Shown: piece by piece, positions 1 to 64,000 of the stretch
Layout of the letters: each line of letters starts with the position of its first letter
How positions within the stretch are numbered: the stretch's first letter is position 1
Sequence record: MK373782.1
DNA from: Escherichia phage vB_EcoM_KAW3E185
Reading direction: 5' to 3' (one strand)
Length of the DNA stretch: 64,000 bases
Notes under the pieces: generated by a model
What the model saw: only the letters and a program-made list of their open reading frames with translations
What the model was told of the DNA's origin: nothing
Database searches by the model: none
Program-made: the position numbers and the translations under genes

Positions 1-1563
1 GTCAAAACGATAATCAACATCTAATGGTTCGTCAACAGAAAGATTAGGATTATGCAATGCCTCTTTAATTATTTCACCATTACGTTGAGCTGCAAGCATA
101 TAACCTTTATGTTCTTTACGTTGATTAAAGACCTTAGTGATTTCAGTTGGAACTACACCATCACGGTCTTTATAATACATCATGCCGTTAGGAGAACAAC
201 TGTACACATCTGAAGGACGTTCAGCGATTGCGTTAATATAATCATGCAATGGAGCTACTTTAAACGTTCCTGCTATTGTTTCCGGGCTAATATTCACTTG
301 GCGAATAATACTTGGATACAGAGATGTAAGGTCGAAACTCATTACATATTTGTATCGATTTGGAATAGGTTCCTTAACAAAAGCGCCAGGATAAGGTTGA
401 ACCGGGTGAGAACGACCTTGTGGAATCACCTTGTTTTGTTCTTTAAGGCTATTAAAAATAATAGCATCCCAAGTTTTAATTGGACTGAACACAGATTGAA
501 TCTGAATTTTAGCATAATAACCCATGTCCAAACTCAAGTTGATGAACTGACGCTTAGCATCAATTTGCAATACACGATACACGTCGATAATGTTATAAGA
601 AATATATCGTTGGTGATTGCTTTCACGAAGCTTAGAAATAGGGCCGTCATATTTCAGTTTACCAACGTTCAATTCAAATTCTGAAATGTAATCCAGAGAA
701 TACGACGGTTGGTTCGTGAAAGAGAACTTTTTGTAAAGGTCAATGTAATCAAGAACAGAGATACCGAACAATGTAATGATTTCACGAGAACCATACATGT
801 TTTCGATAACTTTAACACGAGTTTTACGATGTGGTGATAAACGTTTCGCAGTAGATTCGCCAAAAATATTCTTGATTCGGTTATACACATATGGAATATC
901 AAATGACTCAACGTTCCATCCAGTCAAAATGACAGGAGTTTTCTGTTGCCAGAAGTTGAGATATTCCATCAACAATTCTTTTTCGTTATCGAACGGCATA
1001 TAAATGATTTTATCGATAATTTCGGATGGAACTTCATCACCACCTTGTTCTTGAAGCTTAGCCGCAATTTCGATAGACCATTCTTCTACATTACCATATG
1101 GAGAATTCAATAGATCAAATACGTAGAACCTGTCGTCAATTGAGTCATAATGGGTGATAGCATCAATCGGATGTTTTGCTTGTGACGGCTCAGGGAACCC
1201 ATCCGGAGATGTTACTTCGATGTCGAAGTTAGCCACACGAATTTTTGTATGGTCGTATTTGATTTCATAGTTATAAGTGTCAGACAAATACGCCAATTTG
1301 AAATCGTCCATGCCAAGTGCTTCAAGTCCGATATCTTCCATGCGTTTAATCCATTGGGAGGCATCACGCATATTAGCGAACAACTTACGAGTACACGGCT
1401 TACCGTAGATATCGAAATATTTCGTAGCCTGACTTTCTGGACAATGAGCAAACAGTGATGGTTTATATTCTACTTCACGAGTACGTTCACGGCCATTAGA
1501 ATCGATGTAACGTTCAAAAATTGAATCACCAATCTGTTCAACCGTTAAGTAAAATTCTTTCAT
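1..1563 (-). CDS. 43: DNA polymerase gp43, N-terminal 521 codons (gene runs off the window edge)
   Basis: ATG at 1563-1561; translation begins MKEFYLTVEQIGDSIFERYID, matching my recollection of T4 gp43 (MKEFYISIETVGNNIVERYID); in frame to position 1; lies downstream of regA as in T4. Confidence 0.9.
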   Translation of the reverse strand, partial: MKEFYLTVEQIGDSIFERYIDSNGRERTREVEYKPSLFAHCPESQATKYFDIYGKPCTRKLFANMRDASQWIKRMEDIGLEALGMDDFKLAYLSDTYNYEIKYDHTKIRVANFDIEVTSPDGFPEPSQAKHPIDAITHYDSIDDRFYVFDLLNSPYGNVEEWSIEIAAKLQEQGGDEVPSEIIDKIIYMPFDNEKELLMEYLNFWQQKTPVILTGWNVESFDIPYVYNRIKNIFGESTAKRLSPHRKTRVKVIENMYGSREIITLFGISVLDYIDLYKKFSFTNQPSYSLDYISEFELNVGKLKYDGPISKLRESNHQRYISYNIIDVYRVLQIDAKRQFINLSLDMGYYAKIQIQSVFSPIKTWDAIIFNSLKEQNKVIPQGRSHPVQPYPGAFVKEPIPNRYKYVMSFDLTSLYPSIIRQVNISPETIAGTFKVAPLHDYINAIAERPSDVYSCSPNGMMYYKDRDGVVPTEITKVFNQRKEHKGYMLAAQRNGEIIKEALHNPNLSVDEPLDVDYRFD

Positions 1564-1644
1564 TTAATTTCCTTTAGACGAGTTATTGTCTTTTGTTTGT
1601 TGATGAACTTATTATACTCCAAATGGGACCGAAGTCCCATTGCT

Positions 1645-2013
1645 TTAATTACCAATTGTATATTTTGCTTTCAAAGTCCAGTCATCTTTCTGTTTAAAAG
1701 AGATAACACGGAAGTTATTAGTCAGGCCAAACAGATCTTCACGAGCAGAGTCTTCAATAACAATCAATCCCCAGTCTTCAAGCAACTGGGCAATCGAATC
1801 ACGTCGCTGATAGTCTTCACCGTTAATATCAACCTGACGTCCATCCATACGCAACATTTCTTTAAAGTGGACGATGTAGTATTTACCTTGCTTTTGGAGG
1901 ATATGACAGGACTGATAAAGAACTTTATCCTTGTTATTAGCGATGCCCATACGGGTCAAAGTCTCTTTGACTTTCAGAAAATCTTCGGGGTTCTTCAATT
2001 TAATTTCAATCAT
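1645..2013 (-). CDS. regA: translational repressor RegA (122 aa)
   Basis: ORF 1645..2022; ATG at 2013 gives MIEIKLKNPEDFLKVKETLTRMGIANNKDKVLYQSCHILQ..., near-identical to recalled T4 RegA and of the same length. Confidence 0.9.
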   Translation of the reverse strand: MIEIKLKNPEDFLKVKETLTRMGIANNKDKVLYQSCHILQKQGKYYIVHFKEMLRMDGRQVDINGEDYQRRDSIAQLLEDWGLIVIEDSAREDLFGLTNNFRVISFKQKDDWTLKAKYTIGN

Positions 2014-2015
2014 TT

Positions 2016-2579
2016 TTACCATTCCAATGCTAATTTTTTAAATTGTTTTTGTTCTTTTACATTTTTTGTAACTTCTTTGAGAAACTCATCAGTGACCATG
2101 GCCTTCAGTTCTTTAAGGACTATTGGCAACTTGTTATTTTTTTCAAGGAGCCGCTTATACTCGGTAGCATCATTCATGTTGATTGTGTAACGTTTCATCA
2201 ACAGTTTGATAACTAGTAACTCTGAAGTGTCTTCGACTAGTTTAGCCCATTTAGAGAATCGACGACCACGTGGAATTGCCGCCATCATATAGTTGAAGTG
2301 CGCTTCATCACTTAATTCAGAACCGACTAAGTTCATCATGTAAACAGCTGGCATACATTCCGGGAACTGGGATAATGAGTTCTCAACCATAAATTTTGAG
2401 TAGTCGACCTGAGCAATTGACATAGATTTCTTTTCATTAATAGCATTAATGATTTTAAAGAATTCATTCTCAGGTTTTTCTTTAAACATGTCAGCACATT
2501 TTTGAATCGCATCAGCGTCATTAGACTTCCATGCAATTTGGTGCTCGTTAAGTTGGACGTCATCATCAAATAAGTTCAT
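2016..2579 (-). CDS. 62: clamp loader small subunit gp62 (187 aa)
   Basis: ATG start; length and position between regA and 44 match T4 gp62. Confidence 0.85.
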
Positions 2580-2580
2580 A

Positions 2581-3543
2581 TTATTTCCAAGACAGTTCGC
2601 AGGTCAGTTGAAGAAGCATATACATAACATGTAATTCAATATTACTTGCTAATCCATGAAACTTATTATTTTCGCCTGCAATTTCATAAAGCGAAATAAT
2701 ACTTTTACCTGGCGCAACTTTGTCATAACACTCAGAAACTAATTTATCGATGAACCATGAATAATCTGCGGCATATTTTGGAGCTAATGCACGAAGCTGT
2801 TTGATATCTTTGTTCTTCATTGCTTCGATAACATCATCTACCGTGCCACGATCATTGGTTACAATCGACAAAATACCTGCATCAAGAACACCTTTAGACG
2901 AGTACTGGTCTAATTGACCAATTGTACGTCGAAAGTCTGGGAAGTTCTTTTTAACCAGAGCTGCAACAACTTTCATATCAGCGATTTCGATATTTTCGTT
3001 CTTACAGATTTCAACCATGCGATGAATCATTTTCTTCATCATTGAGATTTTATCTTCTTCGGTTGGACGTCCGAATTCGATAACTCGACAACGACTACGT
3101 AACGGTTCGATAATTCCATCGATGTTGTTGGCAGTAATAATAATAGAACAGTTACTAGAGAATTCTTCCATGAATGTACGAAGGTGACGTTGTGATTCAG
3201 CGAGGCCACTACGGTCAAATTCATCAATAACAATAACTTTAGGCTTGCCTTCCATTGAGACTGAACGAGCGAATGCAGTTAATGGACCACGCACAAAATC
3301 AATCTTACAATCAGAACCGTTGACGAACATCATTTCGGCATTGATATCATTACATAATGCTTTTGCTACGGTTGTTTTACCGGTACCAGGAGATGGAGAG
3401 TGTAAAATAATATGAGGAAGTTTTCCTTTAGATACTAAAGACTTGAATGTTTCATGGTCATACGCAGGCAGAATACATTCGTCAATGGAAGAAGGACGAT
3501 ATTTCTGTTCTAGAATGTGTTCTTTGGAATTGATAGTAATCAT
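2581..3543 (-). CDS. 44: clamp loader ATPase gp44 (320 aa)
   Basis: Walker A motif [15 protein letters not shown]; AAA+ clamp-loader layout; directly upstream of 62 as in T4. Confidence 0.9.
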
Positions 3544-3618
3544 GTAATTTTCCTCATTATCATTAAACTGGAGGATTTCTCCTCCATAATCGTATCACAA
3601 TAAACGTAAAGCTTTGAC

Positions 3619-4305
3619 TTAGAAGTCGTGAGTAGAATCGGCTTCCATCGCAATAACATAACTTACTTGAGAGCTTTCAAACTTGGCTGCAACTTTATCA
3701 CCAGCTCCCCACAACATTACTTTATAGTTACCTGGCTGGATTTTCATATTAGCCATATTGATTACGAAGTTAAAGTTGTTAGAACCATCATAATCGGTAA
3801 GAGTCAAAGAATACTTAGGACGAGTTAGTCCGGAATCTTCAACTTTATTATAGCCATTGATAACAATTTTACCATCTTTATTTGTAATAGCAATTGTATC
3901 AATCTGAAGACCACGTGAAACTCGAAGCAATTGTTGAAGGTCTTCAGCTTTAATTTCAGTAATCACAGAAGCCACTGGGAATTGAATTGGCTTATTAGGA
4001 AAAACAATGGTGCTCTTGTCGGCAGCAGGCCAATAAACTGTGGAACGTGTATCTGCAATTTTAATATTGCCATCAGTATGCATTGAAATTTCGGCATCAT
4101 CAGACACTAGACTCAAAATGCTTAAGAAGCTATTCAAATCATAAAGTGCTACGTCAAAATCAATTTCATCAGAGATATTTGCTTCCGCATAAGTGGTGCC
4201 ATTAACTGCACGAGTCATAATAAATTTACCTTGACTCAGCAGAATGCCAGAGTTAATAGAGGCAAAGTTTTTCAGAATAGCGATAGTATCTTTAGACAGT
4301 TTCAT
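3619..4305 (-). CDS. 45: sliding clamp gp45 (228 aa)
   Basis: ATG at 4305 gives MKLSKDTIAILKNFASINSGI..., matching recalled T4 gp45 start and length; the ORF track extends 5 codons further upstream. Confidence 0.9.
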   Translation of the reverse strand: MKLSKDTIAILKNFASINSGILLSQGKFIMTRAVNGTTYAEANISDEIDFDVALYDLNSFLSILSLVSDDAEISMHTDGNIKIADTRSTVYWPAADKSTIVFPNKPIQFPVASVITEIKAEDLQQLLRVSRGLQIDTIAITNKDGKIVINGYNKVEDSGLTRPKYSLTLTDYDGSNNFNFVINMANMKIQPGNYKVMLWGAGDKVAAKFESSQVSYVIAMEADSTHDF

Positions 4306-4347
4306 TTTATTTCCTTTCAAGACAATTCAAAGTTTATAACAAATTTA

Positions 4348-4764
4348 TTATGCAGCAACCATCTGCTTTTTAATAGCTTCAGGCAGTGATTCAATATATT
4401 CTGGAATTTTAGAAGCAACAATTTCGCCAGCTGCAATTAGTTGTTCGTCGGCATCAACACAGTAAAAATCTTCAAGGCGTTCAGAACCGTCTTTATCAAG
4501 AACGATTTTAGCACCTGCTTCGATAGAATCTTTATAGTGCTTACGCATCAAATGAATCCACATATCAGACACATCGTTATCAATAAAACCATAAATCATA
4601 AAACGAGTTTCTTGTGGCAAAGATTGGAGTTTTTTAGCACTTGCGTCATCACAATGCAGGACCCATGCTTTACGAACACGATTATGGTTATGCGGGTTAG
4701 CGTCAGTACGGATAGAAGTAACTTTCAGATCAGCAGCGGTAAAACCTTTAGCAGTAGTAAACAT
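4348..4764 (-). CDS. rpbA: RNA polymerase-binding protein RpbA-like (138 aa)
   Basis: Assigned by position between 45 and 46 as in T4; ATG start; sequence identity not verified. Confidence 0.5.
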   Translation of the reverse strand: MFTTAKGFTAADLKVTSIRTDANPHNHNRVRKAWVLHCDDASAKKLQSLPQETRFMIYGFIDNDVSDMWIHLMRKHYKDSIEAGAKIVLDKDGSERLEDFYCVDADEQLIAAGEIVASKIPEYIESLPEAIKKQMVAA

Positions 4765-4776
4765 ATTATTTCTCTC

Positions 4777-4965
4777 TTATTCGTAGAAGTCGGTAACTGT
4801 CCATGCGGAATTGCGATTAGACATTATTTTATTATACTCATCTTTAAAAGCAGATTTGAGCATTTGTTCAGTGACAATATGTTCTTCACCTGAAAACGTA
4901 TTGGTCAAAACATATTTTTTAATTTCAGGGACAACGAGAAGATGTTGTCCAGTTGAATACTCCAT
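4777..4965 (-). CDS. hypothetical protein, 45.2 position (62 aa)
   Basis: ORF 4777..4977; internal ATG at 4965 with GGAGA upstream gives 62 aa, the size of T4 45.2. Confidence 0.45.
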   Translation of the reverse strand: MEYSTGQHLLVVPEIKKYVLTNTFSGEEHIVTEQMLKSAFKDEYNKIMSNRNSAWTVTDFYE

Positions 4966-5019
4966 GTTGTTCTCCATTTAATTTGATGTGGTCATTATAA
5001 CCACATCGTGTTAAAGCGT

Positions 5020-6708
5020 TTATGAAACAGTCATTACCGTAAATCGTCCAACTTTGCTCATTTGAAGATGTTGTCCATAAGCTTGTGGGTCATGGTCTCT
5101 GTGACTAATTATAAACACGTTTGCATCGGTTAGAGAGTTAAGAATTGTTGAAATGGCTTTAATACCTTCGGAATCAGTCGCGGAATCCATGACTTCGTCC
5201 ATAATTAATGTATTGATTCTAACACCAGAGACCTTTTCAGCAATATCTCGCCATGTAAACAACAATGCGATATCGATACGTGCCTTTTCACCTTGACTAA
5301 ATGAAGCATAACTGAACTCTTCACGACCGCGTGATTTTATAGATTCATTGAATTCTTCGTCAATAGAAAACACGTAATCAGCTTCCATGATTTTAAGATA
5401 ATGGTTAATCTGCTTGTTGAACAGAGGCACATATTTTTTAATGATAGCACCTTTAATACCAGAATCTTTTAACATATCTGTGATAATACCACGATGGTAT
5501 TTTTCAAGAACGATATCTGATTTTGTTTTAATGATTTTATCAAGTTCTTTTTGAAGCAAAGCTATCTCATCGGCATGGTCGATAAATTCTGCTGAGGCTT
5601 GCTCTATTGCAGCTTTAACTTTCTTAGCTTTATCAATAGTGGCAATCATTGCTTGTTTCTTGGTACGAATATCAGATGCAAGGTCCTGTTTAGTCTTAAC
5701 ATTAGCTCTATATTCATCAACTAGGACACTCAGATTATCTCTGTGACAGGTAAGTTGCTCGAATGAGTGATTACATTCATGAAGCTTATCGGTAATCTTA
5801 GAGACAATAGGGTCACCCTGGTGCAATTGTGATGCACAAGTAGGACATGTGCCACCGTCATGATACATCTTAATAACTTTGTTATATGAGTCGATTTTAG
5901 ATTTAATCAAGAATGCTTCTTGTCCTATCTTGTTGAATGCCTCAGTAGGGTCTTCATCAAGAACGATATTAAGTAGTCGCTCATTAGCTTCTTCGATTTC
6001 TGCTTTTAATGAACGAGCTTCTTTGGCTAGGTCGTCATACATATTCTGTAGACGCGCTACATTATCACCAGATAATTTCTTTTGACGTTCGATATTCTCA
6101 TTATAAATCTTAATTTGTTGGATAACACCATCTTTCTTGGCATCGAGAACTTGTCCCTGGGAATTAAGTTCTCGAACTTGAGACTTATTGATTTTATCCA
6201 TTTCAGCGAGTGTGCCGACTTCTAAAAGGTCTTCGACAAGTTTTCTACGAGCAGGGGTGCTAAGAGCCATGAAAGGGGTATACCCTGCCGTCCCAAGCAC
6301 AACGATCTGTTTAAAAGACGCGTATGACATTCCGATGCTACGTTCAAATTCTTCTTGGAAGTCACGACTGCTGGCAGATTCATCGAGACGAACACCGTCA
6401 ACGGAGATTTCGAAAATATTGGGCTTTTGGCCGCGTCTAATGAAGTATTTTTTATCATCGAATTCCATCCAAAGCTCAACTAAGAGCTCTTTCTTGTTCG
6501 TGCTATTAATGATTTGTCCTTTCTTAACATCACGAAATGGTTTACCGAAAAGTCCGAAAGTAATGGCTTCTAACATCGTAGATTTACCACCGCCATTTTT
6601 ACCAGTGATTAATGTCTTTTGGACTTTATCTAATTGGATATCAATAGGATTCCCACCTACCGACATGATGTTTTGATAACGAACACGATTTAATTTAAAT
6701 GATTTCAT
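5020..6708 (-). CDS. 46: recombination endonuclease subunit gp46 (SbcC/Rad50-like ATPase, 562 aa)
   Basis: N-terminal Walker A GKNGGGKST; long coiled-coil middle; central CPTC zinc hook; C-terminal ABC signature region; length matches T4 gp46. Confidence 0.9.
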   Translation of the reverse strand: MKSFKLNRVRYQNIMSVGGNPIDIQLDKVQKTLITGKNGGGKSTMLEAITFGLFGKPFRDVKKGQIINSTNKKELLVELWMEFDDKKYFIRRGQKPNIFEISVDGVRLDESASSRDFQEEFERSIGMSYASFKQIVVLGTAGYTPFMALSTPARRKLVEDLLEVGTLAEMDKINKSQVRELNSQGQVLDAKKDGVIQQIKIYNENIERQKKLSGDNVARLQNMYDDLAKEARSLKAEIEEANERLLNIVLDEDPTEAFNKIGQEAFLIKSKIDSYNKVIKMYHDGGTCPTCASQLHQGDPIVSKITDKLHECNHSFEQLTCHRDNLSVLVDEYRANVKTKQDLASDIRTKKQAMIATIDKAKKVKAAIEQASAEFIDHADEIALLQKELDKIIKTKSDIVLEKYHRGIITDMLKDSGIKGAIIKKYVPLFNKQINHYLKIMEADYVFSIDEEFNESIKSRGREEFSYASFSQGEKARIDIALLFTWRDIAEKVSGVRINTLIMDEVMDSATDSEGIKAISTILNSLTDANVFIISHRDHDPQAYGQHLQMSKVGRFTVMTVS

Positions 6709-6953
6709 ATGTATTCTCTTCGAATGAAGTCCTCTACATATTTTAACATGTCATCTCTATCAGCAAAATATTCATCTAGTTCCGCATACATAACAACACC
6801 TGGTGCATACTCGCAAGTAACATACATTGTTCCAAAGAAACGAGGAGTTGATTCCTCGTAATTCTCAGTCCATTCAACGATGCCAATATAACCGTCACCA
6901 ATACTAAATTCATGACGATGGATTTCATAATCAGTCTTCGTCATTATACGCAT
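6705..6953 (-). CDS. hypothetical protein, 46.1 position
   Basis: Small ORF between 47 and 46; ORF-track start is TTG, first ATG at 6953. Confidence 0.45.
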   Translation of the reverse strand: MRIMTKTDYEIHRHEFSIGDGYIGIVEWTENYEESTPRFFGTMYVTCEYAPGVVMYAELDEYFADRDDMLKYVEDFIRREYI

Positions 6954-7188
6954 CCTCAATACACGCTTCAGCCATTTTAAGAATAGAGCCGGGAGTATCG
7001 TTGTCCATTATATTAAAGCTAAATTCAATAGCCCAGTCGGTGCAGACATGAACTGCTTTAACTTCATTGCCTTCAACGCGTAATGGCTCAATCCAATACT
7101 TGATAGTGTTCTCGAATCCATCATCGTCTTTAACGTCCATTTCAACTTCAAGTCCAAGCCCAGCATTATTAAATTCATCTAAAGTCAT
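6931..7188 (-). CDS. hypothetical protein, 46.2 position (85 aa)
   Basis: ATG start; overlaps stop of gene 47 (ATGA-type junction). Confidence 0.5.
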   Translation of the reverse strand: MTLDEFNNAGLGLEVEMDVKDDDGFENTIKYWIEPLRVEGNEVKAVHVCTDWAIEFSFNIMDNDTPGSILKMAEACIEDAYNDED

Positions 7189-8204
7189 TGTGTTGCCTCA
7201 ATATAAAGTTCGTTGGAATATTTGACCAGCGCTTCTCTGTCTTCGTCTGAGATATCTGGAATCGCGTCAATATATTCTTTAATGATATCTTGAAGTGATT
7301 TAATCTCGATTTCCTGGTCATCATCAGATTCAACACTGTTATCAACTTTAGAAACCATACGAAGAGAGTGAACTACTTTTTCAAGTTCAGATTCAAACTT
7401 AGTCAACTCTGAATCAATTTCTGATACTATAACACGTACGGCTAGATTAGTATAATCAGAATAATTGATTTTGCCTTTAAACGGATAAGTGATTCGTCGA
7501 TGCCATGTTGTTTCATTAGGAATAAATTCCATACGTTCAACATCAGTGTCAAATACCCAGAATCCGCGCGGGTCGTTCTCATCGCCTGCAGTAAGGGTCC
7601 ATGGTGTCCCAATATATTTGACGTTAGCAGCTTCAGAGATTGTGTGGAAGTGGCCGGACCAGACTTGTTTATAGGTCTTTAAGAAATCAGGTTCAAGCCC
7701 ATGAGACTTCATTCCTTTATAGAAATAAAAGCCATTCAGTTCCCAGTGCCCAACACAATACGCTGCGGAAGAAGTCTTGATGTGCTCTAAGATTTCACCT
7801 GTATTTTCTTCACACATCCATGGAACGATATCAATCAGACATCCGTCAAAATCTACAGTAGTTGGATGTTCGTAAATAGTAAAGTTTTCAAATTGAGTTA
7901 ACAATTCAGAAACAGTGTTAGGTGTTATTGTATTCTTAAACGCCATGTCATGGTTTCCTATCGTGACATGAACGTGAATGCCTGCTTTAGAAATCATATC
8001 AACGATTTCACGATTGAATTCCATTGTACGATGTGTTATTGCTTTACGGACGTCAAACCAATCACCATACTGAATCCAAGTTTTAATCCCGTGTTTCTTA
8101 GAGTATTCAATTGCTTGACGAATACCATCACGTTGAATATCTTGAACCCATGGGTCGTCTTGTTTGACTCCGATATGGAAGTCGCCTAAGTGCAAAATTT
8201 TCAT
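7185..8204 (-). CDS. 47: recombination endonuclease subunit gp47 (SbcD/Mre11-like, 339 aa)
   Basis: Calcineurin-like phosphoesterase motifs (LHLGDFH near N-terminus, GNHD, GHWE, GHFH); length matches T4 gp47. Confidence 0.9.
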   Translation of the reverse strand: MKILHLGDFHIGVKQDDPWVQDIQRDGIRQAIEYSKKHGIKTWIQYGDWFDVRKAITHRTMEFNREIVDMISKAGIHVHVTIGNHDMAFKNTITPNTVSELLTQFENFTIYEHPTTVDFDGCLIDIVPWMCEENTGEILEHIKTSSAAYCVGHWELNGFYFYKGMKSHGLEPDFLKTYKQVWSGHFHTISEAANVKYIGTPWTLTAGDENDPRGFWVFDTDVERMEFIPNETTWHRRITYPFKGKINYSDYTNLAVRVIVSEIDSELTKFESELEKVVHSLRMVSKVDNSVESDDDQEIEIKSLQDIIKEYIDAIPDISDEDREALVKYSNELYIEATQ

Positions 8205-8250
8205 ATTATTTCCTCATTAGTTAATTCATTTTATCATCCGTTTATAAAGC

Positions 8251-8274
8251 AAAAAAGGAACTCCGAAGAGTTCC
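8251..8274 (-). terminator. rho-independent terminator (minus-strand RNA)
   Basis: Hairpin GGAACTC-ttcg-GAGTTCC followed on the minus-strand RNA by a run of six U (plus-strand A-run 8251-8256). Confidence 0.5.
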
Positions 8275-8447
8275 TATCCACATAGTACACCGTACAGAGG
8301 CTCATTTGAACTTTTAAATCGAATGGGCTTGTATGTAATAGTTCCTTCGGCTTTAGCTTTATCATAAGACTCTTTAAAACGTCTCATTCTTTCTGCTTTG
8401 CCTTTACGGATTTTATCGAAATTTTCAGAAGTCGGGATGTTCGTCAT
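8274..8447 (-). CDS. hypothetical protein (57 aa), 47.1 position
   Basis: ATG at 8447 preceded by GAGAGGTG; below the 60-aa ORF-track threshold; stop codon abuts the terminator hairpin. Confidence 0.4.
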   Translation of the reverse strand: MTNIPTSENFDKIRKGKAERMRRFKESYDKAKAEGTITYKPIRFKSSNEPLYGVLCG

Positions 8448-8486
8448 GCATAAGCACCTCTCAGAAAATGCCTAAATCAATTTCTC

Positions 8487-8693
8487 TCATCGTTTCCACC
8501 ATTTCTTAACTTGAAATGAATCGACCCACACGAGTTGTTTTGGGTCTGCCTTTACAATAGGCGGACAAATTTCTGTAATAGAACCGTCGTGATATTCCTT
8601 TTCAGAAATTTTAACACAAAGAGGACCTCCCAATTTAAGGGTGAACCCTGCGTTCAGCTTCAGACGTTTAAACTTTGTTTGAACTAGCGCCAT
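8487..8693 (-). CDS. hypothetical protein (68 aa)
   Basis: ORF 8487..8708 starts at TTG; first ATG at 8693. Confidence 0.4.
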   Translation of the reverse strand: MALVQTKFKRLKLNAGFTLKLGGPLCVKISEKEYHDGSITEICPPIVKADPKQLVWVDSFQVKKWWKR

Positions 8694-8991
8694 TAATGAT
8701 GTCCTCAATAGCCTGACGAGTAGTAACCCACTGGATTTTAATTAACTTGTCATTATATGGTTGTCGTAGAATATCCCGAGATTTCTTAATAGCATATTCG
8801 TAAGCTTCGAAGTTGTTTTGAATTGCTGCTTCTTGAGCATGAGCATAAAGGCGGTTTAGTTCAAAACGATTCTTTTTAAGAATCTTTTCGGATTTTTTAC
8901 GTGCTTCAGCTTCATTTTTCTTTTGGATTTCTTGTAGCATTTTAGCTACTGCATCTTCTGTTTCTTTATTTTCAATAATCTCGGTAGTCAT
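8668..8991 (-). CDS. hypothetical protein (107 aa), charged and helical
   Basis: ATG start; sits where T4 carries alpha-gt and its flanking small ORFs. Confidence 0.5.
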   Translation of the reverse strand: MTTEIIENKETEDAVAKMLQEIQKKNEAEARKKSEKILKKNRFELNRLYAHAQEAAIQNNFEAYEYAIKKSRDILRQPYNDKLIKIQWVTTRQAIEDIINGASSNKV

Positions 8992-8992
8992 A

Positions 8993-9208
8993 TTATCTCA
9001 TTAAATTAAAATAAAAACGTCCATCCTCTTCAATACAGAACTCATACTCAACCGGAGTCCCATTTATCGAAAATGACACGTCATGTGGGTTCAAAGGGTC
9101 GATGTCAAAATTAATTTTAAATTCACGACCCAACAGTTTTACTAAATAAGGGATTGCTTCGTCAAAAGGTTCTTCTAAGTAGTTAGAGATGTCAATTGTC
9201 ATCCTCAT
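8993..9208 (-). CDS. hypothetical protein (about 71 aa)
   Basis: ORF 8993..9286 overlaps the end of gene 55; internal ATG at 9208 chosen. Confidence 0.4.
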
Positions 9209-9749
9209 ATAAAAAATCCAAACTAGGCGAATCGCTAACAACTTCCTTCTTTTCAGCCCCAGGAGCTTTATAAGCGGATTCTTCATAATGCGTCATTTTA
9301 TCGTAGATGTCTTGAATAAACGTTTCATCTACCAACGCTACCATATCATCGTCATGACTGTCGTAGACATTATGAACGAAGTAACTATATTTCTTTGCAA
9401 CTTCCTTACGTTCTTTTTTGATACGTTGGACAAAAGCATTAAAACAAGCTCGAGTTATGTATGCATGTGGGTTATTGTACTTAGTTTCGTCGAAATTATG
9501 AAGTCCCTTAATAGAGGCTTCAATCCCATCTGCAATCATCTCCTGCTTCCAAGACTGGGTATATCCTGAAAAGTTGAAACGTTTAGACAGGCCTTCGGCA
9601 ATAAGCATAATTGCTAAACCGATGGTATCATTCTGACGAATAATTTTGTTTGGGTCTTTATTATTTAAGAGCTCCTTTTTCCACTCGATTATAGCGGCGA
9701 GAAGCTCTTTATTATTCACATAGTTATTTTTAGGTTTTTGTTCAGTCAT
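9192..9749 (-). CDS. 55: late-transcription sigma factor gp55 (185 aa)
   Basis: ATG at 9749 preceded by GAGG; translation [35 protein letters not shown]... matches recalled T4 gp55 and its length; ORF-track start at 9767 is TTG. Confidence 0.9.
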
Positions 9750-9821
9750 AAGTACCTCTTGGCTCAATTCATAGGTCTATTATATCATAATATTTAGAGA
9801 CCTATCTTAAAGCACGAGATA

Positions 9822-10091
9822 CTATCGGAGCAAACAATAAGCCTGAAACACCTTTTTCATTAAACGTTTGAACTCATAGATATCGATATAAAGCTCAGTA
9901 AGACCGGCGTTATAAAGAAAATCTAAAAAGTTCTCATGCGTTTCGTTATAGTCGCCTTCATTTAATTGAGATACATGAGTTTCCCAAAAACCAACACCTT
10001 TAACGAATGGAAAATACGTGACTTTCATGTATTCGTCAACATAAAATTCGCCCAGATTTTCTTCAGTTATACTGATTCGAGTTAATTTCAT
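9822..10091 (-). CDS. hypothetical protein (89 aa)
   Basis: ATG start; part of the small-ORF block between 55 and nrdH. Confidence 0.5.
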   Translation of the reverse strand: MKLTRISITEENLGEFYVDEYMKVTYFPFVKGVGFWETHVSQLNEGDYNETHENFLDFLYNAGLTELYIDIYEFKRLMKKVFQAYCLLR

Positions 10092-10315
10092 TCTAGTTCC
10101 TTTGCTGCTTCAAGAGCAGCATCCAGTGAATCAAATTGGTCAACGAAATCAATATTCAACGCATCGTCAGCCGTAGCATATAACCACCATTGTTTGAATT
10201 CGTATTCTAGGATAAATCCGGGCCCTTCAATCTGAGGAAGACCTAGGCTATTTGTACCAACTTCGTAACCAGCTAGACGCAGATCATTAATCAAAGTTTC
10301 TGTTAATACGCTCAT
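10088..10315 (-). CDS. hypothetical protein (75 aa), acidic
   Basis: ATG start; 4-nt overlap with the downstream gene. Confidence 0.5.
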   Translation of the reverse strand: MSVLTETLINDLRLAGYEVGTNSLGLPQIEGPGFILEYEFKQWWLYATADDALNIDFVDQFDSLDAALEAAKELE

Positions 10316-10644
10316 TTTACCGCCTTAACAATTTTTAAGTCAACGAATTTTTTCTTACGTTGATTTTTCATACGACGGATAGTCTTTTCAGAGATTTCAT
10401 GTTTCTGATAAGCTTTAGATTCAACACCAAATGCAGCAACGTCAAATTCAGAAAGAATATATTGTACTAGAATTTCACGAATAGAATTACGTCCAATTTT
10501 CTGGTCGTGTTTTTGCATGATTTCATAAAGACGGAATTCCAACGCATCAAGAACTTGAGGAGTAACAATATTGCCAGATTCCAGAAGAGCAACAACTTTA
10601 TCGAAAGCGAAAGAATTAACTACGTTTTTGATTTTAGTAGACAT
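10312..10644 (-). CDS. hypothetical protein (110 aa)
   Basis: ORF-track start at 10674 is TTG; ATG at 10644 is preceded by GAGGAA. Confidence 0.5.
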   Translation of the reverse strand: MSTKIKNVVNSFAFDKVVALLESGNIVTPQVLDALEFRLYEIMQKHDQKIGRNSIREILVQYILSEFDVAAFGVESKAYQKHEISEKTIRRMKNQRKKKFVDLKIVKAVK

Positions 10645-10675
10645 ATTATTTTCCTCGGTTATTTTATTATCCAAC

Positions 10676-10711
10676 GAGAGAATTATACTCTGCTCTCAAG
10701 AGTTTGTATAC
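10676..10711 (-). promoter_or_regulatory. sigma70-type early promoter (minus strand), -10 TATAAT
   Basis: Minus strand reads GTATAC-18nt-TATAAT; the 35-bp core is repeated at 39018..39052. Confidence 0.5.
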
Positions 10712-10950
10712 TATTTTTTAAGCATGAAAAGCAAGTAATTTGTATCGCGTGGAGTAATATCAACACCCATATCAAAGATGCCTTTATAGATTGGGTATTT
10801 GTTTTCGGTTGTATCGAAGCTGAAACTATTTCCATCACAACTAACAGTAATAGCATCTGTTAAAATGTCATACTCAATCCTAACAATTGAATCCCCAATT
10901 TTAACGTCGAGGTGTTTTTTGAATTTGATAAAATCTAATTCTTGGGCCAT
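10711..10950 (-). CDS. hypothetical protein (79 aa)
   Basis: ATG start. Confidence 0.5.
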   Translation of the reverse strand: MAQELDFIKFKKHLDVKIGDSIVRIEYDILTDAITVSCDGNSFSFDTTENKYPIYKGIFDMGVDITPRDTNYLLFMLKK

Positions 10951-10970
10951 GATATTTTCCTCATTTTAAG

Positions 10971-11010
10971 ACGATAGGAAGATAATAACATGTCTTCCTA
11001 TCGTTGTACA
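10971..11010 (-). promoter_or_regulatory. early promoter with 12-bp inverted repeat flanking the -10 (minus strand)
   Basis: Minus strand reads TGTACA-ACGATAGGAAGA-catgtTATTAT-TCTTCCTATCGT, then a Shine-Dalgarno sequence and ATG. Confidence 0.5.
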
Positions 11011-11013
11011 TTA

Positions 11014-11214
11014 TTAACCGAACTTTTTAGCGCCTTTCCAGCCTTCGTACATAACTGCACAAGTCAGTAGTACAGCGTGCTGGCATTCTTTGTATTTGTA
11101 AATCCAGAACCAGCGTAAGAAGTCTTCATCCTCAACGCCGTTGAGTTTCATATTGGCAAAGAATTCGGCACGTTCTTCACGAAGCTTTTGCGATAACATA
11201 GATTCAGGATTCAT
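11014..11214 (-). CDS. hypothetical protein (66 aa)
   Basis: ATG start. Confidence 0.5.
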   Translation of the reverse strand: MNPESMLSQKLREERAEFFANMKLNGVEDEDFLRWFWIYKYKECQHAVLLTCAVMYEGWKGAKKFG

Positions 11215-11345
11215 TTTGTGTTCCAGGCCCCATTTTCATCGATGAACTTAATCCAGTCATTTACAGACCATTTAGTTGTATCACCCTTTGGATTAACATT
11301 TAAAGTATATAATCCCTGCTTAAAAAGCATTCGTTTGATATTCAT
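11211..11345 (-). CDS. hypothetical small protein (about 44 aa; start uncertain)
   Basis: ORF 11211..11438 overlaps the upstream gene; ATG at 11345 follows GAGGAAA and the upstream stop. Confidence 0.3.
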   Translation of the reverse strand: MNIKRMLFKQGLYTLNVNPKGDTTKWSVNDWIKFIDENGAWNTK

Positions 11346-11352
11346 AATTTCC

Positions 11353-11646
11353 TCAACTGTAACGATAACATTCGTTAGCTTTACGTTTGGCTTCAGTATG
11401 AGAAGTATTATAATCATACTCTTCTTTACTGTAAACATCTTTTTTCAACTTACGAACTTCTTTGCGGAGTTGTCGATTCATTTCATTCTTGACTTCAGAA
11501 TCAACGCCTTTCATACGTTTCCATTTATCTGAGCGGAAGATGTTTTCAACCATGTCTTTGTGGCTAACACCGTCAGGAGCTTTACGCTTACCAAAATAGT
11601 CGTAATCGCGAACTTTCAAATCTTTACGACGATACGTTTTACCCAT
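11353..11646 (-). CDS. hypothetical basic protein (about 97 aa)
   Basis: ORF-track start is TTG; ATG at 11646; Lys/Arg-rich. Confidence 0.4.
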   Translation of the reverse strand: MGKTYRRKDLKVRDYDYFGKRKAPDGVSHKDMVENIFRSDKWKRMKGVDSEVKNEMNRQLRKEVRKLKKDVYSKEEYDYNTSHTEAKRKANECYRYS

Positions 11647-11653
11647 AAGTACC

Positions 11654-11902
11654 TCAGAGGTTGATTGATACAACGCGTTTGATAAAATTCACTTCACTTA
11701 CTGAAAGGTCTTTAAGACCGATTGATTCTAAACGCTGAGTAAGCGTCAACATCGGGATATAATCCCAATGAGTTTTAGTTGCTTGATAAGTACGAACTCC
11801 ATTAGCAATTTCAACGTTCAAATCGGAAATGGTAATGAATATCGGACGCTCGTCATTAACTTTAAGGGTTAGAACAACTTTCTTTGAATCTAAACTAATC
11901 AT
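11654..11902 (-). CDS. hypothetical protein (82 aa)
   Basis: ORF from the six-frame track, tiling with its neighbours. Confidence 0.45.
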   Translation of the reverse strand: MISLDSKKVVLTLKVNDERPIFITISDLNVEIANGVRTYQATKTHWDYIPMLTLTQRLESIGLKDLSVSEVNFIKRVVSINL

Positions 11903-12081
11903 GACTTAATTTCCTTCGCAATTGAACAGAAGATACCACGGTCACAAAGCATTTCACCAATTTCTGGATATTTGATTGAATGGTACCAAACATCCAGGCT
12001 TGAAACTCTGGTTATCTGTACTGCATTACCGTTGACAGAATAGTACTGGTCAACCTTAATTTCTTTATCTTCAATTGTCAT
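11899..12081 (-). CDS. hypothetical protein (60 aa)
   Basis: ORF 11899..12243 includes intergenic sequence; ATG at 12081 preceded by AGAGGAAAA; a GTTTAC-type promoter-like sequence lies upstream (about 12110..12143). Confidence 0.4.
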   Translation of the reverse strand: MTIEDKEIKVDQYYSVNGNAVQITRVSSLDVWYHSIKYPEIGEMLCDRGIFCSIAKEIKS

Positions 12082-12217
12082 TTTATTTTCCTCTATAGTA
12101 GATGGTTTAATCTTAACACATTTATTGAGGATGTAAACTGTTTTATGAAAATATTTTTTGATTTGAGAGGGGCACAAGGAGATAGTGAAGTGAAGATTCC
12201 AATGGATTATATTAGAA

Positions 12218-12249
12218 ATGAGATAAAGAAGACCAGGCGGCACCTGGTC
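12218..12249 (-). terminator. rho-independent terminator (minus strand)
   Basis: Hairpin GACCAGG-tgccg-CCTGGTC followed on the minus-strand RNA by a U-rich tract; overlaps the nrdH-like stop. Confidence 0.45.
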
Positions 12250-12571
12250 AATCTTCTATGATATCAGAGTCATATCCTAATGAAATCAAGGACTTTTTAA
12301 ACTCTGCAATATTCTTTTGTTTCTTATCATTTAAAAATATGACAGGATAACGAATATTAAGTGAAGTGAATCCTGCACGTTTAGCAAGAGATACGATTAA
12401 AGGACGGTCATATTCAATCTTACCATTATTAGTGAGGACTTTATAAAATGTATAAGGAGCATTGAGCTCCTTTAAAAGTTTTGTAACAGTATAACATCCT
12501 GGACAACGTCCAACTTCTTCAGGGATGCCATAAATTTCAATCTTGTTCTTTAAGTTCGAGTTTTGTTCCAC
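12248..12571 (-). CDS. nrdH: glutaredoxin/NrdH-like redoxin (about 107 aa)
   Basis: CPGC active-site motif (IYGIPEEVGRCPGCY); probable GTG start at 12571 with AAGGAA upstream; no in-frame ATG. Confidence 0.5.
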   Translation of the reverse strand: MEQNSNLKNKIEIYGIPEEVGRCPGCYTVTKLLKELNAPYTFYKVLTNNGKIEYDRPLIVSLAKRAGFTSLNIRYPVIFLNDKKQKNIAEFKKSLISLGYDSDIIED

Positions 12572-12854
12572 GAGAAATAATTCCTTGGTAAGCCCAATAA
12601 GGAGGATTAACAGAATCCTCACCAGAGTTTTCTTCAGGAAAATAAACCTGGATAACGAAGCCGGATTCATCAAAGGTAAAATAAACCGTAGGCAATTCAC
12701 CTAACAATTCGGCACGAGCATTAATTTCTTCTAGATCTCGTTCACGTCCAGCCCAAAAACTAGGATTTAGATTACATTCGTAAAAATAATAGTCATTACC
12801 GAACATATCAAAACCCTTCCAACTCTCTACCACATACCGCTCAAAACTAATCAT
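12537..12854 (-). CDS. hypothetical protein (105 aa)
   Basis: ATG start. Confidence 0.45.
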   Translation of the reverse strand: MISFERYVVESWKGFDMFGNDYYFYECNLNPSFWAGRERDLEEINARAELLGELPTVYFTFDESGFVIQVYFPEENSGEDSVNPPYWAYQGIISRGTKLELKEQD

Positions 12855-12856
12855 AA

Positions 12857-13072
12857 TTAAGCCTTTTTATCAAGAACAGAATTCAGTTTATTAGTAATTT
12901 TGTCCAAACGTTCATTGAATTCGCTGGAGGATAAACCCTTTTCTGGAGAAATTAAACTAATCACGAAAAATACACCAGTAAAAGGAATAAGAAAAATAGC
13001 TCCAACTGCCATAAACAGAAAGAATGTTACAGTTGTAAGAAAATCAGCTAAACCTTTACGAAATTTATACAT
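12857..13072 (-). CDS. hypothetical small membrane protein (71 aa)
   Basis: Hydrophobic stretch FLFMAVGAIFLIPFTGVFFVISLI; ATG start. Confidence 0.45.
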   Translation of the reverse strand: MYKFRKGLADFLTTVTFFLFMAVGAIFLIPFTGVFFVISLISPEKGLSSSEFNERLDKITNKLNSVLDKKA

Positions 13073-13190
13073 TTACATTTACCTTTAATTGATTAACCAA
13101 GCATTGATAATCATTAAACTATATTGCGAATAAAATTCTGGACCAAAACGAAAAATCATATCATTTATAGTATCCATAATGTAATTCAAT

Positions 13191-13661
13191 TTAATCATGT
13201 TTCCACACCCCATCGGTATTTGACCAAAGTCGCTGATTATCTGATCCTCGCCACAGCTTTTTAGTCGGAAGATTTTTCTCATACTTCCCATCAATAATAA
13301 CATCAACATATTTAAGCATTTCTAGTTGTTTAATATCTTCAAACTTATATCCTGTCCACAACCAAATGCTTTTATTGGGATAAAGATTTTTTACTGTTTG
13401 AGCAATGCGATGAATAACATCTCGGTTATCAGGATAGAGAGGGTCTCCTCCGGTTATAGTTAATCCTTCTATATAATCATTATTCAAACATTCAATCAAT
13501 TGTTCTAGTGTCTCTCCAGTGAATGGAATACCATTTCTAGCATTCCATGTTGATTTATTATAACACCCTTCACATTTATGCAAACAACCTGTAACGAAAA
13601 GAACGACCCTGCATCCAGGGCCATTCACAAAGCAGCACGGGTATATTCTGTCATAATTCAT
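13191..13661 (-). CDS. nrdG: anaerobic ribonucleotide reductase activating protein NrdG (156 aa)
   Basis: Radical-SAM-type cysteine cluster CLHKCEGC; ATG at 13661 gives MNYDRIYPCCFVNGPGCRVV and the T4 NrdG length; start overlaps the upstream stop (ATGA). Confidence 0.9.
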   Translation of the reverse strand: MNYDRIYPCCFVNGPGCRVVLFVTGCLHKCEGCYNKSTWNARNGIPFTGETLEQLIECLNNDYIEGLTITGGDPLYPDNRDVIHRIAQTVKNLYPNKSIWLWTGYKFEDIKQLEMLKYVDVIIDGKYEKNLPTKKLWRGSDNQRLWSNTDGVWKHD

Positions 13662-14488
13662 AATAATATCCAATTTTTCCAAGCTTCATCAGTAGAATTA
13701 CAGCGTTTTAGTATAAGATGTCTAGAAACTTTTATGGCATTTGAGCACTTTTTAATTGAATCATACTTAATACCGTCAACTGAAACGGTTTTGCTAGTTG
13801 GAGAAATTTTTCCATACATTGGATTTTTTGAACCAACTTGAAGTCCTTTTAAAGCTTTTGAAAGCTTTTGTCTAGATTCCAATGACATGGGAGAATTCTT
13901 TTTACCTTCAATAATTCGCTTGCGATGAAGTTCGCGTTCTTCTTCACTCAAAGAATTGTAATATTTTTTAACACCGTTTGATATAGATAATTTATCTTTC
14001 TCAGACCGCTCTCCAGCTAATTTACTTCTAACATCTTTTCGCTTCATAGCTATGCTTACGGCTTTATTTAAATTTGCTTGATGCTCTGGCGTACGTTTAT
14101 ATTTCTTTAAAGCACGTGAAATAGCTATTTTAGTTTCTTCTGTTCTCTTTTTACCTTTATTTGCTAAACTATTTTTGCGGCGATGTTCAAGTGTCTGTTC
14201 ATAGGCAGTTCCACCTTTTCCACCAGGTTTAATATTATATGTATTTTCTTTTAGACAATACTCTTCGGTTACGAGTTCAGCTTCTTTATCATACATTTGC
14301 TTTTCATTATCAAAAACATATAAAATTTCTTTATAAAAATTTTTTCTACCATATTTTAATAAAGCAGCACGAATCAATGTTCCTGATCCCATATAACCGT
14401 CATTTATGTTATCGGTGCTATGCGCACCGATATATTCCTTTGAATTAATTATATTTGTTATTTTATAAATTATATAATACCTATGCAT
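13658..14488 (-). CDS. free-standing GIY-YIG homing endonuclease (276 aa)
   Basis: N-terminal motif YYIIYKITNIINSKEYIGAHS (GIY...YIG); basic C-terminal repeats typical of Seg/I-TevI DNA-binding regions. Confidence 0.8.
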   Translation of the reverse strand: MHRYYIIYKITNIINSKEYIGAHSTDNINDGYMGSGTLIRAALLKYGRKNFYKEILYVFDNEKQMYDKEAELVTEEYCLKENTYNIKPGGKGGTAYEQTLEHRRKNSLANKGKKRTEETKIAISRALKKYKRTPEHQANLNKAVSIAMKRKDVRSKLAGERSEKDKLSISNGVKKYYNSLSEEERELHRKRIIEGKKNSPMSLESRQKLSKALKGLQVGSKNPMYGKISPTSKTVSVDGIKYDSIKKCSNAIKVSRHLILKRCNSTDEAWKNWILL

Positions 14489-15760
14489 GTTTTACTCGTT
14501 TTACCATTTCTTTCATTTTACCTAAATTCCATGGGACAACGCTAGGAGTTCCAAGATATCCGCATGTTCTTCTTATGGTATTCATCTTTTTAGGATCAGT
14601 TTCTCCACAAATAGAACAAACAAATCCGTTTTCAGTAGGAGTCATTTCATGGGTACTTCCACATGTAAAACATTTATCCACTGGCATATTAACACCAAAA
14701 TAATCTAAATGTTGTGCAGCATAATCCCAGACGGCCTCAAGCCCCTTTAAATTGTTTTTCATATCTGGAAGTTCAACATAAGAAATGTGACCGCCTGTCG
14801 CAATGAAATGATATGGGGCTTCGCGAGAAATCTTTTCAAACGGAGTGATATTTTCTTCTACTGAAACATGGAAACTGTTAGTGTACCATCCTTTATCGGT
14901 AACATCTTTTACACTTCCATATTTTTCAGTATCAAGTTTACAGAAGCGATAGCAAAGGTTTTCAGCAGGAGTAGAATACAAGCTAAAAGCAAAACCGGTT
15001 CTTTCGGTCCACTGCTTAAGACGAGCATTCATTTTAGTTAAAATTTCTTGTCCAATATCACGACCGACAAGAATATTCAATTCGTGAATACCGATGTATC
15101 CTAGGGACACTGAACTTCTACCGTTTTTAAATAACTCAATTATATCATCATCAGGTTTAAGACGGACCCCAAATGCACCTTCTTGGTAAAGAATAGGAGC
15201 AACAGTAGCTTTAACTCCTTTTAAGGAACTAATTCTACACATCAAGGCTTCAAAGCACAGATCCATTCGTTCATTAAATAACTCAACAAATTTCTGTTCA
15301 TTGAACTGTGTTCCAATATAAGAATCTAACGCGATGCGAGGAAGATTCAGTGTTACAACGCCAAGATTATTACGTCCATCAAGAATTTCATTACCAGTCG
15401 AATCTTTCCATACACTCAAGAAACTACGGCAGCCCATTGGAGAAACAGGAACTGAAGAACCGGTAATAGCTTTATTATTCTTAACCGAAATAATGTCAGG
15501 ATACATTCTTTTGCTTGCACATTCTAACGCAAGTTGTTTAATATCATAGTTCGGATCATCTTTATAAAGATTAACACCTTCTTCAACAAACATAACAAGT
15601 TTAGGAAAAATAGGAGTTATTCCATCACGACCAAGACCTTTAATGCGGTTTTTAAGAATTGCCTTCTGAATCATTCGTTCAGTCCAGTCAGTTCCCGTAC
15701 CAAATGTAATTGTTACAAAAGGCGTTTGTCCGTTTGAACTAAAGAGAGTATTTACTTCAT
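14481..15760 (-). CDS. nrdD: anaerobic ribonucleotide reductase NrdD, exon 2
   Basis: Encodes EVNTLFSSNGQ... to the C-terminal glycyl-radical motif RRTCGYLG; joining to exon 1 at the inferred splice sites gives 605 codons, the T4 NrdD length. Confidence 0.85.
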
Positions 15761-16805
15761 CATTATATTCAGCATGAGTCGCAAATTCATGCTCGTTTAT
15801 ATGAAACAACAAAATTTGGATAGTCCATAGATATGCAACGTTCTTTTATAGTGCTAGGATGAAAATTTAGCGCTTTAGCTGCTTCTATATAAGACGTATA
15901 CTTAATACCGTCAACAACCACATATTCAGGAACTTTATGAATAGTAGTCTTAATACTCAAAACAAGAGGATGAGTTTCGACTTCACTTTCAGTGCAATTT
16001 AAATATTCCGCTGCTTTTTTAAAACTTCTAAAAGTTTTATTTTTAAGCTTTATCGATACTTGTTTTTTACTTTTTCGACTATTGATATTATTTTGCACAT
16101 GTTCCTTAGATCTTCCGTTTTTAGCATAATATTCAGCTACAGAAGATTTTATATTGTTTTTATGAGATTCGGATAACACTTTACCCTTATGAGCATCTCT
16201 TAATTTTTGAATATGTTCTTCAGTATCCGGATGCTTATAAAACTTTTTACCGCCTATGGATTTATTTAAACATTTTTTGCTATAAAAATATTTACGTATG
16301 ACCTCTTCTTCATGTTTTAATGCATCTTTATAACTATCAAATGTTTTTAAAATTATCCATTTAGTAGGTGTATCAGTTTTTAAGCGTTCATTTATATACT
16401 TAGATGACGTTGTGTAAGTTTTCCAGTTTGTGGGCTTATTTTTAATTGTTCTAAATTTTTTATAACCGATATAAATGTCGCCATTAGAAAACTTAACTAA
16501 GTATGTAAATGCGTCTTTATCTTTTATTTTAGTACAACGTCTTTTTATCCATTTCATTGTTTCACCTCGTATTCATAAGATAATCTTATTTATACAAGAT
16601 GACTGCTGCATGTCGCCATGCAGATTAGACTATATCTTCATCTTTCGATGCCGGCCGTTTCGAATAGCATTAGCTTCTATTCTACACCGCTACATTCATC
16701 ACGGTTAGTCGTTAGGCATTTAGTTCAAAAGAACATTTAGCACGGGATTGTCTACTAGAGAGGTTCCCCGTTTAGACCGGTTTTACATGAGCCTGAATTA
16801 AATTA
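15761..16805 (-). mobile_element. group I self-splicing intron in nrdD (1045 bp)
   Basis: Minus-strand core CTAAACGGGGAACCTCTCTAGTAGACAATCCCGTGCTAAAT at 16735..16775, which I recall from T4 group I introns; 5' exon ends in U, intron ends in G; in-frame stop follows exon 1. Confidence 0.8.
15787..16557 (-). CDS. intron-encoded homing-endonuclease-like protein (256 aa)
   Basis: ATG start inside the intron's 3' extension; degenerate GIY-YIG-like N-terminus (FTYLVKFSNGDIYIGYKKF); Lys-rich with a helix-turn-helix-like C-terminus; no HNH cysteine pairs. Confidence 0.65.
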   Translation of the reverse strand: MKWIKRRCTKIKDKDAFTYLVKFSNGDIYIGYKKFRTIKNKPTNWKTYTTSSKYINERLKTDTPTKWIILKTFDSYKDALKHEEEVIRKYFYSKKCLNKSIGGKKFYKHPDTEEHIQKLRDAHKGKVLSESHKNNIKSSVAEYYAKNGRSKEHVQNNINSRKSKKQVSIKLKNKTFRSFKKAAEYLNCTESEVETHPLVLSIKTTIHKVPEYVVVDGIKYTSYIEAAKALNFHPSTIKERCISMDYPNFVVSYKRA

Positions 16806-17343
16806 ACTCATACGCCTGGAATGCGTCATAGACATCTTTTTCTGTTTTAGATTGAGCATAATTCAACGCATCAGCGATTTGCCATTTTTCTGCATCCTCA
16901 ATATGTTTTGCATAGGTGCGTTTAACATAAGGAGAAAGTACTTTATCTACATTAGCAAAAGTCGTTCCGCCGTATTGATGGGAAGCAACTTGTGCAGTAA
17001 TTTGTGCCATAATTGCAGTAGCAACACCAATAGATTTAGGCGTTTCAATTTGAGCATTGCCTAATTTAAATCCATTCTCAAGCATCCCCTTTAAATCGAC
17101 TAAACAGCAATTGGTAAACGGAAGAGCAGGAGAATAATCAATATCATGCATGTGAATGATTCCGCGTTCATGCGCATTCATAATAAAAGACGGGACCATA
17201 TTTTTGGCAATGTGTTTAGACACAATACCAGCCATAAGGTCCCGTTGAGTTGGAAAAACACGAGAATCTTTATTAGCATTCTCGTTCAAAAGATCTTTAT
17301 TAGTTTTATAAATTAATCCTTCAATTTCTTTTTCAATTTTCAT
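16806..17343 (-). CDS. nrdD: anaerobic ribonucleotide reductase NrdD, exon 1
   Basis: MKIEKEIEGLIYKTNKDLLNENANKDSRVFPTQRDLMAGIV... matches the recalled T4 NrdD N-terminus up to ...DAFQAYE. Confidence 0.85.
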
Positions 17344-17813
17344 TTTAAACTCTTTCTAAGCTGCTTTTTGAATGAAGCTATTAATTGTGTTTTAGTATCG
17401 GATTCATTATATTCAAATCCTCTTTGAAGCATCTCGGACATCATTTCCTCTTTACCTAGTCTTGAGAACTCTTTAGTTTTGTCTGGAACAAAATTAGGAT
17501 GGATATTATTATCAGAATAATCTTGTTTCAAATAAGCAAGAAGAGATTCAAGCCATTCGAGGTAATCAACGTTTTGACCTTTAAGACCAGAACGGTTGAA
17601 CTTATGCTTCATTTGACCTTCTGCTGTGTTGCACAGATTACAGAGTAACCCACGAACTCTACCGGCTTTTGGCCCGTTTAATTCGTGGTCGTGGTCAAGA
17701 TGGTTACCTTGAACATCAGGGTCTAATTCACGGTGGCAAATAGGACACTTACCGTTCTGTGCATCATAAAATTTTTGTTTTTCTTCTTTATATTTTGCGC
17801 CTGATAATAACAT
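17340..17813 (-). CDS. 49: endonuclease VII, Holliday-junction resolvase gp49 (157 aa)
   Basis: Zinc and catalytic motifs CPIC...HLDHDH...CNLCN; length matches T4 gp49. Confidence 0.9.
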   Translation of the reverse strand: MLLSGAKYKEEKQKFYDAQNGKCPICHRELDPDVQGNHLDHDHELNGPKAGRVRGLLCNLCNTAEGQMKHKFNRSGLKGQNVDYLEWLESLLAYLKQDYSDNNIHPNFVPDKTKEFSRLGKEEMMSEMLQRGFEYNESDTKTQLIASFKKQLRKSLK

Positions 17814-17848
17814 GATAAACCCTTACCTTAAATAGATAAGGGTATTTA

Positions 17849-18274
17849 TTAACTTAAACGTCTTTCTAAATATTCAATGTATTCTGCGGCTGCTTGCATC
17901 AGGTTACCTTCATAGCCGTCGTTATTTTCTTGTCCGGCTAATTTAGCTAATGCATAAGAAATTCGTTCACCTTCGAATTCGCCAAGTTTACTACCTAGCA
18001 CATCCGCAATATCAGCCGAATCAATTTCTTCGAGTTCATCTATTGAATGTGATTCCCAGAAGCACCAAAGAGAAGTATCACGGTCATAGATGCAAAGTTT
18101 CTCACCAGTGTTCAACATCACTTCAATAATGCCATGGTCGCCATAACCATCTTCGGTCGTAGTACCAATTACCTTGATGATTGTTCCTTTCTTTAATTCA
18201 GGAAACTTGACTTGTAGTTCTTCATCTTCTTTAACAATCTTGAACCATTTACCACGTGTGTCAGAAATATTCAT
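17849..18274 (-). CDS. hypothetical protein (141 aa), acidic
   Basis: ATG start. Confidence 0.5.
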   Translation of the reverse strand: MNISDTRGKWFKIVKEDEELQVKFPELKKGTIIKVIGTTTEDGYGDHGIIEVMLNTGEKLCIYDRDTSLWCFWESHSIDELEEIDSADIADVLGSKLGEFEGERISYALAKLAGQENNDGYEGNLMQAAAEYIEYLERRLS

Positions 18275-18275
18275 A

Positions 18276-18446
18276 TCAATATCCTCTATAAAAGTTGCGA
18301 TGCGTGCGTTTCGCTTTGCGAAGCTGACGTTTAGTTGGTCGAACCGTAAATGGTCGTCCGGAGAAAAAATTTGGTTCAGTTTTAATCAACACATACCAAT
18401 CGTGTTCGCCACTTTTTAATAAACGGTATAACAATTTAACTTGCAT
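18276..18446 (-). CDS. hypothetical basic protein (about 56 aa)
   Basis: ORF-track start is TTG; ATG at 18446 preceded by GGGAAGAG. Confidence 0.35.
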   Translation of the reverse strand: MQVKLLYRLLKSGEHDWYVLIKTEPNFFSGRPFTVRPTKRQLRKAKRTHRNFYRGY

Positions 18447-18574
18447 AATAATCTCTTCCCATTTCCAAATCAATCATATCGTTTACTGTAGGTTCATCAT
18501 AACACGTTTCTTCGTCGTTGTAAACTGTTTCGACGTCTGGCTCGACAGTTTCCCATCGAGCCGAATACCATGGC

Positions 18575-18931
18575 TTAACCCCGGAGTTTATTGAGCTCTT
18601 CATAATCAATCCAGGATTCTAGCCCTGACGGCAGGTCACATTCAATGTTCCACAGAAGCTCTTCAATGGCTTGCAGGCGATTATATTCTTCAACGGTAAT
18701 GGTAACCATTGGTGCAACCGGTTCTGCCTTTTTAACCATCATGTCGTTCATCAGGACGTAAAGGTCATCACGAACGACAGTGTCGTTCCAACCCCATGAT
18801 TTGGCTTCGTAAGCTAATGATGAAGGGAGCACATTTAAAACTTCAATAATAGTTGGAGCATCAGGACCAAGTTCATTGGCACAAACTTCGTATACATCTT
18901 GGAAATCTTTAAGATTTAATGAATATGTCAT
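18575..18931 (-). CDS. hypothetical protein (118 aa)
   Basis: ATG start overlapping the nrdC stop. Confidence 0.5.
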   Translation of the reverse strand: MTYSLNLKDFQDVYEVCANELGPDAPTIIEVLNVLPSSLAYEAKSWGWNDTVVRDDLYVLMNDMMVKKAEPVAPMVTITVEEYNRLQAIEELLWNIECDLPSGLESWIDYEELNKLRG

Positions 18932-19191
18932 TTAAAATATTCTCGCAGTTGGTCAAATCCACCAATATGACTTCCATCAGGAGCAAATACCTGAGGCATA
19001 GTCAATCCAACTTGTGATTCACGTCCTAGTTTATTCAGAAGCTCGTCAATTTTTTCTTCATCAAATACACCTTTCTCTGGCATCACGTTAATGAATTCGA
19101 ACGGCTGTTTCTTAACAGTCAGCAATCGTTTCGCATTATCACAATAAATGCATTTATGAATAGTAGAGTCATACCCGTACACTTTAAACAT
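18928..19191 (-). CDS. nrdC: phage thioredoxin/glutaredoxin NrdC (87 aa)
   Basis: ATG at 19191 gives MFKVYGYDSTIHKCIYCDNAKRLL...HIGGFDQLREYFK, near-identical to recalled T4 NrdC with its CxxC site. Confidence 0.9.
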   Translation of the reverse strand: MFKVYGYDSTIHKCIYCDNAKRLLTVKKQPFEFINVMPEKGVFDEEKIDELLNKLGRESQVGLTMPQVFAPDGSHIGGFDQLREYFK

Positions 19192-19597
19192 TATTTTTCC
19201 TTTCATCAATTAAATATGCAATGCCAAATACAATACATGTAATAAAACCTGTGATACAGATAGAAACCAACAACACTGTACCAAAGAACCAAATCAAGTT
19301 ATCTTTAGTAGTTTGTTTGATATCCATCTCACGAATTTCTATAGCTATCGTATCACCTTTATTCAGAAGCGTATAAAACGATGGCGATACACGCCTGTCA
19401 AAAACTCGTCCTTGCTCATCTTTATAGACTGCAATAAATTCTAATTTAGAATATTTTCCTGTAGATTGACCTGAGATTAGCTCTACTACCTCCACAGGAA
19501 TTACTTTAGTTTCCATGTAAGTATTTTGGCTGTTCCAAATGAATGGAATAATAGCAAAAACTAAAGCTGCGATAAAACAACGAAGGCTATATCTCAT
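19184..19597 (-). CDS. hypothetical membrane protein (137 aa)
   Basis: Hydrophobic segments at both ends; ATG start. Confidence 0.5.
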   Translation of the reverse strand: MRYSLRCFIAALVFAIIPFIWNSQNTYMETKVIPVEVVELISGQSTGKYSKLEFIAVYKDEQGRVFDRRVSPSFYTLLNKGDTIAIEIREMDIKQTTKDNLIWFFGTVLLVSICITGFITCIVFGIAYLIDERKNNV

Positions 19598-19902
19598 TAT
19601 AATGTTCTCTCAAATTTGTGGAAGCATTTACGGCATTTCAATTTCAAGTTATCAGTGGTCCAGTTAACCAGTTGGACTTGGATAGTTCCACATTCCGGGC
19701 ATGGATGTTTTGCTGCCGATTTGGCAGCATTTTCACGTCGTTCAACCATTTTCATTATTTCGTTCCATGCCGGAGGAACGAACTCTTCTTCACCGTGGAT
19801 TTTATCTCGCTGAACAAATTCAATCTTTGAACTATCGTCAATAAACTTAACCAAGCGGTGATTAGTGCTCATATCAATATCCTCTAAAAGGCGTAGTTTC
19901 AT
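19597..19902 (-). CDS. hypothetical zinc-ribbon protein (101 aa)
   Basis: CPECG...CRKC cysteine pairs near the C-terminus. Confidence 0.5.
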   Translation of the reverse strand: MKLRLLEDIDMSTNHRLVKFIDDSSKIEFVQRDKIHGEEEFVPPAWNEIMKMVERRENAAKSAAKHPCPECGTIQVQLVNWTTDNLKLKCRKCFHKFERTL

Positions 19903-20852
19903 TATAACACCTCAATGGCATTTCGTAAACCATCCGCTTTCGCATTCAGAGCTTTTAACGATTTAGTTTGTTCTGCAATCTGGGCTTCGACTTCTTTCAG
20001 ACGAGATTTGAGATATTCGCGTTCTTCTCTTAAGTTATCAACTTTTTCTGCTTTAGGCTCTTTAATAGACTTAGGCTTATACTCGTTAGGGTTCTTCAAC
20101 TTAATTTGAATGCGAGAACTGTATAACATTGAACCATTATCTTCGGTTTCATCATACATTTCTACCACGTCCATGATTCTTAACATCATGCGAAGTTTAT
20201 AAGACAGCGAACGAATGGTTTTATTGTGCTTCTTAATTTCTTCAACTTTCATGGTGCCGAGATTACGTGAGTAATAATAAGGAACCTGAATATCAATTGA
20301 TAATGATGCGGTACCATTACCGGTTGGTTTGAACACTGCAGTAACCCAATCTTTAGCATGAACTGTATTTGTACGATCATCGCCGCCTGTGAATAATTTA
20401 CGAGAATGTTTAAAAAGCATATTCACTTGGTTATTGAATTCACAAGCAAATTTATCAGCAAATTTAGTTTCAGGAATGGTAGTTAACCAATCAGCCAAAT
20501 GAGTCTTTTTAACATCATTAACAATAGTGAATTCAACCAAATCGGTTTTAGATGTCACAGATTTAATAAAGCTCGGCTTCATAAAGTTTTTAATGTTATC
20601 GCGAGCTACAGTAGAAGATAATAAACGAGAACGTTTGAACCATTGAAGCAGTGTCCCTAATGAATGAGAATATGCATTTTGAGTATCTTTACAGATATGA
20701 TTTTCTTGGCCTATGTATGTACCAAAATCTCGAAGAATACCACTTACTACATCTCGGTGTGGAACATCAAATCCTAGTACACCAGAAGCACGTTGGGCAT
20801 GAACGTTAGCGATAAGACCTGCAAAGTATTCAATGTAATGTGAACGTGTCAT
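19902..20852 (-). CDS. hypothetical protein with C-terminal coiled coil (316 aa)
   Basis: ATG start; heptad-like C-terminal 60 aa; promoter cassette immediately upstream. Confidence 0.55.
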   Translation of the reverse strand: MTRSHYIEYFAGLIANVHAQRASGVLGFDVPHRDVVSGILRDFGTYIGQENHICKDTQNAYSHSLGTLLQWFKRSRLLSSTVARDNIKNFMKPSFIKSVTSKTDLVEFTIVNDVKKTHLADWLTTIPETKFADKFACEFNNQVNMLFKHSRKLFTGGDDRTNTVHAKDWVTAVFKPTGNGTASLSIDIQVPYYYSRNLGTMKVEEIKKHNKTIRSLSYKLRMMLRIMDVVEMYDETEDNGSMLYSSRIQIKLKNPNEYKPKSIKEPKAEKVDNLREEREYLKSRLKEVEAQIAEQTKSLKALNAKADGLRNAIEVL

Positions 20853-20880
20853 AATATTTTCCTCTCGTTAAGATAAATTC

Positions 20881-20910
20881 ATTATACTCCAACCATCCTT
20901 GGTTGTAAAC
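20881..20910 (-). promoter_or_regulatory. early promoter cassette with spacer hairpin (minus strand)
   Basis: Minus strand reads GTTTAC-aCAACCAaggaTGGTTGgag-TATAAT; the 26-bp core is identical at 21901..21926. Confidence 0.55.
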
Positions 20911-20914
20911 TGAT

Positions 20915-21874
20915 TTATGATTTTAACGCATTCATTGCGTTAAAAAGTTTAGAATACTGCAACTGGAGATTCGTTACAACACTTTGAGCATCACGAAGCT
21001 TAGCTTGTGCTTTGTCAAGTTCAACAGACAGTTGGTCCATAGTGGCCTTGATTTGATTGTAATGGTAATCTTCGGCCGGAAGAAGGTCATTAGAAACATT
21101 TAGTTTTACTGCAGACAGTTTGCACACATTTGGCAAACCTTTAAACATTGATTTACCCGAAGTAGAATAAGCACTTAGGACTTCGGCCTGTTCAATTGGG
21201 GTCCCAGTAAGCGATGCTTCAAACAATGCATTTTCCTTTTTAAGATTTTGATAGTATTCAGAGTCTTTGTGCCACCATGGCGCAGGAACCTTTTTACCAA
21301 TAGATACACGAGCCTGGATAGCGATATTGCCCTTATTCTTGATAGGGTCGATAATATTAAGCTCACGAGAATAAATTGCTTTAATCTGGTGAATATTATC
21401 ACCTAACACTTCCAACGCTTGGTGGAATACACGAGCAACGTTATCATTCTTAGGTTTATACGTAAGAGTGAACTCGTTCTCACTGATAACCATGATTTCC
21501 AACTTATCGTAAGTATATTTCAAATGTTTCATGTTAATTGCTTGAGGACGAATACGAGAAGCAATGGCCATCAGATTGTTAAGGTTATTCCGGAACTGCT
21601 TAGCGAAATATTGTCCTTCACCGCCAATACAAAAATTACGAAGTTTCTGTTTGGCCAATAAACGGCTGAACTCGCCATTTTTAATGAACTCTTTAACGGG
21701 TGTGTTAGTAACGCATTCAAATTGAGTAAACTTACGAGAATTAATCCCATAATACGAACAGATTTCCTCAATCTCTTCAGGAGTCTTTACAGGCATACGG
21801 ATAGGATTAGGTCCTGGAGTATATGCGTTCGAGGTAAATTCTTTGATAAGTTCTCTACGTGTAATAAAAGCCAT
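20915..21874 (-). CDS. hypothetical protein with C-terminal coiled coil (319 aa)
   Basis: ATG start; same promoter cassette upstream. Confidence 0.55.
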   Translation of the reverse strand: MAFITRRELIKEFTSNAYTPGPNPIRMPVKTPEEIEEICSYYGINSRKFTQFECVTNTPVKEFIKNGEFSRLLAKQKLRNFCIGGEGQYFAKQFRNNLNNLMAIASRIRPQAINMKHLKYTYDKLEIMVISENEFTLTYKPKNDNVARVFHQALEVLGDNIHQIKAIYSRELNIIDPIKNKGNIAIQARVSIGKKVPAPWWHKDSEYYQNLKKENALFEASLTGTPIEQAEVLSAYSTSGKSMFKGLPNVCKLSAVKLNVSNDLLPAEDYHYNQIKATMDQLSVELDKAQAKLRDAQSVVTNLQLQYSKLFNAMNALKS

Positions 21875-21900
21875 TTTATATTCCTCATGTTGAAAAATTT

Positions 21901-21930
21901 ATTATACTCCAACCATCCTTGGTTGTACAT
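21901..21930 (-). promoter_or_regulatory. early promoter cassette with spacer hairpin (minus strand), second copy
   Basis: TGTACA-aCCAAGGATGGTTGgag-TATAAT; duplicate of the 20881 cassette. Confidence 0.55.
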
Positions 21931-22925
21931 CATTCCTTAAGAAGTTTTACTACTTGAATAAGATTAGCTCGTTCTGTTTTATTTTTACCGTTTAAGCCTG
22001 CTAATCGTGAGATTTCATCGTCAGTCTGTTGAATAGTTACATTAAGTTCGTTAATCAAAGCTTCAAAGTATTTGATTTGCTCAGCATGTTTTGATTCAAA
22101 TTTCTGAACCGGAATAACGTCTTGGTTCAGTTCATCAATAAGGTCTTTAAGAGCATCTTCTTGGTTGATATCATATTCAACTTCTTTTATTTCTTCAACG
22201 AGCTCGTCTTTATATCTAACGTCTTTTAGTCCTGGAGCTGGTCCTGAAATCTCTTCTTTAAGAGTACAAACATACCCAATACGGTATCCAACGCCGTCTC
22301 GCTTGATATCAACTTCGTCGATAAATCCACAATGTTTAAGTCCAGAGCCGATTATGTCAAAATATCCTTGACGTCGTCCTTCAAACGTTACACGAACTAC
22401 TAAGACGGTTTTGCCACCGACCTTTTGAAGCTCACATTTATAAAAGTTTGTTGAACCTGAATAACATGGATGAGTTTTAAAGTTCATCTGACGATCTAGG
22501 CCCATTTGTAAACGTGCTGTTACGGCCATAAAACGTGTTTGGTTCTCGTTAAGATGAGCAACAATCCATTTCAAAGGCATTTTACCCTGTTCACGGCCGA
22601 ACAAATCAGTACGTCCTAGATTACGCAGGATGTTGTTAGAGTTAATCATCGACAGAACGTTAAGTTTATTCAGCGCGCTGAAGATTCCATCAGCCATTGA
22701 TTTTCCATAACCTTTACACGCTTTAATAAGTGCTCGCGGCAGATTAGTATAGATTTCAGACGGCATATGAAAATCAAATTTACTAACCAGTAATTGATGA
22801 ACTTGGATAGCAATTTGTTCATAATTAAGTGCTCTGCGATCGTTATGGTCTTTAAACCACACTTTAATCTGTGAAGCACATAAACCGTTAATTTCATGTT
22901 TTACCGCATCAGATGTAATGCTCAT
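21930..22925 (-). CDS. hypothetical protein with C-terminal coiled coil (331 aa)
   Basis: ATG start; upstream carries a GCTTTA box 13 nt from TATAAT (middle-promoter-like, weak). Confidence 0.55.
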   Translation of the reverse strand: MSITSDAVKHEINGLCASQIKVWFKDHNDRRALNYEQIAIQVHQLLVSKFDFHMPSEIYTNLPRALIKACKGYGKSMADGIFSALNKLNVLSMINSNNILRNLGRTDLFGREQGKMPLKWIVAHLNENQTRFMAVTARLQMGLDRQMNFKTHPCYSGSTNFYKCELQKVGGKTVLVVRVTFEGRRQGYFDIIGSGLKHCGFIDEVDIKRDGVGYRIGYVCTLKEEISGPAPGLKDVRYKDELVEEIKEVEYDINQEDALKDLIDELNQDVIPVQKFESKHAEQIKYFEALINELNVTIQQTDDEISRLAGLNGKNKTERANLIQVVKLLKE

Positions 22926-22987
22926 AACTATTTCCTCAGATTGAATTGGAACTCAAAACCATTATAACCCGTCCTTGGGTAAAGCGT

Positions 22988-23515
22988 TTATGCGTGAACC
23001 GTCTTTAAACGTTCTTCAAATTTCCGAAGAGTACTAATACGTTCTGCTTTCTGTTTTGTATAGTTTGCAATACGTTCTGAAGTGAGAGCGTATCGTTCGT
23101 TTACTGATTCTTTCATGAAGTCAGGGATTTCACGAGAAGCTTTAATTTCATCAAACTTATCGAGTACTGCCTGGTCTTCAGCGATTAAATTTTCGTACAT
23201 CTCGATATCTTTCTTGATAAACTCGATATCTTCCTGGGTTACTTTGGATAAACGAGATGCTTTATCCTTTTTGTACTGCTCGTTAGTTTCACGAGACCAG
23301 AATAATGTACGTTTTTTGTTAGTGTTTTTGTAGACTTCCACAATTCCAACTGAATCGATGATAACAATCCAATTCCAGCGAGATTTGAAAATCTGACCTC
23401 CGTCCACGGTAATCTCGTTACCATAAGCAACGTCATTAAAGAACTTGCTTTGTGCTTCAGATTTAAATTTACCGTCGTTATAATTTACCAGGTTGAAAAT
23501 ATCTTTAGCGTTCAT
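22988..23515 (-). CDS. hypothetical protein (175 aa)
   Basis: ATG start; GGAGG upstream. Confidence 0.5.
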   Translation of the reverse strand: MNAKDIFNLVNYNDGKFKSEAQSKFFNDVAYGNEITVDGGQIFKSRWNWIVIIDSVGIVEVYKNTNKKRTLFWSRETNEQYKKDKASRLSKVTQEDIEFIKKDIEMYENLIAEDQAVLDKFDEIKASREIPDFMKESVNERYALTSERIANYTKQKAERISTLRKFEERLKTVHA

Positions 23516-23534
23516 GTTTTACCTCCAGTAGTTG

Positions 23535-23571
23535 ATAGGTCTATAATAACATAACCATAGACCTTGTAAAC
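23535..23571 (-). promoter_or_regulatory. early promoter with inverted repeat around the -10 (minus strand)
   Basis: GTTTAC-17nt-TATTAT flanked by AGGTCTAT...ATAGACCT. Confidence 0.5.
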
Positions 23572-23573
23572 AA

Positions 23574-23861
23574 CTAAAAGAAACTTTTTTCGGTATTTTT
23601 TCCACTGAACCAAACAGACTTCGGGATTTTTTGTAATTTTTCAGATTTAAGTTTCTCTTCCTGTTCTTTCTTATATACACCCTTGTCGTACTGGAGCACC
23701 TCTATGGCATTCTTTTGCAAACGATCTAAGGTAATTAAGGCTTTAGTTTTTCCTTTCAAGGAAGAGTCCTGGCGAACCTCCTCGCTATATTGCATTGTAG
23801 AACTAACCATACGATGAGCATACAGTTCTACTGCGGCTTTAATTTTTTGCATAAAATCCAT
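23574..23861 (-). CDS. hypothetical protein (95 aa)
   Basis: ATG start. Confidence 0.45.
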   Translation of the reverse strand: MDFMQKIKAAVELYAHRMVSSTMQYSEEVRQDSSLKGKTKALITLDRLQKNAIEVLQYDKGVYKKEQEEKLKSEKLQKIPKSVWFSGKNTEKSFF

Positions 23862-24000
23862 AACATATCCTCTTTGATTTGTACATCATTATTTTTAAAT
23901 ATTTCTATGCCCTCAGTAGGTTCCTGGTGTCCTTCTTTGAGGTAAGCCATATGATTATTCATCTTTATAGCTTTTGTTACCTCAGAACTTCCTATAAAGC

Positions 24001-24468
24001 TTATTTCAGTAAAGTAACTTCCGAGATTTCTTCCCAACCATCTTTATCAGTTGAAATAAAATCTGCTACATAAAGAGCCGTACGTAATGATACATTGCGA
24101 AGACGAGATACGTTAGCCTTCATCCAGGACAATGCTTTATACGTTTCTGCATCAGTCAGACCACGTTTCTGCATCATGTCAGTAGATAATATTACATCTT
24201 CAACTCGAACCATAATCTCTTCATTAGAGTGTACTCCAAGGTCGAGATACACTGAACGAGATACTAAAGCTTGAAGGTGTGGAGCAAGTTTAGAACCGCG
24301 TTCTAACTCTTTATCGATATCAACGTTTGTAATGAAAACGATAGTACCTTCAAACTCAAATTCTTTATCAATACCCTTATCCTCGAGATAAGATGACGCA
24401 GTGCTCCAACAAACTTTGCGTTTATCGCCGGTATCTAATGCTGCTTTAAGAAGGTTCAAGATGTCCAT
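24001..24468 (-). CDS. hypothetical protein (155 aa from first ATG; reading frame stays open upstream to 24573)
   Basis: ATG at 24468; same frame has no stop for 35 further codons upstream, and a 56-aa ATG ORF (24495..24665) in another frame overlaps that stretch. Confidence 0.4.
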   Translation of the reverse strand: MDILNLLKAALDTGDKRKVCWSTASSYLEDKGIDKEFEFEGTIVFITNVDIDKELERGSKLAPHLQALVSRSVYLDLGVHSNEEIMVRVEDVILSTDMMQKRGLTDAETYKALSWMKANVSRLRNVSLRTALYVADFISTDKDGWEEISEVTLLK

Positions 24469-24684
24469 ATCTGAGAATACGTCAACGTCGTCGATTAAGA
24501 GAACGCTGTCTGCATCACGGTTGAGCCAAAGTTGTTCGTAAAGGCCAATACCGGAGATTTTACCATACTCGCTTCAATAAGATTCACTATGCCGTTTACC
24601 ATGTTATAGGTAAACATCGGATAATTGTATTGTACTACAACATAAGCGATAAGCAAAAGTTTCATTTTGTTCTCCGTTCGTTTT

Positions 24685-24723
24685 GATAGGACTACTATAA
24701 TATAGTCCTACCAAGATGTAAAC
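24685..24723 (-). promoter_or_regulatory. early promoter with inverted repeat GATAGGACTA/TAGTCCTA around the -10 (minus strand)
   Basis: GTTTAC-18nt-TATAGT, then AAAAC, GGAG and ATG. Confidence 0.5.
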
Positions 24724-24956
24724 TACCGATTGTGTTTTAAATGTTGATAAAGTTCTTCAACTTGTTTAGGGTCCAAAACAATTAAGTCATTTTCTTGACG
24801 AAGATAAATCCATCCCTTATCCCCAGGGCCATTTTTACAAAACATCACCACCATATCATCATCTTCAGCGCTTTCAGGTAAAAGTTCAAGTACACCGTCT
24901 TCAGATTTTCCAGTATAATCGTAAAGCATAATGTCCTCACATAATCTCGTTAACAT
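24723..24956 (-). CDS. hypothetical protein (77 aa)
   Basis: ATG start. Confidence 0.45.
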   Translation of the reverse strand: MLTRLCEDIMLYDYTGKSEDGVLELLPESAEDDDMVVMFCKNGPGDKGWIYLRQENDLIVLDPKQVEELYQHLKHNR

Positions 24957-25116
24957 ACATTTGCAATTCGGTGTGGGCTTCGGCCATCTTTTTCATAGCT
25001 CTGTTAATGTCGATGTCTCCATCTTCGCAACCATGAGCATTTTCCCAATCGGATACCGCATTAGCGTACTCTTCAATCAAAAACATCAACTTAGAAATCT
25101 TTTCTTTACGTGACAT
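24937..25116 (-). CDS. hypothetical protein (about 59 aa)
   Basis: ORF 24937..25185; ATG at 25116 preceded by AGAGGAG. Confidence 0.35.
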   Translation of the reverse strand: MSRKEKISKLMFLIEEYANAVSDWENAHGCEDGDIDINRAMKKMAEAHTELQMYVNEIM

Positions 25117-25143
25117 AACGTTCTCCTCTAGTAAGTAAGGTTT

Positions 25144-25172
25144 ACTATAACACAACCTGAGGAGAAGTAAAC
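25144..25172 (-). promoter_or_regulatory. early promoter GTTTAC-17-TATAGT (minus strand)
   Basis: Spacer sequence closely resembles the regB promoter at 28780..28825. Confidence 0.5.
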
Positions 25173-25183
25173 TGATAGATGCC

Positions 25184-25211
25184 AAAAAGCCCCAACCTTT
25201 CGGAAGGGGCT
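25184..25211 (-). terminator. rho-independent terminator (minus strand)
   Basis: GCCCC...GGGGC hairpin followed by UUUUU on the minus-strand RNA; same module as at 39955 and 40498. Confidence 0.55.
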
Positions 25212-25217
25212 AGTAAA

Positions 25218-25520
25218 TTAGATAGATGTAGGCTCTAATTTTATTTTCATGAACTCGGCAAATTGTCTGGCAGTTTTTATGCCTTGTTCATGACATTCAA
25301 ATGCATCATCACAGGGACTATTTTTGTAATGCTTTGCCATATACTTATAGAATTTTTCAGAATTCTCGACATTTTGAATTTCAAACAAAGTATATACGTT
25401 TTTAATCCCTGATTCCATAAAGTTATCAAAATATGGGTCGATATGTGCAGTACCAACGATAGGAGTTGTTGCTGCAAAAAACCCCAGCATCGCTATGACA
25501 GCTATCGCTCTTAAGGCCAT
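25218..25520 (-). CDS. hypothetical secreted/periplasmic protein (100 aa)
   Basis: N-terminal signal-peptide-like segment MALRAIAVIAMLGFFAATTPIVGTA. Confidence 0.5.
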   Translation of the reverse strand: MALRAIAVIAMLGFFAATTPIVGTAHIDPYFDNFMESGIKNVYTLFEIQNVENSEKFYKYMAKHYKNSPCDDAFECHEQGIKTARQFAEFMKIKLEPTSI

Positions 25521-25532
25521 ATAGGCCTCCTG

Positions 25533-25745
25533 TTAATTTTGGCCAGTATTTATTTTTCGCCTTTGGACGGCCTTAACATCTGCGAGGTATTTTTCCAGCT
25601 TGCGCTTGCGTGTATAATCAGCTTTAGAACCAGTTTGACGGATATCCTCGTTTAAATGAGAAATAGAATGTCCTAATTCTCTTCGGATTTCATCCAATTG
25701 GGTTACAGTAAGATTACGAAGTTGTCTTTCGTTTAATTGCTGCAT
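25533..25745 (-). CDS. hypothetical protein (70 aa)
   Basis: ATG start. Confidence 0.45.
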
Positions 25746-25772
25746 ATATACCTCTTGGTTAGATATTAGTAT

Positions 25773-26354
25773 TTATAACAACCCTGTCAAATCATTCCAA
25801 TGCTTCCGGCATAATGACACGTATCTATCGGTATCACCAATTTCAATTTGACTGCCATCTGTAATTGGAAGTCCGTCTTCCGTGACTCTAGCTACCATTG
25901 TGGCCTTTTTACCACAATGACAGACACCTTTAAGTTCAACAAGCTTATCGGCAATAGCCATTAATGCTTGAGAACCTTCAAATAGATTACCTTTAAAATC
26001 TGTTCGTAGTCCATATGCCATTACCGGCACATTGTACACGTCAACAATACGACTAAGTTGATACACCTTTTCAGTAGTTAAGAACTGAGCTTCGTCAACA
26101 AATACGCAGTGAATATCCTTTTGTGCTGCAGCCCATTTATAAAATTCAAAGATATCCATGTCTTTTGTAATTATATTGGCGTCCTGACGAATACCAATAC
26201 GAGAGACTATTTCACCTTTTGAATCGCGAGTATCAATAGCCGGTTTAAGAACTAATACACCCATGCCACGTTCTTTATAGTTATGTGCGGCAGTAAGTAA
26301 TGAAGCAGACTTACCAGCGTTCATAGCGGCATAGGTAAAAATTAAACTAGCCAT
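25773..26354 (-). CDS. tk: thymidine kinase (193 aa)
   Basis: P-loop AAMNAGKSASLL; C-terminal zinc-ribbon cysteines; length matches T4 Tk. Confidence 0.9.
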   Translation of the reverse strand: MASLIFTYAAMNAGKSASLLTAAHNYKERGMGVLVLKPAIDTRDSKGEIVSRIGIRQDANIITKDMDIFEFYKWAAAQKDIHCVFVDEAQFLTTEKVYQLSRIVDVYNVPVMAYGLRTDFKGNLFEGSQALMAIADKLVELKGVCHCGKKATMVARVTEDGLPITDGSQIEIGDTDRYVSLCRKHWNDLTGLL

Positions 26355-26363
26355 AAGAGTCCC

Positions 26364-26546
26364 TTATAGTGAATTCACGTAGTCAATGAGTTCTTGTTCT
26401 TTCCTGTCAAATGATTCCAACAATGCTTGATATTCTTCGTCCGTCAAAGGAGCATATTCATCATACGCATTGGTGGCTGCTTGCTCATCCAATAGGTCAT
26501 GGATAAGTTCGAACAGTTTAGCTTTCTCTTCTTTAGTTAATTTCAT
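26364..26546 (-). CDS. hypothetical acidic protein (60 aa)
   Basis: ATG start. Confidence 0.4.
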   Translation of the reverse strand: MKLTKEEKAKLFELIHDLLDEQAATNAYDEYAPLTDEEYQALLESFDRKEQELIDYVNSL

Positions 26547-26749
26547 TTAGGTTCACCTTCTTTAACGAAATCTGGGTAAGGGTAAAATCCTGAGTAAAAC
26601 CCTTCACCTTTATGATTGCTACAACCTTTGTTCGAACAGTAACACCAATAATCAAAATCACAAGCCATTTCGTCATTGCATAAAGCAAAAACTACAGGCC
26701 ATTCGCATTTTTCGCATTTAGCACCTGTAAGAATTTTTGTTTGACTCAT
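26543..26749 (-). CDS. hypothetical Cys-rich small protein (about 68 aa)
   Basis: ATG at 26749 overlaps the upstream stop (ATGA); about 10 cysteines. Confidence 0.45.
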   Translation of the reverse strand: MSQTKILTGAKCEKCEWPVVFALCNDEMACDFDYWCYCSNKGCSNHKGEGFYSGFYPYPDFVKEGEPK

Positions 26750-26958
26750 AGCCATGTCACCTTTAAGCAATATTCTTCTACATGTTGTTTACGGCCTTTC
26801 TTATCAATAAAGGTATATTCAACGAATGTTCCGATGTAGTCTTTATCTACATCATGTGGACTATTAATTGGACATTTGGTACGGCAAATGCGTTCCCATT
26901 GACGAATAATTACTGCCTTATTCTTTGGGTCATATGGATGTGGATAATGTATATTCAT
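26746..26958 (-). CDS. hypothetical protein (about 70 aa)
   Basis: ATG at 26958 overlaps the upstream stop. Confidence 0.45.
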   Translation of the reverse strand: MNIHYPHPYDPKNKAVIIRQWERICRTKCPINSPHDVDKDYIGTFVEYTFIDKKGRKQHVEEYCLKVTWL

Positions 26959-27452
26959 AATAACGGTTCCCAATCAACAATCACAATTTCTAGTTTAGTA
27001 GAATACGTATCTAAAATCTCTTCGATGACATCCCAGTTTCCACCACCAATACCTGCACCAATTCTTGGCATATAAATTACAGGCTTTATTATCTTATTCT
27101 TTCCGAATTCATTTAATTCTATTATACAATTCATTAAAGCAGAGTACTCAAAATTAGGTCCCGGCTCAAACTGTGTATAAAGATTAAAGCAATAAGCTTT
27201 ATGGGTCTTAAAATATTTTTCATAAACCGAATAAGTCCCGAGTTTAGACTCGTCTCCGAATTCGGTTTGAAGTTTATCGGCTTCCAGAATTTTTGGATAA
27301 GCCTTTGCTAATTGGCCTGCTACACCGGCGCCCATTGTATGAAAACAATTACACCCATGAGCAATATTATTACCTTTAGAAAACAGGGCGACAATATCGC
27401 CCTTGATATAGTTTTTAATCACTTGCTGCAAGTCCTCTATTATAAGAGTCAA
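26955..27452 (-). CDS. macro-domain-like protein (putative ADP-ribose binding/hydrolase, 165 aa)
   Basis: IAHGCNCFHTMGAGVAGQL aligns with the macro NAAN...GGGV motif and PRIGAGIGGGNW with the second glycine-rich motif. Confidence 0.55.
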   Translation of the reverse strand: MTLIIEDLQQVIKNYIKGDIVALFSKGNNIAHGCNCFHTMGAGVAGQLAKAYPKILEADKLQTEFGDESKLGTYSVYEKYFKTHKAYCFNLYTQFEPGPNFEYSALMNCIIELNEFGKNKIIKPVIYMPRIGAGIGGGNWDVIEEILDTYSTKLEIVIVDWEPLL

Positions 27453-27762
27453 CTAGACGGTCCACCATAGAATTGCATGCTGCCTTATCTTTAGGTTCCG
27501 CCACCGAGCATTCTAATATTTGCCATTTTTTATAGTATCTTTTAATTAAGGTAGACGCCTTGAACCTACTAGACGCCCCGTCTTTTTCTCCGTCTTTATA
27601 CGCATATAACAATTTTTGTGAAAAATCTACTTTACACTCTTGACTTTTACCACAGTAATCAGACGCCGTTCTGTTTGTATACTCCGTTACATCAGTATAT
27701 GTAGTATTAGCAAGAGCGTTAAATGAAACCAAGCCAACTATTAAAGCCAACATTTTGGTCAT
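27415..27762 (-). CDS. hypothetical secreted Cys-containing protein (115 aa); positional candidate for T4 vs
   Basis: Signal-peptide-like N-terminus MTKMLALIVGLVSFNALA; sits in the vs position at the T4 vs length, but identity is unverified. Confidence 0.45.
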   Translation of the reverse strand: MTKMLALIVGLVSFNALANTTYTDVTEYTNRTASDYCGKSQECKVDFSQKLLYAYKDGEKDGASSRFKASTLIKRYYKKWQILECSVAEPKDKAACNSMVDRLVDSYNRGLAASD

Positions 27763-28301
27763 TCTTTTATTTCCAGTAGTTTATTTGATTTAAGGTAATT
27801 AGCCTTTTCTAGGACTTCAGAAGCATATTTACTTCCGGCACTTGTCTTCCATCCCGCATTATATGAGGATATAGCTTTTCTTATATCCCCGTTATGTATA
27901 TTTAACCAATAAGAAAATTCGATATAAGCCCATCTGGCTGAATTAGACCGCTTAGATAGCATTTTCTTAATTTGGGCATCAGTCATATTATAACCAAGCT
28001 GGTTAATTCTTGCCCTCATTGTCGGTAGATAATTTTGGAACATTCCATACGCATGGTGACCTTTCTTATCTTTAAGATTAATACCGGCAGATGATTCCTG
28101 CCATAGTATTGCGGCCATTATGTATCCAAGTCCTTTCTTATGCATATTTTCATGCGTTTTAAATTTTCCATCCTTAGAAAACTGTTCCCCAAACTGATAA
28201 GCATAATTCAAGTTATCGAGTTGGACATTACTAAAAGTATGCTCGGAGCTATGTGCTGATAACGAAAGAGCAAATAGACCAGCGAGTAGTGCTTTTCTCA
28301 T
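27759..28301 (-). CDS. secreted lytic-transglycosylase-like protein (SLT motif, 180 aa)
   Basis: Signal peptide MRKALLAGLFALSLSAHS; ILWQESSAG...YGMFQ resembles the SLT catalytic Glu-Ser and GLMQ motifs. Confidence 0.55.
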   Translation of the reverse strand: MRKALLAGLFALSLSAHSSEHTFSNVQLDNLNYAYQFGEQFSKDGKFKTHENMHKKGLGYIMAAILWQESSAGINLKDKKGHHAYGMFQNYLPTMRARINQLGYNMTDAQIKKMLSKRSNSARWAYIEFSYWLNIHNGDIRKAISSYNAGWKTSAGSKYASEVLEKANYLKSNKLLEIKE

Positions 28302-28309
28302 GTTTACCT

Positions 28310-28768
28310 CTAGATTTTAATCACTGCTTTAGAAGCTTTTCCTGGTAGTCGTTTACTGTTAATAATAGCCATTCTGCATTGAAGAGTCTTCATTTTGAAT
28401 GCTGGATTTTCGCGACAAACTGTAAGTCCTAACCAAAGATTTCCGTCAGTTATTTCTAAACGGCCTGGGCGATATTCGACACCTTCGACAAAATCTTCAT
28501 CAACATCTGGACGGGCCGGCATTGATAAAAATTCTGCAACTTCTTTAACATGATTTTTTACTTTATGAAATAATTCAAAAACGTAATTCTCATCTATTTC
28601 TCTCTGGATGGCACGATCTAAGAGATGTTGAGAATACTTGATATGAAAGCCTGGTAGTCCAAGAGACTTTGCAGCATCTTTTATACCGGCATTTATTTTG
28701 CGGAACTCCGTTTCAAAGATTCGACGGAGTTTATTACGGCGGATAAAAACGTCTGAATTGATAGTCAT
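28310..28768 (-). CDS. regB: endoribonuclease RegB (152 aa)
   Basis: MTINSDVFIRRNKLRR...QCRMAIINSKRLPGKASKAVIKI, near-identical to recalled T4 RegB. Confidence 0.9.
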   Translation of the reverse strand: MTINSDVFIRRNKLRRIFETEFRKINAGIKDAAKSLGLPGFHIKYSQHLLDRAIQREIDENYVFELFHKVKNHVKEVAEFLSMPARPDVDEDFVEGVEYRPGRLEITDGNLWLGLTVCRENPAFKMKTLQCRMAIINSKRLPGKASKAVIKI

Positions 28769-28779
28769 TTTGATTTCTC

Positions 28780-28825
28780 CTCTAGTTGACAGGTCTATAG
28801 TAACACAACTAGAGGAGAAGTAAAC
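28780..28825 (-). promoter_or_regulatory. early promoter of regB with 9-bp inverted repeat around the -10 (minus strand)
   Basis: GTTTAC-17nt-TACTAT flanked by CTCTAGTTG...CAACTAGAG. Confidence 0.5.
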
Positions 28826-28829
28826 TACT

Positions 28830-29045
28830 TTATTGATAAAATGGAGTTAAAGCCCAAGATTCTTTAGATACCATATTGGCGAAATGCCTCATCTCTTCGA
28901 TTTGGCGTCGACGCTGGTCAGCATAGTCTTCTTCGCCTTCTTCCTTACAATCTTCAAGGTCTTCTTCAAGATACTTTAAGTATTCACTACAAATTTTGTT
29001 GACCTTTTCTTGAAAGTCCAATAACCCAGTAATAGTAGAAGCCAT
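28830..29045 (-). CDS. hypothetical acidic protein (71 aa)
   Basis: ATG start; vs.3 position. Confidence 0.45.
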   Translation of the reverse strand: MASTITGLLDFQEKVNKICSEYLKYLEEDLEDCKEEGEEDYADQRRRQIEEMRHFANMVSKESWALTPFYQ

Positions 29046-29311
29046 TAGTATTTTTCCTCAGGTCGAAATACTGCACGACACGCCCACATGCTGGCTTCTT
29101 TTAGATGTTGCTTAGCATACTTAAGAGCCTGCACTGCATCCATATCTTCTTTGGTTTGTTGCTCTGTTTCATTTTCTTTCAAGATATATGCTTCTTCAAT
29201 CAGAGCATCAAACAACAATCCAAGACGGACTTCTGCATCTTTAATAGCGTTCACTTTACCGATTTTATCATCGGTATGCGGCTTGTAGCCTTTGATGTCT
29301 TCAATCGACAT
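29045..29311 (-). CDS. hypothetical protein (88 aa); positional candidate for vs.4 (Acb2 anti-CBASS sponge)
   Basis: ATG at 29311 preceded by GAGGAAA; size and position relative to regB fit T4 vs.4, but the sequence match is not verified. Confidence 0.4.
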   Translation of the reverse strand: MSIEDIKGYKPHTDDKIGKVNAIKDAEVRLGLLFDALIEEAYILKENETEQQTKEDMDAVQALKYAKQHLKEASMWACRAVFRPEEKY

Positions 29312-29525
29312 AAGGAATTTCCTCATCAGTGGCAAGGTCATATTCGACCAATTGGATAGGCTCATTAATACCATATCCACGTACAGTGATATCAGTTGTC
29401 GGATAGTTTCCGGTAATATCACCCATTCTAAATGCTTCAGTGAATGATTGCTCGCCTGAGCAACTAAACCAGGCGGCAAAACATTTTAAAACATCTTCAG
29501 ACCCTTCTATAATCAATTTAGCCAT
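29301..29525 (-). CDS. hypothetical protein (74 aa)
   Basis: ATG start. Confidence 0.4.
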   Translation of the reverse strand: MAKLIIEGSEDVLKCFAAWFSCSGEQSFTEAFRMGDITGNYPTTDITVRGYGINEPIQLVEYDLATDEEIPYVD

Positions 29526-29887
29526 TATAGACTCTCAGTAAAGGTGCGAGCGATAACGTCGCGCTGCTGTTCCGGAGTCAGGGAGTTAAAGCGAACTGCA
29601 TAACCAGATACACGGATGGTCAGCTGCGGATATTTTTCTGGATGCTTAACTGCATCTTCTAGAGTTTCACGACGCAGAACGTTAACGTTCAGATGTTGAC
29701 CACCTTCAATTTTAACTTTAGGGTAATGTTCAATTTCAATTTCACGGGCATGCAAACCGTAGAAAATTTCCGGGTCTACAATAGCGTCTTCTTTAAAAGT
29801 CTTAGAGACAATAATCCGGGCTTGAGTACCGTCTTCAAAATAAATAGTGCCTTTGTGTGTGCCTTCAAGAATTTGATATGCTTTCAT
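29525..29887 (-). CDS. autonomous glycyl-radical cofactor (GrcA/YfiD-like, 120 aa)
   Basis: C-terminal 60 aa ([60 protein letters not shown]) match what I recall of E. coli GrcA, including the RVSGY glycyl-radical motif. Confidence 0.85.
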
Positions 29888-29893
29888 ATAACC

Positions 29894-30202
29894 TCAATTA
29901 GAAAATAAATTTATCCAAGTTTTTTCTTTAATCAAAAATGGGTCGGAATTAAACGCCATTAAACTTTGAGTGATTAATCCCTTAAATGGCCCGTCAATAA
30001 ATTCCATTTTGAAATGTGGAATACTAGTCATCAACCGTGCATTAGGAGCAGTACAAAGAACCTGCTGCCCTGCGAACGGGCCTTTAGTCAAACGGTATCG
30101 TTTAGGTTTAAAATGGTAAATCTCGTAATTTTCTACAAGGGCCCTTTTATTGCATACTGGGCTGTTATAACAATATTCAAAAACTTCAATAGTGGTCATC
30201 AT
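29894..30202 (-). CDS. hypothetical protein (102 aa)
   Basis: ATG start. Confidence 0.45.
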   Translation of the reverse strand: MMTTIEVFEYCYNSPVCNKRALVENYEIYHFKPKRYRLTKGPFAGQQVLCTAPNARLMTSIPHFKMEFIDGPFKGLITQSLMAFNSDPFLIKEKTWINLFSN

Positions 30203-30738
30203 TGCATTCCAATCACAAAAAATTGAGGACGAGCATTACCGCCGATGCAATATTTGCTTTTGCAACAGTGTTGGACTGTTTTAATATGTACATTGTAAAT
30301 CTTATCCATATCAGGAGCTTTAATAGGCTCGTCAATTATATACAGAATACGAGAAAGCGTTAATCCACGGAATTTAGAACCTTCATTGCCAATAAAACTA
30401 CGAACAGAATCAGTAAATAAACGGAATCGAATATCGTCGCTAGAATAACGAGAAAATTCTTTTTCAATGTTGCCAGCAGAAATTTTAGCATAAGCTGAAG
30501 TATTAGAAAGAACAATAACCGTTCCACCATCATACAGCCAATTAGCAGCAAAGTTAGTCACAGCAATTGATTTACCTGATTGTCGGCCGCCGTCTAAACG
30601 AAGTGTACAGTACTGCTTGAGTACGTCTTCAAATGGTGGGACATAACCGTTCTTACAAATTTCTTCTACTCTAGCATCAGAATGGTGTGTAAAAGCATTC
30701 ATCAGGGATAGATAAGGTCCAGTTAAAAATGTTCTCAT
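30199..30738 (-). CDS. hypothetical P-loop protein (about 179 aa)
   Basis: Walker-A-like LDGGRQSGKSIA; ATG at 30738 preceded by AAGAGAAA; ORF track extends to 30774. Confidence 0.5.
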   Translation of the reverse strand: MRTFLTGPYLSLMNAFTHHSDARVEEICKNGYVPPFEDVLKQYCTLRLDGGRQSGKSIAVTNFAANWLYDGGTVIVLSNTSAYAKISAGNIEKEFSRYSSDDIRFRLFTDSVRSFIGNEGSKFRGLTLSRILYIIDEPIKAPDMDKIYNVHIKTVQHCCKSKYCIGGNARPQFFVIGMQ

Positions 30739-30914
30739 ATTATTTCTCTTAAGGTTTGGGCCATTCCGTGGCACATGTTAGGTCCTTCGACTCGCTATGT
30801 AAACCCATTACCGCATTGCGCTCGACCTTATTACAGGTTGGAAAAGGTACATCACTCAGAGGACTCGACGTTCATAAGGAGAGGTTGCGTTTCCCTTTAT
30901 TAGACAGGAATTAT

Positions 30915-31175
30915 TTAAGCTTTACCACCAGAAACAATTCCAAAGTTATCAAAATCGTATTCAATATCATCAACATCCACTTTAGGTCCCGCTACGATGT
31001 ATGCGATTTCGCGGCGCTTTGCATAGGTATTGATTTCTTTACCGTCACCACCTAAGAAAGAATATCCATTACGTTTTAATGAGCCAAAGTCTTCAGCATC
31101 ACCTGCGAATGCTTTAACTTTAAATTTAGGGCCTTTAACGACTGCTTCTGTGATAAATTCTTGATACGTTTTCAT
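30915..31175 (-). CDS. internal-protein-like gene with capsid-targeting leader (about 86 aa)
   Basis: Starts MKTYQEFITEA, the T4 internal-protein targeting sequence with the LxE-type prohead-protease site. Confidence 0.6.
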   Translation of the reverse strand: MKTYQEFITEAVVKGPKFKVKAFAGDAEDFGSLKRNGYSFLGGDGKEINTYAKRREIAYIVAGPKVDVDDIEYDFDNFGIVSGGKA

Positions 31176-31190
31176 TTTTATGTCCATTAG

Positions 31191-31604
31191 TTAGTAAATT
31201 GATTTGCCATAATATTTGTACCAAGACGGCCGTTGAGCAATTTTTTCATCTAAGCGTGCTTGACTTATCGCAATGGACGCTTCGGACGGGTCATAATTAT
31301 TACGAAATTCGGCAGGGATGTCGGAAATATCCTGGACTGTCGTGTCCTTGATTTTGAAACCACGTTTCAAGCATTCAGCGATTAGCTCGATTTGACGTAA
31401 ACGTAAAAATTCGAGTTTGTCGTAAAAGAATGTTACGTGACCTGTGCCTAAGATAAATGTTGGAGAGATTTTAAAATCCTTTACACGTTTACCGTTTTGA
31501 ACATGTTTACGGACTGCACCAAATACGCGTGGTAATTCACGATACTCAGCCATAAGATGTTGGTCGGCCAGTTCAGAAACAAGTGTTAAATTGATACGAG
31601 TCAT
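31191..31604 (-). CDS. denV: endonuclease V, pyrimidine-dimer DNA glycosylase DenV (137 aa)
   Basis: ATG at 31604 gives [34 protein letters not shown]..., near-identical to recalled T4 endonuclease V. Confidence 0.9.
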
Positions 31605-31624
31605 AATTTCCTCCAAGTAGTTGA

Positions 31625-31661
31625 TGAATGTATAGTATCAAAGTCCTTGGAGGAAGTAAAC
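31625..31661 (-). promoter_or_regulatory. early promoter of denV, GTTTAC-18-TACTAT (minus strand)
   Basis: Spacer contains the recurring CCAAGGA core; followed by GGAGG and the denV ATG. Confidence 0.5.
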
Positions 31662-31662
31662 A

Positions 31663-31944
31663 CTATTTTTCTGAAGCGCCTGAAATATATTTTTCAAGAC
31701 GTTGTTTCATTAGCGAGCCGTTCTTAGCGATTTCTTCCGGTTTATCGCACATACGTAACAAGGCTTCAAGCTTAGCGATATCGCTGGTACGTTCAAATTT
31801 GCGAGTATCTATCTTACTAGCAAGTTCAGAAATACGTGCTAATAGACTTTCGGCTTCAACCAAAGCTGCACCTAGCTTAGTTGCAAATGTGTCAGTAGCT
31901 TCGTTAAGAATAGATTCTGATAAAAATTCACTATATGTTTTCAT
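31663..31944 (-). CDS. internal-protein-like gene with capsid-targeting leader (about 93 aa)
   Basis: ATG at 31944 overlaps the e stop (ATGA); starts [11 protein letters not shown]. Confidence 0.6.
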
Positions 31945-32429
31945 ATATACGCTTTCCAAGTTCCTGTTTTAAATGTTGAGATTACGCGTTTCGCGCGATT
32001 AGGTGTCTGACGATACCATTTAGATTGGGCTAGATTTACTGCCGCTTCATCCCAACGTTTCTGTTGAAGCATACGAAGAGAATTAGTAAAACCGGCGACG
32101 CCTGATATACCCATTTGGAAGACCATATTGACCAATGCACACCGACGAACCGCATCTAAAGAATCATATACCGGTTTAAGTTTAGCATTACCCAAGATTC
32201 CGCGAACGGCTTTATCAACGTCTTCATTAAATAGCTTTTCAGCCTCATCAAGAGTAATTGTACCGTTGCATTTACGTCCGATCATTCTGTCAAGTTCAGC
32301 TTTAGCTACGGCTAAAGACGGGTTCTTTGTTACTAAATGGCCTATGCCAATAGTCCAAAAGCCTTCGGTGTCTTTGTATAAAGTCAGTCTAAGACCTTCG
32401 TCATTACGAAGCATTTCAAATATATTCAT
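31941..32429 (-). CDS. e: lysozyme (endolysin) e (162 aa)
   Basis: ATG at 32429 preceded by GGAGGTAT gives [31 protein letters not shown]..., matching recalled T4 lysozyme with the catalytic Glu-8x-Asp-5x-Thr triad; ORF-track start at 32441 is GTG. Confidence 0.95.
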
Positions 32430-32463
32430 AATACCTCCCACGTTTATAGGAGGTATTTATTAC

Positions 32464-32919
32464 TTATAGGAGTGTAGTGAGCACCTTATATAATGATTTG
32501 CCCATTACATATTCCCATTGAGAAGGTTTAATTAAAGCGAATGCATCAAATTCAGGAATCTGTCGTCCGTCTGGGAATGTATGATAGGAATTACAAACAC
32601 TGTTTCTGAATTGCTCGTGCTCTACAGGGATGGTATATAGGAACAGATGAATATTCTTATTGTCTGAGTAATGATGTTCACCTAGGTCTTTCAGGAAGGC
32701 AGGGTCATATTGTGTAAACCCAGTTTCTTCTTCGCATTCACGAATAGCGGCTTCAATAGGAGATTCACCCGGCTCGACACGTCCTTTAGGAATATCCCAC
32801 CGATGAGCTAAAGAACCTTTAGGACGAGAACCAGTTACACGCCCCATGAATAATTCTTTATCTTCGGTAAGGAAAATAATACCGGCTGATAGTTCTTTCA
32901 CTTTATTTTTCTTACTCAT
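32464..32919 (-). CDS. nudE: Nudix hydrolase NudE (151 aa)
   Basis: Nudix box GRVEPGESPIEAAIRECEEETG; immediately upstream of e as T4 e.1/nudE. Confidence 0.85.
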   Translation of the reverse strand: MSKKNKVKELSAGIIFLTEDKELFMGRVTGSRPKGSLAHRWDIPKGRVEPGESPIEAAIRECEEETGFTQYDPAFLKDLGEHHYSDNKNIHLFLYTIPVEHEQFRNSVCNSYHTFPDGRQIPEFDAFALIKPSQWEYVMGKSLYKVLTTLL

Positions 32920-33148
32920 CATCTCGGTCCCATGATTTGGCCATTAATCCGGACATAAATTCTTCAATGCGCGTTTCTTTAGATGGACTTTCACTATTAG
33001 AGACCGCAAGTTTGTAATCTGCAATAGGACAGAACATATCAAGGTCCATATTAAGGTCGTCTTTGATTTTTTCTTCTGACACATCTTTATCGTATGTGTA
33101 CAGATAACTATCACATGATTCTGATTTAATGTAAATTGCTATACTCAT
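32912..33148 (-). CDS. hypothetical protein (about 78 aa)
   Basis: ATG at 33148 preceded by AGGAA inside the recurring junction cassette. Confidence 0.45.
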   Translation of the reverse strand: MSIAIYIKSESCDSYLYTYDKDVSEEKIKDDLNMDLDMFCPIADYKLAVSNSESPSKETRIEEFMSGLMAKSWDRDDE

Positions 33149-33624
33149 CTCAAATTCCTGCATTCGGTAATAAAACGTTCAACTTCATTATTCTTGGCTT
33201 TTATCTTGTCTTTATGTTCTTGTAAACTACTTTTAATAAGATTAATAATGATAGCGACAGTGCCGCCGCCAATGATGCCACCAATAATACTTACGATAGT
33301 AGATGCTAATAAGATAGCAATAATATCAACAAAACCGAAAGAACTCACCTTAGTACTAAAAAACCATACCGATGGTACAAATATAATCCATCCTGCTATC
33401 CATTGGCACTTATTGAAAAACTTTTCAAGATCAGCTTGAGTTGTTCGTATTACTTCATCGATAGGTTGATAACCGTTAATGTATCTGTTCACGATAATAC
33501 CTGCTGGCTGGTCGATTTTAAATTCTTGGCAAATACGTTTAACTAAGTAGGATGGACATCCTGTCCAATCTACTGAATAGTATGAAATACCTTTATTGCC
33601 GTCGTCTATATTATTGTTAATCAT
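33145..33624 (-). CDS. hypothetical membrane protein (159 aa)
   Basis: Two or three hydrophobic segments; C-terminus ERFITECRNLR. Confidence 0.5.
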   Translation of the reverse strand: MINNNIDDGNKGISYYSVDWTGCPSYLVKRICQEFKIDQPAGIIVNRYINGYQPIDEVIRTTQADLEKFFNKCQWIAGWIIFVPSVWFFSTKVSSFGFVDIIAILLASTIVSIIGGIIGGGTVAIIINLIKSSLQEHKDKIKAKNNEVERFITECRNLR

Positions 33625-34310
33625 TACCAGCCTTCCATAGGGAATTCCAGATAAACTTGAGCGTTGACACGAATTTCATTGGTAATCTTTTTAACTCGGT
33701 CTGTATTACGAGATACACGTCCGAACCAACGCCATCCATTACTAATTGCACGAGAACCAGTGTGCCATGTTTGCCAATCAAACTGAAGAAGAGTACGGTC
33801 TGGAGCTTCCCATTTCTCTAGTTCACCTTTTTCAATTTTTTCGAGGACTTCTTTGTGCCACTGGCGATAGATAAGTTCGCCATCAGGAATCTGACTGAAC
33901 TCTGCAGTTCCTGTTGCAAAATGAGTAGGACACACATCAGCGTTAACAAGACCAAGAATATGTTCAGAATGGTAACGAGGGTTGTCATAGTCAGGTTGTC
34001 CTGCAGTAATAAAGTGTTGACCAACTGGAATATCAGGGCGAGGAACATCGTCATGGTGGTATCCAGGGATAGCAGGATACCACCCAGGCATCAGCATATG
34101 AACCCGAGAATCAAATACAACATGTTGATTAGTCCAATCAATTGGGAGATTGGCAATAAAGCTACGAGTGATTGAGCCACCATTATCCCAAGCAAAACCC
34201 AAATCACAATTAAAGAACATTGGTTCATTTTTGATTCGGTCATTTTGTACGTTATGTGCAAAACTACCAACTGCACGAGCTTGACTATTAAAAGTTTTAG
34301 AACTATTCAT
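33624..34310 (-). CDS. hypothetical protein (228 aa)
   Basis: ATG start; His/Asp/Trp-rich. Confidence 0.5.
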   Translation of the reverse strand: MNSSKTFNSQARAVGSFAHNVQNDRIKNEPMFFNCDLGFAWDNGGSITRSFIANLPIDWTNQHVVFDSRVHMLMPGWYPAIPGYHHDDVPRPDIPVGQHFITAGQPDYDNPRYHSEHILGLVNADVCPTHFATGTAEFSQIPDGELIYRQWHKEVLEKIEKGELEKWEAPDRTLLQFDWQTWHTGSRAISNGWRWFGRVSRNTDRVKKITNEIRVNAQVYLEFPMEGW

Positions 34311-34311
34311 A

Positions 34312-34617
34312 TTATTTTCCTCGACATTCTTTAATGAAATTTTCTAGATTGGTAGATTCAATAGCTTTTTTACGAGCTTCTGCGTGTTCTTCTTCAGACA
34401 ATTTACATTTATAATTGACCCAGACGTTATGGTCGAAACTAGTCGTGGCATATAATAACAATGCTCCAACGAATAGCAAAAACGGCGATAAGAATACAAA
34501 ACCAGGAACACCATCCATACTGTAAGCCTTTTGTAATACTGCAACAGAAAGAGCTGCGTAAAAAAGTGATACAAATATTGTTAAAAGACCAATTCGGTTG
34601 GTTTCGCCTAATTTCAT
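34312..34617 (-). CDS. hypothetical membrane protein (101 aa)
   Basis: Hydrophobic N-terminal half; C-terminus NLENFIKECRGK. Confidence 0.5.
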   Translation of the reverse strand: MKLGETNRIGLLTIFVSLFYAALSVAVLQKAYSMDGVPGFVFLSPFLLFVGALLLYATTSFDHNVWVNYKCKLSEEEHAEARKKAIESTNLENFIKECRGK

Positions 34618-34636
34618 AATATTCTCCTCATGTTTT

Positions 34637-34676
34637 AATAGGACTACTATAACATAGTCCTATCAGTTTGTACACT
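34637..34676 (-). promoter_or_regulatory. early promoter with inverted repeat TAGGACTA/TAGTCCTA around the -10 (minus strand)
   Basis: TGTACA-spacer-TATAGT, then AAAAC, GAGGAGAA and ATG. Confidence 0.5.
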
Positions 34677-34876
34677 TATTTTGACATTTCTTCGATGTCA
34701 CGACGATACCCATCACGAACTTCACGAAGAGCTTCAAGGCCACACATAGGCTCGATACCAGTAATGTGAACTTGATTAATCTGATACTCTACATCTTCTA
34801 ACTGAGCGAAAACATAACGACGTTCTGCTGCACAACCAGGTTTAGCTTTACCGAAACGTTTATTCAAAGTAGTCAT
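34676..34876 (-). CDS. hypothetical protein (about 66 aa)
   Basis: ORF-track start is GTG; ATG at 34876 preceded by GGAG. Confidence 0.45.
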   Translation of the reverse strand: MTTLNKRFGKAKPGCAAERRYVFAQLEDVEYQINQVHITGIEPMCGLEALREVRDGYRRDIEEMSK

Positions 34877-34904
34877 TTTTATATCTCCATTCACTCATTT
34901 GTTT

Positions 34905-34944
34905 TGATAGGTCTATAGTATCAACAACTACAGACCTTGTAAAC
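34905..34944 (-). promoter_or_regulatory. early promoter cassette with inverted repeat AGGTCT/AGACCT (minus strand)
   Basis: GTTTAC at 34944..34939 with TATAGA/TATAGT-like -10 inside the repeat. Confidence 0.45.
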
Positions 34945-34956
34945 TGTTTTGTGAAA

Positions 34957-35913
34957 TTATTTGAAAGGTTTTACCATATGAAAGTTTTGTTTGAAACGCT
35001 TGACGTAATCGTCGTGTCCTAAGCTTTGGTACATACTTACTACTTTGCTATAATTTTCCCAAGCGAACTCACGGAACCATCCTGATGTGATTGATGTACA
35101 GACCTTTTCAAGGGCCATCATAAAACTATCACGTGGATGGATTTCAAAGTTATTAGGAATCTGAGAACGTTCTAACGCTAGTACACATGATTCTTCGTAT
35201 ACGCCGGCCAATTTGACCATTTCTGGTAATGATTCGAACTTCTCGCGTGAGGTCATGACTTCAGAACCATCTTTCATATAAAATGTATACGCTGGACGGT
35301 CTGTTAGTGCAATGGCTTCGTGAATAGTATCATGATCGTATGTGTAGATGTCATCTTTAAAGAATGCGCTTTTAGAAGTGTCAAGAACCGGGTGAGCATA
35401 ATTCAAAGTTTCTTTCTGGCGTTTCAGCATAATTTCAGTAAGTTCATCGTTCAGTGTAACACCTTTACCACGAAGATACTGAATATGGTTCATAGTCTTT
35501 AAAAAGAATGGATTATTTTTCTTGAAACGATGAGACATCTTAATTGCAAGACATATCTCAGGAGTTGCCCAGTAAAACCCGTTCAAACGGTCTTTAGTCA
35601 AATTTTTCTTGGCGTATTTTAAAAGGTCATAAGAAGACGTGAAATCTTCAGGAGTGAGTTCACCGACTAATTCACGGACATTAGTGATTGCCGGAACAAT
35701 ATATGCTTCAAAATGAGTTTCGCGTCCATTATGGAAGCATTTGAAAACTTGGACATCAGGGTTATCTTGGTGAACATATACACCCATCATTTGATTTTTG
35801 AATGCATTCCAAGAACCTTGGTCCGCAATAAAGTCCCAATCACTATTTTTAATAGCGCTAGAATCAATAAGACCGTGATAGTGAAGTGCACGAGAACCAA
35901 TAACTAACATCAT
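34957..35913 (-). CDS. hypothetical protein (318 aa)
   Basis: ATG start; N-terminal IGSRALHYHG...SDWDF loosely resembles a GS...DxD nucleotidyltransferase motif (weak). Confidence 0.55.
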   Translation of the reverse strand: MMLVIGSRALHYHGLIDSSAIKNSDWDFIADQGSWNAFKNQMMGVYVHQDNPDVQVFKCFHNGRETHFEAYIVPAITNVRELVGELTPEDFTSSYDLLKYAKKNLTKDRLNGFYWATPEICLAIKMSHRFKKNNPFFLKTMNHIQYLRGKGVTLNDELTEIMLKRQKETLNYAHPVLDTSKSAFFKDDIYTYDHDTIHEAIALTDRPAYTFYMKDGSEVMTSREKFESLPEMVKLAGVYEESCVLALERSQIPNNFEIHPRDSFMMALEKVCTSITSGWFREFAWENYSKVVSMYQSLGHDDYVKRFKQNFHMVKPFK

Positions 35914-35941
35914 AATATTTTCCTCGGATTAATTCATTAAC

Positions 35942-36193
35942 TTAAATTTCACGACATGCGATATTATATTCATCCCAGAGGTCATCATGTGAAGCCTCTA
36001 CCAATGGAACGATTGTACCGTTTATGTCTTCATTATAAGGGCAAATTGTACAGTGCGCATCTTCGAATCGGATGCCTTTGTGTTCAGATTTTTTATAACG
36101 CATATCGAATATCTTTGCAAACTTTTCACGAGTAATGGTTTTAGCAACCACTTTAGTTCCGATACTTTCGTAATAAATCATTGTGGACTCCAT
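35942..36193 (-). CDS. hypothetical protein (83 aa)
   Basis: ATG start. Confidence 0.5.
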   Translation of the reverse strand: MESTMIYYESIGTKVVAKTITREKFAKIFDMRYKKSEHKGIRFEDAHCTICPYNEDINGTIVPLVEASHDDLWDEYNIACREI

Positions 36194-36200
36194 TTGTTTT

Positions 36201-36239
36201 GATAGGACTACTATAACATAGCCCTATCTTGTTGTAAAC
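36201..36239 (-). promoter_or_regulatory. early promoter with inverted repeat GATAGGACTA/TAGCCCTATC (minus strand)
   Basis: GTTTAC-spacer-TATAGT cassette of the same family as at 24685 and 43145. Confidence 0.5.
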
Positions 36240-36243
36240 TGTT

Positions 36244-36441
36244 TTAGCAAGAATAACTAGATGATACCCAGCCTTGAACAGTGATACTATTGTGGGATAA
36301 TGAGATCGCGTCCTGGAGATTCAGACCTGCGTTATCTTCAATCCATAATGTAACTTCTTCGCGTTCTTCTGTTGCAATTTGGAACAGGTTTTCCAGAGCA
36401 GCTACTGCCGTACGTACAGCACAATCTAATTCACGAGACAT
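36244..36441 (-). CDS. hypothetical protein with conserved C-terminal tail (65 aa)
   Basis: Ends ...ITVQGWVSSSYSC; one of three tandem genes sharing the tail. Confidence 0.5.
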   Translation of the reverse strand: MSRELDCAVRTAVAALENLFQIATEEREEVTLWIEDNAGLNLQDAISLSHNSITVQGWVSSSYSC

Positions 36442-36450
36442 ATTGTTTCC

Positions 36451-36723
36451 TTAGCAAGTGTGAGAAGATGCGACCCAACCACCGGTTTCGAGGCTCAGGT
36501 TGTAGTCGTATTGGTAAACGTCAGCCCATTCAGCATAGCCGTTTTTTGCACAACGTTCAAGATCGGCTTTAAGATGTCCGGGTGAATGATAGGTTCCACC
36601 CATACCATAAGCTGGGTACAAGTTGAATGTTGTGTTTTGTTTATCAGCAATTTCTTTGGCAGCCTCAATAGCTGCATAGATTTTTGCTACAGCTTCAGCC
36701 AGTTCGGTTTGTTCTTTAGACAT
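36451..36723 (-). CDS. hypothetical protein with conserved C-terminal tail (90 aa)
   Basis: Ends ...LETGGWVASSHTC. Confidence 0.5.
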   Translation of the reverse strand: MSKEQTELAEAVAKIYAAIEAAKEIADKQNTTFNLYPAYGMGGTYHSPGHLKADLERCAKNGYAEWADVYQYDYNLSLETGGWVASSHTC

Positions 36724-36732
36724 AATGATTCC

Positions 36733-37038
36733 TTAGCACAACGCAGAAGACGAAACCCAAGCACCTTCAGTAATAACGTATCCATTACCTTCACGCTTAA
36801 CATCGCCGCCATTATTTTCAATTTCATCTTTCATCCACTGGGATACGATTTCACCCTTAGGATAATAAGTACGACCGCTACCATAATCACCTACAGAAAA
36901 TGATACGGCATATTGGTCTGCGATCTTTGTTGCTTCTTCTTCGATACGTTCAGCTTGATTCAGAAGTTTATAAATTGCATCTGAAGCGGATTTGGCATCA
37001 TTAAACTCTGGTACTTTAATTTCAATAATCTTACTCAT
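36733..37038 (-). CDS. hypothetical protein with conserved C-terminal tail (101 aa)
   Basis: Ends ...ITEGAWVSSSALC. Confidence 0.5.
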   Translation of the reverse strand: MSKIIEIKVPEFNDAKSASDAIYKLLNQAERIEEEATKIADQYAVSFSVGDYGSGRTYYPKGEIVSQWMKDEIENNGGDVKREGNGYVITEGAWVSSSALC

Positions 37039-37394
37039 TTTCTACATTCCTTAATAAAGTTTTCGATTGTTTCATTTTCACGTTTAGCTAGAAGTTCATT
37101 ATAACTAATCATTTGAGAAGCGTAAATCTTTTTATTTTTCTTGTTATGGTTTATAAAATCGTAGTAAAAATAGACTACAGTACAAAATGATGCGATGGAT
37201 GCAAAGGCTTGGGTATACCGTAAGTCCTGCCATTGGTCTGTGAATCCACCAGTGTTCCCTATAAATCCTAACACAACGCCGTCAATAAGAAATCCAACTA
37301 ATCCAAAGGCAAATCCCATGCCAATACTCATAATAAAAATTAGAATGTTCTCACCAAGAGAAGGCCATACGGTTAAGAGTTGAGGCTTTTGCAT
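37035..37394 (-). CDS. hypothetical membrane protein (119 aa)
   Basis: Glycine-rich hydrophobic N-terminal half; C-terminus IENFIKECRK. Confidence 0.5.
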   Translation of the reverse strand: MQKPQLLTVWPSLGENILIFIMSIGMGFAFGLVGFLIDGVVLGFIGNTGGFTDQWQDLRYTQAFASIASFCTVVYFYYDFINHNKKNKKIYASQMISYNELLAKRENETIENFIKECRK

Positions 37395-37768
37395 CTTATT
37401 TCCTTAACGAATTCCATAGCTTCTTCATATTCATACTTTTTAACAGCCTCGTCATATTGGGCTCTTGCTTTTGCACATTGAATTTTCCATTCACGTACTC
37501 GAGCTCTATAATGACGTCCTTGGTACCAATATCCCACCCAATTAATAGGCATTAATAAAAATGGCACAATAAACGACCCGGCTATAATAAGTAAAAACAC
37601 TGCATCAGACGATATAACTTCACTAGAATCTAAAACAGCTCCTATAATCATAAAGATTAAAAATGCTAAAGCTAAAATAGGGCCAAATAGTACTTCATTT
37701 GGGATTAATTTACGCTTGTATTCATACGCCCAGGGCTTACTTGGTATGTATAGGGTTGGCTTTGACAT
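37373..37768 (-). CDS. hypothetical membrane protein (about 131 aa)
   Basis: ATG at 37768 within the junction cassette; two hydrophobic segments. Confidence 0.5.
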   Translation of the reverse strand: MSKPTLYIPSKPWAYEYKRKLIPNEVLFGPILALAFLIFMIIGAVLDSSEVISSDAVFLLIIAGSFIVPFLLMPINWVGYWYQGRHYRARVREWKIQCAKARAQYDEAVKKYEYEEAMEFVKEIRCKSLNS

Positions 37769-38339
37769 ATTCTCTACATTCCATAATAAATTGCTCAAGG
37801 ATTAAATTGTTAGTGAAATTAGGACTAACAACCATGGTTTCATAAAGCGCATCAATAGCACTTAAAGCATCAACTCTTTTAAGCAAAGGCTTGCCTTCAT
37901 ACATAGTTTCAGAATCGACGATTAACGTAAAGTAATATTTTTTATTATCGACTAGAACTTCTGTATCGATATAAAACATATTAGACCTCAGAAGCTTATC
38001 TCTAAAACCATAATAATCTTCTGAACGTTCACTGATATATTCCCATTCAGTGTTTAAACAACAAACAGACCATGTAGGAGCAACGAAATCAGTGAATCTA
38101 ATATCATGGTCTGCAACTAGTTTAGCAATAGCTCCGATATCATGAATCATAATACCTGGGGCTAATAAAGATTTTCTGCTATGGCTAGCCGTTTTCTCAG
38201 TAGTCTCATAAGAAGACGACCAGTACCATTTACGTCCGGTTGCAACATATCGTAATGAATCAACTAAAGACGTAGGTGGATTTACCTTATCTCGGAACTC
38301 TTCGAACATTGAGTCAATATCATTATTTTGGTTTCGCAT
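37737..38339 (-). CDS. hypothetical protein (about 200 aa)
   Basis: ORF-track start is TTG; ATG at 38339 preceded by GGAG. Confidence 0.5.
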   Translation of the reverse strand: MRNQNNDIDSMFEEFRDKVNPPTSLVDSLRYVATGRKWYWSSSYETTEKTASHSRKSLLAPGIMIHDIGAIAKLVADHDIRFTDFVAPTWSVCCLNTEWEYISERSEDYYGFRDKLLRSNMFYIDTEVLVDNKKYYFTLIVDSETMYEGKPLLKRVDALSAIDALYETMVVSPNFTNNLILEQFIMECREYVKANPIHTK

Positions 38340-38356
38340 GTTAACTCCTTTATTAT

Positions 38357-38380
38357 CCAAAAGGAGGACCGGAGTCCTCC
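38357..38380 (-). terminator. rho-independent terminator (minus strand)
   Basis: GGAGGAC...GTCCTCC hairpin followed by UUUUGG on the minus-strand RNA. Confidence 0.45.
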
Positions 38381-38388
38381 GTATTATT

Positions 38389-38982
38389 TTATTTCAAAGA
38401 GTTAATATATTCTTGTACATCAGCAGAAGTGGTTTCGACACCGGCTGGAGTGCCATTGAACGTTTCAACACGAGTCAGAGTGTCTTCGATATCAACCTTA
38501 GTCAGTGCAGCGATTTCAATTACATCATCAGCCGTAGAGATACCAAGGGCATTGGCTGCTCGAGTTTCACGAATGTATTCGAGTTTGATTGCCAGGTTCT
38601 GACGAGCATCGTCAAGTTCAACCACCTTACGAGCAATTTCAATTCGCATAGCGGCATACCCGTCAGCTTTTGTATTAAGTTGTTCGGCAGTTCGACGATA
38701 CAGAAGACCAAGCTTAGCATGCATGGTAACATCTTGTCCTTCGGCCAAGAGCTTACGAATTTCACGTTCCTTAGAAGCGGCTTGCTTATTCTTTTCAATA
38801 ACAAGTTCGCGAATACGTTTTTCTTCATTAATAGATTTAACAGAAGCCGTTTTTAGTTCTTTGATTTGGGTAATCAACTTATCTGCAGCTGCGTTATACT
38901 GTTCTTCGACAGTCAGATTTTTAGCCATAGCAGTACCCAGTTTAGTGCGGATGAATTCAACAAGTTTCTTCAGTGTGTTCAT
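38389..38982 (-). CDS. coiled-coil protein, PspA/IM30-like (about 197 aa)
   Basis: ATG at 38982; long amphipathic coiled-coil sequence throughout; family assignment from pattern only. Confidence 0.45.
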
Positions 38983-39017
38983 ATTATTACCTTTCAATTG
39001 GTGGTCTATTATCCAAT

Positions 39018-39052
39018 GAGAGCATTATACTCTGCTCTCAAGAGTTTGTAAA
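39018..39052 (-). promoter_or_regulatory. early promoter TTTACA-17-TATAAT (minus strand)
   Basis: Core TATACTCTGCTCTCAAGAGTTTGTA is identical to the copy at 10676..10711. Confidence 0.5.
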
Positions 39053-39280
39053 TTATTTTTTAATCAAATTGACATAAAACTCGGCGTCTTCTGGGTGCAT
39101 GCCTTCACAGTATTCTTCAACCATGAACTTCTTAACAGCTTCATAAGGACCACTCAGATTAAGCTCAGTTGTCCAGAACTTGGAATCTTGGACCGAATCG
39201 ATACGAACGTCAGGGTGACGGTTGCGAATAACTTCTTCAGTATATTCATAATCAACGACATCAATACTAACTTTAGCCAT
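39053..39280 (-). CDS. hypothetical acidic protein (75 aa)
   Basis: ATG start. Confidence 0.5.
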   Translation of the reverse strand: MAKVSIDVVDYEYTEEVIRNRHPDVRIDSVQDSKFWTTELNLSGPYEAVKKFMVEEYCEGMHPEDAEFYVNLIKK

Positions 39281-39308
39281 TTTGTTTTCCTCTTGATTTG
39301 ATGTGATT

Positions 39309-39338
39309 ACTATAACATAAACTTACTTAGATGTAAAT
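39309..39338 (-). promoter_or_regulatory. early-promoter-like sequence TTTACA-17-TATAGT (minus strand)
   Basis: Sequence pattern only. Confidence 0.35.
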
Positions 39339-39490
39339 TATTTCAACGTCACCTTTAGCGGCTTTATAACCTTCAGCCCAAGATACAACAGAGTTTTTAT
39401 CTGAGGATTCAAATTCAGGCATTGGACTTTCACCAATATTCACACAGTATGTTTCTTCATTTTCATCGAACCAAATAATTAAAGTAGTCA
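39326..39490 (-). CDS. hypothetical small protein (54 aa)
   Basis: ATG at 39490 preceded by GAGGAG; below the ORF-track threshold. Confidence 0.3.
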
Positions 39491-39510
39491 TTTTGTTTAC
39501 TCCTCTGTAG

Positions 39511-39550
39511 TTGATAAGTCTATAGTATCACCATCCTTGGTGCTTGTACA
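39511..39550 (-). promoter_or_regulatory. early promoter cassette with spacer hairpin CACCAaggaTGGTG (minus strand)
   Basis: TGTACA at the -35 position; same CCAAGGATGG core as the 20881 cassette. Confidence 0.45.
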
Positions 39551-39559
39551 TCATTATTT

Positions 39560-39865
39560 TTAATTTTTCCAACTTAACAACTTGTAGTGGCCTTCATTCA
39601 TACGTGGTTTATCCCAAGAAATACTAATATATGATTCACTGTCAATAGAAGTCGCCGGGTTTTTCTCTACCGTAAGACCTTCACTTTCCAGCCATTCAAT
39701 AGTATTTGCACATAAATCAGAAGAACACCTAATCGGAAACCGGCAAGATTTTTCACCTTTAGCTGCAGCGTTATACATCTTTTCTAAAATACGCTTTTGC
39801 ACGTTTTTAAAAATAGTTTCAGCAGATTCTTCGGATTTTTTATTCAGTTCAGTATAAAGACTCAT
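39560..39865 (-). CDS. hypothetical protein (101 aa)
   Basis: ATG start. Confidence 0.5.
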   Translation of the reverse strand: MSLYTELNKKSEESAETIFKNVQKRILEKMYNAAAKGEKSCRFPIRCSSDLCANTIEWLESEGLTVEKNPATSIDSESYISISWDKPRMNEGHYKLLSWKN

Positions 39866-39884
39866 AACATTTTCCTCTGCGGTT

Positions 39885-39922
39885 GATAAGTCTATAGTAT
39901 CATGTCCTTAGAAGAAGTAAAC
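39885..39922 (-). promoter_or_regulatory. early promoter GTTTAC-17-TACTAT (minus strand)
   Basis: Followed by GAGGAAAA and ATG. Confidence 0.5.
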
Positions 39923-39954
39923 ATCTTTATGAAATATTTTTATGCCCTAGATAC

Positions 39955-39982
39955 CAAAAAGCCCCAACCGTAAGGAAGGGGC
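39955..39982 (-). terminator. rho-independent terminator (minus strand)
   Basis: GCCCCttccttacggttGGGGC hairpin followed by UUUUU; near-identical to the copy at 40498. Confidence 0.55.
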
Positions 39983-39988
39983 ATTCTA

Positions 39989-40453
39989 TTATTTAATTTG
40001 TTTAGCAGACCAGATACGGTCTTTAATAAGTTTTTGGATATCTTCAACATACTCAAGGCTATGAGCGTGAGGATTATCTTTGAAACTACGTGCTCGTGCC
40101 AGTTTCTGGCCTTCTGTTTTGATTACTAAAAGCTCTTTAAGAATTGCTTCATACTTAGAAATAATTCCTTTAACGATATTTTTTTCTTGAGCTGTTTTAG
40201 GGTCAGTTTTTGGCGCAGGTGCTTTACCTGTAGCTTTCTGGAACAATTCACCTGATGCAGCTAGGCTTTTAAAAACTCGGCTAACAGTATTAGCATTAGT
40301 AAAACCTTCGGCTTTAAAATCTCTAATAAAACGGAAACGTTCTTCATCGGAGGCGTCTTTGTAAGAATATTTACCTGCTTGAATTGCTGCAATCGCAGCG
40401 GCTTTTACATCTGAACTAGATTGTTCAGTCAAAAATTCAGCGTATGATTTCAT
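39989..40453 (-). CDS. internal-protein-like gene with capsid-targeting-like leader (154 aa)
   Basis: Starts MKSYAEFLTEQ (variant of MKTYQEFI...E); Ala/Lys-rich. Confidence 0.5.
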   Translation of the reverse strand: MKSYAEFLTEQSSSDVKAAAIAAIQAGKYSYKDASDEERFRFIRDFKAEGFTNANTVSRVFKSLAASGELFQKATGKAPAPKTDPKTAQEKNIVKGIISKYEAILKELLVIKTEGQKLARARSFKDNPHAHSLEYVEDIQKLIKDRIWSAKQIK

Positions 40454-40497
40454 GTTGCTTTTCCTAAGTTAATTAACTTATCTATTTATTATTATGC

Positions 40498-40526
40498 CAA
40501 AAAGCCCCAACCGTAAGGAAGGGGCT
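40498..40526 (-). terminator. rho-independent terminator (minus strand)
   Basis: Same hairpin module followed by UUUUU; lies just downstream of the tRNA-like RNA. Confidence 0.55.
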
Positions 40527-40565
40527 AAGCCTTGCGGCAACCTTGTCGGGGTTCCACCTGCTAAG

Positions 40566-40722
40566 GCAAGTGTTTGTACGAAACGCCGGGATTCGAACCC
40601 GGTTATTAAGCAGTTGACGCTACTCAATATTTTTAAAAGGCCATATCTCGACCATATCCGAACGTTCCGTCAAAAACGCTACTCGGCTTACGGCAAAGAT
40701 ATTTCCTCGAATCGATAATTCG
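40566..40722 (-). ncRNA. tRNA-like structured RNA (about 155 nt; possibly a species-1/2-type stable RNA)
   Basis: Minus-strand RNA has 5' GAAACGGCG pairing with 3' CGGCGUUUCG (one mismatch) and a canonical T-arm CCGGGUUCGAAUCCCGG; boundaries approximate. Confidence 0.4.
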
Positions 40723-40832
40723 GTGCGCCGTTTCTGTTGTGATAGTAAAGAATCAGAACACAGTAAAACTGTGGGAGAAACTATACTCCAGGGAACATCA
40801 GTCCGACGACTTACCGGTAGCGACCCGGTTTC

Positions 40833-41177
40833 TCATTTTGGCATATCATCAATTTGCTCTCGACGCCGACGCCATAGATTAATCGCTTCATTAACACATT
40901 CGGCGTTTGGTATATGACGGCAATAATATAATGATTCGCGTTTCTGGAACCGATGTTGCAACGGGATTTCGTTTAAAAGATCTTTACGATCAAAGTATTC
41001 AAAACTAGTTAACCCTGAACGGTTTTTAATGAACTTCCAATGGCCGAATTCATTTTGAACATAGATGTAATCGGCATGCTGATAAAGTGAATTAATCAAT
41101 CGATGAGAAATAACTGTATCATATTCATTAAAATAAAACGTTAAATCATGAACTACCAAATAAATATTGCCTTTCAT
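40833..41177 (-). CDS. hypothetical protein (about 114 aa)
   Basis: ATG at 41177 preceded by GAGGA, just downstream of tRNA-Arg; the ORF track extends into the tRNA. Confidence 0.45.
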   Translation of the reverse strand: MKGNIYLVVHDLTFYFNEYDTVISHRLINSLYQHADYIYVQNEFGHWKFIKNRSGLTSFEYFDRKDLLNEIPLQHRFQKRESLYYCRHIPNAECVNEAINLWRRRREQIDDMPK

Positions 41178-41195
41178 ATTTTCCTCACTTATAAT

Positions 41196-41272
<77 letters not shown>

Positions 41273-41275
41273 GAT

Positions 41276-41352
41276 TGGTGACCCAGACCAGATTCGAACT
41301 GGTAACCTTTCCCTTATGAGGGGACTGCTGCTAACCGTTGAGCTACAGGGCC
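41276..41352 (-). tRNA. tRNA-Ile (anticodon CAU, Ile2-type)
   Basis: Minus-strand GGCCCTGTAGCTCAACGGTTAGCAGCAGTCCCCTCATAAGGG...TTCGAATC...CACCA; anticodon loop CUCAUAA; called Ile rather than Met from the T4 tRNA set. Confidence 0.75.
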
Positions 41353-41431
41353 TAAATAACTTTCTATTATGAAAGGCACTTTAGAGCACCTTTGGTAATA
41401 GAGGGTATGAATTAATAATAACACATAATTC

Positions 41432-41947
41432 TTAAAGCAAATCAATCATTTTAACAGTTGGCAAAACGATTTCTTCTTCAATATAAGCAAATTCAACACA
41501 TTCAACTACACACAAGAAATCATAATCATAATATTCAGAAGCATGTCCAAGAATACCAACGAGACCTTCTGATACTAAATATCCATTCTCACAGAACAGG
41601 TCGAATACACGCGATTCGTCTTCTTCAGATTTATTACCAAGGTCGACTTCAATATCAAAGACCTTTTTAATGAATTCTGGATAAAGATGGTCTGAGAACA
41701 GTCCTTCAACCAGATATTCGTAGATAATAAGCGAGCAATCACTGAATGGTGTATTACCACAGTAACGTTCAGCTTTAGTGCTAGAATGACGACTCTTAAA
41801 TTTCTTCAAGAGATATTTAAACTGTTGGAGCTCATGCTCTTCTACACCAAATAATGTTTTGGTTTTATAGTTGTCGCCGTCATTTTCCGAAGTAGTGACA
41901 TCAATTACGTAACCTTTAGGGATTGTACTGCCTAAACAAATATTCAT
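41432..41947 (-). CDS. hypothetical acidic protein (171 aa)
   Basis: ATG start. Confidence 0.5.
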   Translation of the reverse strand: MNICLGSTIPKGYVIDVTTSENDGDNYKTKTLFGVEEHELQQFKYLLKKFKSRHSSTKAERYCGNTPFSDCSLIIYEYLVEGLFSDHLYPEFIKKVFDIEVDLGNKSEEDESRVFDLFCENGYLVSEGLVGILGHASEYYDYDFLCVVECVEFAYIEEEIVLPTVKMIDLL

Positions 41948-41951
41948 TTAC

Positions 41952-42242
41952 TCACCGTACCATATTAATGTAATTATATTCAATGCAACGTAATTTCAAA
42001 GTGTTCTTGAAAATATCGTATTCAAGAGGGCCTGATTCAGTTTCAATAAAGAAATCAAAATTAACTGTGTTAAATTTATTGTCTTCACAGAGTAATTTAA
42101 CCTGTGAAGATGAACGGTCGATATAAACCTTTTCAACCTCAAAGTTAGTCAGAATACCGTAGTCATCGACTAGTGCTTTAGCTGCACGTTGGTCGCTTTC
42201 ATATCCATTCTCAACGGATTTTACCTTAGCATAAAGAATCAT
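41952..42242 (-). CDS. hypothetical protein (96 aa)
   Basis: ATG start. Confidence 0.5.
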   Translation of the reverse strand: MILYAKVKSVENGYESDQRAAKALVDDYGILTNFEVEKVYIDRSSSQVKLLCEDNKFNTVNFDFFIETESGPLEYDIFKNTLKLRCIEYNYINMVR

Positions 42243-42601
42243 GAATGTTCCACCACTTCAAAGGTATGAGCATCAACAATATGATACCAGTCAAAATTTT
42301 CTTCTGAGTTTTTATAAATTTCGCGAAGAGCTTCAACAGTTTTTCCTGTAGCAACAAGATCATCAATACCACCAAGAGGATAACAGTCATAACCAGCAAA
42401 CAGAAGGAAATTAATAGTTTCTGTAGGTTCTGGATGCAGAACACCGTTATCGTCTACCACTTCAAAGAAAGTGTAAGAAGGAGTACAAGTTTTAATCCAA
42501 GCCCAGGCTTGAGCTGCTGAATCAAATGGTCCGCGTATCAAACGACAATCAGGGTCTTTAGAAGGATTTGCTTCAAAATCTGCATATACATGATATTTCA
42601 T
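42239..42601 (-). CDS. hypothetical protein (about 120 aa)
   Basis: ORF-track start is TTG; ATG at 42601 preceded by AAAGGTGA. Confidence 0.5.
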   Translation of the reverse strand: MKYHVYADFEANPSKDPDCRLIRGPFDSAAQAWAWIKTCTPSYTFFEVVDDNGVLHPEPTETINFLLFAGYDCYPLGGIDDLVATGKTVEALREIYKNSEENFDWYHIVDAHTFEVVEHS

Positions 42602-42602
42602 T

Positions 42603-42788
42603 TTACTCACCTTTTGCAATTTTATCCATAACGATAGCGATTAAGCCGATTAGAAATGCTACTACCAATGAGATAGAATTTTCTGTTGTTGTCAGTAGTC
42701 CACAAATGAATCCTACAAACATCGAAAAACTAAAAGCCATTGAAGCAATTACTACAGCAACATTACGAATCAGTTCAGCGCGTTTCAT
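42603..42788 (-). CDS. hypothetical small membrane protein (about 61 aa)
   Basis: ATG at 42788 preceded by GGAG; single hydrophobic helix. Confidence 0.45.
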   Translation of the reverse strand: MKRAELIRNVAVVIASMAFSFSMFVGFICGLLTTTENSISLVVAFLIGLIAIVMDKIAKGE

Positions 42789-42814
42789 TTTATTTCTCCA
42801 TTTACTCATTTGTT

Positions 42815-42855
42815 TTGATAGGACTACTATATCATATCCCTATAGGCTTGTATAC
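42815..42855 (-). promoter_or_regulatory. early promoter cassette, GATAGGACTA family (minus strand)
   Basis: GTATAC-spacer-TATAG with TAGGACTA... repeat, then AAAAC. Confidence 0.45.
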
Positions 42856-42857
42856 CT

Positions 42858-43121
42858 TTATTTCAAATATATTGCGTATTTTTTATAGCCACCAGGCTCG
42901 TGTCGAAGACCTTTATCATTTGCAAAACGTTGAATGTTATTGAACTGATTTTCATCAAGTTCAGACGTGTCAAATATGAAAAAGTTTCGTTTGTTACCAA
43001 GCGTGATATGCGGAGTTAAGTCAATGTTATACAAATTAAGAATATCAACAATAACCTGATTGACCGCTTTGTTAATTTTCACACCAGACGATTCTGAGAT
43101 GAATTCGTTGAAAGTTTTCAT
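42858..43121 (-). CDS. internal-protein-like gene with capsid-targeting leader (about 87 aa)
   Basis: Starts MKTFNEFISES. Confidence 0.55.
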   Translation of the reverse strand: MKTFNEFISESSGVKINKAVNQVIVDILNLYNIDLTPHITLGNKRNFFIFDTSELDENQFNNIQRFANDKGLRHEPGGYKKYAIYLK

Positions 43122-43144
43122 TTTAGGTTCCATTTGGTTGTTTT

Positions 43145-43183
43145 GATAGGACTACTATAACATAGTCCTATCAGCATGTAAAC
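43145..43183 (-). promoter_or_regulatory. early promoter with inverted repeat GATAGGACTA/TAGTCCTATC around the -10 (minus strand)
   Basis: GTTTAC-18nt-TATAGT, then AAAAC. Confidence 0.5.
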
Positions 43184-43186
43184 TAC

Positions 43187-43474
43187 TTACAGAAGAGTTT
43201 TTGCAATAATTTTAAGCTGAGCTACAGAAATATGCTTAGCTTTAAACAGTGCAGTCTCTTCAGCCGGAGAGATAACAATAGTAGCGCCATCTTTCTTAGC
43301 AGACCATCCATCCCCTAAGTAAACAGTACCTTTTACTTCTTCACCATCAACCAGACTAATCATTGGTTTACCCTCACGTCCTTTATTTGTTTTAATAACT
43401 TCAGAAGTAAGGGATGCTTCGGTCAGAGTAGAAACGTTAGCAACAGGTGATATAAATTCTTTATAGGTTTTCAT
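43187..43474 (-). CDS. internal-protein-like gene with capsid-targeting leader (95 aa)
   Basis: Starts MKTYKEFIS...TE; ATG start; own promoter upstream. Confidence 0.55.
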   Translation of the reverse strand: MKTYKEFISPVANVSTLTEASLTSEVIKTNKGREGKPMISLVDGEEVKGTVYLGDGWSAKKDGATIVISPAEETALFKAKHISVAQLKIIAKTLL

Positions 43475-43501
43475 TTTATTTCCTTGAGGTTGTTTATTTG
43501 A

Positions 43502-43538
43502 TAGGATGATAGTAACACACCATCATCCTTATGTAAAC
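43502..43538 (-). promoter_or_regulatory. early promoter with 9-bp inverted repeat AGGATGATG/CATCATCCT around the -10 (minus strand)
   Basis: GTTTAC-18nt-TACTAT. Confidence 0.5.
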
Positions 43539-43551
43539 TGTTTTGTGAAAA

Positions 43552-44237
<686 letters not shown>

Positions 44238-44241
44238 TTTA

Positions 44242-44976
44242 TTACCTTAAGATTGTTTCAATTTTAGAATAAAGCTCTTCTAAAGAGCCGTCGTTTGTAA
44301 TAACTAAATCGCCTTCTTCAATAGGCAACCCAGCTTCTGTAATATGTTTATCGGTGGATTCCGTACCAGAGCGAACCACATGAATAACTGTAGCACCCAT
44401 CGCTCTAGCGGTTTCCATTTCATGGACTTGGCGTGTATCGGTCACAACATAGTAATCGAAATCACTTCCAATATAATCCGTATAGTTTAATGCAAAAAGT
44501 TTAACCCAATACATACGGTCAAATAAATTAACGACAACATCCGTACCGAGGGCTTGCATAAGACGGCGGATTGACCATGTGTCGTTGATATTATTTATAG
44601 CTTCACGCAGGGCTTCATATGGTTTAATATCTAGATACGAATATCCACCTTCTAACGATGATAATACTTTAACATTATTAATCGGTAAATATTGACTTTG
44701 CAAATAAATTAGCGCTTCTTCCAATAATTCAATAACATCCAACTTATTGAGATTTAATGGTGTTTCACGGTCGTATCCAATGCCTTCAAAGTATTCGTAT
44801 TTCAACTCTGTGAATACATCAGGATTTTCAGCATGCCTACGTCCCCAGGCTATTGCTAGAGCGTCTTTAATTGGATATGCTAATTGGTATTTTACGGATT
44901 TAAAGTTTGAATTGATGTAATCAGCAGTGGTGTCTTTACCACTACGTTTGATGCCACTTAAAAAGATTAGCTCCAT
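44242..44976 (-). CDS. 1: dNMP kinase gp1 (244 aa)
   Basis: MELIFLSGIKRSGKDTTADYI... and ...WSIRRLMQALGTD...MGATVIHVVR... match recalled T4 gp1. Confidence 0.9.
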   Translation of the reverse strand: MELIFLSGIKRSGKDTTADYINSNFKSVKYQLAYPIKDALAIAWGRRHAENPDVFTELKYEYFEGIGYDRETPLNLNKLDVIELLEEALIYLQSQYLPINNVKVLSSLEGGYSYLDIKPYEALREAINNINDTWSIRRLMQALGTDVVVNLFDRMYWVKLFALNYTDYIGSDFDYYVVTDTRQVHEMETARAMGATVIHVVRSGTESTDKHITEAGLPIEEGDLVITNDGSLEELYSKIETILR

Positions 44977-45029
44977 AGGTTTTCCTCATATAATTTATGA
45001 GTGATTATAACATACGGAGCTAGAAGCGA

Positions 45030-45614
45030 TTAACGCAAGGAAGGGTGTCTAGAAATGGATTTAGATTCGACTGCTTGACGTGGTTGTTGAGATACAATGA
45101 CTTCACCATCCTTTTCTATCGTCATGTACGCATAGTGAATAGTTGCTACGCACGTAACGGCAGGGTCAGAGTCTTCGGTGTAACTAAATTCAATTTCACT
45201 CAAATCAGAAATCCATGGTTTATAGAAATTCGCCGTCAAAACTACTTCAGTCTTATTGTTGTTTAAAATGTGCAAAGTAACAAACTCAGGACCATCGGAG
45301 TGGGCCGTATTATGTCCGGTTATATAGTTATTAGTGCTGAGCATCCATTTATACATGTTCATCCAGGACGTCATGTCTTCATCAACTATAAATCGTACAA
45401 CAAAAGGGTCGTATTCAAATGTGGTGCCTGCACGCATTGCACGTCCTAACCCCATCGTGCCTGTCACAGTTTCAACAACAGGAATTCTCACACCTGGCAA
45501 TGGAGCCGTTTGGGCATTGAGCACAAAACCTGAAGTTCGTGTACTATCTGGGATATCCACAACAAAGTTTGTTATATTTGTTTGGTTAAAAATCTGTCTC
45601 GTTGGACGAGTCAT
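45030..45614 (-). CDS. 3: tail completion/sheath stabilizer gp3 (about 194 aa)
   Basis: Position between genes 1 and 2; ATG at 45614 (ORF-track start at 45620 is GTG). Confidence 0.8.
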   Translation of the reverse strand: MTRPTRQIFNQTNITNFVVDIPDSTRTSGFVLNAQTAPLPGVRIPVVETVTGTMGLGRAMRAGTTFEYDPFVVRFIVDEDMTSWMNMYKWMLSTNNYITGHNTAHSDGPEFVTLHILNNNKTEVVLTANFYKPWISDLSEIEFSYTEDSDPAVTCVATIHYAYMTIEKDGEVIVSQQPRQAVESKSISRHPSLR

Positions 45615-45716
45615 AAGCACCTCAAAAACGCTTTAATAAAAATGCAGTATAATGGTTTTAGGTCTCTTCCATTAATCCGGTTCAACAGAATATCAGAAGA
45701 ACGGAAGAGAATAGAA

Positions 45717-46538
45717 TTAAGATTTCCAAACAGTATTCGCAGAGAAACGTTTTCCTTTTGACATAAACTGCTGAGTAGGTAACATGATTATGTTAGCCCA
45801 GTCTTTAGGAGCTATTTCTGTTATTGTTCCTCTAATGTGGCCTGGCAGGTATGCTTTAATCATTTTGTCAGCACCTTGAAATCCTTTCACCTTGCTCCAG
45901 TCTATCTTCAACTTTGTGTTATTAGTAATAGTAGTTGTGCTAGCATATTGCTTCAGCAATTCTTCAAGAAACTGTTGTCGTGCTTTAGGTGGGATATAGT
46001 GCAAGTTTAACCCGTACATCAAATTATGTTTACCTAATCCTAAATAAATAATCAAAGGATATCGGTCCCAGTATGGCAGAGTATCTTTATGTTTAGCATC
46101 ATACACGTAAGTATAAATTTTGCCTGGCGTAGGCTTGACTACTTTATGACCTTTTACACTTTTTTTAATTGTTTCAACAAACCACTTAGATGATTTGTTG
46201 TTTACTGCTGCGCCTTCATTTCTAATCTTTTCTCGTATTGAACTGCGAAACGAGTTTATCATCAGAAGTTGACGTTCTTGCTTATTGAGTTTATTTTTAG
46301 GTTTAGATTCAAGCGTTTCAATTTTCTGTGCAGTCTTAATAGATGATGCATATCTAGACATTGCAGATGTAAACGACGAGTATTTTATTCCTTTTGATTC
46401 TGCAAATGCTTTTGCAGTGATTCCTTTCTCTTTAGCTTTCTTGTATTCTAATCCTATCTCAATCCATTTTCTTTCATTCATAGACTGAGCAATCTTAGGG
46501 GCTTGTACGCCTTCAGATATAATTTGGAATATGCTCAT
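45717..46538 (-). CDS. 2: DNA end-protector protein gp2 (273 aa)
   Basis: Length and position match T4 gp2. Confidence 0.85.
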
Positions 46539-46540
46539 AA

Positions 46541-46990
46541 TTACCCCTTGTATCCGAGTTTTCTAAGACCATCTTCGGTTAGAACTCGAAATTTTATATT
46601 TCTCTTTTCAGCAACAGCTGAGGCAGCTTTCCATTTGTCGCAGTTCACAGACCAGGTATATATTTCATTCATATAACGTTTCTTAGCCGCAGTTGTAAGA
46701 TTCACCGGTTTAATAGGTGGCTGAGTTTCTTTCTTTGGTTTTATTTCTACAAAGAACTCTTGACCTGATGCATCTTTCATCCATATGTCCATGTAGTATC
46801 GACGTTTCTTGCCTTCAGCATTACAAAAATATGGAATTACTGCTGTTTCACTACCCCATGCAATAATTTCTGGATTTTTATCCAACCATTCGAAAAAGAA
46901 TTTTTCCCAGTTTGAACGATACGTTATTTTGGTATGGTCTCCACGGTATTTTTTTAAATTTTTTGGGACCCATTTACCAGAGTAGGCCAT
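46541..46990 (-). CDS. 4: head completion protein gp4 (149 aa)
   Basis: ATG at 46990 preceded by GGAGG gives [14 protein letters not shown]..., about the T4 gp4 length; ORF track extends 48 codons upstream. Confidence 0.8.
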
Positions 46991-47001
46991 GTTGTCCTCC
47001 T

Positions 47002-47009
47002 TATAAATA
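47002..47009 (+). promoter_or_regulatory. late promoter TATAAATA (plus strand) upstream of gene 53
   Basis: Exact T4 late-promoter consensus 43 nt upstream of the gene 53 start. Confidence 0.6.
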
Positions 47010-47016
47010 GTATTAT

Positions 47017-47024
47017 TATTTATA
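47017..47024 (-). promoter_or_regulatory. late promoter TATAAATA (minus strand) upstream of gene 4
   Basis: Plus-strand TATTTATA is the reverse complement of TATAAATA, about 30 nt upstream of the gene 4 ATG. Confidence 0.55.
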
Positions 47025-47051
47025 CCAATTTCATATTGGAAGGAGACTATC

Positions 47052-47627
47052 TTGTTATTTACATTCTTCGACCCAATAGGATATAGTGCTAAAACAGTTG
47101 ATAAGAATGCACCTACTATTCCTATGACAGACATATTTCGTAACTATAAAGAGTACTTTAAGCGTGTTGCTGCCAATTATAGATTACGTTCTTATTATAT
47201 TAAAGGCTCTCCGCGTCCTGAAGAACTAGCGAATATCATTTATGGCAACCCTCAATTATACTGGGTTCTTTTGATGTGTAATGACAACTACGACCCGTAT
47301 TATGGTTGGATTACATCTCAGGAAGCAGCGTATCAAGCTTCTATTCAGAAATATGCTAATGCAGGCGGCGACCAAATTCTTTATCATATTAACGAGAACC
47401 GTGAGAAATTTTACAATTTAGTTTCATATCCTGACGAGCCTTTAGTGTGGTACGATAAAGGTGATGAAGCTCGTAAGTATCCGCAATATAAAGGACCTTT
47501 AGCTGCAGTAGATATTTATGAAGCGGCTGTATTAGATAACGAAAAACTTCGTAAAATAAAAATTGTTGCAAAAGAAGATATAAACTCGTTTATTACTGAT
47601 TTGATTCGTGAGATGGAGATTGCATAA
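47052..47627 (+). CDS. 53: baseplate wedge protein gp53 (191 aa)
   Basis: TTG start 6 nt after AGGAG; MLFTFFDPIGYSAKTVDKNAPTIPMTDIFRNYKEYFKR... resembles recalled T4 gp53. Confidence 0.8.
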   Translation: MLFTFFDPIGYSAKTVDKNAPTIPMTDIFRNYKEYFKRVAANYRLRSYYIKGSPRPEELANIIYGNPQLYWVLLMCNDNYDPYYGWITSQEAAYQASIQKYANAGGDQILYHINENREKFYNLVSYPDEPLVWYDKGDEARKYPQYKGPLAAVDIYEAAVLDNEKLRKIKIVAKEDINSFITDLIREMEIA

Positions 47628-49360
47628 TGGAAATGATTAGCAGTAGCCTTAATTGGTTCGTGGGTGTTGTCGAGGACAGAATGGACCCATTAAAACAAGG
47701 GCGAGTTCGAGTTCGAGTCGTTGGTCTTCATCCAGCACAGAGAGCACAAGGTGATGTACAAGGTATTCCTACAGAAAAACTTCCATGGATGACTGTTATT
47801 CAACCTATTACGTCTGCATCAATGTCAGGTATTGGTGGTTCTGTTACAGGTCCTGTTGAAGGAACTCGAGTATATGGTCATTTCTTAGACAAATGGAAAA
47901 CAAACGGGATTGTACTTGGTACATACGGTGGAATCGTACGTGAAAAGCCTAATAGACTTGAAGGTTTTTCAGACCCGACAGGCCAGTATCCACGACGTTT
48001 AGGTAATGATACGAACGTATTAAACCAAGGTGGTGAAGCTGGTTATTATTCAAACTCTAACGTAATTCAAGATAACAACTTGGATTATGGTATAAACCCA
48101 GATGATACAGATTTAGCAAATATTCCAGAAGATGATGACCCTAATTTTACAATAACAGAAATGTTACGTCGTGACGAAGGTCTTCGTGATAAAGTGTATT
48201 GGGACCATCTCGGATATCCTACCGTAGGTATTGGACACCTTATCGTAATGGAAAAGACCCGAGATATGTCTCGAATTAATAAATTGTTATCCGATCAAGT
48301 AGGGCGTGAAGTAACAGGAAATCCGGGAACTATTACATTAGAAGAAGCAACAGCGTTATTTGAGAAAGACCTTGCTAAGATGCAGAAAGACATTCGTTCT
48401 AATTCTAAAGTAGGTCCTGTTTATGCTAAAATGAACAGGTCTCGTCAAATGGCATTAGAAAACATGTGTTTCCAAATGGGCGTTGGTGGTGTAGCAAAAT
48501 TCAATACTATGCTTAAAGCAATGGCCGCAGGCGATTGGAAAACTGCATACAAATCTGGACGCGATTCATTATGGTTCCAACAGACTAAAGGACGCGCTTC
48601 ACGTGTAACAACAATTATTTTAACCGGTAACATGGAATCATATGGTGTTCCTGTTAAAACGCCGCCTTCACCAGGAGTTGGTGCCGATTTAGTTACTAGA
48701 AATACCGATCCAGAAGACCCAGCTGGTCCTCCTGTTCCATTAGATTCACGCATCCTTTTTAAAGAACCGGAATCAAGTTATCGTGGTGAGTATCCATACG
48801 TTCATGCTATGGAAACAGAAAGCGGTCATATCCAAGAATTTGACGATACTCCAGGTAATGAACGTTATCGCTTAGTTCATCCAACAGGGTCATATGAGGA
48901 AGTTTCTCCGTCTGGGCGTCGTACTCGTAAAACTGTAGAAGACCTTTTTGACATCACTAATGGCGATGGGAACTTTTTGATTTCTGGCGATAAGCTTGTT
49001 AACGTTGGTGCTAATGAAATATATTATAACATGGCAGACCGCCTCCATCAAATAGACGGCAATGACACAATCTTTATTCGTGGTAATCAATCTAAAACTG
49101 TTGAAGGCGATGGAACTCTTTACGTTAAGGGTAATATCAAAATAGTTGTTGACGGAAATGCAGATATTCTTGTTAAAGGTGATGCAAAAACTCAGGTCGA
49201 AGGGAATCATGATTACACCGTCAACGGAAACGTTAAATGGACTGTTAATGGTAATGTTGATATGACTGTTGCCGGGGATTGGGCAGAAACAATGTCTACA
49301 ATGAGCTCAGTAGCTTCAGGACAATACACTGTTGACGGATCTCGTATTGATATTGGGTAA
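47627..49360 (+). CDS. 5: baseplate hub/tail lysozyme gp5 (577 aa)
   Basis: MEMISSSLNWFVGVVEDRMDP...; central lysozyme domain (...DEGLRDKVYWDHLGYPTVGIGHL...); C-terminal VxGxxxxx beta-helix repeats. Confidence 0.95.
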   Translation: MEMISSSLNWFVGVVEDRMDPLKQGRVRVRVVGLHPAQRAQGDVQGIPTEKLPWMTVIQPITSASMSGIGGSVTGPVEGTRVYGHFLDKWKTNGIVLGTYGGIVREKPNRLEGFSDPTGQYPRRLGNDTNVLNQGGEAGYYSNSNVIQDNNLDYGINPDDTDLANIPEDDDPNFTITEMLRRDEGLRDKVYWDHLGYPTVGIGHLIVMEKTRDMSRINKLLSDQVGREVTGNPGTITLEEATALFEKDLAKMQKDIRSNSKVGPVYAKMNRSRQMALENMCFQMGVGGVAKFNTMLKAMAAGDWKTAYKSGRDSLWFQQTKGRASRVTTIILTGNMESYGVPVKTPPSPGVGADLVTRNTDPEDPAGPPVPLDSRILFKEPESSYRGEYPYVHAMETESGHIQEFDDTPGNERYRLVHPTGSYEEVSPSGRRTRKTVEDLFDITNGDGNFLISGDKLVNVGANEIYYNMADRLHQIDGNDTIFIRGNQSKTVEGDGTLYVKGNIKIVVDGNADILVKGDAKTQVEGNHDYTVNGNVKWTVNGNVDMTVAGDWAETMSTMSSVASGQYTVDGSRIDIG

Positions 49361-49363
49361 TAT

Positions 49364-49879
49364 ATGGCACAAATACTTCCTTTAAATACCGACTTAGGAG
49401 AAGACATGGAAGGGGCGTCAATAGACGCCCTTTTTACTCCACAGTTAGAAACAACCGAAACTTTAGTGTCAATAAATATAACAGATTATGAACCGACACA
49501 AGGCATTACGGTAGATGGTAATCGTTTATATGGAACATATGAAAGTGTGTTTAGCTTTTCTTCGGACGCATTGAAATACCGATTAAATGATGATTTTGAA
49601 ACCGCATCTTCATGGGATGATTTACCAAAAGATGAGTCCACACAGTTATATTTGTGGAGAGCTCCTCAGAATCTTCGTAAAGTGTTTAGTTATACGGTTG
49701 AAATGATTTATAACTACCAAGAAGAAAGTTCATCAGGCGGTTCTAGAAGTGACTCTGGTACAGAACCTCCACCGGCTCCAGTACAAAAAACTCTTACTAA
49801 GGTTTATACAAAAACTATAGTAGGAAATTGGAGCAAATGGGCTCATCAATTACGAAACTATGTTTATGTGAGGCCGTGA
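49364..49879 (+). CDS. hypothetical protein, 5.1 position (171 aa)
   Basis: ATG start; between genes 5 and 5.4. Confidence 0.55.
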
Positions 49880-49881
49880 AA

Positions 49882-50175
49882 ATGTCTGGCTTAAGTTACG
49901 ACAAGTGCGTTACAACAGGTCATGAAGCATGGCCTCCTACTGTAATAAATGCTTCCCAATCTAAAGTGTTCACCGGCGGTATTCCTGTTCTTGTGGCAGG
50001 AGACCAAATAACACCTCATACAGAAATTAAAAAACCATACGAGACTCATGGAGGTGTTACTGAACCTCGTACATCTAAAGTATACGTCACCGGTAAAAAG
50101 GCCGTTCAAATGGCTGACCCAATTTCATGCGGGGATACTGTTTCTCAGGCCTCGTCAAAAGTCTTTATAAAATAG
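49882..50175 (+). CDS. 5.4: PAAR-repeat spike-tip protein gp5.4 (97 aa)
   Basis: ATG at 49882 gives 97 aa, the T4 gp5.4 length; PAAR-like sequence (...[15 protein letters not shown]...). Confidence 0.7.
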
Positions 50176-50183
50176 GAATTAAA

Positions 50184-52157
50184 ATGGCAAACACTCCTGT
50201 AAATTATCAATTAACCCGAACAGCGAATGCTATTCCCGAGATTTTTATCGGGGGCACATTTGCCGAAATCAAACAGAACATTATCGAATGGCTCAATGGA
50301 CAGAATGAATTTCTTGATTATGATTTTGAAGGTTCACGCTTAAACGTATTGTGCGACCTTTTAGCATATAACACTCTTTACATCCAACAGTTCAGTAATA
50401 GTGCAGTGTATGAAAGTTTTATGCGTACTGCAAACTTGCGTAGTTCTGTTGTACAAGCGGCTCAAGATAACGGATATCTGCCTTCATCTAAATCAGCAGC
50501 ACAAACAGAAATTATGCTCACATGTACAGATGCATTAAATAGAAACTATATCACCATTCCACGTGGCACTCGTTTCTTAGCATACGCTAAAGATACTTCT
50601 GTTAACCCGTATAACTTTGTTTCTACTGAAGATGTCATTGTAGTTAAAGACAAAAATAACCAATATTTTCCACGTCTTCGATTAGCTCAAGGACGTATTG
50701 TTCGCACTGAATTAACATTTGATAGATTAAAACCTATCATTATTCGTGATAAGAATATTGACCGTAATTTGGTTAAGTTGTATGTTGACGGAGCAGAATG
50801 GATTAACTGGACTCGTAAGTCGATGGTTCACGCTGGTTCTACGTCAACAATCTATTATATGCGTGAAACAGTTGATGGGAACACCGAATTTTATTTTGGT
50901 GAAGGCGAAATCTCTATTAACACGTCAGAAGGTGCGTTAACATCTAACTATATTGGTGGCCTTAAACCTGTTCAGGGTTCTAAAATCGTAATTGAGTATA
51001 TTTCTACTAATGGCGCAGATGCTAACGGTGCTGTAGGATTTTCTTATGCTGATACATTAGCTAATATCACGGTAATAGATATTAATGAGAACCCTAGCAA
51101 TAACCCAGACTTTGTTGGGGCCGACGGCGGTGGTGACCCTGAAGATATTGAACGTATCCGCGAATTAGGCACAATTAAACGCGAAACTCAACAACGTTGT
51201 GTAACCGCTTCCGACTATGACACATTCGTTTCTGAGCGGTTTGGTTCTATTATTCAGGCGGTTCAAACATTCACAGATTCATCTAAACCAGGGTACGCAT
51301 ATATTGCTGCTAAGCCTAAATCTGGATTGTATTTGACTTCTGTCCAACGTGATGATATCAAAAACTATTTGAATGATTATAACTTAGGGACTATTACACC
51401 TGTTGTTATTTCGCCTGATTATTTGTTTATCAAAATGAATATCAAAGTTACATACGCGTTGAATAAACTTCAAGAATCAGAGCAATATCTTGAAGGGCAA
51501 ATTATTAATAAAATTGACCGATATTATATTGAAGATGTAGAAATTTTTAACTCATCGTTTGCAAAATCTAAAATGCTAACTTATGTCGATGATGCAGATA
51601 TTTCTATTATTGGTTCTTCAGCTACTATTCAAATGGTTCGCGAAGTACAAAACTTCTATAAAACGCCTGAGGCCGGTATTAAATACAATAATCAGATTAA
51701 AGATAGATCGATGGAATCTAATATATTCTCGTTTGATTCGCACAGACCTAATCCAGAAAATGCAAACGAAACTATTAAATATGGTGTTCGCATAGTATCT
51801 TCTGACCGTAATGACCGTGGCATAGGTCAAGTTATTATTGGTCCATTTGCGGACGGTGATGTTGTTGAAAACGAAAATATACAACCTTATACAGGTAATG
51901 ATTTTAATAAACTTACTGTTACTGACGGACGAAACAAATACTATTCAATTGGTGAAGTGAATTATCCTGCCGATTCGATTTATTGGAACATTGCTAAAAT
52001 TGACCTCACTTCAGACCGTTTTGAAGTTCAAACAATTGAACTTTATTCCGACCCTGCAGATGATATTATTTTTACAAAGGATGGTTCTTTAATCGTATTC
52101 GAAAATGACTTACGTCCTCAGTACTTAACTATAGATTTGGAGCCTATTTCACAATGA
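50184..52157 (+). CDS. 6: baseplate wedge protein gp6 (657 aa)
   Basis: ATG at 50184 (MANTPVNYQLT...); stop overlaps the gene 7 start (ATGA). Confidence 0.9.
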   Translation: MANTPVNYQLTRTANAIPEIFIGGTFAEIKQNIIEWLNGQNEFLDYDFEGSRLNVLCDLLAYNTLYIQQFSNSAVYESFMRTANLRSSVVQAAQDNGYLPSSKSAAQTEIMLTCTDALNRNYITIPRGTRFLAYAKDTSVNPYNFVSTEDVIVVKDKNNQYFPRLRLAQGRIVRTELTFDRLKPIIIRDKNIDRNLVKLYVDGAEWINWTRKSMVHAGSTSTIYYMRETVDGNTEFYFGEGEISINTSEGALTSNYIGGLKPVQGSKIVIEYISTNGADANGAVGFSYADTLANITVIDINENPSNNPDFVGADGGGDPEDIERIRELGTIKRETQQRCVTASDYDTFVSERFGSIIQAVQTFTDSSKPGYAYIAAKPKSGLYLTSVQRDDIKNYLNDYNLGTITPVVISPDYLFIKMNIKVTYALNKLQESEQYLEGQIINKIDRYYIEDVEIFNSSFAKSKMLTYVDDADISIIGSSATIQMVREVQNFYKTPEAGIKYNNQIKDRSMESNIFSFDSHRPNPENANETIKYGVRIVSSDRNDRGIGQVIIGPFADGDVVENENIQPYTGNDFNKLTVTDGRNKYYSIGEVNYPADSIYWNIAKIDLTSDRFEVQTIELYSDPADDIIFTKDGSLIVFENDLRPQYLTIDLEPISQ

Positions 52158-55100
52158 CAGTAAAAGCGCCAGCAGTCACAAGTCTCAGAATATCCAAGTT
52201 GTCCGCTAACCAAGTTCAAATACGCTGGGATGACGTTGGTGCTAATTTCTACTATTTCGTAGAAATCGCTGAGACTAAAACGGCAGACGGGGAAATAATT
52301 CCCCCTGCCAGCTACAGATGGATAAATTTAGGATATACTCCTAATAGCAACTGGTTCGAAAGTAGCTTAGACCCATTAACTTCTTATATTATTCGTGTAT
52401 CAACTGCCGCCGAAGGCTTCGAGAGATCTGATTGGGTATATACCGAAATATTTGAATCATTTCAGACTAACGCGTATACATTTCAACATATGATTGAAAT
52501 GCAATTGGCTAACACTTTTATTAGAGAAAAATTTACAAATAACAACATGTCTTATGTCGATTTTAATAACGACACTATAATGGCAGCTCTAATGAATGAA
52601 TCGTTCCAATTTAGCCCTGCTTATGCGGATATTTCATCTATTAAAAATTTCATTATTGGCGAAAATGAGTATCATGAAATTCAAGGTTCGATTCAACAGG
52701 TGTGTCATGATATAAACCGTGTTTATTTGATGGAATCCGAAGGAATTCTTTATTTGTTTGAACGATATCAGCCTGTGGTTAAAGTCTCTAATGATAAGGG
52801 ACAAACCTGGAAATCGGTTAAATTGTTTAATGACCGTGTAGGGTACCCTGTATCAAGAACAGTGTATTACCAGACAGGTTATACCACGTATGTTCTTGGG
52901 TATGATAAATTATTTTACGGCCGTAAATCAACTGACGTTCGTTGGTCTGCTGATGATGTGAGATTTAGTTCTCAAGATATAACATTTGCTAAAATTGGTG
53001 ACCAGTTAAATTTAGGATTTGATGTAGAAATATTTGGTAACTACGCATCATTACCTGCTAACGTATCACGTATTGCAGAAGCTATCGTTTGCAACGACGA
53101 TTATGTATACGTTGCTGCTCGAGATAAAGTTCGTTTTATTAAAACTAGTAATGCCCCTATTGATTCAGACCCGTTATCTCCGACATATTCCGAACGTTTG
53201 TTTGAACAAGAAACATTTAACATCACAGGTAACCCTAAGGCAGTTTGCTATAAAATGGATTCTGTTGGCGGTAAAATATTTGCACTGATTATCGGCGAAG
53301 TTGTTAATCTTAATGACGACCCGAGGACCACTCCTATTGTTGATTCTGCTGATAAGGGCGTTTACGTTCTAGACCATGATGCTGGCACATTTAAACGTGT
53401 GTTTGGTAATACTGAAGAAGAACGCCGTCGTATTGAACCTGGGTACACCAGTATGTCTACTGATGGTGTTGAGTTATCTATTTCATCTAGTAATTTTAAA
53501 TTTCTAGAATCGGATATTGTTGATGACCCAAAAACACAAATCAAGTACGGTTTAATCGGTGCTGTTAAATATGAGTATCCTCGCGAATGGTTGGCTGATA
53601 AACATTATCATATGATGGCATTTATTTCAACTGAAGACTCTCAATGGGAATCGTTCACTCCTCAACCGATGGAATACTATGCTGAGCCATTCTTTAGTTA
53701 TTCTAGAAAGTCCGGTACTCGATGTTGGATTAATAACTCAGACAAGGCTGTTGTAATTTATTCTGATTTACTTTACACTAAGGTTATTGAGAATCATCCA
53801 CTTAGTTCTTCAGACCGTGAAGTTCATGAATATTGGAAGGACGGTGACTGTACAATAGTGATGCCTAACGTAGATTTCACCGGATTTAAAAAATATGCAT
53901 CCGGCATGATTTTCTATAAATCATCAGGTGAGATTATTTCTTATTATGATTTTAGTTATCGTGTTAGAGATAATGTTTCTATAATTTGGAAGCCTACTAA
54001 TATATTCTTAACAGCATCGTTACAAAACCAAGAAAAAGATACCACATGGACTCCTGTAGAAGAGAATGGTATTGCAGACCCAGATTTACGACCATTGCTC
54101 ACTACAATGATGCCGGAGTCTTATCTTTTAGATAATACAAACTTCGAAGCATTCTGCGAGGCTTATATTCAGTATCTTTCTGACGGTTATGGGACCCATT
54201 ATAACAACCTTTTGAATCTTATTAAAAATCAATATCCGCGCGAAGAACATGCGTGGGAATACTTATGGTCTGAGATTTATAAACGAAACATTTACTTAAA
54301 CGCCGAAAAACGCGATTTAGTGTCTCGTTTCTTTGAATCAAGAAGTTATGACTTCTATTCAACTAAAGGAACTGAAGCGTCATATAAATTCTTGTTTAAA
54401 GTGCTTTATAACGAAGATGTTGAAATTGAAATTGAATCTAGTTCCGGGACAGAATATGATATCATCATTGAATCTGATTCGTTGACAGAAGATTTGGTCG
54501 GACAAACCATATACACCGCTACAGGACGTTGTAATGTGACGTATATCGAGAGAAGTTACTCTAAAGGTAAATTACAATGGACTGTAACAATTCACAACCT
54601 CTTAGGTCGTTTAATCCAAGGACAGGAAGTTAAAGCTGAAAGACTCCCTGGGTTTGAAGGTGAAATTGTTCGTGGTATTAAAGGTAAAGAGCTTTCTCAG
54701 AACAACATCGATTACATAAATCGTGGTAGAGCATACTACGTAATGAAGATTAAATCTAAACTTCCATCATCTCGTTGGAAATCAGACGTATTACGTTTTG
54801 TTCATCCGGTTGGATTTGGATTTATCGCAATTACCCTTCTCACAATGTTTATTAACACCGGATTAACACTTAAACATGTTGAAACCATTATTAATAAATA
54901 TAAAAACTATAAGTGGGATTCTGGATTACCGACTAAATATGCAGACCGAGTGGCTAAATTAGACCCACAAGGAAATGTTGAGTTTGACCCTATTACAGAT
55001 AAAGCGATATATGAAATAGGCCCTATGGCTGGTCAAGATTATCCATTGCCTGAAGATTATAACGCTGAAAACAATAACTCCATATTTCAAGGTCAACTTC

Positions 55101-55252
55101 CATCGGAACGACGTAAACTGATGAGCCCATTATTTGATGCGTCCGGAACAACATTCTCTAGATTTAGAGATTTGGTTGAACAACGGTTAATCGATAATGT
55201 AGGAAATCCAAGAGACCCCGTGAATCCACCACAGGTTAAATTAGATGAATGA
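52154..55252 (+). CDS. 7: baseplate wedge protein gp7 (1032 aa)
   Basis: Length identical to T4 gp7; located between 6 and 8. Confidence 0.9.
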   Translation: MTVKAPAVTSLRISKLSANQVQIRWDDVGANFYYFVEIAETKTADGEIIPPASYRWINLGYTPNSNWFESSLDPLTSYIIRVSTAAEGFERSDWVYTEIFESFQTNAYTFQHMIEMQLANTFIREKFTNNNMSYVDFNNDTIMAALMNESFQFSPAYADISSIKNFIIGENEYHEIQGSIQQVCHDINRVYLMESEGILYLFERYQPVVKVSNDKGQTWKSVKLFNDRVGYPVSRTVYYQTGYTTYVLGYDKLFYGRKSTDVRWSADDVRFSSQDITFAKIGDQLNLGFDVEIFGNYASLPANVSRIAEAIVCNDDYVYVAARDKVRFIKTSNAPIDSDPLSPTYSERLFEQETFNITGNPKAVCYKMDSVGGKIFALIIGEVVNLNDDPRTTPIVDSADKGVYVLDHDAGTFKRVFGNTEEERRRIEPGYTSMSTDGVELSISSSNFKFLESDIVDDPKTQIKYGLIGAVKYEYPREWLADKHYHMMAFISTEDSQWESFTPQPMEYYAEPFFSYSRKSGTRCWINNSDKAVVIYSDLLYTKVIENHPLSSSDREVHEYWKDGDCTIVMPNVDFTGFKKYASGMIFYKSSGEIISYYDFSYRVRDNVSIIWKPTNIFLTASLQNQEKDTTWTPVEENGIADPDLRPLLTTMMPESYLLDNTNFEAFCEAYIQYLSDGYGTHYNNLLNLIKNQYPREEHAWEYLWSEIYKRNIYLNAEKRDLVSRFFESRSYDFYSTKGTEASYKFLFKVLYNEDVEIEIESSSGTEYDIIIESDSLTEDLVGQTIYTATGRCNVTYIERSYSKGKLQWTVTIHNLLGRLIQGQEVKAERLPGFEGEIVRGIKGKELSQNNIDYINRGRAYYVMKIKSKLPSSRWKSDVLRFVHPVGFGFIAITLLTMFINTGLTLKHVETIINKYKNYKWDSGLPTKYADRVAKLDPQGNVEFDPITDKAIYEIGPMAGQDYPLPEDYNAENNNSIFQGQLPSERRKLMSPLFDASGTTFSRFRDLVEQRLIDNVGNPRDPVNPPQVKLDE

Positions 55253-56249
55253 TTCAAGTGTTATCTATCGTGCAATAGTTACATCAAAATTTAGAACAGA
55301 GAAAATGCTGAATTTTTATAATTCAGTTGGGGATGGAGACGATAAGAACTCCATTTATATTACGTTTGGACGTTCAGAGCCTTGGGCGTCAAATGAAAAT
55401 GAGGTGGGCTTCGCCCCACCTTATCCTACAGATTCTGTTCTTGGTGTTACTGATATGTGGACCCATATGATGGGTACCGTTAAAGTTTTACCTTCAATGT
55501 TAGATTCTGTTATTCCTAGACGTGATTGGGGAGATGTGAGATATCCAGACCCTTACACGTTTAGAATTAACGATATAGTCGCATGTAATACTGCTCCGTA
55601 CAACGCGACAGAAGTTGGAGCTGGTTGGTTAATTTACCGTTGTTTAGATGTCCCTGACGTAGGGCTCTGTTCAATAGAATCTTTAGATAATAAAGATGAA
55701 TGTCTTAAATTGGGTGGTAAATGGACTCCGTCTGTTCGTTCTATGTCTCCTCCTGAAGGCAGAGGCGATGCTAATGGGATTATCGAAACCGGTGATGGAT
55801 ATATTTGGGAATATCTTTATGAGATTCCTGCCGATGTGTCAATTAACCGTTGCACTAACGAATATCTTGTAGTTCCATGGCCGGAAGAAATTAAAGAAGA
55901 CCCCACCCGTTGGGGATATGAAAATAACTTAACTTGGCAACAAGATGACTACGGTTTGATTTACCGTGTTAAAGCTAATACGATGCGGTTTAAAGCATAT
56001 TTTGATTCTGTTTATTTCCCTGAGGCAGCTTTGCCTGGTAACAAGGGTTTTAGACAGATATCAATTATCGCAAACCCGTTAGAAGCTAAGAAAAATCCAA
56101 ATGACCCTAATGTTAAAGCAGAAAAGGATTATTACGACCCTAGAGACCTGCAACGTCATTCTGGTGAAATGATTTATATGGAAAACCGCCCACCTGTTAT
56201 TATGGCAATGGACCAAACAGAAGAAATTAACATTTTGTTTATGTTTTAA
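55245..56249 (+). CDS. 8: baseplate wedge protein gp8 (334 aa)
   Basis: MNDSSVIYRAIVTSKFRTEKMLNFYNS... matches recalled T4 gp8. Confidence 0.95.
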   Translation: MNDSSVIYRAIVTSKFRTEKMLNFYNSVGDGDDKNSIYITFGRSEPWASNENEVGFAPPYPTDSVLGVTDMWTHMMGTVKVLPSMLDSVIPRRDWGDVRYPDPYTFRINDIVACNTAPYNATEVGAGWLIYRCLDVPDVGLCSIESLDNKDECLKLGGKWTPSVRSMSPPEGRGDANGIIETGDGYIWEYLYEIPADVSINRCTNEYLVVPWPEEIKEDPTRWGYENNLTWQQDDYGLIYRVKANTMRFKAYFDSVYFPEAALPGNKGFRQISIIANPLEAKKNPNDPNVKAEKDYYDPRDLQRHSGEMIYMENRPPVIMAMDQTEEINILFMF

Positions 56250-56252
56250 TTA

Positions 56253-56277
56253 GGGAGCCTTCGGGCTCCCATTTTTG
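56253..56277 (+). terminator. rho-independent terminator (plus strand) after gene 8
   Basis: GGGAGCC-ttcg-GGCTCCC hairpin followed by ATTTTTG. Confidence 0.6.
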
Positions 56278-56281
56278 TATC

Positions 56282-56289
56282 TATAAATA
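56282..56289 (+). promoter_or_regulatory. late promoter TATAAATA upstream of gene 9
   Basis: Exact consensus 33 nt upstream of the gene 9 ATG. Confidence 0.6.
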
Positions 56290-56321
56290 GAATATAATAT
56301 CGGACAACAAAAGGCAGAATT

Positions 56322-57194
56322 ATGGCATTTTTTAAGCAAACTCCTAAACAATTAATCGATACCGGCGAAATTGGTAATGCCTCAACAGGTGATATCTTAT
56401 TCGACGGTGGTAATAAAATAAATGACGATATCAACGCTATTTACAATGCATTTGGCGATCAACGTAAAATGGCCGTAGCAGATGGAACCGGACCTACAGG
56501 TCAAACTATTCATGCCACAGGTTATTATCAAAAAGGAAAGGCGATCGATTATCAAACTCCTATTAAACCCGGCACCATGCATGATATTGATGCTTCTGAT
56601 GGCGGTGTGATTGTTATTATTGACCGTCCTGAATTAGGTGATTCTGTAGAATTCATAAACTCTAATGGGTCTATTTCTGTTAACAATCCTTTAAGTATCC
56701 AAGTAACCGATGGTTCAATTAAAGGTGTTCTTAATAATCTTGTTATTTCCACCCCTTATACCCATGTTGTTCTTCGTTGTGTTGAACTTAACGGGCCAAC
56801 TTCAGTATGGAATTATTCTACTGATAGCATGTTTGGGCAGAAAGAATCTCCTGTCGATGGGACTTGGAGTCTTACAGGAAACTCAGTTTCTATTCCTCTG
56901 TTTTATCGCACAGATTATAACATGGCTAAATTGCTTGTTACATGCCAATCCGCCGACGGTAGAAAAATAAAAACATGCGAAATAAATATTCTAATAGATA
57001 CAATTAACTCAGAAGTTCTTTCTACCGAATTTGCAGTAATGCGAGTTGGTAATGTAGATGAAACCGACGAGATTGCTAATATTAGCTTTAGTATTATTAA
57101 CAACTTTGCTACTATGACGATTACATCCGATATTATTGGATTACGTTCAGCAGTTAAAATTATCTCAACTCAGAAAATTGGGGTCGCTCAATAA
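56322..57194 (+). CDS. 9: baseplate protein gp9, long-tail-fiber socket (290 aa)
   Basis: Length and position match T4 gp9. Confidence 0.9.
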   Translation: MAFFKQTPKQLIDTGEIGNASTGDILFDGGNKINDDINAIYNAFGDQRKMAVADGTGPTGQTIHATGYYQKGKAIDYQTPIKPGTMHDIDASDGGVIVIIDRPELGDSVEFINSNGSISVNNPLSIQVTDGSIKGVLNNLVISTPYTHVVLRCVELNGPTSVWNYSTDSMFGQKESPVDGTWSLTGNSVSIPLFYRTDYNMAKLLVTCQSADGRKIKTCEINILIDTINSEVLSTEFAVMRVGNVDETDEIANISFSIINNFATMTITSDIIGLRSAVKIISTQKIGVAQ

Positions 57195-58999
57195 TGAAAC
57201 AAAATATTAAAATTGGTAACGTCGTTGATGACGGACAAGGCGATTACCTTCGTCGAGGTGGTGAAAAAATAAATGAGAACTTTGACGAAATCTATTATGA
57301 ATTAGGTGATGGTGAAGTTCCTTATGCCGCTGGCGCATGGAAGACTTATGATGCGGCTGATGGTCTTAATCTTAAGGCTGCTTGGGGTAAATCTTATGCA
57401 ATTAATACTACTTCTGGACGAGTTTCGGTAAATCTTCCTAAAGGGACAATTGCAGACTATAATAAAGTTATTCGTGCTCGTGACGTATTTGCAACTTGGA
57501 ACATTAACCCTGTTACTTTAATTCCGGCAAACGGGGACACGATTAAAGGTTCTTCATCTCCGGTAGAAATTAACGTTCAGTTCTCTGATTTAGAATTAGT
57601 TTATTGTGCTCCTGGACGTTGGGAATACATCAAGAACAAACAAATTGATAAAATAGTTAGCTCTGACATTAGTAATGTTGCTCGTAGAGAATATCTGGTT
57701 GAAACCCAAGGTCAGACCGATTTCATGGATGTTTTTAACGGGACCTCTTATAACGTTAACAACATTCGCGTAAAACATCGTGGCAACGAATTGTATTATG
57801 GTGATGTATTCAGTGATAATAGTGATTTTGGTTCTCCAGGCGCTAATCCTGGTGAACTGGTTGCACTTGATGGATTTAATATTAGATTACGCCAACCATG
57901 TAATGTTGGGGACACTGTACAAATTGAGACATTCCTAGACGGTGTTTCTCAGTGGCGTAGTTCATATACTCGTCGCCAAGTTCGCATTTTAGATAGTAAA
58001 TTAACTGCTAAAAAGTCTATTGATGGAAGTATTTACGTTACTGATTTGAGTACATTCAGGTCTATTCCATTTACAGCATTTGGTATTAATCCTACAGAAC
58101 CACCTAACCCGAATTCATTAGAAGTTCGCTTCAATGGTATTCTCCAAGAATTAGCTGGTACTGTTGGAACTCCTATTTTCCGTTGTGAAGGTGTGGATGC
58201 TGATTCTGAAGAGTCATGCGCTAATCTCGGTGGGACATGGACTCAATCGTATACAGATTATGCGATTGAATATACTGATAATATCCCTAGCGCAATTCTG
58301 TTTGACCGTCAATTTGAAGACCAAGACATTATTACCATCACATGGTTTAATAACGATTTAGGAACTCTTCTTGAAATGGAAGAAATTCTTGATGTCGCTG
58401 ATGAGAAATATGTTTCTCAAGGGTCTAACATTGAAATTACTGGTGACGTTGCATTAACCGATTTCGATAAAATTGGATGGCCTAATGTAGAACCTGTTCC
58501 TAAGTATGAACGTGAATTCTCGACTATCTCAGCAATATTTGATACAATTTATCCTGTCGGGACTATTTACGAAAATGCGGTTAACCCTAATAATCCGGCC
58601 ACTTATTTAGGTTTTGGTTCATGGAAAATTTGGGGACAAGGCAAAGTATTAGCAGGTTGGAATGACGACGCGTCGGATCCTAATTTTGCATTAAATAATA
58701 ATGACCTTGACGTCAATGGTAACCCTACTCATACTGCAGGTGGTACCGTTGGTGTAACAACCATCACATTAGAAAATGCTGATTTACCAGCTACACAAAC
58801 CGATGAAAAGGTTCTTATTTCTGATGATAATGGTACAGTAATTATAGGCGGTTGCCAATACGACCCGGATGAAGAAGGTCCTATTTACACTAAATATCGT
58901 GAAGACCATGCAAAGACTAATGAATCTCATGTTCCAGCGCGTTCTATAACTAATATTCAGCCATCTATAACTGTATACCGTTGGGTAAGGATTGCATAA
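57194..58999 (+). CDS. 10: baseplate wedge/short-tail-fiber attachment protein gp10 (601 aa)
   Basis: Length and position match T4 gp10. Confidence 0.9.
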
Positions 59000-59658
59000 T
59001 GACTGTACTTAATACAAAGGCGGGAGTTATTTCCCGCCATGCTGATTTTTTGAATTACAGAAAAAATCCAGCTCAAATTGATGTTTTAAACAACCAAGCT
59101 GTAGGTTCCGTGACTATTTCTCAGTTAGCTCGCGGTTTTTATGATGCTAACGTAGAATCTGCAATAAATGATGTCCATAATATGGCACGAGCTGATATTG
59201 GTACTGTTGTCACAAACACTTCAGGCATATCGCCTGAAGGTACAGCACAAGTTGATTATTGGACTTTTTCTGGTGATGTTCTCGACGATACTTTGGCCCC
59301 TGGAACGCCGGTCGTTATTAACGTATTTGGACTTGCTGTTAAAGCAACAATTGGTATGACTGATAACGAATTAACGGCACAAGTTCGTATAGCTTTACAA
59401 GAAGCCATTGCTAATCAAATCGCTATTTCTTCTTATAAAGACCATCCGTCTGAAGGTAATAAACTTCAGGTGACATATTTAGATAACCAACGTCATGTGT
59501 TGCCAACATATGCTTCGTTTGGTGTAACAATTTCGCAAGAAATTTTGTCTGAAGCAAAATCCGGATACGGAACATGGAATTTATTGGGTGCCCAAACGGT
59601 TACTCTTGATAACCATGATACTCCTACCGTTTTCTACCACTTTGTGAGAGCCTCATGA
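58999..59658 (+). CDS. 11: baseplate wedge protein gp11 (219 aa)
   Basis: ATG at 58999 overlapping the gp10 stop (TAATG); [18 protein letters not shown]... matches recalled T4 gp11 and its length. Confidence 0.9.
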
Positions 59659-61238
59659 GTAATAACAATACATACCAACACGTTTCAAATGAATCTATTT
59701 ACGTTGAATTCGACCCTACGGGGTCGAATTTTCCAGACACAGTCACTAATGTCCAAGCCGCATTAGCTGCCATTTCTCCTTCAGGTGTTAATGGCGTACC
59801 GGAAGCAACAACTACTACACCTGGAATTATTCAAATAGCTACTCCACAAGAAGTTATTGATGGATTAGATAATAGTAAAGCTGTTACTCCGGCAACACTG
59901 AATGCTCGTCTACAATATCCTAATGCAACCGAAACTCAATATGGCTTAACTCGTTATGCTACTGAAGATGAAGCAGTAACAGGAACTATTGACGATGCAT
60001 CAATTACTCCGCTTAAATTGAATCAAAAAATAGACAATGTATTTCAGACAAAAGTGTCAACAGAAGCAACAAATGGTGTAATTAAAATTTCAACTTCTGC
60101 TGCGGCATTAGCTGGTTCTGACGATACAACGGCAATGACCCCGTTAAAAACACAACAATTAGCAATTAAACTTATTTCACAAATTGCTCCAAATAATGGT
60201 GACGCCACCGAATCTATTACCGGTGTTGTTCGTTTGGCTACAGTTGCTCAAGCACAACAAGGCACCCTGCGTGAAGGCTATGCAATTTCACCTTATACCT
60301 TTATGAATTCAGTAGCATCAGAAACTAATAAAGGTGTCGTTAAACTAGGGACACAGACTGAAGTAAATAGTAACAACTCTTCGGTTGTAGTGACCGGCGC
60401 AACATTAAACGGGCGTGGTGCTACAACTTCTTTACGTGGAGTTGTTCGTTTAACTACACAAGCGGGTAGCCAATCAGGTGGTGATGGTTCTTCTGCCCTT
60501 GCTTGGAATGCTGATGTTATCCACCAACGAGGCGGACAAACTATTAATGGCACACTTCGCATTAATAATACGTTGACGGTTGGTTCTGGTGGCGCTAATA
60601 TAACGGGTAATGTCAATATGACCGGCGGTTATATTCAAGGCAATCGTATTGTGACTCAAAATGAATTAGACCGAATTCTTCCAGTTGGCGCTATTACAAT
60701 GTGGGCTGCAGATAGTTTACCGAGTTCTGACTGGCGCTTCTGCCACGGTGGGACCGTTTCTGCTTCAGAATGTCCGGTATATGCTTCCAGAATTGGGACA
60801 CGATATGGTGGTAGTTCTTCTAACCCAGGCTTGCCTGATATGCGTGGATTATTTGTTCGCGGCTCAGGTCGTGGTAACCATTTAACTAACCCTAATGTTA
60901 ATGGTAATGACCAATTCGGTAAGCCTCGTCTGGCGGTAGGTTGTACCGGTGGATATGTCGGTGAAGTGCAAAAACAACAGATGTCGTATCATAAGCATGC
61001 TGGTGGTTTTGGCGAACATGACGATTCCGGTGCATTTGGTAATACTCGTCGTTCAAACTTTGTTGGTACTCGTAAAGGACTTGACTGGGATAACCGTTCA
61101 TATTTTACTAACGAAGGATATGAAATTGATCCAGCGTCTCAGCGTAACTCTAAATATACCATGAATCGCCCAGAATTAATTGGAAATGAAACTCGTCCAT
61201 GGAATATTTCTTTAAACTATATCATTAAGGTAAAATAA
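59655..61238 (+). CDS. 12: short tail fiber protein gp12 (527 aa)
   Basis: Length identical to T4 gp12; Gly/Thr-rich repeats and a C-terminal receptor-binding region. Confidence 0.9.
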
Positions 61239-62686
61239 TGGCTGATATAACTCTGGTAGATTTACCATATGTTGACGGCCCGCCAGACGCGGGTCAGAGT
61301 CGTATTGAATGGATTAAAAACGATGAAGAAATAACAGGTGCTGACACAAAATACGGTTCTGAAGGTGTAATGAACCGTCCTATTGTTGAAGTTCAACGTA
61401 ACGTAGAAGCGTTAGATGTTAATATTAAAACTATAGCATCTTCTTTGAATACGGCCAATGAAGATATCAAAGTTATTCAAGGTATTTTAGATGTTTCTGG
61501 GGATGTTGATGCTCTTGCACAGATAGGCCAGAACACCCAAGATATCGATGTCATTAAAGTCACAGTTCAAACCCATGCTAGTGAATTGAATGATTTGAAT
61601 GAACATATTGATGCGAATACTGATGATATTGGTGTTTATAATCAGGAAACAGATTCAGTTTATAGAACGGTTCGTAATGACCTGCTTTGGATTAAAAATG
61701 AATTAGGACAATATACTGGTCAAGATATTAATGGGGTTCCTACTCCAGGAAATGATAGCACTGGTATGAAACGCCGTATTATGACTAATAGCTCCGTAAT
61801 TGTTGACCATGGTGTTCGATTAACTGATTTAGAAACTAAATTTGCTGATTCTGACGTCGGCTCTTTAACTATTGAAGTCGAACACTTGCGCGAAGAAATG
61901 GGGCCTCGTACTTCTTTCACTACTCCAGTGTTTAGTCGTCTTTCCGGTATTGATTTAACTTTGTCGCGTCAAAATGCTGACTTGGATGGCATTAAACAGT
62001 CTATTGGGTATCCTAATACGACTTCTATTATTACTACCACTAATGCAAATAGTTCAGCAATAAATGACATTAATCTTGAGCTCAATCAATCAGGTGGTAT
62101 TAAACCTCGTTTGACTACGGTAGAAACTGCCATTGGCGCTGATGATTTGCCTACTACAATCCAAGGACGTATTAAACTCAATACTGATGCTATCGGAGCA
62201 TTGAACACTGTTGTCGGCTCTGATTCTTCGTCAGGACTGCGTTTTAATGTGTCATGGTTAAATAACGTAGTCGGTGTTGACGCTTCAGGTGGGAAACCGG
62301 AACCAGACGGCTCTTTGCTTTATCGTACTCGAGAGCTTGAAGGAACTATCGGTGGGATGAGTAATGACATTCAGAACATTCAAACTGATGTTGGGACTAA
62401 TTCCACAGGAATTAAGGGTTCTGTAAACACATTAAATACTCTTATAAATGGCACCAACCCAAATGGTTCGACTGTTGAAGAACGCGGTATATTGCCTACA
62501 GTTAAAAGTCATGATATGACAATTAATGGTTTAACTTCTAGAATTGCTACTCTTGAAACTGATTTGGCCGCTGCAGAAGCTGAAATCCAAACTCTTAAGG
62601 ACGCTGGATATATTGAAGATGCTCCTTCAGACGGTAAATTCTATGTTCGCAAAGATGGCGCATGGGTTGAACTTCCTACAGCTTAA
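61238..62686 (+). CDS. wac: fibritin, neck whiskers (482 aa)
   Basis: Long segmented coiled coil; C-terminal foldon-like sequence GYIEDAPSDGKFYVRKDGAWVELPTA. Confidence 0.9.
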   Translation: MADITLVDLPYVDGPPDAGQSRIEWIKNDEEITGADTKYGSEGVMNRPIVEVQRNVEALDVNIKTIASSLNTANEDIKVIQGILDVSGDVDALAQIGQNTQDIDVIKVTVQTHASELNDLNEHIDANTDDIGVYNQETDSVYRTVRNDLLWIKNELGQYTGQDINGVPTPGNDSTGMKRRIMTNSSVIVDHGVRLTDLETKFADSDVGSLTIEVEHLREEMGPRTSFTTPVFSRLSGIDLTLSRQNADLDGIKQSIGYPNTTSIITTTNANSSAINDINLELNQSGGIKPRLTTVETAIGADDLPTTIQGRIKLNTDAIGALNTVVGSDSSSGLRFNVSWLNNVVGVDASGGKPEPDGSLLYRTRELEGTIGGMSNDIQNIQTDVGTNSTGIKGSVNTLNTLINGTNPNGSTVEERGILPTVKSHDMTINGLTSRIATLETDLAAAEAEIQTLKDAGYIEDAPSDGKFYVRKDGAWVELPTA

Positions 62687-62691
62687 TGAAA

Positions 62692-62712
62692 AGGGCCTTC
62701 GGGCCCTAAAGG
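62692..62712 (+). terminator. possible terminator/RNA hairpin after wac (weak)
   Basis: AGGGCC-ttcg-GGCCCT hairpin; downstream tract is only moderately T-rich. Confidence 0.3.
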
Positions 62713-62718
62713 ATTTAT

Positions 62719-64000
<1,282 letters not shown>

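Follow-up and report, generated by a model that had tools for sequence, protein, structure and literature searches.

The 47-55 interval of Escherichia phage vB_EcoM_KAW3E185 has the RB69-type layout without an alpha-glucosyltransferase gene

Genes and signals between 47 and 55

The window analysed here is a stretch of 64,000 nucleotides from Escherichia phage vB_EcoM_KAW3E185 (MK373782.1). All relevant genes are carried by its minus strand; in the direction of transcription, gene 55 forms the upstream flank of the interval under study and gene 47 the downstream one. The features of the region are listed below, by position within the window.

5020-6708, minus strand: gene 46; 46.1 and 46.2 are found between 46 and 47
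7185-8204, minus strand: gene 47, recombination nuclease subunit of the SbcD/Mre11-like type (339-aa ORF; Pfam Metallophos; annotated 47 in relatives)
8211-8215, minus strand: Shine-Dalgarno sequence GAGGA, 6 nt upstream of the gene 47 ATG (read from the sequence and the alignment)
8228-8251, minus strand: site resembling a T4-type middle promoter (MotA box TGCTTTA, 11 nt, -10 element TAAAAT)
8246-8275, minus strand: hairpin and T-run resembling an intrinsic terminator (stem from 8275 to 8256, UUCG loop; terminator scan)
8274-8447, minus strand: a-gt.2 orthologue, 57 aa (Pfam DUF5486, 4.5e-28; phrog_2140, full length)
8487-8693, minus strand: a-gt.3 orthologue, 68 aa (phrog_1648, 1.6e-34, full length)
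8668-8991, minus strand: a-gt.4 orthologue, 107 aa (Pfam DUF2654, 5.8e-28; phrog_951)
8993-9208, minus strand: a-gt.5 orthologue, 71 aa (Pfam DUF5491, 5.8e-13; phrog_1169)
9192-9749, minus strand: gene 55, late sigma factor gp55 (185 aa from the ATG; annotated 55 in relatives)

The first 17 nt of a-gt.5 are shared with the end of gene 55. The products of genes 47 and 55 share 100% and 99.5% amino acid identity, respectively, with RB69 gp47 and gp55. Between them, the interval holds only the terminator-like hairpin and the four small genes; the terminator, the coordinates and the four ORF lengths (57, 68, 107 and 71 aa) given in the original prediction, made from the sequence alone, were all found again in the ORF list and in the terminator scan. 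The gap from 47 to 55 measures 987 nt, versus 3152 nt in T4 (NC_000866), where, as the same prediction had correctly stated, the alpha-gt gene (1203 nt, 400 aa) lies between the two. Its central claim, that alpha-gt is missing from this place, was borne out, as a tblastn search with T4 alpha-gt gave no match at E <= 10 in 8205-9208. When T4 alpha-gt, 47.1 and mobB were used together as tblastn queries, nothing was found in the 47-55 interval.

The four small ORFs were compared with the T4 proteins by tblastn, with identities of 76% for a-gt.2, 71% for a-gt.3, 58% for a-gt.4 and 47% for a-gt.5, and each match spans essentially the whole protein. Matches to protein families (DUF5486, phrog_1648, DUF2654 and DUF5491, from Pfam and PHROGs) run end to end as well, all to families of unknown function; for the a-gt.3 orthologue the Pfam scan returned no family. 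A split or fragmentary alpha-gt, which would have overturned the prediction, was rejected on these grounds, all four ORFs being full-length orthologues of a-gt.2 to a-gt.5 that match their own families. No paper naming these genes was found in the literature searched, and in spite of their names nothing demonstrable links them to glucosylation.

Distribution of the layout among T-even phages

By megablast, region 7000-10200 of the window matches Mosigvirus records at 98.5-99.7% identity, NicPhage, APCEc01, JK42 and mar005P1 being among the close ones, with a query coverage of 80% or more in 146 records. Positions 1-13661 are colinear with RB69 31788-45447, at 97.0% identity and with no large indel, and blocks colinear with RB69 are found across the window at 86-98%. 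In the 47-55 interval RB69 (NC_004928 / AY303349; RB69p066-p071) shows the same gene order (47, a-gt.2, a-gt.3, a-gt.4, a-gt.5, 55), the same spacer and no difference from the window; elsewhere, the window departs from it by an nrdD intron, an extra endonuclease gene, a 3-kb deletion, and diverged baseplate and short-tail-fibre genes. NicPhage (OY726582), a chemically characterised Mosigvirus, has the same layout and is 99.7% identical over 7000-10200; its identity is 98.4% over the first 10.5 kb, and its coverage of the first 25 kb is only 92%, so that the two phages are not the same. The best record matches over 25-kb pieces of the window reach 96-98.6%, and no record matches the window as a whole. 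Identity and colinearity with RB69 were thus found together with the order 47/a-gt.2-5/55, free of alpha-gt, 47.1 and mobB; judged by its sequence, the window is that of a mosaic Mosigvirus (RB69-like T-even phage), a new member of the genus.

An identical layout, 47/a-gt.2-5/55, is annotated in RB69, mar005P1 and NicPhage, and the alpha-gt-free interval is very probably the standard arrangement of the whole genus, present in about 150 records. The absence of the gene here was already known, since it belongs to the long-published RB69-like layout and is annotated in the RB69 GenBank record. On this comparison, the missing alpha-gt is a genus-wide state and no peculiarity of the KAW3E185 genome.

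T4 (NC_000866) has the order 47, 47.1, alpha-gt, mobB, a-gt.2, a-gt.3, a-gt.4, a-gt.5, 55. Phages of the T4 and T2 types share with the window genes 46, 46.1, 46.2, 47 and 55, the a-gt.2-a-gt.5 block (47-76% amino acid identity) and a cassette of hairpin, MotA box and -10 element, whereas T4 differs by the presence of 47.1, alpha-gt and mobB (about 2.2 kb) between cassette and gene 47, and RB32, a T2-type Tequatrovirus without mobB, by that of 47.1 and alpha-gt at the same place. The chemistry differs too, being glucosyl-hmC in Tequatrovirus and arabosyl-5hoC in the RB69 type. The Dhakavirus JS98 likewise lacks alpha-gt and has the same a-gt.2-a-gt.5 block with a very similar spacer (TTTTTTGCTTTATATTCGGATGATAAAATGAAC), but retains the small 47.1 gene between spacer and 47. 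The alpha-gt gene itself was found in 657 phage records, which, by organism name, are T4-type coliphages and Klebsiella phages at about 66% identity.

That the gene is missing, and nothing further, would also agree with a loss confined to this single genome, whether through a recent deletion or as an error of the assembly, the phage otherwise glucosylating hmC like T4. This can be given practically no weight. The 201-nt junction between 47 and a-gt.2 is 100% identical to that of RB69, and 159 independent phage records share it over 80% or more of its length, the number of records at 90% identity or better being 126, which excludes both a private deletion and an assembly artefact at this point; the same figures dispose of the case, foreseen in the original prediction, of an intact alpha-gt at this site in an error-corrected assembly. 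Moreover, colinearity with RB69 extends over all of the leftmost 13.7 kb of the window, each of the four flanking ORFs is intact, and no trace of alpha-gt could be detected. It is also very unlikely that any of the small a-gt.x proteins acts in DNA glycosylation in place of alpha-gt, as their names and their position beside alpha-gt in T4, the only points in favour, might suggest: with 57-107 aa they fall far short of the size that a GT-A or GT-B fold requires, their matches are to DUF or unknown-function families only, and they are kept alike in glucosylating Tequatrovirus (T4, RB32), in arabinosylating Mosigvirus (RB69) and in Dhakavirus JS98, so that their presence does not track the sugar chemistry.

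DNA modification in RB69-like phages and in KAW3E185

The original prediction had proposed a search for glycosyltransferases over the whole genome. No alpha-, beta- or beta-alpha-gt was recovered by tblastn, either in the window or in complete RB69. Within the 64-kb window, the sole match of T4 alpha-gt was a marginal one (E 0.016), to the 207-aa e.5 homologue at 37737-38360; T4 beta-gt and RB32 beta-alpha-gt had no homologue there at E <= 0.05. When the complete RB69 genome (167,560 nt) was searched with the same three proteins, no match at E <= 0.05 was obtained except, again, e.5 (E 0.042). The e.5 alignment covers 69 aa, with 19/69 identities and a 9-residue gap; the protein matches no Pfam family, its PDB matches are only flavodoxin-like, at E of about 0.5, and T4 also has e.5 beside a genuine alpha-gt. 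The similarity was judged to be due to chance or to a generic alpha/beta-fold resemblance.

All 53 window ORFs of at least 150 aa were mapped to RB69 1-95 kb, where 49 have a counterpart. The other four are two homing-endonuclease-like ORFs, an ORF of 154 aa with no known function and a 308-aa ORF near the right end. No glycosyltransferase domain was found by Pfam in these four, nor in 12 large window ORFs of unknown function; the nrdC.3-like (316 aa) and nrdC.6-like (331 aa) proteins, both also present in T4, had no Pfam match. A transferase elsewhere within the window thus found no candidate among the ORFs mapped or scanned. For RB69, the lack of T-even glucosyltransferases had also been reported from BlastP searches (Thomas et al. 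2018, PMC6024577).

The modification of the RB69 type has been described in the literature. RB69 DNA carries arabinose instead of glucose, and ORF003c (gp3) was proposed as a GT-B arabinosyltransferase (Thomas et al. 2018, PMC6024577). LC-MS/MS and NMR then identified its cytosines as 5-hydroxycytosine in mono- and di-arabinosylated form, and not as hydroxymethylcytosine (Lee et al. 2026, PMC13326640). According to the same work (PMC13326640), gp48, a thymidylate-synthase homologue, is the 5hodCMP synthase, the dNMP kinase gp159 phosphorylates 5hodCMP, gp46:47 and gp3 are proposed as first and second arabinosyltransferases, and gp50-gp55 as the source of the sugar donor, presumed to be UDP-arabinose; gp46:47 is one ORF, which a sequencing error has broken in two in the RB69 record. 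Arabinosyltransferase activity was demonstrated for the DLP3 homologues gp76 and gp77 only, and only together (PMC13326640). NicPhage DNA contains mono- and di-arabosyl-5-hydroxy-dC, and the phage is restricted by BrxU, an enzyme of the GmrSD family (Durham-collection paper, PMC13390438). In RB69, gp46:47 lies beside the gene-42-like enzyme, at the old beta-gt/42 locus, and gp3 beside rIIA, between rIIA.1 and 39.

NicPhage has the RB69-type gene set for arabinosylation in full, encoding gp3, gp45, gp46:47 (fused, 289 aa), gp48, gp50, gp51, gp52:53 and gp55 at 97-100% amino acid identity to RB69 (99% for gp48). Its modification cluster spans about 1.2-8 kb beyond the left edge of the window, with its end about 1.2 kb short of the equivalent of window position 1, and is followed by the DNA polymerase gene, which runs into the window-equivalent region; gp3 lies, in the relatives, about 28 kb beyond the same edge. 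By tblastn, no homologue of gp48, gp46:47, gp3 or gp50-55 was found within the 64-kb window, the loci of the relatives being beyond its left edge. The only published component of the pathway inside the window is the following.

44242-44976, minus strand: gene 1, dNMP kinase (Pfam DNMK, 7e-96; 95.5% amino acid identity to RB69 gp159)

The ability of the gene 1 product to phosphorylate 5hodCMP is putative, the activity being that of RB69 gp159 (PMC13326640). By analogy with the relatives, a thymidylate-synthase homologue of the RB69 gp48 type would make 5-hydroxy-dCMP, which the dNMP kinase would then phosphorylate; after incorporation, the putative GT-B arabinosyltransferases gp46:47 and gp3 would add one or two arabinoses, from a nucleotide sugar made by the phage itself through the gp50-gp55 cluster and thought to be UDP-arabinose. 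A glucosyltransferase would not be needed, because RB69-like phages, to judge from those characterised, make no glucosyl-hmC. Judging from the modification genes of the relatives, there are strong grounds to expect that KAW3E185 makes arabosyl-5-hydroxycytosine, and a Mosigvirus layout combined with this base, its enzymes being encoded elsewhere, is in all probability the right explanation of the interval.

Of the genome, about 168 kb in size, the window covers no more than about 38%, and a T4-type glucosyltransferase encoded in the remainder would leave the DNA glucosyl-hmC. Such a relocated gene is highly improbable, as complete RB69 contains none (tblastn, E <= 0.05, apart from the 69-aa marginal e.5 match), in agreement with BlastP (PMC6024577), the DNA of both RB69 and NicPhage carries arabinose derivatives and not glucose, and the RB69 counterpart of gene 42 (gp48) is only 25% identical to T4 gp42 by tblastn and makes 5hodCMP. 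It is improbable, too, that the modification module of this phage differs from that of RB69, for example by lacking gp3, with mono-arabinosylated DNA as the result, or by including an extra transferase. An atypical module is conceivable because the window is mosaic, no record exceeding about 96-99% over 25-kb stretches; in addition, related genera have the gp46:47 type only (67-69% for the matches in JS98-like, Klebsiella and Enterobacter phages), and homologues of gp3 occur in Mosigvirus and Acinetobacter phages alone. However, gp3 at 95% identity or better was found in 155 phage records and gp46:47 in 153, both near the counts for the junction (126 and 159); this agreement points to the presence of both genes in practically all Mosigvirus records.

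Which host defences are able to recognise a T-even phage depends on how its DNA is modified; examples are type IV enzymes (GmrSD/BrxU), glycosylases that act specifically on glucosyl-hmC, CRISPR-Cas, and restriction-modification of the classical kind. The modification also influences the ease with which a phage is engineered. The suggestion that the missing gene bears on modification-dependent restriction agrees with the sensitivity of NicPhage to BrxU (PMC13390438). The suggestion that the DNA is modified differently from that of T4 stands for phages of this layout, RB69 and NicPhage being arabinosylated, but its premise, that the modified base is hydroxymethylcytosine, is outdated for the genus (PMC13326640). 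As to a transferase carried elsewhere, the relatives do encode the non-orthologous gp46:47 and gp3, but no relocated alpha-gt (tblastn on the RB69 genome; PMC6024577). In practice, KAW3E185 may be annotated as an RB69-type phage, with arabosyl-5-hydroxycytosine expected rather than glucosyl-hmC. That RB69 lacks both alpha-gt and beta-gt has been published, and so have the modification with arabinose and the genes for it (2018-2026); no open question is advanced here in their regard.

A hairpin and promoter cassette upstream of gene 47

In the direction of transcription, the spacer between a-gt.2 and 47 reads: a-gt.2 stop, hairpin and T-run, TGCTTTA-N11-TAAAAT, GAGGA, ATG of gene 47. The hairpin begins within the a-gt.2 stop codon. 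The terminator scan gives it as AGGAACTC-UUCG-GAGUUCCU, from 8275 to 8256, followed by TTTTTTGCTTT; its 5' arm can also be written AGGAACUC, the structure then being AGGAACUC-UUCG-GAGUUCCU and the T-run. The predicted folding energy is -15.4 kcal/mol, with a z of -2.6 versus shuffled sequences, and the site is annotated as 'terminator' in several relatives.

The pattern TGCTTTA-N11-13-TANNNT, which we take to be the consensus of T4 middle (MotA-dependent) promoters, occurs 6 times in the window, versus 1.2 expected. From 8251 to 8228, a MotA box (TGCTTtA) was found about 12 nt upstream of a sigma-70 -10 element (TAnnnT); both elements are invariant in six aligned T-even spacers, and the RB69 genome has motA and asiA. 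Positions 8228-8251 are best described as a putative T4-type middle promoter dependent on MotA/AsiA, the roles of promoter and terminator being assigned from consensus-level matches. On the T4 model, the hairpin would end the transcripts of 55 and the a-gt.x genes, and the MotA/AsiA-dependent promoter would re-initiate transcription for 47-46.

The same series of hairpin, TGCTTTA, TAAAAT and Shine-Dalgarno sequence is found upstream of different genes: 47 in the window and in RB69, 47.1 in JS98, alpha-gt in RB32 and mobB in T4. The ATG of gene 47 occupies here the position of the alpha-gt ATG in T2-type phages, with the same hairpin, promoter and Shine-Dalgarno region upstream, and GAGGA of the window aligns with the Shine-Dalgarno sequence upstream of alpha-gt in RB32. 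Both T4 and RB32 have a second cassette (GGGC-TTCG-GCCC, AGCTTTA, TATAAT) downstream of alpha-gt, before 47.1 and 47. Two copies of the cassette, about 45 nt long, thus bracket alpha-gt (and 47.1) in Tequatrovirus, and a single copy is present at the same site in Mosigvirus and Dhakavirus; relative to T4, what is absent from the window is exactly the module of 47.1, alpha-gt and mobB, second cassette included.

Cassettes combining a stem-loop and a promoter (PeSLs) are the proposed agents of modular shuffling among T4-like phages (Arbiol et al. 2010, PMC2839356; PMC4122927). The spacer resembles them in that a stem-loop is directly followed by a promoter, at module boundaries, and in that the arrangement recurs on either side of a variable gene, which is alpha-gt in T4 and RB32. 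It differs in that PeSLs were defined with early promoters, in genomes of the RB49/phi1 type, whereas the motif in the window is of the MotA middle type. It may be speculated, quite tentatively, that the cassette could serve as a recombination substrate for gain and loss of the alpha-gt module in T-even phages. If this were true, the shuffling model would extend from early to middle promoters, and would reach a gene that sets the restriction and defence profile of the phage.

Cassette repeats, a putative arabinosyltransferase and a weak similarity to alpha-gt

A cassette composed of a UUCG hairpin and a MotA-box middle-promoter-like site (TGCTTTA, then a -10 element) flanks alpha-gt, the T4 alpha-glucosyltransferase gene, on both sides in T4 and RB32, and is found as a single copy in the window, in RB69 and in JS98. 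The cassette regions are the following:

T4 comparison sequence, 21576-21645 and 23671-23750
RB32 comparison sequence, 2497-2590
Window, 8195-8290

Its repetition around alpha-gt could support recombination by which the alpha-gt module is gained or lost.

The RB69 reference record (24597-25497) divides the first putative arabinosyltransferase of the RB69 cytosine-modification pathway between two ORFs, p046 and p047, a split which has been explained as a sequencing error (PMC13326640). In agreement with this explanation, the Mosigvirus NicPhage carries a single, unsplit ORF of 289 aa (29356-30225 of the NicPhage comparison sequence).

A weak similarity to T4 alpha-gt (residues 18-86) was observed within residues 37-96 of the e.5 homologue, located on the minus strand at 37737-38360. 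The two segments share 19 of 69 residues, with an E value of 0.016 when searched against the window. No Pfam family was assigned to the e.5 homologue, and its PDB matches were only flavodoxin-like, with E about 0.5; the similarity is probably due to chance, or to a generic alpha/beta fold.

Insertions in the nrdG-nrdD region

An insertion of about 1.04 kb, at 15768-16807 on the minus strand, interrupts nrdD; the RB69 gene is intronless and lacks it. The features of this region are listed below.

14481-17343, minus strand: nrdD, host gene of the insertion
16606-16837: group I intron in the insertion (Rfam Intron_gpI, 71.6 bits)
15787-16557: GIY-YIG/NUMOD1 endonuclease ORF in the insertion, 56% identical to T4 I-TevII
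13658-14488, minus strand: 276-aa ORF between nrdG and nrdD, carrying a NUMOD3 motif together with a DNA-binding domain of the I-TevI type

The Rfam scan of the whole window did not return the Intron_gpI match, which emerged only from a separate scan confined to the 1.4-kb region. The gene and its intron are colinear with those of T4 over their full length, at 83% nucleotide identity. The 276-aa ORF is probably a free-standing homing endonuclease; RB69 has no counterpart of it. In T4 the same slot is occupied by mobC, an unrelated HNH gene.

Deletion, variable region and divergence relative to RB69

A deletion of about 3 kb, corresponding to RB69 54522-57508, maps at about 24557-24566. The genes lost are the 5' part of nrdC.10, ORF102c, nrdC.11, ORF104c, mobD.1 and most of tk.1. 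All that is left of nrdC.10 is its C-terminal part, as a 155-aa ORF at 24001-24468. A variable region, upstream of two tRNA genes (41199-41352), contains a further ORF:

39989-40453, minus strand: 154-aa ORF, for which RB69 1-95 kb gave no match and Pfam no family

At 56322-61238, on the plus strand, the genes for the baseplate and the short tail fibres are far more diverged from RB69 than the remainder of the window. Amino acid identity is 75% for gp9, 80% for gp10, 72% for gp11 and 64% for gp12, against mostly 93-100% elsewhere in the window, which suggests a mosaic exchange of host-recognition modules.

Follow-up and report, generated by a model that had tools for sequence, protein, structure and literature searches.

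Early promoter cassettes with variable inverted repeats in an RB69-like phage genome: probable hairpins of read-through RNA

The closest described relatives of the elements considered here are the PeSL cassettes, known in phi1/RB49 (Arbiol et al. 2010, PMC2839356) and in PST/T4 and nt-1/KVP40 (Comeau et al. [quoted passage not shown] Mosigvirus is absent from these PeSL analyses, which contain no mention of RB69 (PMC2839356, PMC4122927). For RB69 itself, Nolan et al. 2006 (PMC1524935) predicted 58 early promoter (Pe) sites, in windows that put +1 at the A of CCTATC (CCTA, then TC). Early-promoter/stem-loop flanks are also conserved at the internal-protein (IP) loci of T-even phages, according to Repoila et al. 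1994 as cited in PMC2839356 and PMC4122927. A related arrangement is found in the T4 genes e, soc, 49 and I-TevI, where a promoter lies inside a hairpin that sequesters the Shine-Dalgarno (SD) sequence; long transcripts initiated upstream fold over the SD, while those started internally lack the 5' strand and are translated (PMC3014915).

Early promoter cassettes of the window

The window, which is the whole 64,000-nt stretch of Escherichia phage vB_EcoM_KAW3E185 (MK373782.1) that was analysed, is a genome segment of a T4-type phage of the Mosigvirus (RB69-like) group. A known e-type hairpin is present at 32430-32463. There are 20 clear T4-type early promoter cassettes (the one at 12138 included), all of them minus-strand and located within 10642-43538, and two to three weak extra ones (18525, 19930, 11436). 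They share an A-rich UP region, GTTTAC, 17-18 nt, TGn (present in 15 of 20 when the cassettes are aligned to a consensus), TAtaaT, CCTATCAA, the SD and ATG, and occupy gaps of 55-80 nt in which the stop codon of the upstream gene is usually just 2-16 nt ahead of the -35. An earlier, sequence-only reading had proposed about twenty such cassettes, and its architecture was read back at 14 of 14 coordinates, on the minus strand and within about 10 nt; the AAAAC that it listed after the -10 is present, not as a separate element but as part of a conserved start-site block, CCTATCAAAAC.

With one mismatch or fewer allowed, KTTTAC-N18-TAYWRT has 36 matches, a number attained by none of 100 shuffles (11.1 +/- 3.3), and its ten exact matches are without exception on the minus strand, at 11.4-43.5 kb. 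A looser regex gave 19 intergenic and 7 coding matches, or 5.1 against 0.17 per kb (about 30-fold; Fisher p=1e-15), so the equal frequency within coding sequence that had been named in advance as refuting the proposal is not what is seen. As judged from this enrichment, the intergenic restriction, the consensus and the orthology to the early promoters that Nolan 2006 (PMC1524935) predicted for RB69, the cassettes are strong sigma-70 early promoters of the T4 type. Several are near-identical, as had been noticed: 20910 and 21930, and likewise 10711 and 39053, share exactly 27 nt (cassettes are named by their higher coordinate), and 43183 and 34675 share exactly 29 nt.

The cassettes are listed below with the layout of their repeats. 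Class a (GATAGGACTA/TAGTCCTATC type and relatives) has its 3' arm at about -6 to +4 and its hairpin 15-25 nt upstream of the SD, class b has a short spacer hairpin with an AGGA loop, and in the five members of class c (regB, denV, mobD.2a, 55.6 and ORF146c) the 3' arm is the SD itself; z is the folding z-score against dinucleotide shuffles, and SD values are predicted unpaired probabilities in read-through RNA and in the cassette's own transcript.

10642..10711, minus strand: before gp55.2 homologue; weak repeat GAGAG/CTCTC around -10; orthologue of RB69 Pe:42515
10948..11011, minus strand: before RB69ORF075c homologue; class a, 12-bp ACGATAGGAAGA/TCTTCCTATCGT bracketing -10; MFE -18.6, z -4.4
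12079..12138, minus strand: before gp55.6 homologue; class c, weak, TCCTC after -35 pairing with SD GAGGA; SD 0.0 and 0.6
20850..20910, minus strand: before nrdC.3; class b, spacer hairpin CAACCA-AGGA-TGGTTG
21872..21930, minus strand: before nrdC.5; class b, spacer hairpin identical to that of 20910
23513..23571, minus strand: before nrdC.8; class a, AGGTCTAT/ATAGACCT, 11 pairs with G.U allowed
24663..24723, minus strand: before 56-aa fusion ORF; class a, (TTG)GTAGGACTA/TAGTCCTA(TCAA), one G.U; z -4.2
25114..25172, minus strand: before mobD.2a; class c, TTCTCCTC pairing with SD GAGGAGAA; SD 0.0 and 0.56; canonical terminator ahead, within 25173-25217
28766..28825, minus strand: before regB; class c, 14-bp helix TTCTCCTCTAGTTG/CAACTAGAGGAGAA, MFE -21.6, predicted to enclose the -10 and inferred start site and to sequester the SD
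31602..31661, minus strand: before denV; class c, 10-bp spacer-SD pairing TTCCTCCAAG/CTTGGAGGAA; z -4.9
34615..34675, minus strand: before ORF133c homologue; class a, (T)GATAGGACTA/TAGTCCTAT(TA); downstream border of mobile module
34874..34944, minus strand: before 66-aa ORF (34676-34876); class a, AGGTCTGTAGT/ACTATAGACCT, one G.U; upstream border of mobile module
36179..36239, minus strand: before ORF135c homologue; class a, GATAGGGCTA/TAGTCCTATC, one G.U
38980..39053, minus strand: before e.6; class a, TGAGAGCA/TGCTCTCA bracketing -10
39278..39338, minus strand: before frd.3; without inverted repeat; z +0.4
39489..39551, minus strand: before ORF145c homologue; class b, CACCA-AGGA-TGGTG
39863..39922, minus strand: before ORF146c homologue; class c, TTCTTCT/AGAGGAA, one G.U; SD 0.03 and 0.63; terminator ahead, within 39923-39988; site of breakpoints against RB69 and JS09
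42786..42855, minus strand: before tRNA.4; degenerate repeat ATAGG/CCTAT; site of breakpoints against RB69 and Shf125875
43119..43183, minus strand: before internal-protein gene; class a, TGATAGGACTA/TAGTCCTATCA; z -4.6
43472..43538, minus strand: before IpI-like gene; class a, AGGATGAT/ATCATCCT, 12 pairs with G.U allowed; z -3.8

Pairing of spacer and leader

A significant inverted repeat is found in about 12 of the 20 cassettes (mean z -2.5 over all 20, with 11 below -2.5) and is absent or weak in about 40% of them; the earlier description of cassettes with embedded repeats does not hold for 39338, which has none, and holds weakly for 42855 and 10711. Spacer hairpins and repeats bracketing the -10 had both been recognised and both exist, while the subclass that pairs with the ribosome-binding site had been missed: the CCAAGGA spacer hairpin is seen at 20881, 21901 and 39511 but at 31625 is replaced by the 10-bp spacer-SD pairing of denV, and bracketing of the -10 holds for the class a sites but at 28780 is really a 14-bp spacer-SD pairing.

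In about half of the cassettes the -35/-10 spacer is complementary to sequence immediately past the -10, and therefore the start site, as placed from the position of the -10 and from published predictions, would fall between the two arms. A transcript initiated at the cassette itself would not include the 5' arm and would remain open, whereas RNA reading through from upstream would carry both arms and fold, so only the read-through RNA should form the hairpin in vivo. For the five class c cassettes the predicted probability that the SD is unpaired is 0.00-0.03 when the RNA is a read-through product and 0.4-0.6 when it is the cassette's own transcript. Read-through copies of these genes would thus be untranslatable, and expression of the gene would therefore be limited to the time when its own early promoter is active. 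The class a hairpin would most likely influence RNA fate as an intercistronic attenuator or a 3'-end-protecting stem-loop, which is a guess and the weakest part of the account, since class a hairpins have no U-tract, none was called as a terminator and their predicted SD accessibility is unchanged.

The complementarity is not confined to the window. Among 34 literature-defined RB69 promoters, pairing of each spacer with its own downstream sequence has a duplex energy of -11.3 kcal/mol against -7.7 for cross pairings (permutation p<=1e-4), the best partner of each spacer being its own downstream, and a helix score >=7 is reached in 133 of 301 distinct T4-like promoters, where spacer shuffles lead to an expectation of 17. 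Stem sequences vary among promoters while complementarity is maintained: the three bases ahead of CCTATC covary with the spacer (AGC/GGGCT, AGT/GGACT, TAC/GGGTA, AAC/GGGTT, CTT/GGAAG), and the helix of regB orthologues is retained in four lineages, the T4/T2 group included, and 6 of 8 positions show compensatory changes. Where 3' arms were located in the leader, they overlap the SD in 17 stems and lie elsewhere in three. Internal stem mismatches, read on the sense strand, are G.T in 15 cases, A.C in one and other in five, events that are partly related by phylogeny and come from about 10 independent stems. For the 20 window cassettes, folding energy is not significantly different between the sense and the antisense strand (Wilcoxon p=0.2), so the strand argument rests on this wider mismatch count. 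Stems that vary yet remain complementary, taken with the G.T excess, favour, at the level of sequence, an RNA hairpin of the sense strand over an operator. Single-stranded DNA hairpins also tolerate G.T mismatches, and a hairpin in the non-template DNA strand is therefore compatible with the same data.

Gene exchange and alternative readings

We think it reasonably probable that these early promoters lie in hairpins formed only by read-through RNA and double as homology patches for recombination. Identical stretches of 19-29 nt are common to the cassettes, which would for that reason allow ORF modules to be gained, lost or exchanged by the PeSL mechanism. The repeats might instead be mainly recombination devices, as in the strong form of the PeSL idea, with hairpin or cruciform DNA, or a protein recognising it, driving exchange, minicircles and shuffling, and any gene regulation by the hairpin incidental. 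Several observations speak for this: two adjacent cassettes border an indel at 34675..34938, where the overlap is 7 bp, a cassette-ORF-cassette module of 346 bp matches one at a different locus of Tequatrovirus Aplg8 (T4 group) with 95% identity, alignments with other phages end at cassette edges, and PeSL minicircles have been shown experimentally in phi1 and RB49 (PMC2839356). The indel, the Aplg8 module and the replacements at the IP locus bear out the earlier suggestion that cassettes coincide with gene gain and loss, but only for 8 of 34 breakpoints; these fall in the 4.3% of sequence that cassettes occupy, and the remaining 26 are away from cassettes, at homing-endonuclease insertions, microhomology deletions and plain gene junctions. 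With gene junctions as the reference, about 20% of which carry a cassette, the count of about 8 in 22 junction-associated breakpoints is a modest enrichment. The mapped crossover of the indel is in the -35 hexamer and shared flank, outside the repeat, promoter homology (19-29 nt) is enough to account for it, stem differences among cassettes reduce homology, and the G.T bias and SD coupling would be meaningless for duplex DNA, so that we regard this reading as unlikely. Cruciform extrusion in particular is disfavoured because G.T on one strand means A.C on the other.

That the repeats are operators had also been suggested; a dimeric phage or host protein would then bind the palindromes over the -10 and shut off early promoters. 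Outer half-sites GATAGG...CCTATC centred on the -10 are common to many class a repeats, while T4 early-promoter shut-off is not fully understood (PMC2988021; PMC3014915). The 5' arm nevertheless has no constant sequence or register (AGGGCTAT, AGGTCTAT, GGATGAT, TGAGAGCA, TTCTCCTCTAGTTG), the differing stems stay complementary as the helix register shifts, their mismatches are nearly all sense-strand G.T, and class c helices terminate at the ribosome-binding site. Moreover, CCTATCAA is conserved in promoters without a 5' partner (39338; RB69 Pe:72354 and Pe:55018) and is therefore a promoter element rather than a half-site; we consider operators very improbable. The least probable reading is that the repeats are functionless by-products of conserved promoter blocks and of duplicated ancestral palindromic cassettes. 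Several cassettes are clearly paralogous (20-29-nt identities), the -10 region (TATAGT/ACTATA) is partly self-complementary, and conserved TGn and -10 bases can yield G.T pairs at the inner flank, but the own-versus-cross permutation result, the eight-fold excess over spacer shuffles and the occurrence of at least eight unrelated stem sequences all argue against it, and the compensatory substitutions in regB promoters of four lineages, being covariation, already largely refute it.

Comparison with PeSL cassettes and T4 hairpins

The resemblance to PeSL cassettes proposed from the sequence holds against the published architecture (Arbiol 2010, PMC2839356): a strong early promoter, AT-rich upstream and bearing a stem-loop at the -35/-10, is followed by an SD and ATG, is repeated ahead of small ORFs in hyperplastic regions, and is located at indel and replacement junctions; the PST/T4 PeSL promoter consensus, TTTACW-N17-TAYWAT, fits as well. 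The present stems are AT-rich and variable, whereas PeSL stems are polyG/polyC, and the inferred start site here lies between the arms, which in one subclass end on the SD. In the PeSL papers (PMC2839356, PMC4122927) the stem-loop is read as a terminator, with translation and covariation unmentioned, and the PST figure legend places the stem-loops just upstream of the promoter, unlike the layout here. Of the 58 RB69 Pe sites, about 27 fall within the homologous region at 42.5-77.2 kb; they are orthologous to the present cassettes and share their sequence logo, including the C at -3 to -1. Inverted repeats, hairpins and stem-loops go unmentioned in Nolan et al. 2006 (PMC1524935). As described for T-even IP loci in the papers citing Repoila et al., cassettes flank the IP genes at 42858-43474, and relatives differ by replacements of these genes whose junctions are at or close to cassettes, while the present cassettes span 33 kb, beyond IP loci.

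Class c follows the logic of T4 e, soc, 49 and I-TevI, with the difference that the internal promoters there are late (TATAAATA) and delay expression; here the promoter is early, and expression would therefore be restricted to the immediate-early period. An SD hairpin of this early-promoter kind, for regB, denV or other early genes, is not described in the T4 reviews PMC2988021 and PMC3014915. The proposed block on translation of read-through RNA is the newer point, and the cassettes are otherwise PeSL-type elements.

Early promoters of the minus-strand block

The closest records to the 20-44 kb part of the window, among more than 1000 T4-type phage records matched by megablast, are those of Mosigvirus vB_Eco_F31, Shf125875, JS09 and phiC120, at 95-97% identity. 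By the annotation of Shf125875, JS09 and RB69, the minus strand from about 2.3 to 47 kb is an early/middle block with gp46/47, gp55, nrdH/G/D, gp49, nrdC.x, tk, vs, regB, denV and e, together with small ORFs, two tRNAs, internal proteins and gp57 to gp4, and is followed on the plus strand by late baseplate genes. The layout that the sequence-only reading had described on the minus strand, of -35 hexamer, spacer, -10 hexamer, Shine-Dalgarno (SD) sequence and ATG, was seen at all 14 of the positions it quoted. The pattern KTTTAC-N18-TAYWRT with at most one mismatch has 36 matches, where shuffles give 11.1 +/- 3.3, and its ten exact matches are all on the minus strand from 11.4 to 43.5 kb. Equal frequency of the motif inside coding sequence, which the same reading had named as counting against it, was not found, a looser promoter expression matching at 19 intergenic and 7 coding sites, or 5.1 per kb against 0.17 per kb (p=1e-15). 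The intergenic set together with 12138 makes up the 20 clear cassettes discussed here, each a minus-strand T4-type early promoter (Pe) in the short gap before an SD and ATG, named by its higher coordinate. A generic sigma-70 consensus scan was uninformative (77 sites against 65 +/- 8 expected), only the T4-type pattern being specific.

The consensus of the 20 cassettes, aaaaAA.agTTTACAa...TaTGt-TAtaaT-AgtCcTATCAAa, has the characteristics of a T4-type Pe, namely a GTTTAC -35 hexamer (at -36 to -31), a 17-18-nt gap, TGn (in 15 of 20) and a TAnnnT -10, and the 16 nt before the -35 form an A-rich, UP-like region with A at 0.41 and AT at 0.74, compared with strand averages of 0.33 and 0.63. The near-identical copies reported from the sequence were confirmed as pairs with 27-29 nt of exact identity. 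Early promoters were already predicted at the orthologous RB69 sites by Nolan et al. 2006 (PMC1524935), about 27 of whose 58 sites fall in the region homologous to the window, in a paper in which repeats or hairpins go unmentioned, and the T4 regB promoter is a typical early promoter according to a review (PMC3014915). By orthology to these predicted RB69 sites and to the T4-group regB promoter, the cassettes are putative immediate-early promoters for unmodified host RNA polymerase.

All 20 lie within 10.6-43.6 kb and many of the genes downstream of them are 'ORFxxxc' hypotheticals of RB69, while none was found in the nrdD/nrdG, tk-vs or gp57-gp4 blocks or in the late genes of the window. They share with the promoter-early stem-loop (PeSL) cassettes of T4-type phages (Arbiol 2010, PMC2839356; Comeau 2014, PMC4122927) a repeated motif placed in hyperplastic regions before small ORFs or ORFans, and an intergenic gap in which an early promoter, with a stem-loop inside or beside it, is followed by SD and ATG.

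Inverted repeats and the strand that pairs

Folding of the cassettes from -35 to ATG gave a mean z of -2.5 relative to dinucleotide shuffles, with 11 of the 20 below -2.5. A helix is significant in about 12, a short spacer hairpin is present in 3 more, and in 5 the repeat is weak or absent. The cassettes were classed by the partner of the spacer:

Class a, minus strand, spacer paired with sequence just past the -10, so that the arms bracket the -10: 11011, 23571, 24723, 34675, 34944, 36239, 39053, 43183, 43538
Class b, minus strand, hairpin within the spacer: 20910, 21930, 39551
Class c, minus strand, spacer paired with the SD: 12138, 25172, 28825 (regB), 31661 (denV), 39922
Weak or no repeat, minus strand: 10711, 39338, 42855

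What had been taken for a CCAAGGA hairpin at 31625 is really a class c pairing, TTCCTCCAAG/CTTGGAGGAA. The minor class b consists of 5-7-bp spacer hairpins with an (A/T)GGA loop and varying stems (CAACCA/TGGTTG, CACCA/TGGTG, ACATCCA/TGGATGT, TACCACA/TGTGGTA). Its loop, (A/T)GGA(U), is constant at 20881-20910, 21901-21930 and 39521-39551, and also at RB69 Pe:8387, 8947, 51019, 52042 and 72567, and is similar to an SD as well as to the GGAU form of the RegB target. Rfam found two tRNAs in the window and nothing else.

An independent set of promoters was taken from the RB69 coordinates of Nolan et al. (34 sites scoring >=12 within 1-84 kb), and each spacer was paired with the 44 nt downstream of its own promoter and, for comparison, with the corresponding 44 nt of every other promoter. 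Own pairings were stronger than cross pairings (-11.3 vs -7.7 kcal/mol) and had longer maximal Watson-Crick runs (6.3 vs 4.9), with permutation p<=1e-4 in both cases. Covariation is visible in the 88 distinct promoters found by scanning IMG/VR with GTTTAC-N18-TAnnnT-NNN-CCTATCAA, where the three free bases before CCTATC track the spacer (AGC/GGGCT, AGT/GGACT, TAC/GGGTA, AAC/GGGTT, CTT/GGAAG). Over all loci, a helix score of at least 7 is reached by 133 of 301 distinct promoter-plus-leader sequences, against 17 expected on spacer shuffling. Class a accounts for 71 stems in the wider survey of T4-like promoters, whose 3' arm starts directly at the -10 or shortly past it and reaches about +4 to +6, and class c for 17 stems whose 3' arm overlaps the SD; three others have the 3' arm elsewhere in the leader and one lies wholly inside the spacer.

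The repeats had been suggested to be operator sites, or to extrude as cruciforms, and both suggestions are now disfavoured. A palindromic operator for a dimeric repressor should present a constant half-site at fixed spacing and none was seen, the 5' arm (the spacer side of the helix) varying in both sequence and register. The mismatches also speak against it: internal mismatches with Watson-Crick pairs on both sides comprise 15 G.T, 1 A.C and 5 others, from about ten separate stems and not all independent events, whereas the composition of the sense strand leads to an expectation of roughly 1:1 for G.T and A.C. Since each sense-strand G.T corresponds to an A.C on the opposite strand, neither a cruciform nor a protein site predicts such a bias. 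Within the window alone, sense and antisense folding energies of the 20 cassettes are alike (p=0.2), so that the strand question is decided by the mismatch types in the larger set. Pair types at the helix ends were discarded as evidence, because conserved promoter bases confound them: G.T predominates at the inner flank, from the TGn/-10 bases, and A.C at the outer flank, from the TCAAAA block.

In the regB promoters of four lineages (Mosigvirus, the T4/T2 group and two more distant groups with 64-66% RegB identity) the spacer after the -35 pairs with the SD in every one, and compensatory changes are found at 6 of the 8 positions inward of GGAG, for example C-G/G-C, A-T/T-A and G-C/G.U/U-A/A-U. 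On a MAFFT alignment of these promoters RNAalifold found the 7-bp core alone, since indels move the helix out of register, and a helix-anchored count was used instead. Together with the G.T bias and the placing of leader 3' arms on the SD (17, against 3 elsewhere), the regB pairing across four lineages points to a sense-strand, single-stranded structure, most simply RNA, the alternative being a hairpin in the DNA of the non-template strand. There is thus evidence that the stem has been selected as a predicted RNA helix enclosing the inferred start site.

Read-through transcripts and the downstream cistron

The 51-nt windows of Nolan et al. (PMC1524935) end at the predicted +1, the A of CCTA-TC, which sits 7 nt past the -10 and fits their remark on C at -3 to -1. 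With the start placed there, the 5' arm is upstream of it (every class c stem has it between -35 and -10) and is missing from the cassette's own transcript, which therefore cannot fold into the helix. The stop codon of the upstream gene is 2-16 nt before the -35 in 16 of the 20 cassettes, so that read-through RNA, arriving from the upstream gene, must be common for 16-17 of them; the exceptions to this layout are 12138, 25172 and 39922, and the gaps before the last two hold one canonical terminator each. These terminators, at 25173-25217 and 39923-39988, are near-identical (GCCCCTTCC..GGTTGGGGCTTTTTGG.ATCTA), and each is directly upstream of a class c early promoter, making a repeated terminator-plus-promoter composite. 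Translational coupling, in which a terminating ribosome opens the helix, is thought unlikely because the helix begins at least 10 nt beyond the stop codon.

Partition-function folding of the class c cassettes 12138, 25172, 28825, 31661 and 39922 gave an SD unpaired probability of 0.00-0.03 in read-through RNA and 0.40-0.63 in RNA from +1, so the SD of all five is predicted to be paired in upstream-initiated RNA, through a helix that in regB is kept by the compensatory changes. Class c would thereby limit translation to the short time in which the early promoter is active, with the SD buried in read-through copies, which fits regB. RNA structure shields GGAG from RegB cleavage (PMC3014915), and the read-through copies should therefore also resist RegB.

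Some other gaps in the window have comparable hairpins. Upstream of the lysozyme gene e (31941-32429), the hairpin TACCTCC-tataaacgtg-GGAGGTA at 32430-32463 buries the SD and has the late-promoter-like TATAAAC in its loop; the same arrangement is known from T4 gene e, and the hairpin acts here as an internal positive control. Ahead of gene 49 (endonuclease VII, 17340-17813), the gap 17814-17848 contains ACCCTTA-tctatttaagg-TAAGGGT, a hairpin covering the SD region that recalls the published gene 49 translational hairpin, and relatives have 185-192 bp more there. Repeats surround the -10 of three middle-type promoters too (MotA-box GCTTTA, about 12 nt, TATAAT), at 4966-5019 (GATGTGGT/ACCACATC, before gene 45.2), 9750-9821 (ATAGGTCT/AGACCTAT, before gene 55) and 22926-22987 (ACCC-aaggac-GGGT, before nrdC.6), so the start-site-inside-hairpin layout is not confined to early promoters.

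Class a cassettes fold at about -12 to -18 kcal/mol with no contact to the SD. In a terminator scan none of their stems was terminator-like, no U-tract or T-run following the stem, and partition-function folding gave no consistent difference in SD accessibility between read-through and own transcript. One phi1 stem-loop cut downstream lacZ expression as much as rrnB T1 (PMC2839356), and because of this result we favour, tentatively and at rather less than even confidence, a role for the stem as an intercistronic attenuator or in protecting 3' ends, such as those left by RegB or RNase E cuts in the leader. The class a helix would then partition polycistronic early RNA by attenuation or 3'-end protection. 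It might cooperate with a sigma-70-dependent pause of read-through polymerase at the consensus -10 embedded there, which could explain attenuation by a stem that lacks a U-tract.

Module exchange and relation to known systems

Breakpoints were taken from chained blastn of the window against six relatives (Shf125875, JS09, RB69 and three IMG/VR Mosigvirus contigs). The proposal that gene gain and loss break at cassettes holds for clear single cases and more weakly as a rule: a cassette is found no more than 10 bp away from 8 of the 34 breakpoint clusters, and cassettes +/-10 bp make up 4.3% of the span. Taking gene junctions as the null leaves only a modest excess, since a cassette is present at about 20% of them and about 22 of the breakpoints are themselves associated with junctions. 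The clearest case is a 262-bp segment, 34675..34938, comprising a 66-aa ORF and one cassette, which is absent from RB69 and Shf125875, with the crossover in the -35 hexamer and a 7-bp overlap. The cassette-ORF-cassette unit around this ORF is 95% identical over 346 bp to Tequatrovirus Aplg8, from the UP region of the first cassette to the ATG after the second, and the Aplg8 copy sits between nrdC.11 and nrdC.10. Internal-protein genes at 42.8-43.5 kb are replaced between cassettes, and junctions relative to RB69 and JS09 fall inside cassette 39922. The match of T4 record OL964745 to the T2/RB59-type regB cassette begins at query position 29, just past the -35 hexamer, and as its flank differs upstream of that point this would be a further mosaic junction inside a cassette.

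Events away from cassettes comprise two homing-endonuclease ORFs, one 3-kb deletion and several plain gene-junction indels. Two insertions in the nrdG/nrdD region (844 and 1045 bp), without counterpart in RB69, JS09 or Shf125875, encode homing-endonuclease-like proteins at 13658-14488 and 15787-16557 (NUMOD3/I-TevI DNA-binding; SegE GIY-YIG/NUMOD1). After the second come 240 nt of non-coding sequence (16558-16797), GC-richer and perhaps intron-like, without an Rfam match at the gathering threshold. About 3.0 kb of RB69, JS09 and Shf125875 (nrdC.10, ORF102c, nrdC.11, ORF104c, mobD.1, tk.1) is missing at 24557-24566, where a 10-bp overlap of alignment blocks suggests a microhomology deletion, leaving a 56-aa fusion ORF (24495-24665) behind cassette 24723. 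Long non-coding stretches at 30739-30914 (176 nt) and 40628-40832 (205 nt) are GC-richer and structured-looking, with no Rfam match; the former is a hotspot of differences from all relatives compared, and the latter adjoins the tRNA-Arg and tRNA-Met genes (41196-41352). T4 encodes the small RNAs C and D at the corresponding place beside its tRNA genes.

An RNA switch governed by the choice of promoter is indicated by covariation, tolerance of G.U and pairing with the ribosome-binding site; the fate of a cistron would then depend on which promoter made the RNA. Taken as a whole, we judge it only slightly short of an even call that in T4-like phages (Mosigvirus, Tequatrovirus and further lineages) about half of early promoters lie inside an RNA helix formed only in upstream-initiated transcripts, making translation of the regB/denV type strictly immediate-early while class a partitions early RNA. 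If true, this would change the view of what the stem-loop in PeSL-type cassettes is for, and would give a testable explanation for the limiting of RegB-like nucleases to the first minutes of infection, although they are encoded within long read-through transcripts. It also has a bearing on why early protein synthesis declines, which is so far incompletely explained. The 346-bp unit, at a different locus in the other genus, documents module exchange between two phage genera and bears on mosaicism in therapeutic T4-like phages. The 60-nt gaps described here can be annotated as promoter plus predicted read-through hairpin.

The cassettes are PeSL by architecture and position, and probably by behaviour, as their likeness had led the sequence-only reading to propose, and are built on the T-even early-promoter consensus. 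The PeSL papers (PMC2839356, PMC4122927) did not analyse the genus Mosigvirus and mention neither translation nor covariation, and they read the stem-loop as a terminator and recombination site, whereas here it is read as an RNA switch. A further trait of PeSL cassettes is the minicircle produced when cassettes recombine with one another, shown experimentally in phi1 and RB49 (PMC2839356). What is new is the comparative evidence for a selected RNA helix around the predicted start site, and for a conserved subclass predicted to bury the SD of read-through copies. A promoter in an SD hairpin in which the promoter is early is not described in the T4 reviews (PMC2988021, PMC3014915) or in the PeSL papers. 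In T4 e, soc, 49 and I-TevI a late promoter lies within the 5' strand of an SD-sequestering helix (PMC3014915), and class c cassettes share this promoter-in-hairpin logic, which would here be applied to early genes; the internal promoter there is late (gp55, TATAAATA), whereas that of class c is of the early sigma-70 type, which makes class c a variant of the e/soc/49/I-TevI mechanism outside the described set.

Follow-up and report, generated by a model that had tools for sequence, protein, structure and literature searches.

The 276-residue open reading frame at 13658..14488, on the minus strand of the window (the whole 64,000-nt stretch of Escherichia phage vB_EcoM_KAW3E185 analysed here, record MK373782.1), is almost certainly segH, the free-standing GIY-YIG homing endonuclease gene of T-even phages at the nrdD/nrdG junction. 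The window comes from a T4-like (Tequatrovirus) genome, and over 13000-17500 the closest genome is that of Escherichia phage F2 (97.0%). The gene and its replacement of mobC are already known, segH having been named and characterised in 2005; the title of the paper by Sandegren, Nord and Sjöberg in NAR that year places segH in the position of mobC in several T4-related phages. The original prediction had proposed that one endonuclease family replaced another here, and this is borne out, segH and mobC being alternatives in the same slot, although it was already published. Only the census of slot occupants and the hybrid alleles described below may be mildly new; we found no description of this detail in the literature. 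The locus is arranged as follows, all genes being on the minus strand.

13191..13661, minus strand: nrdG, downstream neighbour of segH (ORF listing; the annotation of relatives agrees)
13658..14488, minus strand: segH coding sequence, ATG to TGA, 276 amino acids plus stop (ORF listing)
14481..15760, minus strand: nrdD exon 2, upstream neighbour of segH (alignment to the intron-less nrdD of T6)
15761..16805, minus strand: nrdD group I intron, ~1045 nt (boundaries deduced from the splicing needed for an uninterrupted NrdD of 605 aa)
15787..16557, minus strand: I-TevII-like intron ORF, 256 amino acids, inside the nrdD intron
16806..17343, minus strand: nrdD exon 1 (gene order)
17340..17813, minus strand: gene 49, endonuclease VII (gene order)

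The coordinates and the motif string given in the original prediction agree with the ORF listing, and so does its description of the two junctions. The segH stop codon and the nrdG start codon share the four nucleotides ATGA (13661..13658), and the segH ATG begins at 14488, seven positions before the nrdD stop codon ends at 14481, i.e., the two genes overlap by 8 nt, ATGCATAG. The gene is free-standing as predicted, flanked by a gene on either side and not part of the nrdD intron (~15761..16805), and the distance of about 1.3 kb to the intron-encoded endonuclease is 1299 nt when measured from the end of the intron ORF to the start of segH. Two plus-strand ORFs listed antisense to the segH region, 13578..13841 and 14239..14448, were considered as genes, and no support for them was found.

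The nrdD intron has the same insertion point as that of T4, after nrdD nt 538, with a DNA identity to the T4 intron of only 62-84%. With 56% identity to T4 I-TevII, its ORF reads as a diverged I-TevII-like variant that is present in JK45 and F2, too. Rfam at its gathering threshold reported no family, group I intron included, over 13000-17600. A match to the late-promoter motif TATAAATA is found at 16594..16587, 30 nt ahead of the ATG of the intron ORF. Elsewhere in the 64-kb window there are two tRNA genes only, Arg-tct and Met-cat, at 41196..41352 (minus strand); T4 has a bigger tRNA cluster in the matching region.

The assignment to segH is carried by close matches at the DNA and the protein level. 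The segH DNA of the window is 98.0-99.4% identical to three short GenBank records, AY262137 (T6), AY262138 (RB3), and AY262139 (LZ2), all annotated "segH: SegH"; the identity to the RB3 record (AY262138.2) is 99.3%, and this record, which is titled with nrdD, SegH (segH), and nrdG, contains the same two overlaps as the window. The annotation of T6 at nrdD/nrdG is "segH: homing endonuclease." Among the 276 residues, 274 match RB3 SegH (ABI48949.1; 99.3%), the two differences being the conservative-looking substitutions N52Y and H57Y in the window copy, and 269 match T6 SegH (97.5%, seven differences). A tblastn search of phage genomes found the SegH protein at 97-99.6% identity in ~70 records. 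The tblastn matches to annotated homing endonuclease genes (1e-170) and the match to PHROG 314, "homing endonuclease" (1.5e-60), are well past chance level. The SegH proteins of RB3, T6, and LZ2 share with the window the length of 276 amino acids, the nrdD/nrdG slot, the 8-nt and 4-nt overlaps, and the variant nrdD tail and nrdG head; in contrast to T6, whose nrdD has no intron, the window has its segH beside an intron-containing nrdD.

We give practically no weight to the reading that the gene is segD rather than segH, a name that comes from the label "segD: homing endonuclease" in KM606994 (RB3), KM606996 to KM606999, and NC_025419. RB3's own copy was, however, deposited as segH in AY262138.2, the records of T6, PP01, F2, SYGD1, and KM16 have SegH, and T4 has its segD elsewhere, in the interval from gene 23 to gene 24 (Table 1, PMC2988022). 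The other seg-like tblastn matches within the same genomes are <60% identical to the window SegH. We take "segD" for a name that was probably passed on automatically, and keep segH. Annotation of this gene varies among records: the genomes of RB3, RB6, RB7, RB9, and RB10 label it "segD," and others call it "hypothetical protein" or "NUMOD3 motif protein." In F2, SegH is annotated from an internal Met (244 aa; extracted-locus 2155..2889), and both the GIY and the YIG motifs are lost.

SegH is built like I-TevI: a GIY-YIG nuclease domain at the N-terminus is joined by a long, basic linker, which is helical and contains NUMOD3, to a C-terminal helix-turn-helix-like DNA-binding domain. The three parts are placed as follows.

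14204..14488, minus strand: N-terminal GIY-YIG catalytic domain, residues 1-95
13814..14203, minus strand: basic, mainly helical linker with NUMOD3 repeats, residues 96-225 (Pfam NUMOD3; predicted helices)
13661..13813, minus strand: C-terminal I-TevI-like DNA-binding domain, residues 226-276

The motif which the original prediction called clear is so only in part. The N-terminus, MHRYYIIYKITNIINSKEYIGAHS, has IIY at residues 6-8, in the GIY position, and YIG at residues 19-21, and the fold matches; however, the general GIY-YIG family of Pfam (PF01541) gave no match to SegH, even at E<=10, and confirmation was needed from the fold. The profile search that had been proposed as a check is therefore blank for PF01541 itself and positive by other routes, i.e., TIGR01453, the PF01541 matches of homologues, and the I-TevI fold. 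TIGR01453, "group I intron endonuclease," covers SegH residues 7-274 at 2e-13 (50.8 bits, below the cut-off of 56.05). SegE_GIY-YIG is at E=0.025 (15.3 bits, below the cut-off of 25), and I-TevI_DNA-bd of Pfam is also below its cut-off, so that NUMOD3 alone passes. Several SegH homologues do carry PF01541 or PF19835, and both the SegE_GIY-YIG and the GIY-YIG domains of Pfam are present among the homologues.

Because PF01541 does not match SegH, membership in the GIY-YIG family was settled by structure. A phmmer comparison of SegH with PDB sequences gave chance-level matches only, and the profile of 53 homologues had a sole match in the PDB, the I-TevI catalytic domain, which is weak (E 0.14-0.33). 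The predicted structure of SegH has a mean pLDDT of 84.5, rising to >93 for residues 1-90. For both domains the best structural match is I-TevI, and Foldseek agrees for both; other GIY-YIG nucleases and the I-TevI DNA-binding domain rank next in the structure search. In the predicted model, the N-terminal domain of SegH is a GIY-YIG alpha/beta fold.

The residues expected at an active site of this kind are mostly in place. Y8, Y19, G21, E69, and N85 are invariant in the alignment of 53 SegH homologues, and in the profile alignment they pair with I-TevI Y6, Y17, G19, E75, and N90, respectively, E75 being a metal-binding glutamate; H23, K45, and K68 vary hardly at all. An equivalent of R27, the catalytic arginine of I-TevI, could not be placed: from the YIG motif to helix 1, no arginine is invariant among the 53 homologues, and at this position the SegH subfamily has an invariant D-x-Y-x-G-S-G insert. 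Position 40, which is K or R in 38 of the 53 homologues, aligns with R47 of I-TevI, not with R27.

The second half of the protein is as basic as predicted: residues 96-276 have a pI of 10.2 (45 K+R vs 19 D+E), compared with a pI of 7.8 for residues 1-95. Pfam NUMOD3 is found at 3.3e-8 (33.8 bits vs a cut-off of 20.4), with its best stretch at residues 200-228 and three stretches at a lax threshold, and the protein is predicted to be helical through residues 100-213. Both the NUMOD3 motif and the I-TevI-type C-terminal domain are thus found in SegH. In I-TevI, which is encoded in the td intron of T4 (PDB 1LN0/1MK0 for the catalytic domain, 1I3J/1T2T for the DNA-binding domain), the two-domain design and the long linker are common to SegH. 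The differences are that SegH is free-standing rather than intron-encoded, shares only ~24% sequence identity with I-TevI, lacks an evident zinc finger, and has a longer linker with NUMOD3 repeats. SegA-SegG of T4 are of the same class and lifestyle as SegH, and the seg-like N-terminal domains are 45-64% identical; their C-terminal halves, in contrast, cannot be aligned with that of SegH beyond the NUMOD motifs, and their insertion sites and targets are other than those of SegH (Table 1, PMC2988022).

The gene travels with its own versions of the neighbouring coding ends. Among carriers, sequence identity is 98-99% in the segH cassette vs ~94% in the body of nrdD exon 2, a contrast which is what recent lateral spread would give. 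Junction alignments define two variant flanks.

14481..14552, minus strand: segH-linked nrdD tail, last ~22 codons, TPSVVPWNLGKMKEMVKRVKHA up to the stop
13622..13661, minus strand: segH-linked nrdG head, first ~13 codons, MNYDRIYPCCF... vs MNYDRFYPCDF...

The variant nrdD tail begins just past the glycyl-radical motif RTCGYLG; in the empty-slot and T4 alleles, the tail reads NPNERGFNLGKNKEIMHRVKHQ up to the stop. On the other side, comparison with the empty-slot allele of JK45 gives 80% identity for the segH-linked nrdG head and 99% for the rest of nrdG. The segH-type nrdD tail is present in 80 records, 72 of them with segH DNA and eight with mobC, and in none of the 80 is it found beside an empty slot.

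We then have a census of ~700 phage records containing the nrdD/nrdG locus, in which the presence of segH is sporadic: 72 records have segH, 32 have mobC, 32 have another HNH gene, and several hundred are empty. The comparison across relatives proposed with the original prediction could have found the same gene in all close relatives, and this is not the case. Common nrdD tail and junction occur in 623 records; after subtraction of the ~46 with either HNH gene, roughly 575 have nothing in the slot. About 80% of relatives have no gene in the nrdD/nrdG slot, and in hundreds of phages nrdD and nrdG overlap directly with nothing between them.

The HNH-type mob gene that the original prediction placed in this slot in T4 is mobC. 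It is in the same nrdD/nrdG slot and in the same direction as segH, and it overlaps its neighbours; T4 MobC differs in being of the unrelated HNH family (Pfam HNH 3e-6), in having 210 amino acids, and in that T4 keeps the common nrdD tail. The gene begins with a duplicated nrdG start (MNYDRIY). In a published compilation, T4 mobC (HNH) is placed at nrdG/nrdD, with its activity listed as not determined (Table 1, PMC2988022). The third occupant is a 279-aa HNH gene (Yersinia phage PST, Bas43), and ~22 of its 32 records are close relatives; in Bas43 (TadeuszReichstein) it is at extracted-locus 1869..2708. It is 38% identical to MobC over 60 aa; its beginning duplicates the nrdG start of the common type (MNYDRFYPCDF), and a segH-type nrdG head comes after the gene. 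A parallel case, from the same 2005 paper, is Hef of phage U5, which replaces mobE at nrdA/nrdB. The likeness is that an endonuclease of another family sits in a slot which in T4 holds an HNH mob gene beside ribonucleotide reductase genes; the locus and the nuclease family are different from those of segH.

Among the 72 records with segH DNA, 70 have the gene in full length and the other two represent the deletion remnant of phage PD112 (vB_vPM_PD112). In the remnant, at extracted-locus ~2423..2731, an internal deletion has left 231 of 819 nt; the segH-type nrdD tail is retained, and the nrdG annotation is shortened. PD112 shows an endonuclease gene decaying in place. Decay therefore does occur, and one may ask whether the window copy is itself on this path or domesticated, i.e., an intact ORF whose product has lost its endonuclease activity and which is retained solely for translational coupling of nrdG. 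The gene overlaps essential neighbours at both ends, so that a clean deletion would disturb nrdG expression, and the window allele has two substitutions relative to the SegH of RB3 and F2. These two substitutions, however, are in columns that are variable in the SegH family, and Y is found at both of them (alignment of 53 homologues), and the window SegH has all of the family-invariant residues listed above. Seventy records keep the ORF at full length, with DNA identities of 92-99%. In addition, the hundreds of phages with directly overlapping nrdD and nrdG make segH unnecessary for coupling. We consider a decaying or domesticated copy very unlikely and continue with segH as a homing endonuclease gene: it is sporadic at a fixed site, and the element is better conserved than its flanks, which is the pattern of homing genes.

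In eight mobC records, both flanks are of the segH type, the nrdD tail as well as the nrdG head. These hybrids include SHFML-11, ELT1, BEU50, BCPEco_001, BCPShso_001, BCPSen_003, and 215Ecol030PP; in Shigella phage SHFML-11 the junctions are at extracted-locus 1548..1612 and 2200..2260. The upstream junction falls in the 10-bp CATGCATAGG, which occurs both at the start of segH and in the common nrdD tail, read in different registers. Judged from the junction sequences, the hybrids look like the trace of one gene having ousted the other, mobC taking the place of segH or vice versa. A broader picture would be that three endonuclease genes contest this junction, each with its own flank versions, that the hybrids arose through displacement at microhomology, and that the target, with the nrdD-adjacent Cronobacter homologue described below also taken into account, lies beside the glycyl-radical codons of nrdD; we offer this tentatively, as a possibility we would sooner bet against than for.

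As for expression, a sigma-70 promoter scan gave a single match, inside nrdG, which is fewer than expected by chance, and none at the segH start. No T4 late-promoter motif was found near segH, the nearest being that preceding the intron ORF, and there is no strong Shine-Dalgarno sequence ahead of the segH ATG. With no promoter match and no strong ribosome-binding site, segH is probably read from nrdD transcripts. Its translation probably starts by re-initiation at the ATG overlapping the nrdD stop, and this would hold the level of SegH low. Please note that a perfect 9-bp inverted repeat, TATCGGTGC / GCACCGATA, is present at 14410..14432 over the YIG-motif codons of segH. An mRNA hairpin at this place was considered as a regulatory element and rejected: the start codon is not sequestered, and folding of the region reaches a z-score of only -1.8.

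Going by I-TevI and the Seg enzymes of T4, SegH would use its C-terminal domain and linker to bind a co-infecting genome that lacks segH, at a site in the nrdD/nrdG region, and would then make a double-strand break with its GIY-YIG domain. Recombination-dependent repair would then copy segH with its immediate flanks from the carrier, the outcome being that segH spreads and the markers of the other phage are locally excluded. SegH reportedly cleaves close to its own gene, is said to cut segH-containing and segH-less DNA alike, and segH is said to home in mixed infections, all according to Sandegren and co-workers in 2005. Our own analysis shows the identity, the fold, and the sporadic distribution of SegH, the stronger conservation of the cassette relative to its surroundings, and its own nrdD tail and nrdG head; endonuclease activity and homing come from the literature, and the window allele (N52Y, H57Y) is known from its sequence.

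The position of a distant homologue bears on the target. Cronobacter phage vB_CsaM_leE (Pseudotevenvirus) has a 47%-identical SegH homologue at extracted-locus 2459..3310, downstream of nrdD across a 53-nt spacer and followed by an unrelated gene, with no nrdG. Because this homologue comes directly after nrdD, the conserved association, and hence the target, would be with the 3' end of nrdD, which suggests that the SegH target is at or near that end. The sequence alone does not locate the cleavage site and defines just the limits of the variant flanks.

SegH might in addition serve the phage, either by stimulating recombination or amplification near the nrd genes or by excluding the nrdD/nrdG alleles of competitors. 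A precedent is SegB of T6, which is reported to promote segmental amplification of anti-defence loci (PMC13096335), and the contest of three unrelated endonuclease genes for one slot points in the same direction. On the other hand, there is no sign of amplification or of a defence-related neighbour in the window or its relatives, and most relatives, with an empty slot, manage without any such gene. We regard a benefit of this kind as improbable, and it is compatible with homing, which is the explanation that we retain.

As a discovery, segH matters little here; the use of the finding is in correcting an inconsistent annotation. The nrdD/nrdG locus is a good natural example of selfish nuclease genes competing beside essential ribonucleotide reductase genes, and the hybrid alleles could help to map the exchange points.

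Follow-up and report, generated by a model that had tools for sequence, protein, structure and literature searches.

What interrupts nrdD in the genome of Escherichia phage vB_EcoM_KAW3E185? In the 64,000-nucleotide stretch of this genome that we analyzed (record MK373782.1; hereafter the window), the NrdD reading frame on the minus strand stops and later resumes, and a second open reading frame (ORF) lies between the two parts. A first-pass annotation, made from the letters of the sequence, had proposed that the gene is split by a group I intron carrying an endonuclease-like ORF. [quoted passage not shown]

The interruption in nrdD and its ribozyme

The gene and its interruption are organized as follows.

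16806..17343, minus strand: nrdD exon 1, 179 codons plus 1 nt, last base U
15761..16805, minus strand: group I intron of 1045 nt, splitting a Tyr codon between its first and second bases (...AYE-Y-EVN)
14481..15760, minus strand: nrdD exon 2, 2 nt plus 425 codons and the stop codon, including the glycyl-radical domain

Exon 1 ends in ...GCG TAT GAG T, with U at position -1; the intron begins with TAATTTAATTC and ends in ...AATATAATG, its last base being G; and exon 2 starts with AT GAA GTA AAT. Joined, the exons form 1818 nt, or 605 codons, reading ...DAFQAYE-Y-EVNTLFSS..., so that the splice sites (U at -1 and a final G) and the 605-codon NrdD of the first-pass annotation hold at these minus-strand coordinates. 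Exon 1 matches positions 1-141 of the Pfam profile NRDD (E = 2.9e-40) and exon 2 matches positions 145-562 (E = 4.9e-123) as well as Gly_radical (E = 5.7e-25); the two parts are therefore contiguous pieces of one protein. An uninterrupted nrdD runs across the exact junction in 620 phage records, whose intronless alleles are colinear there. In NicPhage, for example, the gene is in one piece across the junction, with 99.0% identity over 400 nt; T6, RB69 and RB14 also have an intronless nrdD. Joining the exons at the predicted sites reproduces the intronless alleles base for base.

A scan of the whole window at the Rfam gathering threshold reported two tRNAs only and not the intron, an omission that we attribute to the speed filters of that scan. 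When the 1.2-kb region was rescanned alone, the covariance-model search that the earlier annotation had called for recovered Intron_gpI (RF00028) at 71.6 bits (gathering score, 50; E = 6e-18) over the full model (1-253) at 16837..16606. The split frame, the Rfam match and the 620 uninterrupted records thus bear out the proposal of an intron-split nrdD; with a contiguous NRDD profile and a recognizable core, the two parts are not separate genes.

The elements of the ribozyme are listed below.

16606..16811, minus strand: ribozyme core from P1 to P9, including P5 and P6/P6a, matching RF00028, its helices fully complementary
16811..16806 with 16792..16787, minus strand: P1, exon AUGAGU with guide GCUCAU, U(16806).G(16792) at the splice site
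16780..16775 with 16656..16651, minus strand: P3
16771..16766 with 16747..16742, minus strand: P4
16710..16706 with 16632..16628, minus strand: P7, forming the P3/P7 pseudoknot
16705..16702 with 16689..16686, minus strand: P7.1, ACCG/CGGU
16682..16677 with 16667..16662, minus strand: P7.2, GAAUAG/CUAUUC
16650..16647 with 16642..16639, minus strand: P8
16623..16617 with 16612..16606, minus strand: P9
15771..15793, minus strand: terminal hairpin (P9.2-like), AGCAUGA/UCAUGCU

Every core helix is fully complementary. Those of P3, P4, P6a, P7.1, P7.2 and P8 differ in sequence and yet still pair in the T4, VB-EcoM-WM (WM) and td relatives, a comparison of four to five sequences that serves as a demonstration and not as a statistical test. 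MAFFT misaligned P7.1 and P7.2 between alleles, and pairing was therefore checked one sequence at a time. The presence of these two hairpins between the 5' strand of P7 and the 3' strand of P3 marks the T4-phage type of intron, which we take to be subgroup IA2. The core fills the 5' fifth of the intron, in keeping with the earlier placement of all of it in the 5' quarter. At the other end, the terminal hairpin overlaps the ORF, whose UGA stop codon makes up the final three bases of the 5' arm, and 3' of this hairpin lies GAAUAUAAUG, its last base being the terminal G (15761). T4 has GUAGAG.../CUCUAC in the same place, its pairs fully compensated, and the hairpin is kept in both of the ORF-deleted derivatives described below.

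This architecture is consistent with a conventional splicing pathway. As the pre-mRNA folds, exon AUGAGU would pair with the guide GCUCAU to form P1, with U.G at the splice site, and the P3-P9 core, through the guanosine site in P7, would let free guanosine attack the bond 16806|16805. With the terminal G (15761) then presented by the terminal hairpin and a short P10 (UUCA, 16797..16794, with exon-2 UGAA, 15759..15756), exon ligation would generate the 605-codon NrdD message with the predicted junction ...GCGUAUGAGU|AUGAAGUAAAU. Because nrdD is dispensable aerobically, the viability of the phage is no proof of splicing.

Most GenBank records annotate the locus as two separate NrdD CDSs and a homing endonuclease. 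Taken at face value, such an annotation fits a gene in pieces, of which Aeh1 nrdA, split by mobE, is a precedent: a free-standing endonuclease cassette would divide nrdD, and the NrdD fragments would assemble as protein with no RNA splicing. We consider this extremely improbable and have rejected it. The full-length group I match sits at the exon 1 boundary; the U.G pair of P1 at the junction, the terminal G, the P7 pseudoknot and the compensated helices are all present; at the junction exon 2 lacks both a start codon and a ribosome-binding site (RBS) of its own (the TTG start in the list of ORFs lies inside the 3' end of the endonuclease ORF); and joining restores the intronless sequence exactly. 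Recognizing the intron corrects the gene model in the many genome records that show two nrdD genes and a "hypothetical protein." In some records the intron ORF is labelled 'intron-associated endonuclease 2'.

The intron endonuclease and its proposed expression

3' of the core lie the ORF and three elements just upstream of it.

15787..16557, minus strand: GIY-YIG homing-endonuclease ORF of 256 aa, a sister lineage of I-TevII, 3' of the core
16562..16602, minus strand: RBS hairpin, arms 16602..16592 and 16572..16562, sequestering the Shine-Dalgarno sequence GAGGUGA
16587..16594, minus strand: TATAAATA, the T4 late-promoter consensus, in the 5' arm and loop of the RBS hairpin
16561..16579, minus strand: operator-like copy of the homing site, CTTATGAAT|ACGAGGTGAA, overlapping the RBS

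As the first-pass annotation stated, the ORF fills the 3' extension and leaves 26 nt between its stop codon and the 3' splice site. Its product is colinear with I-TevII over the full length, with 144 of 257 residues identical (56%; E = 1e-101; 2 gaps), and a word-indexed search of 5.8 billion proteins returned two clusters only, I-TevII and the window ORF. The Pfam family SegE_GIY-YIG (PF19835) matches at 26.6 bits, a borderline score given the cutoff of 25, and it also matches 28 of 40 relatives of the ORF (best, 3e-16). NUMOD1 lies above its cutoff. No HNH-family Pfam entry matched the ORF at E <= 0.1, and an HNH enzyme was rejected on that ground; a match to I-HmuI is confined to the NUMOD-like DNA-binding module. 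The earlier description of the ORF as GIY-YIG-type and non-HNH agrees with these results.

In an alignment of the 40 relatives, Y19, Y29, G31, E83 and N98 are invariant, with the GIY and YIG motifs represented by FTY19 and IY29-I-G31. E83 and N98 are 15 residues apart, as are E75 and N90, two catalytic residues of I-TevI. We infer from this spacing that they are equivalent to the active-site Glu and Asn, although the HHalign register put them on neighboring Glu and Asn residues of I-TevI. The profile comparison with I-TevI itself gave a probability of 95% (E = 3e-8). For the conserved Arg of GIY-YIG enzymes, R27 in I-TevI, neither HHalign nor the 40-sequence alignment gave a clear placement or an invariant Arg; the basic residues nearest the expected position are K33, K34, R36 and K46. 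AlphaFold, supplied with the 40-sequence alignment, predicted a GIY-YIG alpha/beta fold with confidence (pLDDT 90.8), whereas the model from a 3-sequence alignment (pLDDT 60) was unusable. Searches of the PDB with the full-length model (Foldseek) and of PDB sequences with the ORF (phmmer) yielded no significant structural match and no sequence match, respectively, and the 40-sequence profile found the I-TevI DNA-binding domain only. The dN/dS ratio relative to I-TevII is 0.25 and is uniform over all three domains, which shows purifying selection on the ORF.

The RBS hairpin has a minimum free energy of -17.3 kcal/mol (z = -5.7; none of 200 shuffles was as stable); its T4 counterpart has values of -15.5 and z = -5.5. 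The late-promoter motif corresponds in relative position to the one in the T4 intron and is not enriched across the window (6 occurrences against 8.35 expected). By analogy with the scheme for T4 (PMC2988022), the hairpin would lock the RBS of the ORF within nrdD pre-mRNA, whereas late transcripts that start just after TATAAATA, if this motif is a functional late promoter, would be translatable because they lack the 5' arm of the hairpin. The operator-like site matches the intronless junction at 17 of 19 positions and is the sole such match in the window, where 0.07 would be expected by chance. It may be an operator for autorepression; an analogous site has been proposed for I-TevII (PMC2988022).

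Distribution of the allele and its mosaic core

Copies of the intron in the database fall into two classes, a window-type allele (at least 95% identity) in about 45 sequenced Tequatrovirus genomes and the T4 allele class (~65%) in about 25, with no intermediates among them. The window-type lineage is thus now the commoner among sequenced isolates. None of the partial records of Sandegren & Sjoberg 2004, on introns in T-even-like phages, was among the listed carriers of the allele. In about 44 phages with differing exon flanks the copies of this allele are 99% identical or more, which suggests recent spread. Homing would account for such a pattern: where a co-infecting phage has an intronless nrdD, the endonuclease would bind the uninterrupted junction and cut both strands, and repair from the intron-plus allele would carry over the intron with a few adjoining bases of the exons, for instance the G at position -2. 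This position is G in five of five intron-plus alleles examined and A in five of five intronless ones.

Not every sister copy is intact. The ORF has been deleted independently in two of them (215Ecol030PP and BYEP01), and in some others a 1-nt indel has shifted the frame, so that two ORFs are annotated; the lineage is, then, not universally maintained. Together with the uncertain counterpart of Arg27, these two large deletions and the indel copies are what one would see if the intron splices while its ORF is a decaying gene for an inactive endonuclease, mobility having been lost as for I-TevIII in T4 nrdB. We judge this unlikely for the window, where the ORF is intact at 256 aa with every residue that is invariant in the 40 relatives, where the fold is predicted with confidence and the RBS hairpin, late-promoter motif and operator-like site are all retained, and where the low, uniform dN/dS and the near-identity of the allele across differing flanks also speak against decay. 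The deletions and frameshifts fit the usual life cycle of homing-endonuclease genes, and we favor an ORF that still specifies an active enzyme.

The core itself contains stretches identical to those of two other introns.

16706..16776, minus strand: 71-nt block (3' end of P3, P4, P5, P6, P6a and the 5' strand of P7), identical to the td intron of HMD-9
16682..16721, minus strand: 40-nt block (J6/7, the 5' strand of P7 and P7.1), identical to the nrdD intron of VB-EcoM-WM

The HMD-9 td intron lacks an ORF. The first 42 nt of the larger block (16776..16735) are identical to the T4/T6/RB59 td intron, and the 41-mer quoted in the first-pass annotation as a conserved core is real and falls inside this stretch. 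The T4 nrdD intron matches at only 51 of 70 positions over the 71-nt stretch, and the longest exact match between the window core and the T4 intron core is 14 nt. As judged from these alignments, the core is a mosaic, with one block shared with a td intron and another with the nrdD intron of an rV5-like phage. It is conceivable, and we put it forward tentatively, that the intron is a natural chimera that exchanged its P3-P7 block with a td intron ~100 kb away, shares its P7.1 block with the intron of a phage of an unrelated family, and encodes an endonuclease whose recognition or cleavage pattern has shifted at the same homing site. If so, two old, non-interchangeable intron/endonuclease alleles would be competing for one nrdD site, forming a natural pair for the study of co-evolution of GIY-YIG specificity and ribozyme modules. 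Laboratory crosses gave the first examples of domain shuffling among phage introns, and the exact blocks shared with the td and rV5-like nrdD introns constitute natural evidence for it.

Comparison with known phage introns

The T4 nrdD intron with I-TevII is a textbook case of intron homing, and to our knowledge I-TevII has been treated as a one-off until now. The window intron has the same host gene, insertion point and P1 guide (GCUCAU); in both, the whole core precedes the ORF, the ORF ends inside the terminal hairpin, and the RBS-sequestering hairpin contains TATAAATA. The introns measure 1045 nt in the window and 1033 nt in T4 (+12), and the ORFs 256 and 258 aa. On these similarities in gene, site, ORF position and length, and on the label 'intron-associated endonuclease 2' given in some records, the window intron might be taken simply for the T4 intron with trivial strain variation. 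The alignments rule this out, and we give it very little credence. Identity to T4 is ~65% for the intron and ~95% for the exons (55-79% versus 86-100% per 100-nt bin), the ORF products are 56% identical, dS is 1.5 in the ORF and 0.34 in the nrdD exons, exact matches in the core do not exceed 14 nt, and database copies form two discrete classes. Furthermore, P3, P4, P6a, P7.1, P7.2, P8 and the terminal hairpin are built from different sequences in the two introns, P8 is shortened in the window to 4 bp with a GAAA loop, and 9 nt are inserted between TATAAATA and the RBS.

The first-pass annotation had suggested a different endonuclease on the premise that the T4 ORF is truncated. The enzyme is indeed different, at 56% identity within an intron of ~65% identity, but the reason given was wrong: the T4 record annotates I-TevII at this site as a full-length CDS of 258 aa. 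I-TevII is listed as active, and the defective ORF of T4 is I-TevIII in the nrdB intron (PMC2988022, Table 1). That premise may stem from PMC3653736, in which the nrdD-intron gene is called 'truncated'. The window ORF thus provides a second intact and selectively maintained lineage for comparing target recognition by a poorly characterized GIY-YIG enzyme.

The td intron belongs to the same group I type, with 42 to 71 nt identical in the P3-P7 region, and among relatives of solved structure its endonuclease, I-TevI, comes closest to the catalytic and DNA-binding domains of the window ORF, the similarity being at the profile level only. It differs in host gene, in P1/P2 and in the 3' region, and its ORF, when present, lies in the P6a loop, whereas that of the window follows P9. 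VB-EcoM-WM, a 139-kb phage, has a far more divergent nrdD, in which an intron lies at the same codon position. The core of this intron is similar overall and includes the 40 identical nt in J6/7, the 5' strand of P7 and P7.1, but it has an HNH ORF in the P6 loop in place of a GIY-YIG ORF after P9. Finally, two metagenomic nrdD introns, encoding P0003 and P0004, known from short contigs only and much more divergent in both ORF (36-37% identical to the window ORF) and exons, have the same arrangement: exon 1 of nrdD borders directly on a group I core (Rfam, 66-82 bits), and an ORF resembling I-TevII comes next. They interrupt the gene at the same place, ...LE-Y-E(V/I)NTL, and the P1 guide changes in step with the exon (CUUGAGU/GCUCAAG).

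The nrdD intron and its ribozyme core

On the minus strand gene 49 is followed by two ORFs that together match the NRDD profile and that are separated by the 256-amino-acid reading frame:

17813..17340, minus strand: gene 49, endonuclease VII (Pfam Endonuclease_7 and its dimerisation domain)
17343..16798, minus strand: ORF matching positions 1-141 of Pfam NRDD
16557..15787, minus strand: 256-aa ORF
15812..14481, minus strand: ORF matching NRDD positions 145-562 and the glycyl-radical domain (Pfam)

The first nrdD exon ends with ...GCGTATGAGT, at 16806, and the second begins with ATGAAGTAAAT, at 15760; the intervening 1045 nt start with TAATTTAATTC and end with AATATAATG at 15761. When joined, the exons form 1818 nt (605 codons) reading ...DAFQAYE-Y-EVNTLFSS.... 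The boundaries do not depend on reading frames alone, since a 400-nt query across the spliced junction gave a single uninterrupted match in 620 phage records, and five intronless phages (NicPhage, RB69, RB14, ATK47, and T6) are colinear with the joined exons, reading ...TATGAAT and then, across the junction, A(T/C)GAAGTAAAT with no insert. All coordinates of the first-pass annotation were upheld.

That annotation had read the insert as a group I intron, with the core at the 5′ end and the ORF filling the rest, and both points are confirmed. The Rfam model Intron_gpI matches end to end at 16837..16606 with 71.6 bits (E = 6e-18), against a gathering score of 50. This score was obtained when the 1.2-kb region was searched alone; when all 64 kb of the window were scanned at the gathering threshold with default filters, no hit to the model appeared. 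Speed filters in window-scale scans can lose ORF-containing introns, a caution for automated whole-window Rfam scans. For each helix expected of a group I intron, two perfectly complementary strands can be assigned:

Helices of the nrdD intron
P1: AUGAGU/GCUCAU, with U.G at the splice site
P3: CCGGUC/GGCCGG
P4: ACGGGG/UCCCGU
P5: short
P6/P6a: present
P7: GACUA/UAGUC
P7.1, P7.2: extra hairpins typical of T4-type introns
P8: CAUC/GAUG, with a GAAA loop
P9: CUGCAUG/CAUGCAG

P3, P4, P6a, P7.1, P7.2, and P8 differ in sequence in the T4 nrdD intron, but pairing is kept. The final 35 nt consist of a hairpin, AGCAUGA/UCAUGCU (15793..15771), followed by GAAUAUAAUG; in T4 this place is taken by GUAGAG.../CUCUAC. 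The stop codon of the ORF forms the last three bases of the hairpin's 5′ arm. From the helix positions and this stop codon, the core takes up the first 200 nt, with the ORF between P9 and the terminal hairpin. Anatomy and homology together predict that the intron splices.

Directly downstream of nrdD, and overlapping its stop by 8 nt, is a 276-aa GIY-YIG/NUMOD3 ORF (13658..14488, minus strand) that is segH, with 99.2% nucleotide identity to segH of LZ2 and PP01 and 98.2% to that of T6; in T4 the same slot holds the HNH gene mobC. The last ~70 nt of nrdD (14481..14550, minus strand), beyond the RRTCGYLG glycyl-radical motif, are 41% identical to T4, and the remainder of exon 2 is 90-97% identical. 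Because the divergent tail abuts segH, this suggests that it was swapped in along with the segH/mobC cassette. Elsewhere, the window holds no tRNA genes beyond Arg-TCT and Met-CAT, at 41196..41352 (minus strand); the matching region of T4 contains eight in a cluster.

The endonuclease and its T4 counterpart

The ORF matches Pfam SegE_GIY-YIG at residues 9-86 (26.6 bits, cutoff 25) and NUMOD1 at residues 171-193, and no Pfam HNH family matches it, in agreement with the earlier description of a degenerate GIY-YIG-like N-terminus lacking HNH cysteines. It belongs to PHROGs family phrog_314, "homing endonuclease". When 5.8 billion proteins were searched by word index, only two 90% clusters were returned, that of the ORF (64 members) and that of I-TevII (38 members); an exhaustive profile search found 944 relatives at E <= 1e-3 and only three at E <= 1e-30. 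Invariant in a 40-sequence alignment are Y19, Y29, and G31 (the tyrosines and the glycine of the GIY and YIG motifs) and E83 and N98, whose spacing of 15 residues is that of E75 and N90, catalytic residues of I-TevI. Profile-profile comparison with I-TevI aligned the whole protein with a probability of 95% and E = 3e-8, with the local register near the Glu and Asn uncertain, and no counterpart of I-TevI Arg27 could be placed by this alignment. The protein is modular in the manner of I-TevI and I-TevII, its catalytic domain being joined through a NUMOD linker to a C-terminal helix-turn-helix, and by its anatomy and homology it would be expected to cleave DNA.

The statement in the first-pass annotation that the T4 copy of this ORF is truncated was mistaken. 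The T4 reference record gives nrdD as a two-part join around a 1033-nt intron holding I-TevII, a 258-aa CDS, and I-TevII is listed as an active GIY-YIG enzyme; the defective one is I-TevIII of the nrdB intron, inactive through a large deletion (PMC2988022). One paper does call the nrdD-intron gene "truncated" (PMC3653736). The accompanying suggestion of a different endonuclease was nonetheless correct, on evidence that its author did not have. In an alignment with T4 along the length of the gene, identities per 100 columns are 86-100 in the exons versus 55-79 in the intron, and the ORF shares 56% identity with I-TevII and is colinear with it across 257 residues with two gaps, which rules out the T4 allele itself. 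The dS value is 1.5 for the ORF/I-TevII pair versus 0.34 for the nrdD exons, so the split between the intron alleles predates by far the divergence of the present host genes. With a dN/dS of 0.25, uniform over the N-terminal, linker, and C-terminal thirds, purifying selection has acted on both ORFs.

Distribution, relatives, and mosaic core

The window-type allele is already present in ~45 public genomes and is annotated inconsistently. Searching the phage collection with the ORF region gave 44 records at 99% or more, one at 95-99%, and 25 further records at ~65% that carry the T4 allele (T4 isolates, RB55, RB59, PST, and others), with none between the two identity classes. The window-type allele is carried by Tequatrovirus isolates from Escherichia, Shigella, Salmonella, and Proteus hosts; their entries for the ORF run from "homing endonuclease" through "intron-associated endonuclease 2" to "hypothetical protein", and nrdD is usually entered as two separate genes. 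We found no published description of this allele in a literature search that did not reach the key 2004 survey. Two phages, 215Ecol030PP and BYEP01, have independent internal deletions that remove most of the ORF and retain the core, the ORF's first 40-70 nt, and the intron's last 70-190 nt, and a few window-type copies are annotated as two ORFs owing to a 1-nt length change. Deleted and split copies of this sort are what a homing-endonuclease gene is expected to pass through in its life cycle.

Flanking exon sequence varies among carriers. Exon position -2 (window 16807) is G (GAG-T) in all five intron-plus alleles, of both intron types, and A (GAA-T) in all five intronless alleles examined. 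In P1 this G is paired to the guide sequence, and the pattern is compatible with co-conversion or with selection on P1 pairing. Homing of the intron is predicted from anatomy and homology.

The lineage of the ORF extends beyond T4. Its nearest distant relatives, P0003 and P0004 (37% and 36% identical), come from short metagenome contigs where a fragment that matches NRDD and a group I core (Rfam 65.9 and 81.5 bits, respectively) directly precede the ORF. Exon 2 restarts there as ...Y-E(V/I)NTL..., at the insertion site found in the window, and the P1 guide has changed in step with the exon (CUUGAGU/GCUCAAG). An I-TevII-type gene after the core is thus an old and recurrent companion of this nrdD site.

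The core is a patchwork of matches:

Closest relatives of segments of the intron core
Intron nt 1-30 (P1 region): T4 nrdD allele, 23/30
Intron nt 30-100 (16776..16706, minus strand): ORF-less 254-nt td intron of HMD-9, 71/71
Intron nt 85-124 (16721..16682, minus strand): nrdD intron of VB-EcoM-WM, 40/40

The td intron of T4, T6, and RB59 also shares the first 42 nt of 16776..16706 without a difference, and the T4 nrdD intron matches the stretch as a whole at 51/70; the longest exact run common to the window and T4 nrdD cores is only 14 nt. The HMD-9 td intron (~1462..1715 of its locus) has a P6a hairpin, GUUCuuuuGAAC, identical to that of the window intron, as are the surrounding 71 nt. (In the HMD-9 record td is entered as a pair of separate thymidylate synthase genes.) The intron of WM, a 139-kb phage, is 762 nt long (906..1667 of its locus) and sits at the same codon position in a very divergent nrdD; its P6 loop holds an HNH ORF. 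Both P4 variants occur among metagenomic nrdD introns. This mosaic of identical blocks indicates that core segments have probably been exchanged between introns, including between td and nrdD in T-even-type phages; intron shuffling in laboratory crosses was reportedly seen by Bryk and Belfort in 1990.

Predicted regulatory elements upstream of the ORF

A hairpin at 16602..16562 includes the Shine-Dalgarno sequence GAGGUGA in its stem; its MFE is -17.3 kcal/mol (z = -5.7), a stability reached by none of 200 shuffled sequences, and its T4 counterpart has values of -15.5 and -5.5. The 5′ arm and loop contain a T4 late-promoter consensus, TATAAATA (16594..16587), whose relative position is that seen in T4. 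By analogy with the hairpin and late-transcript scheme for T4 intron endonucleases (PMC2988022), nrdD read-through transcripts would be translationally silent for the ORF, and late transcripts initiating after TATAAATA would escape the inhibitory arm. Finally, 19 nt over the ribosome-binding site (16579..16561, CTTATGAATACGAGGTGAA) match the intronless junction, CTTATGAAT joined to ACGAAGTAAA, at 17 of 19 positions; the window has no other match of this kind, and chance alone would give 0.07. This putative operator fits the proposal that T4 intron endonucleases bind an operator resembling their own homing site (PMC2988022).
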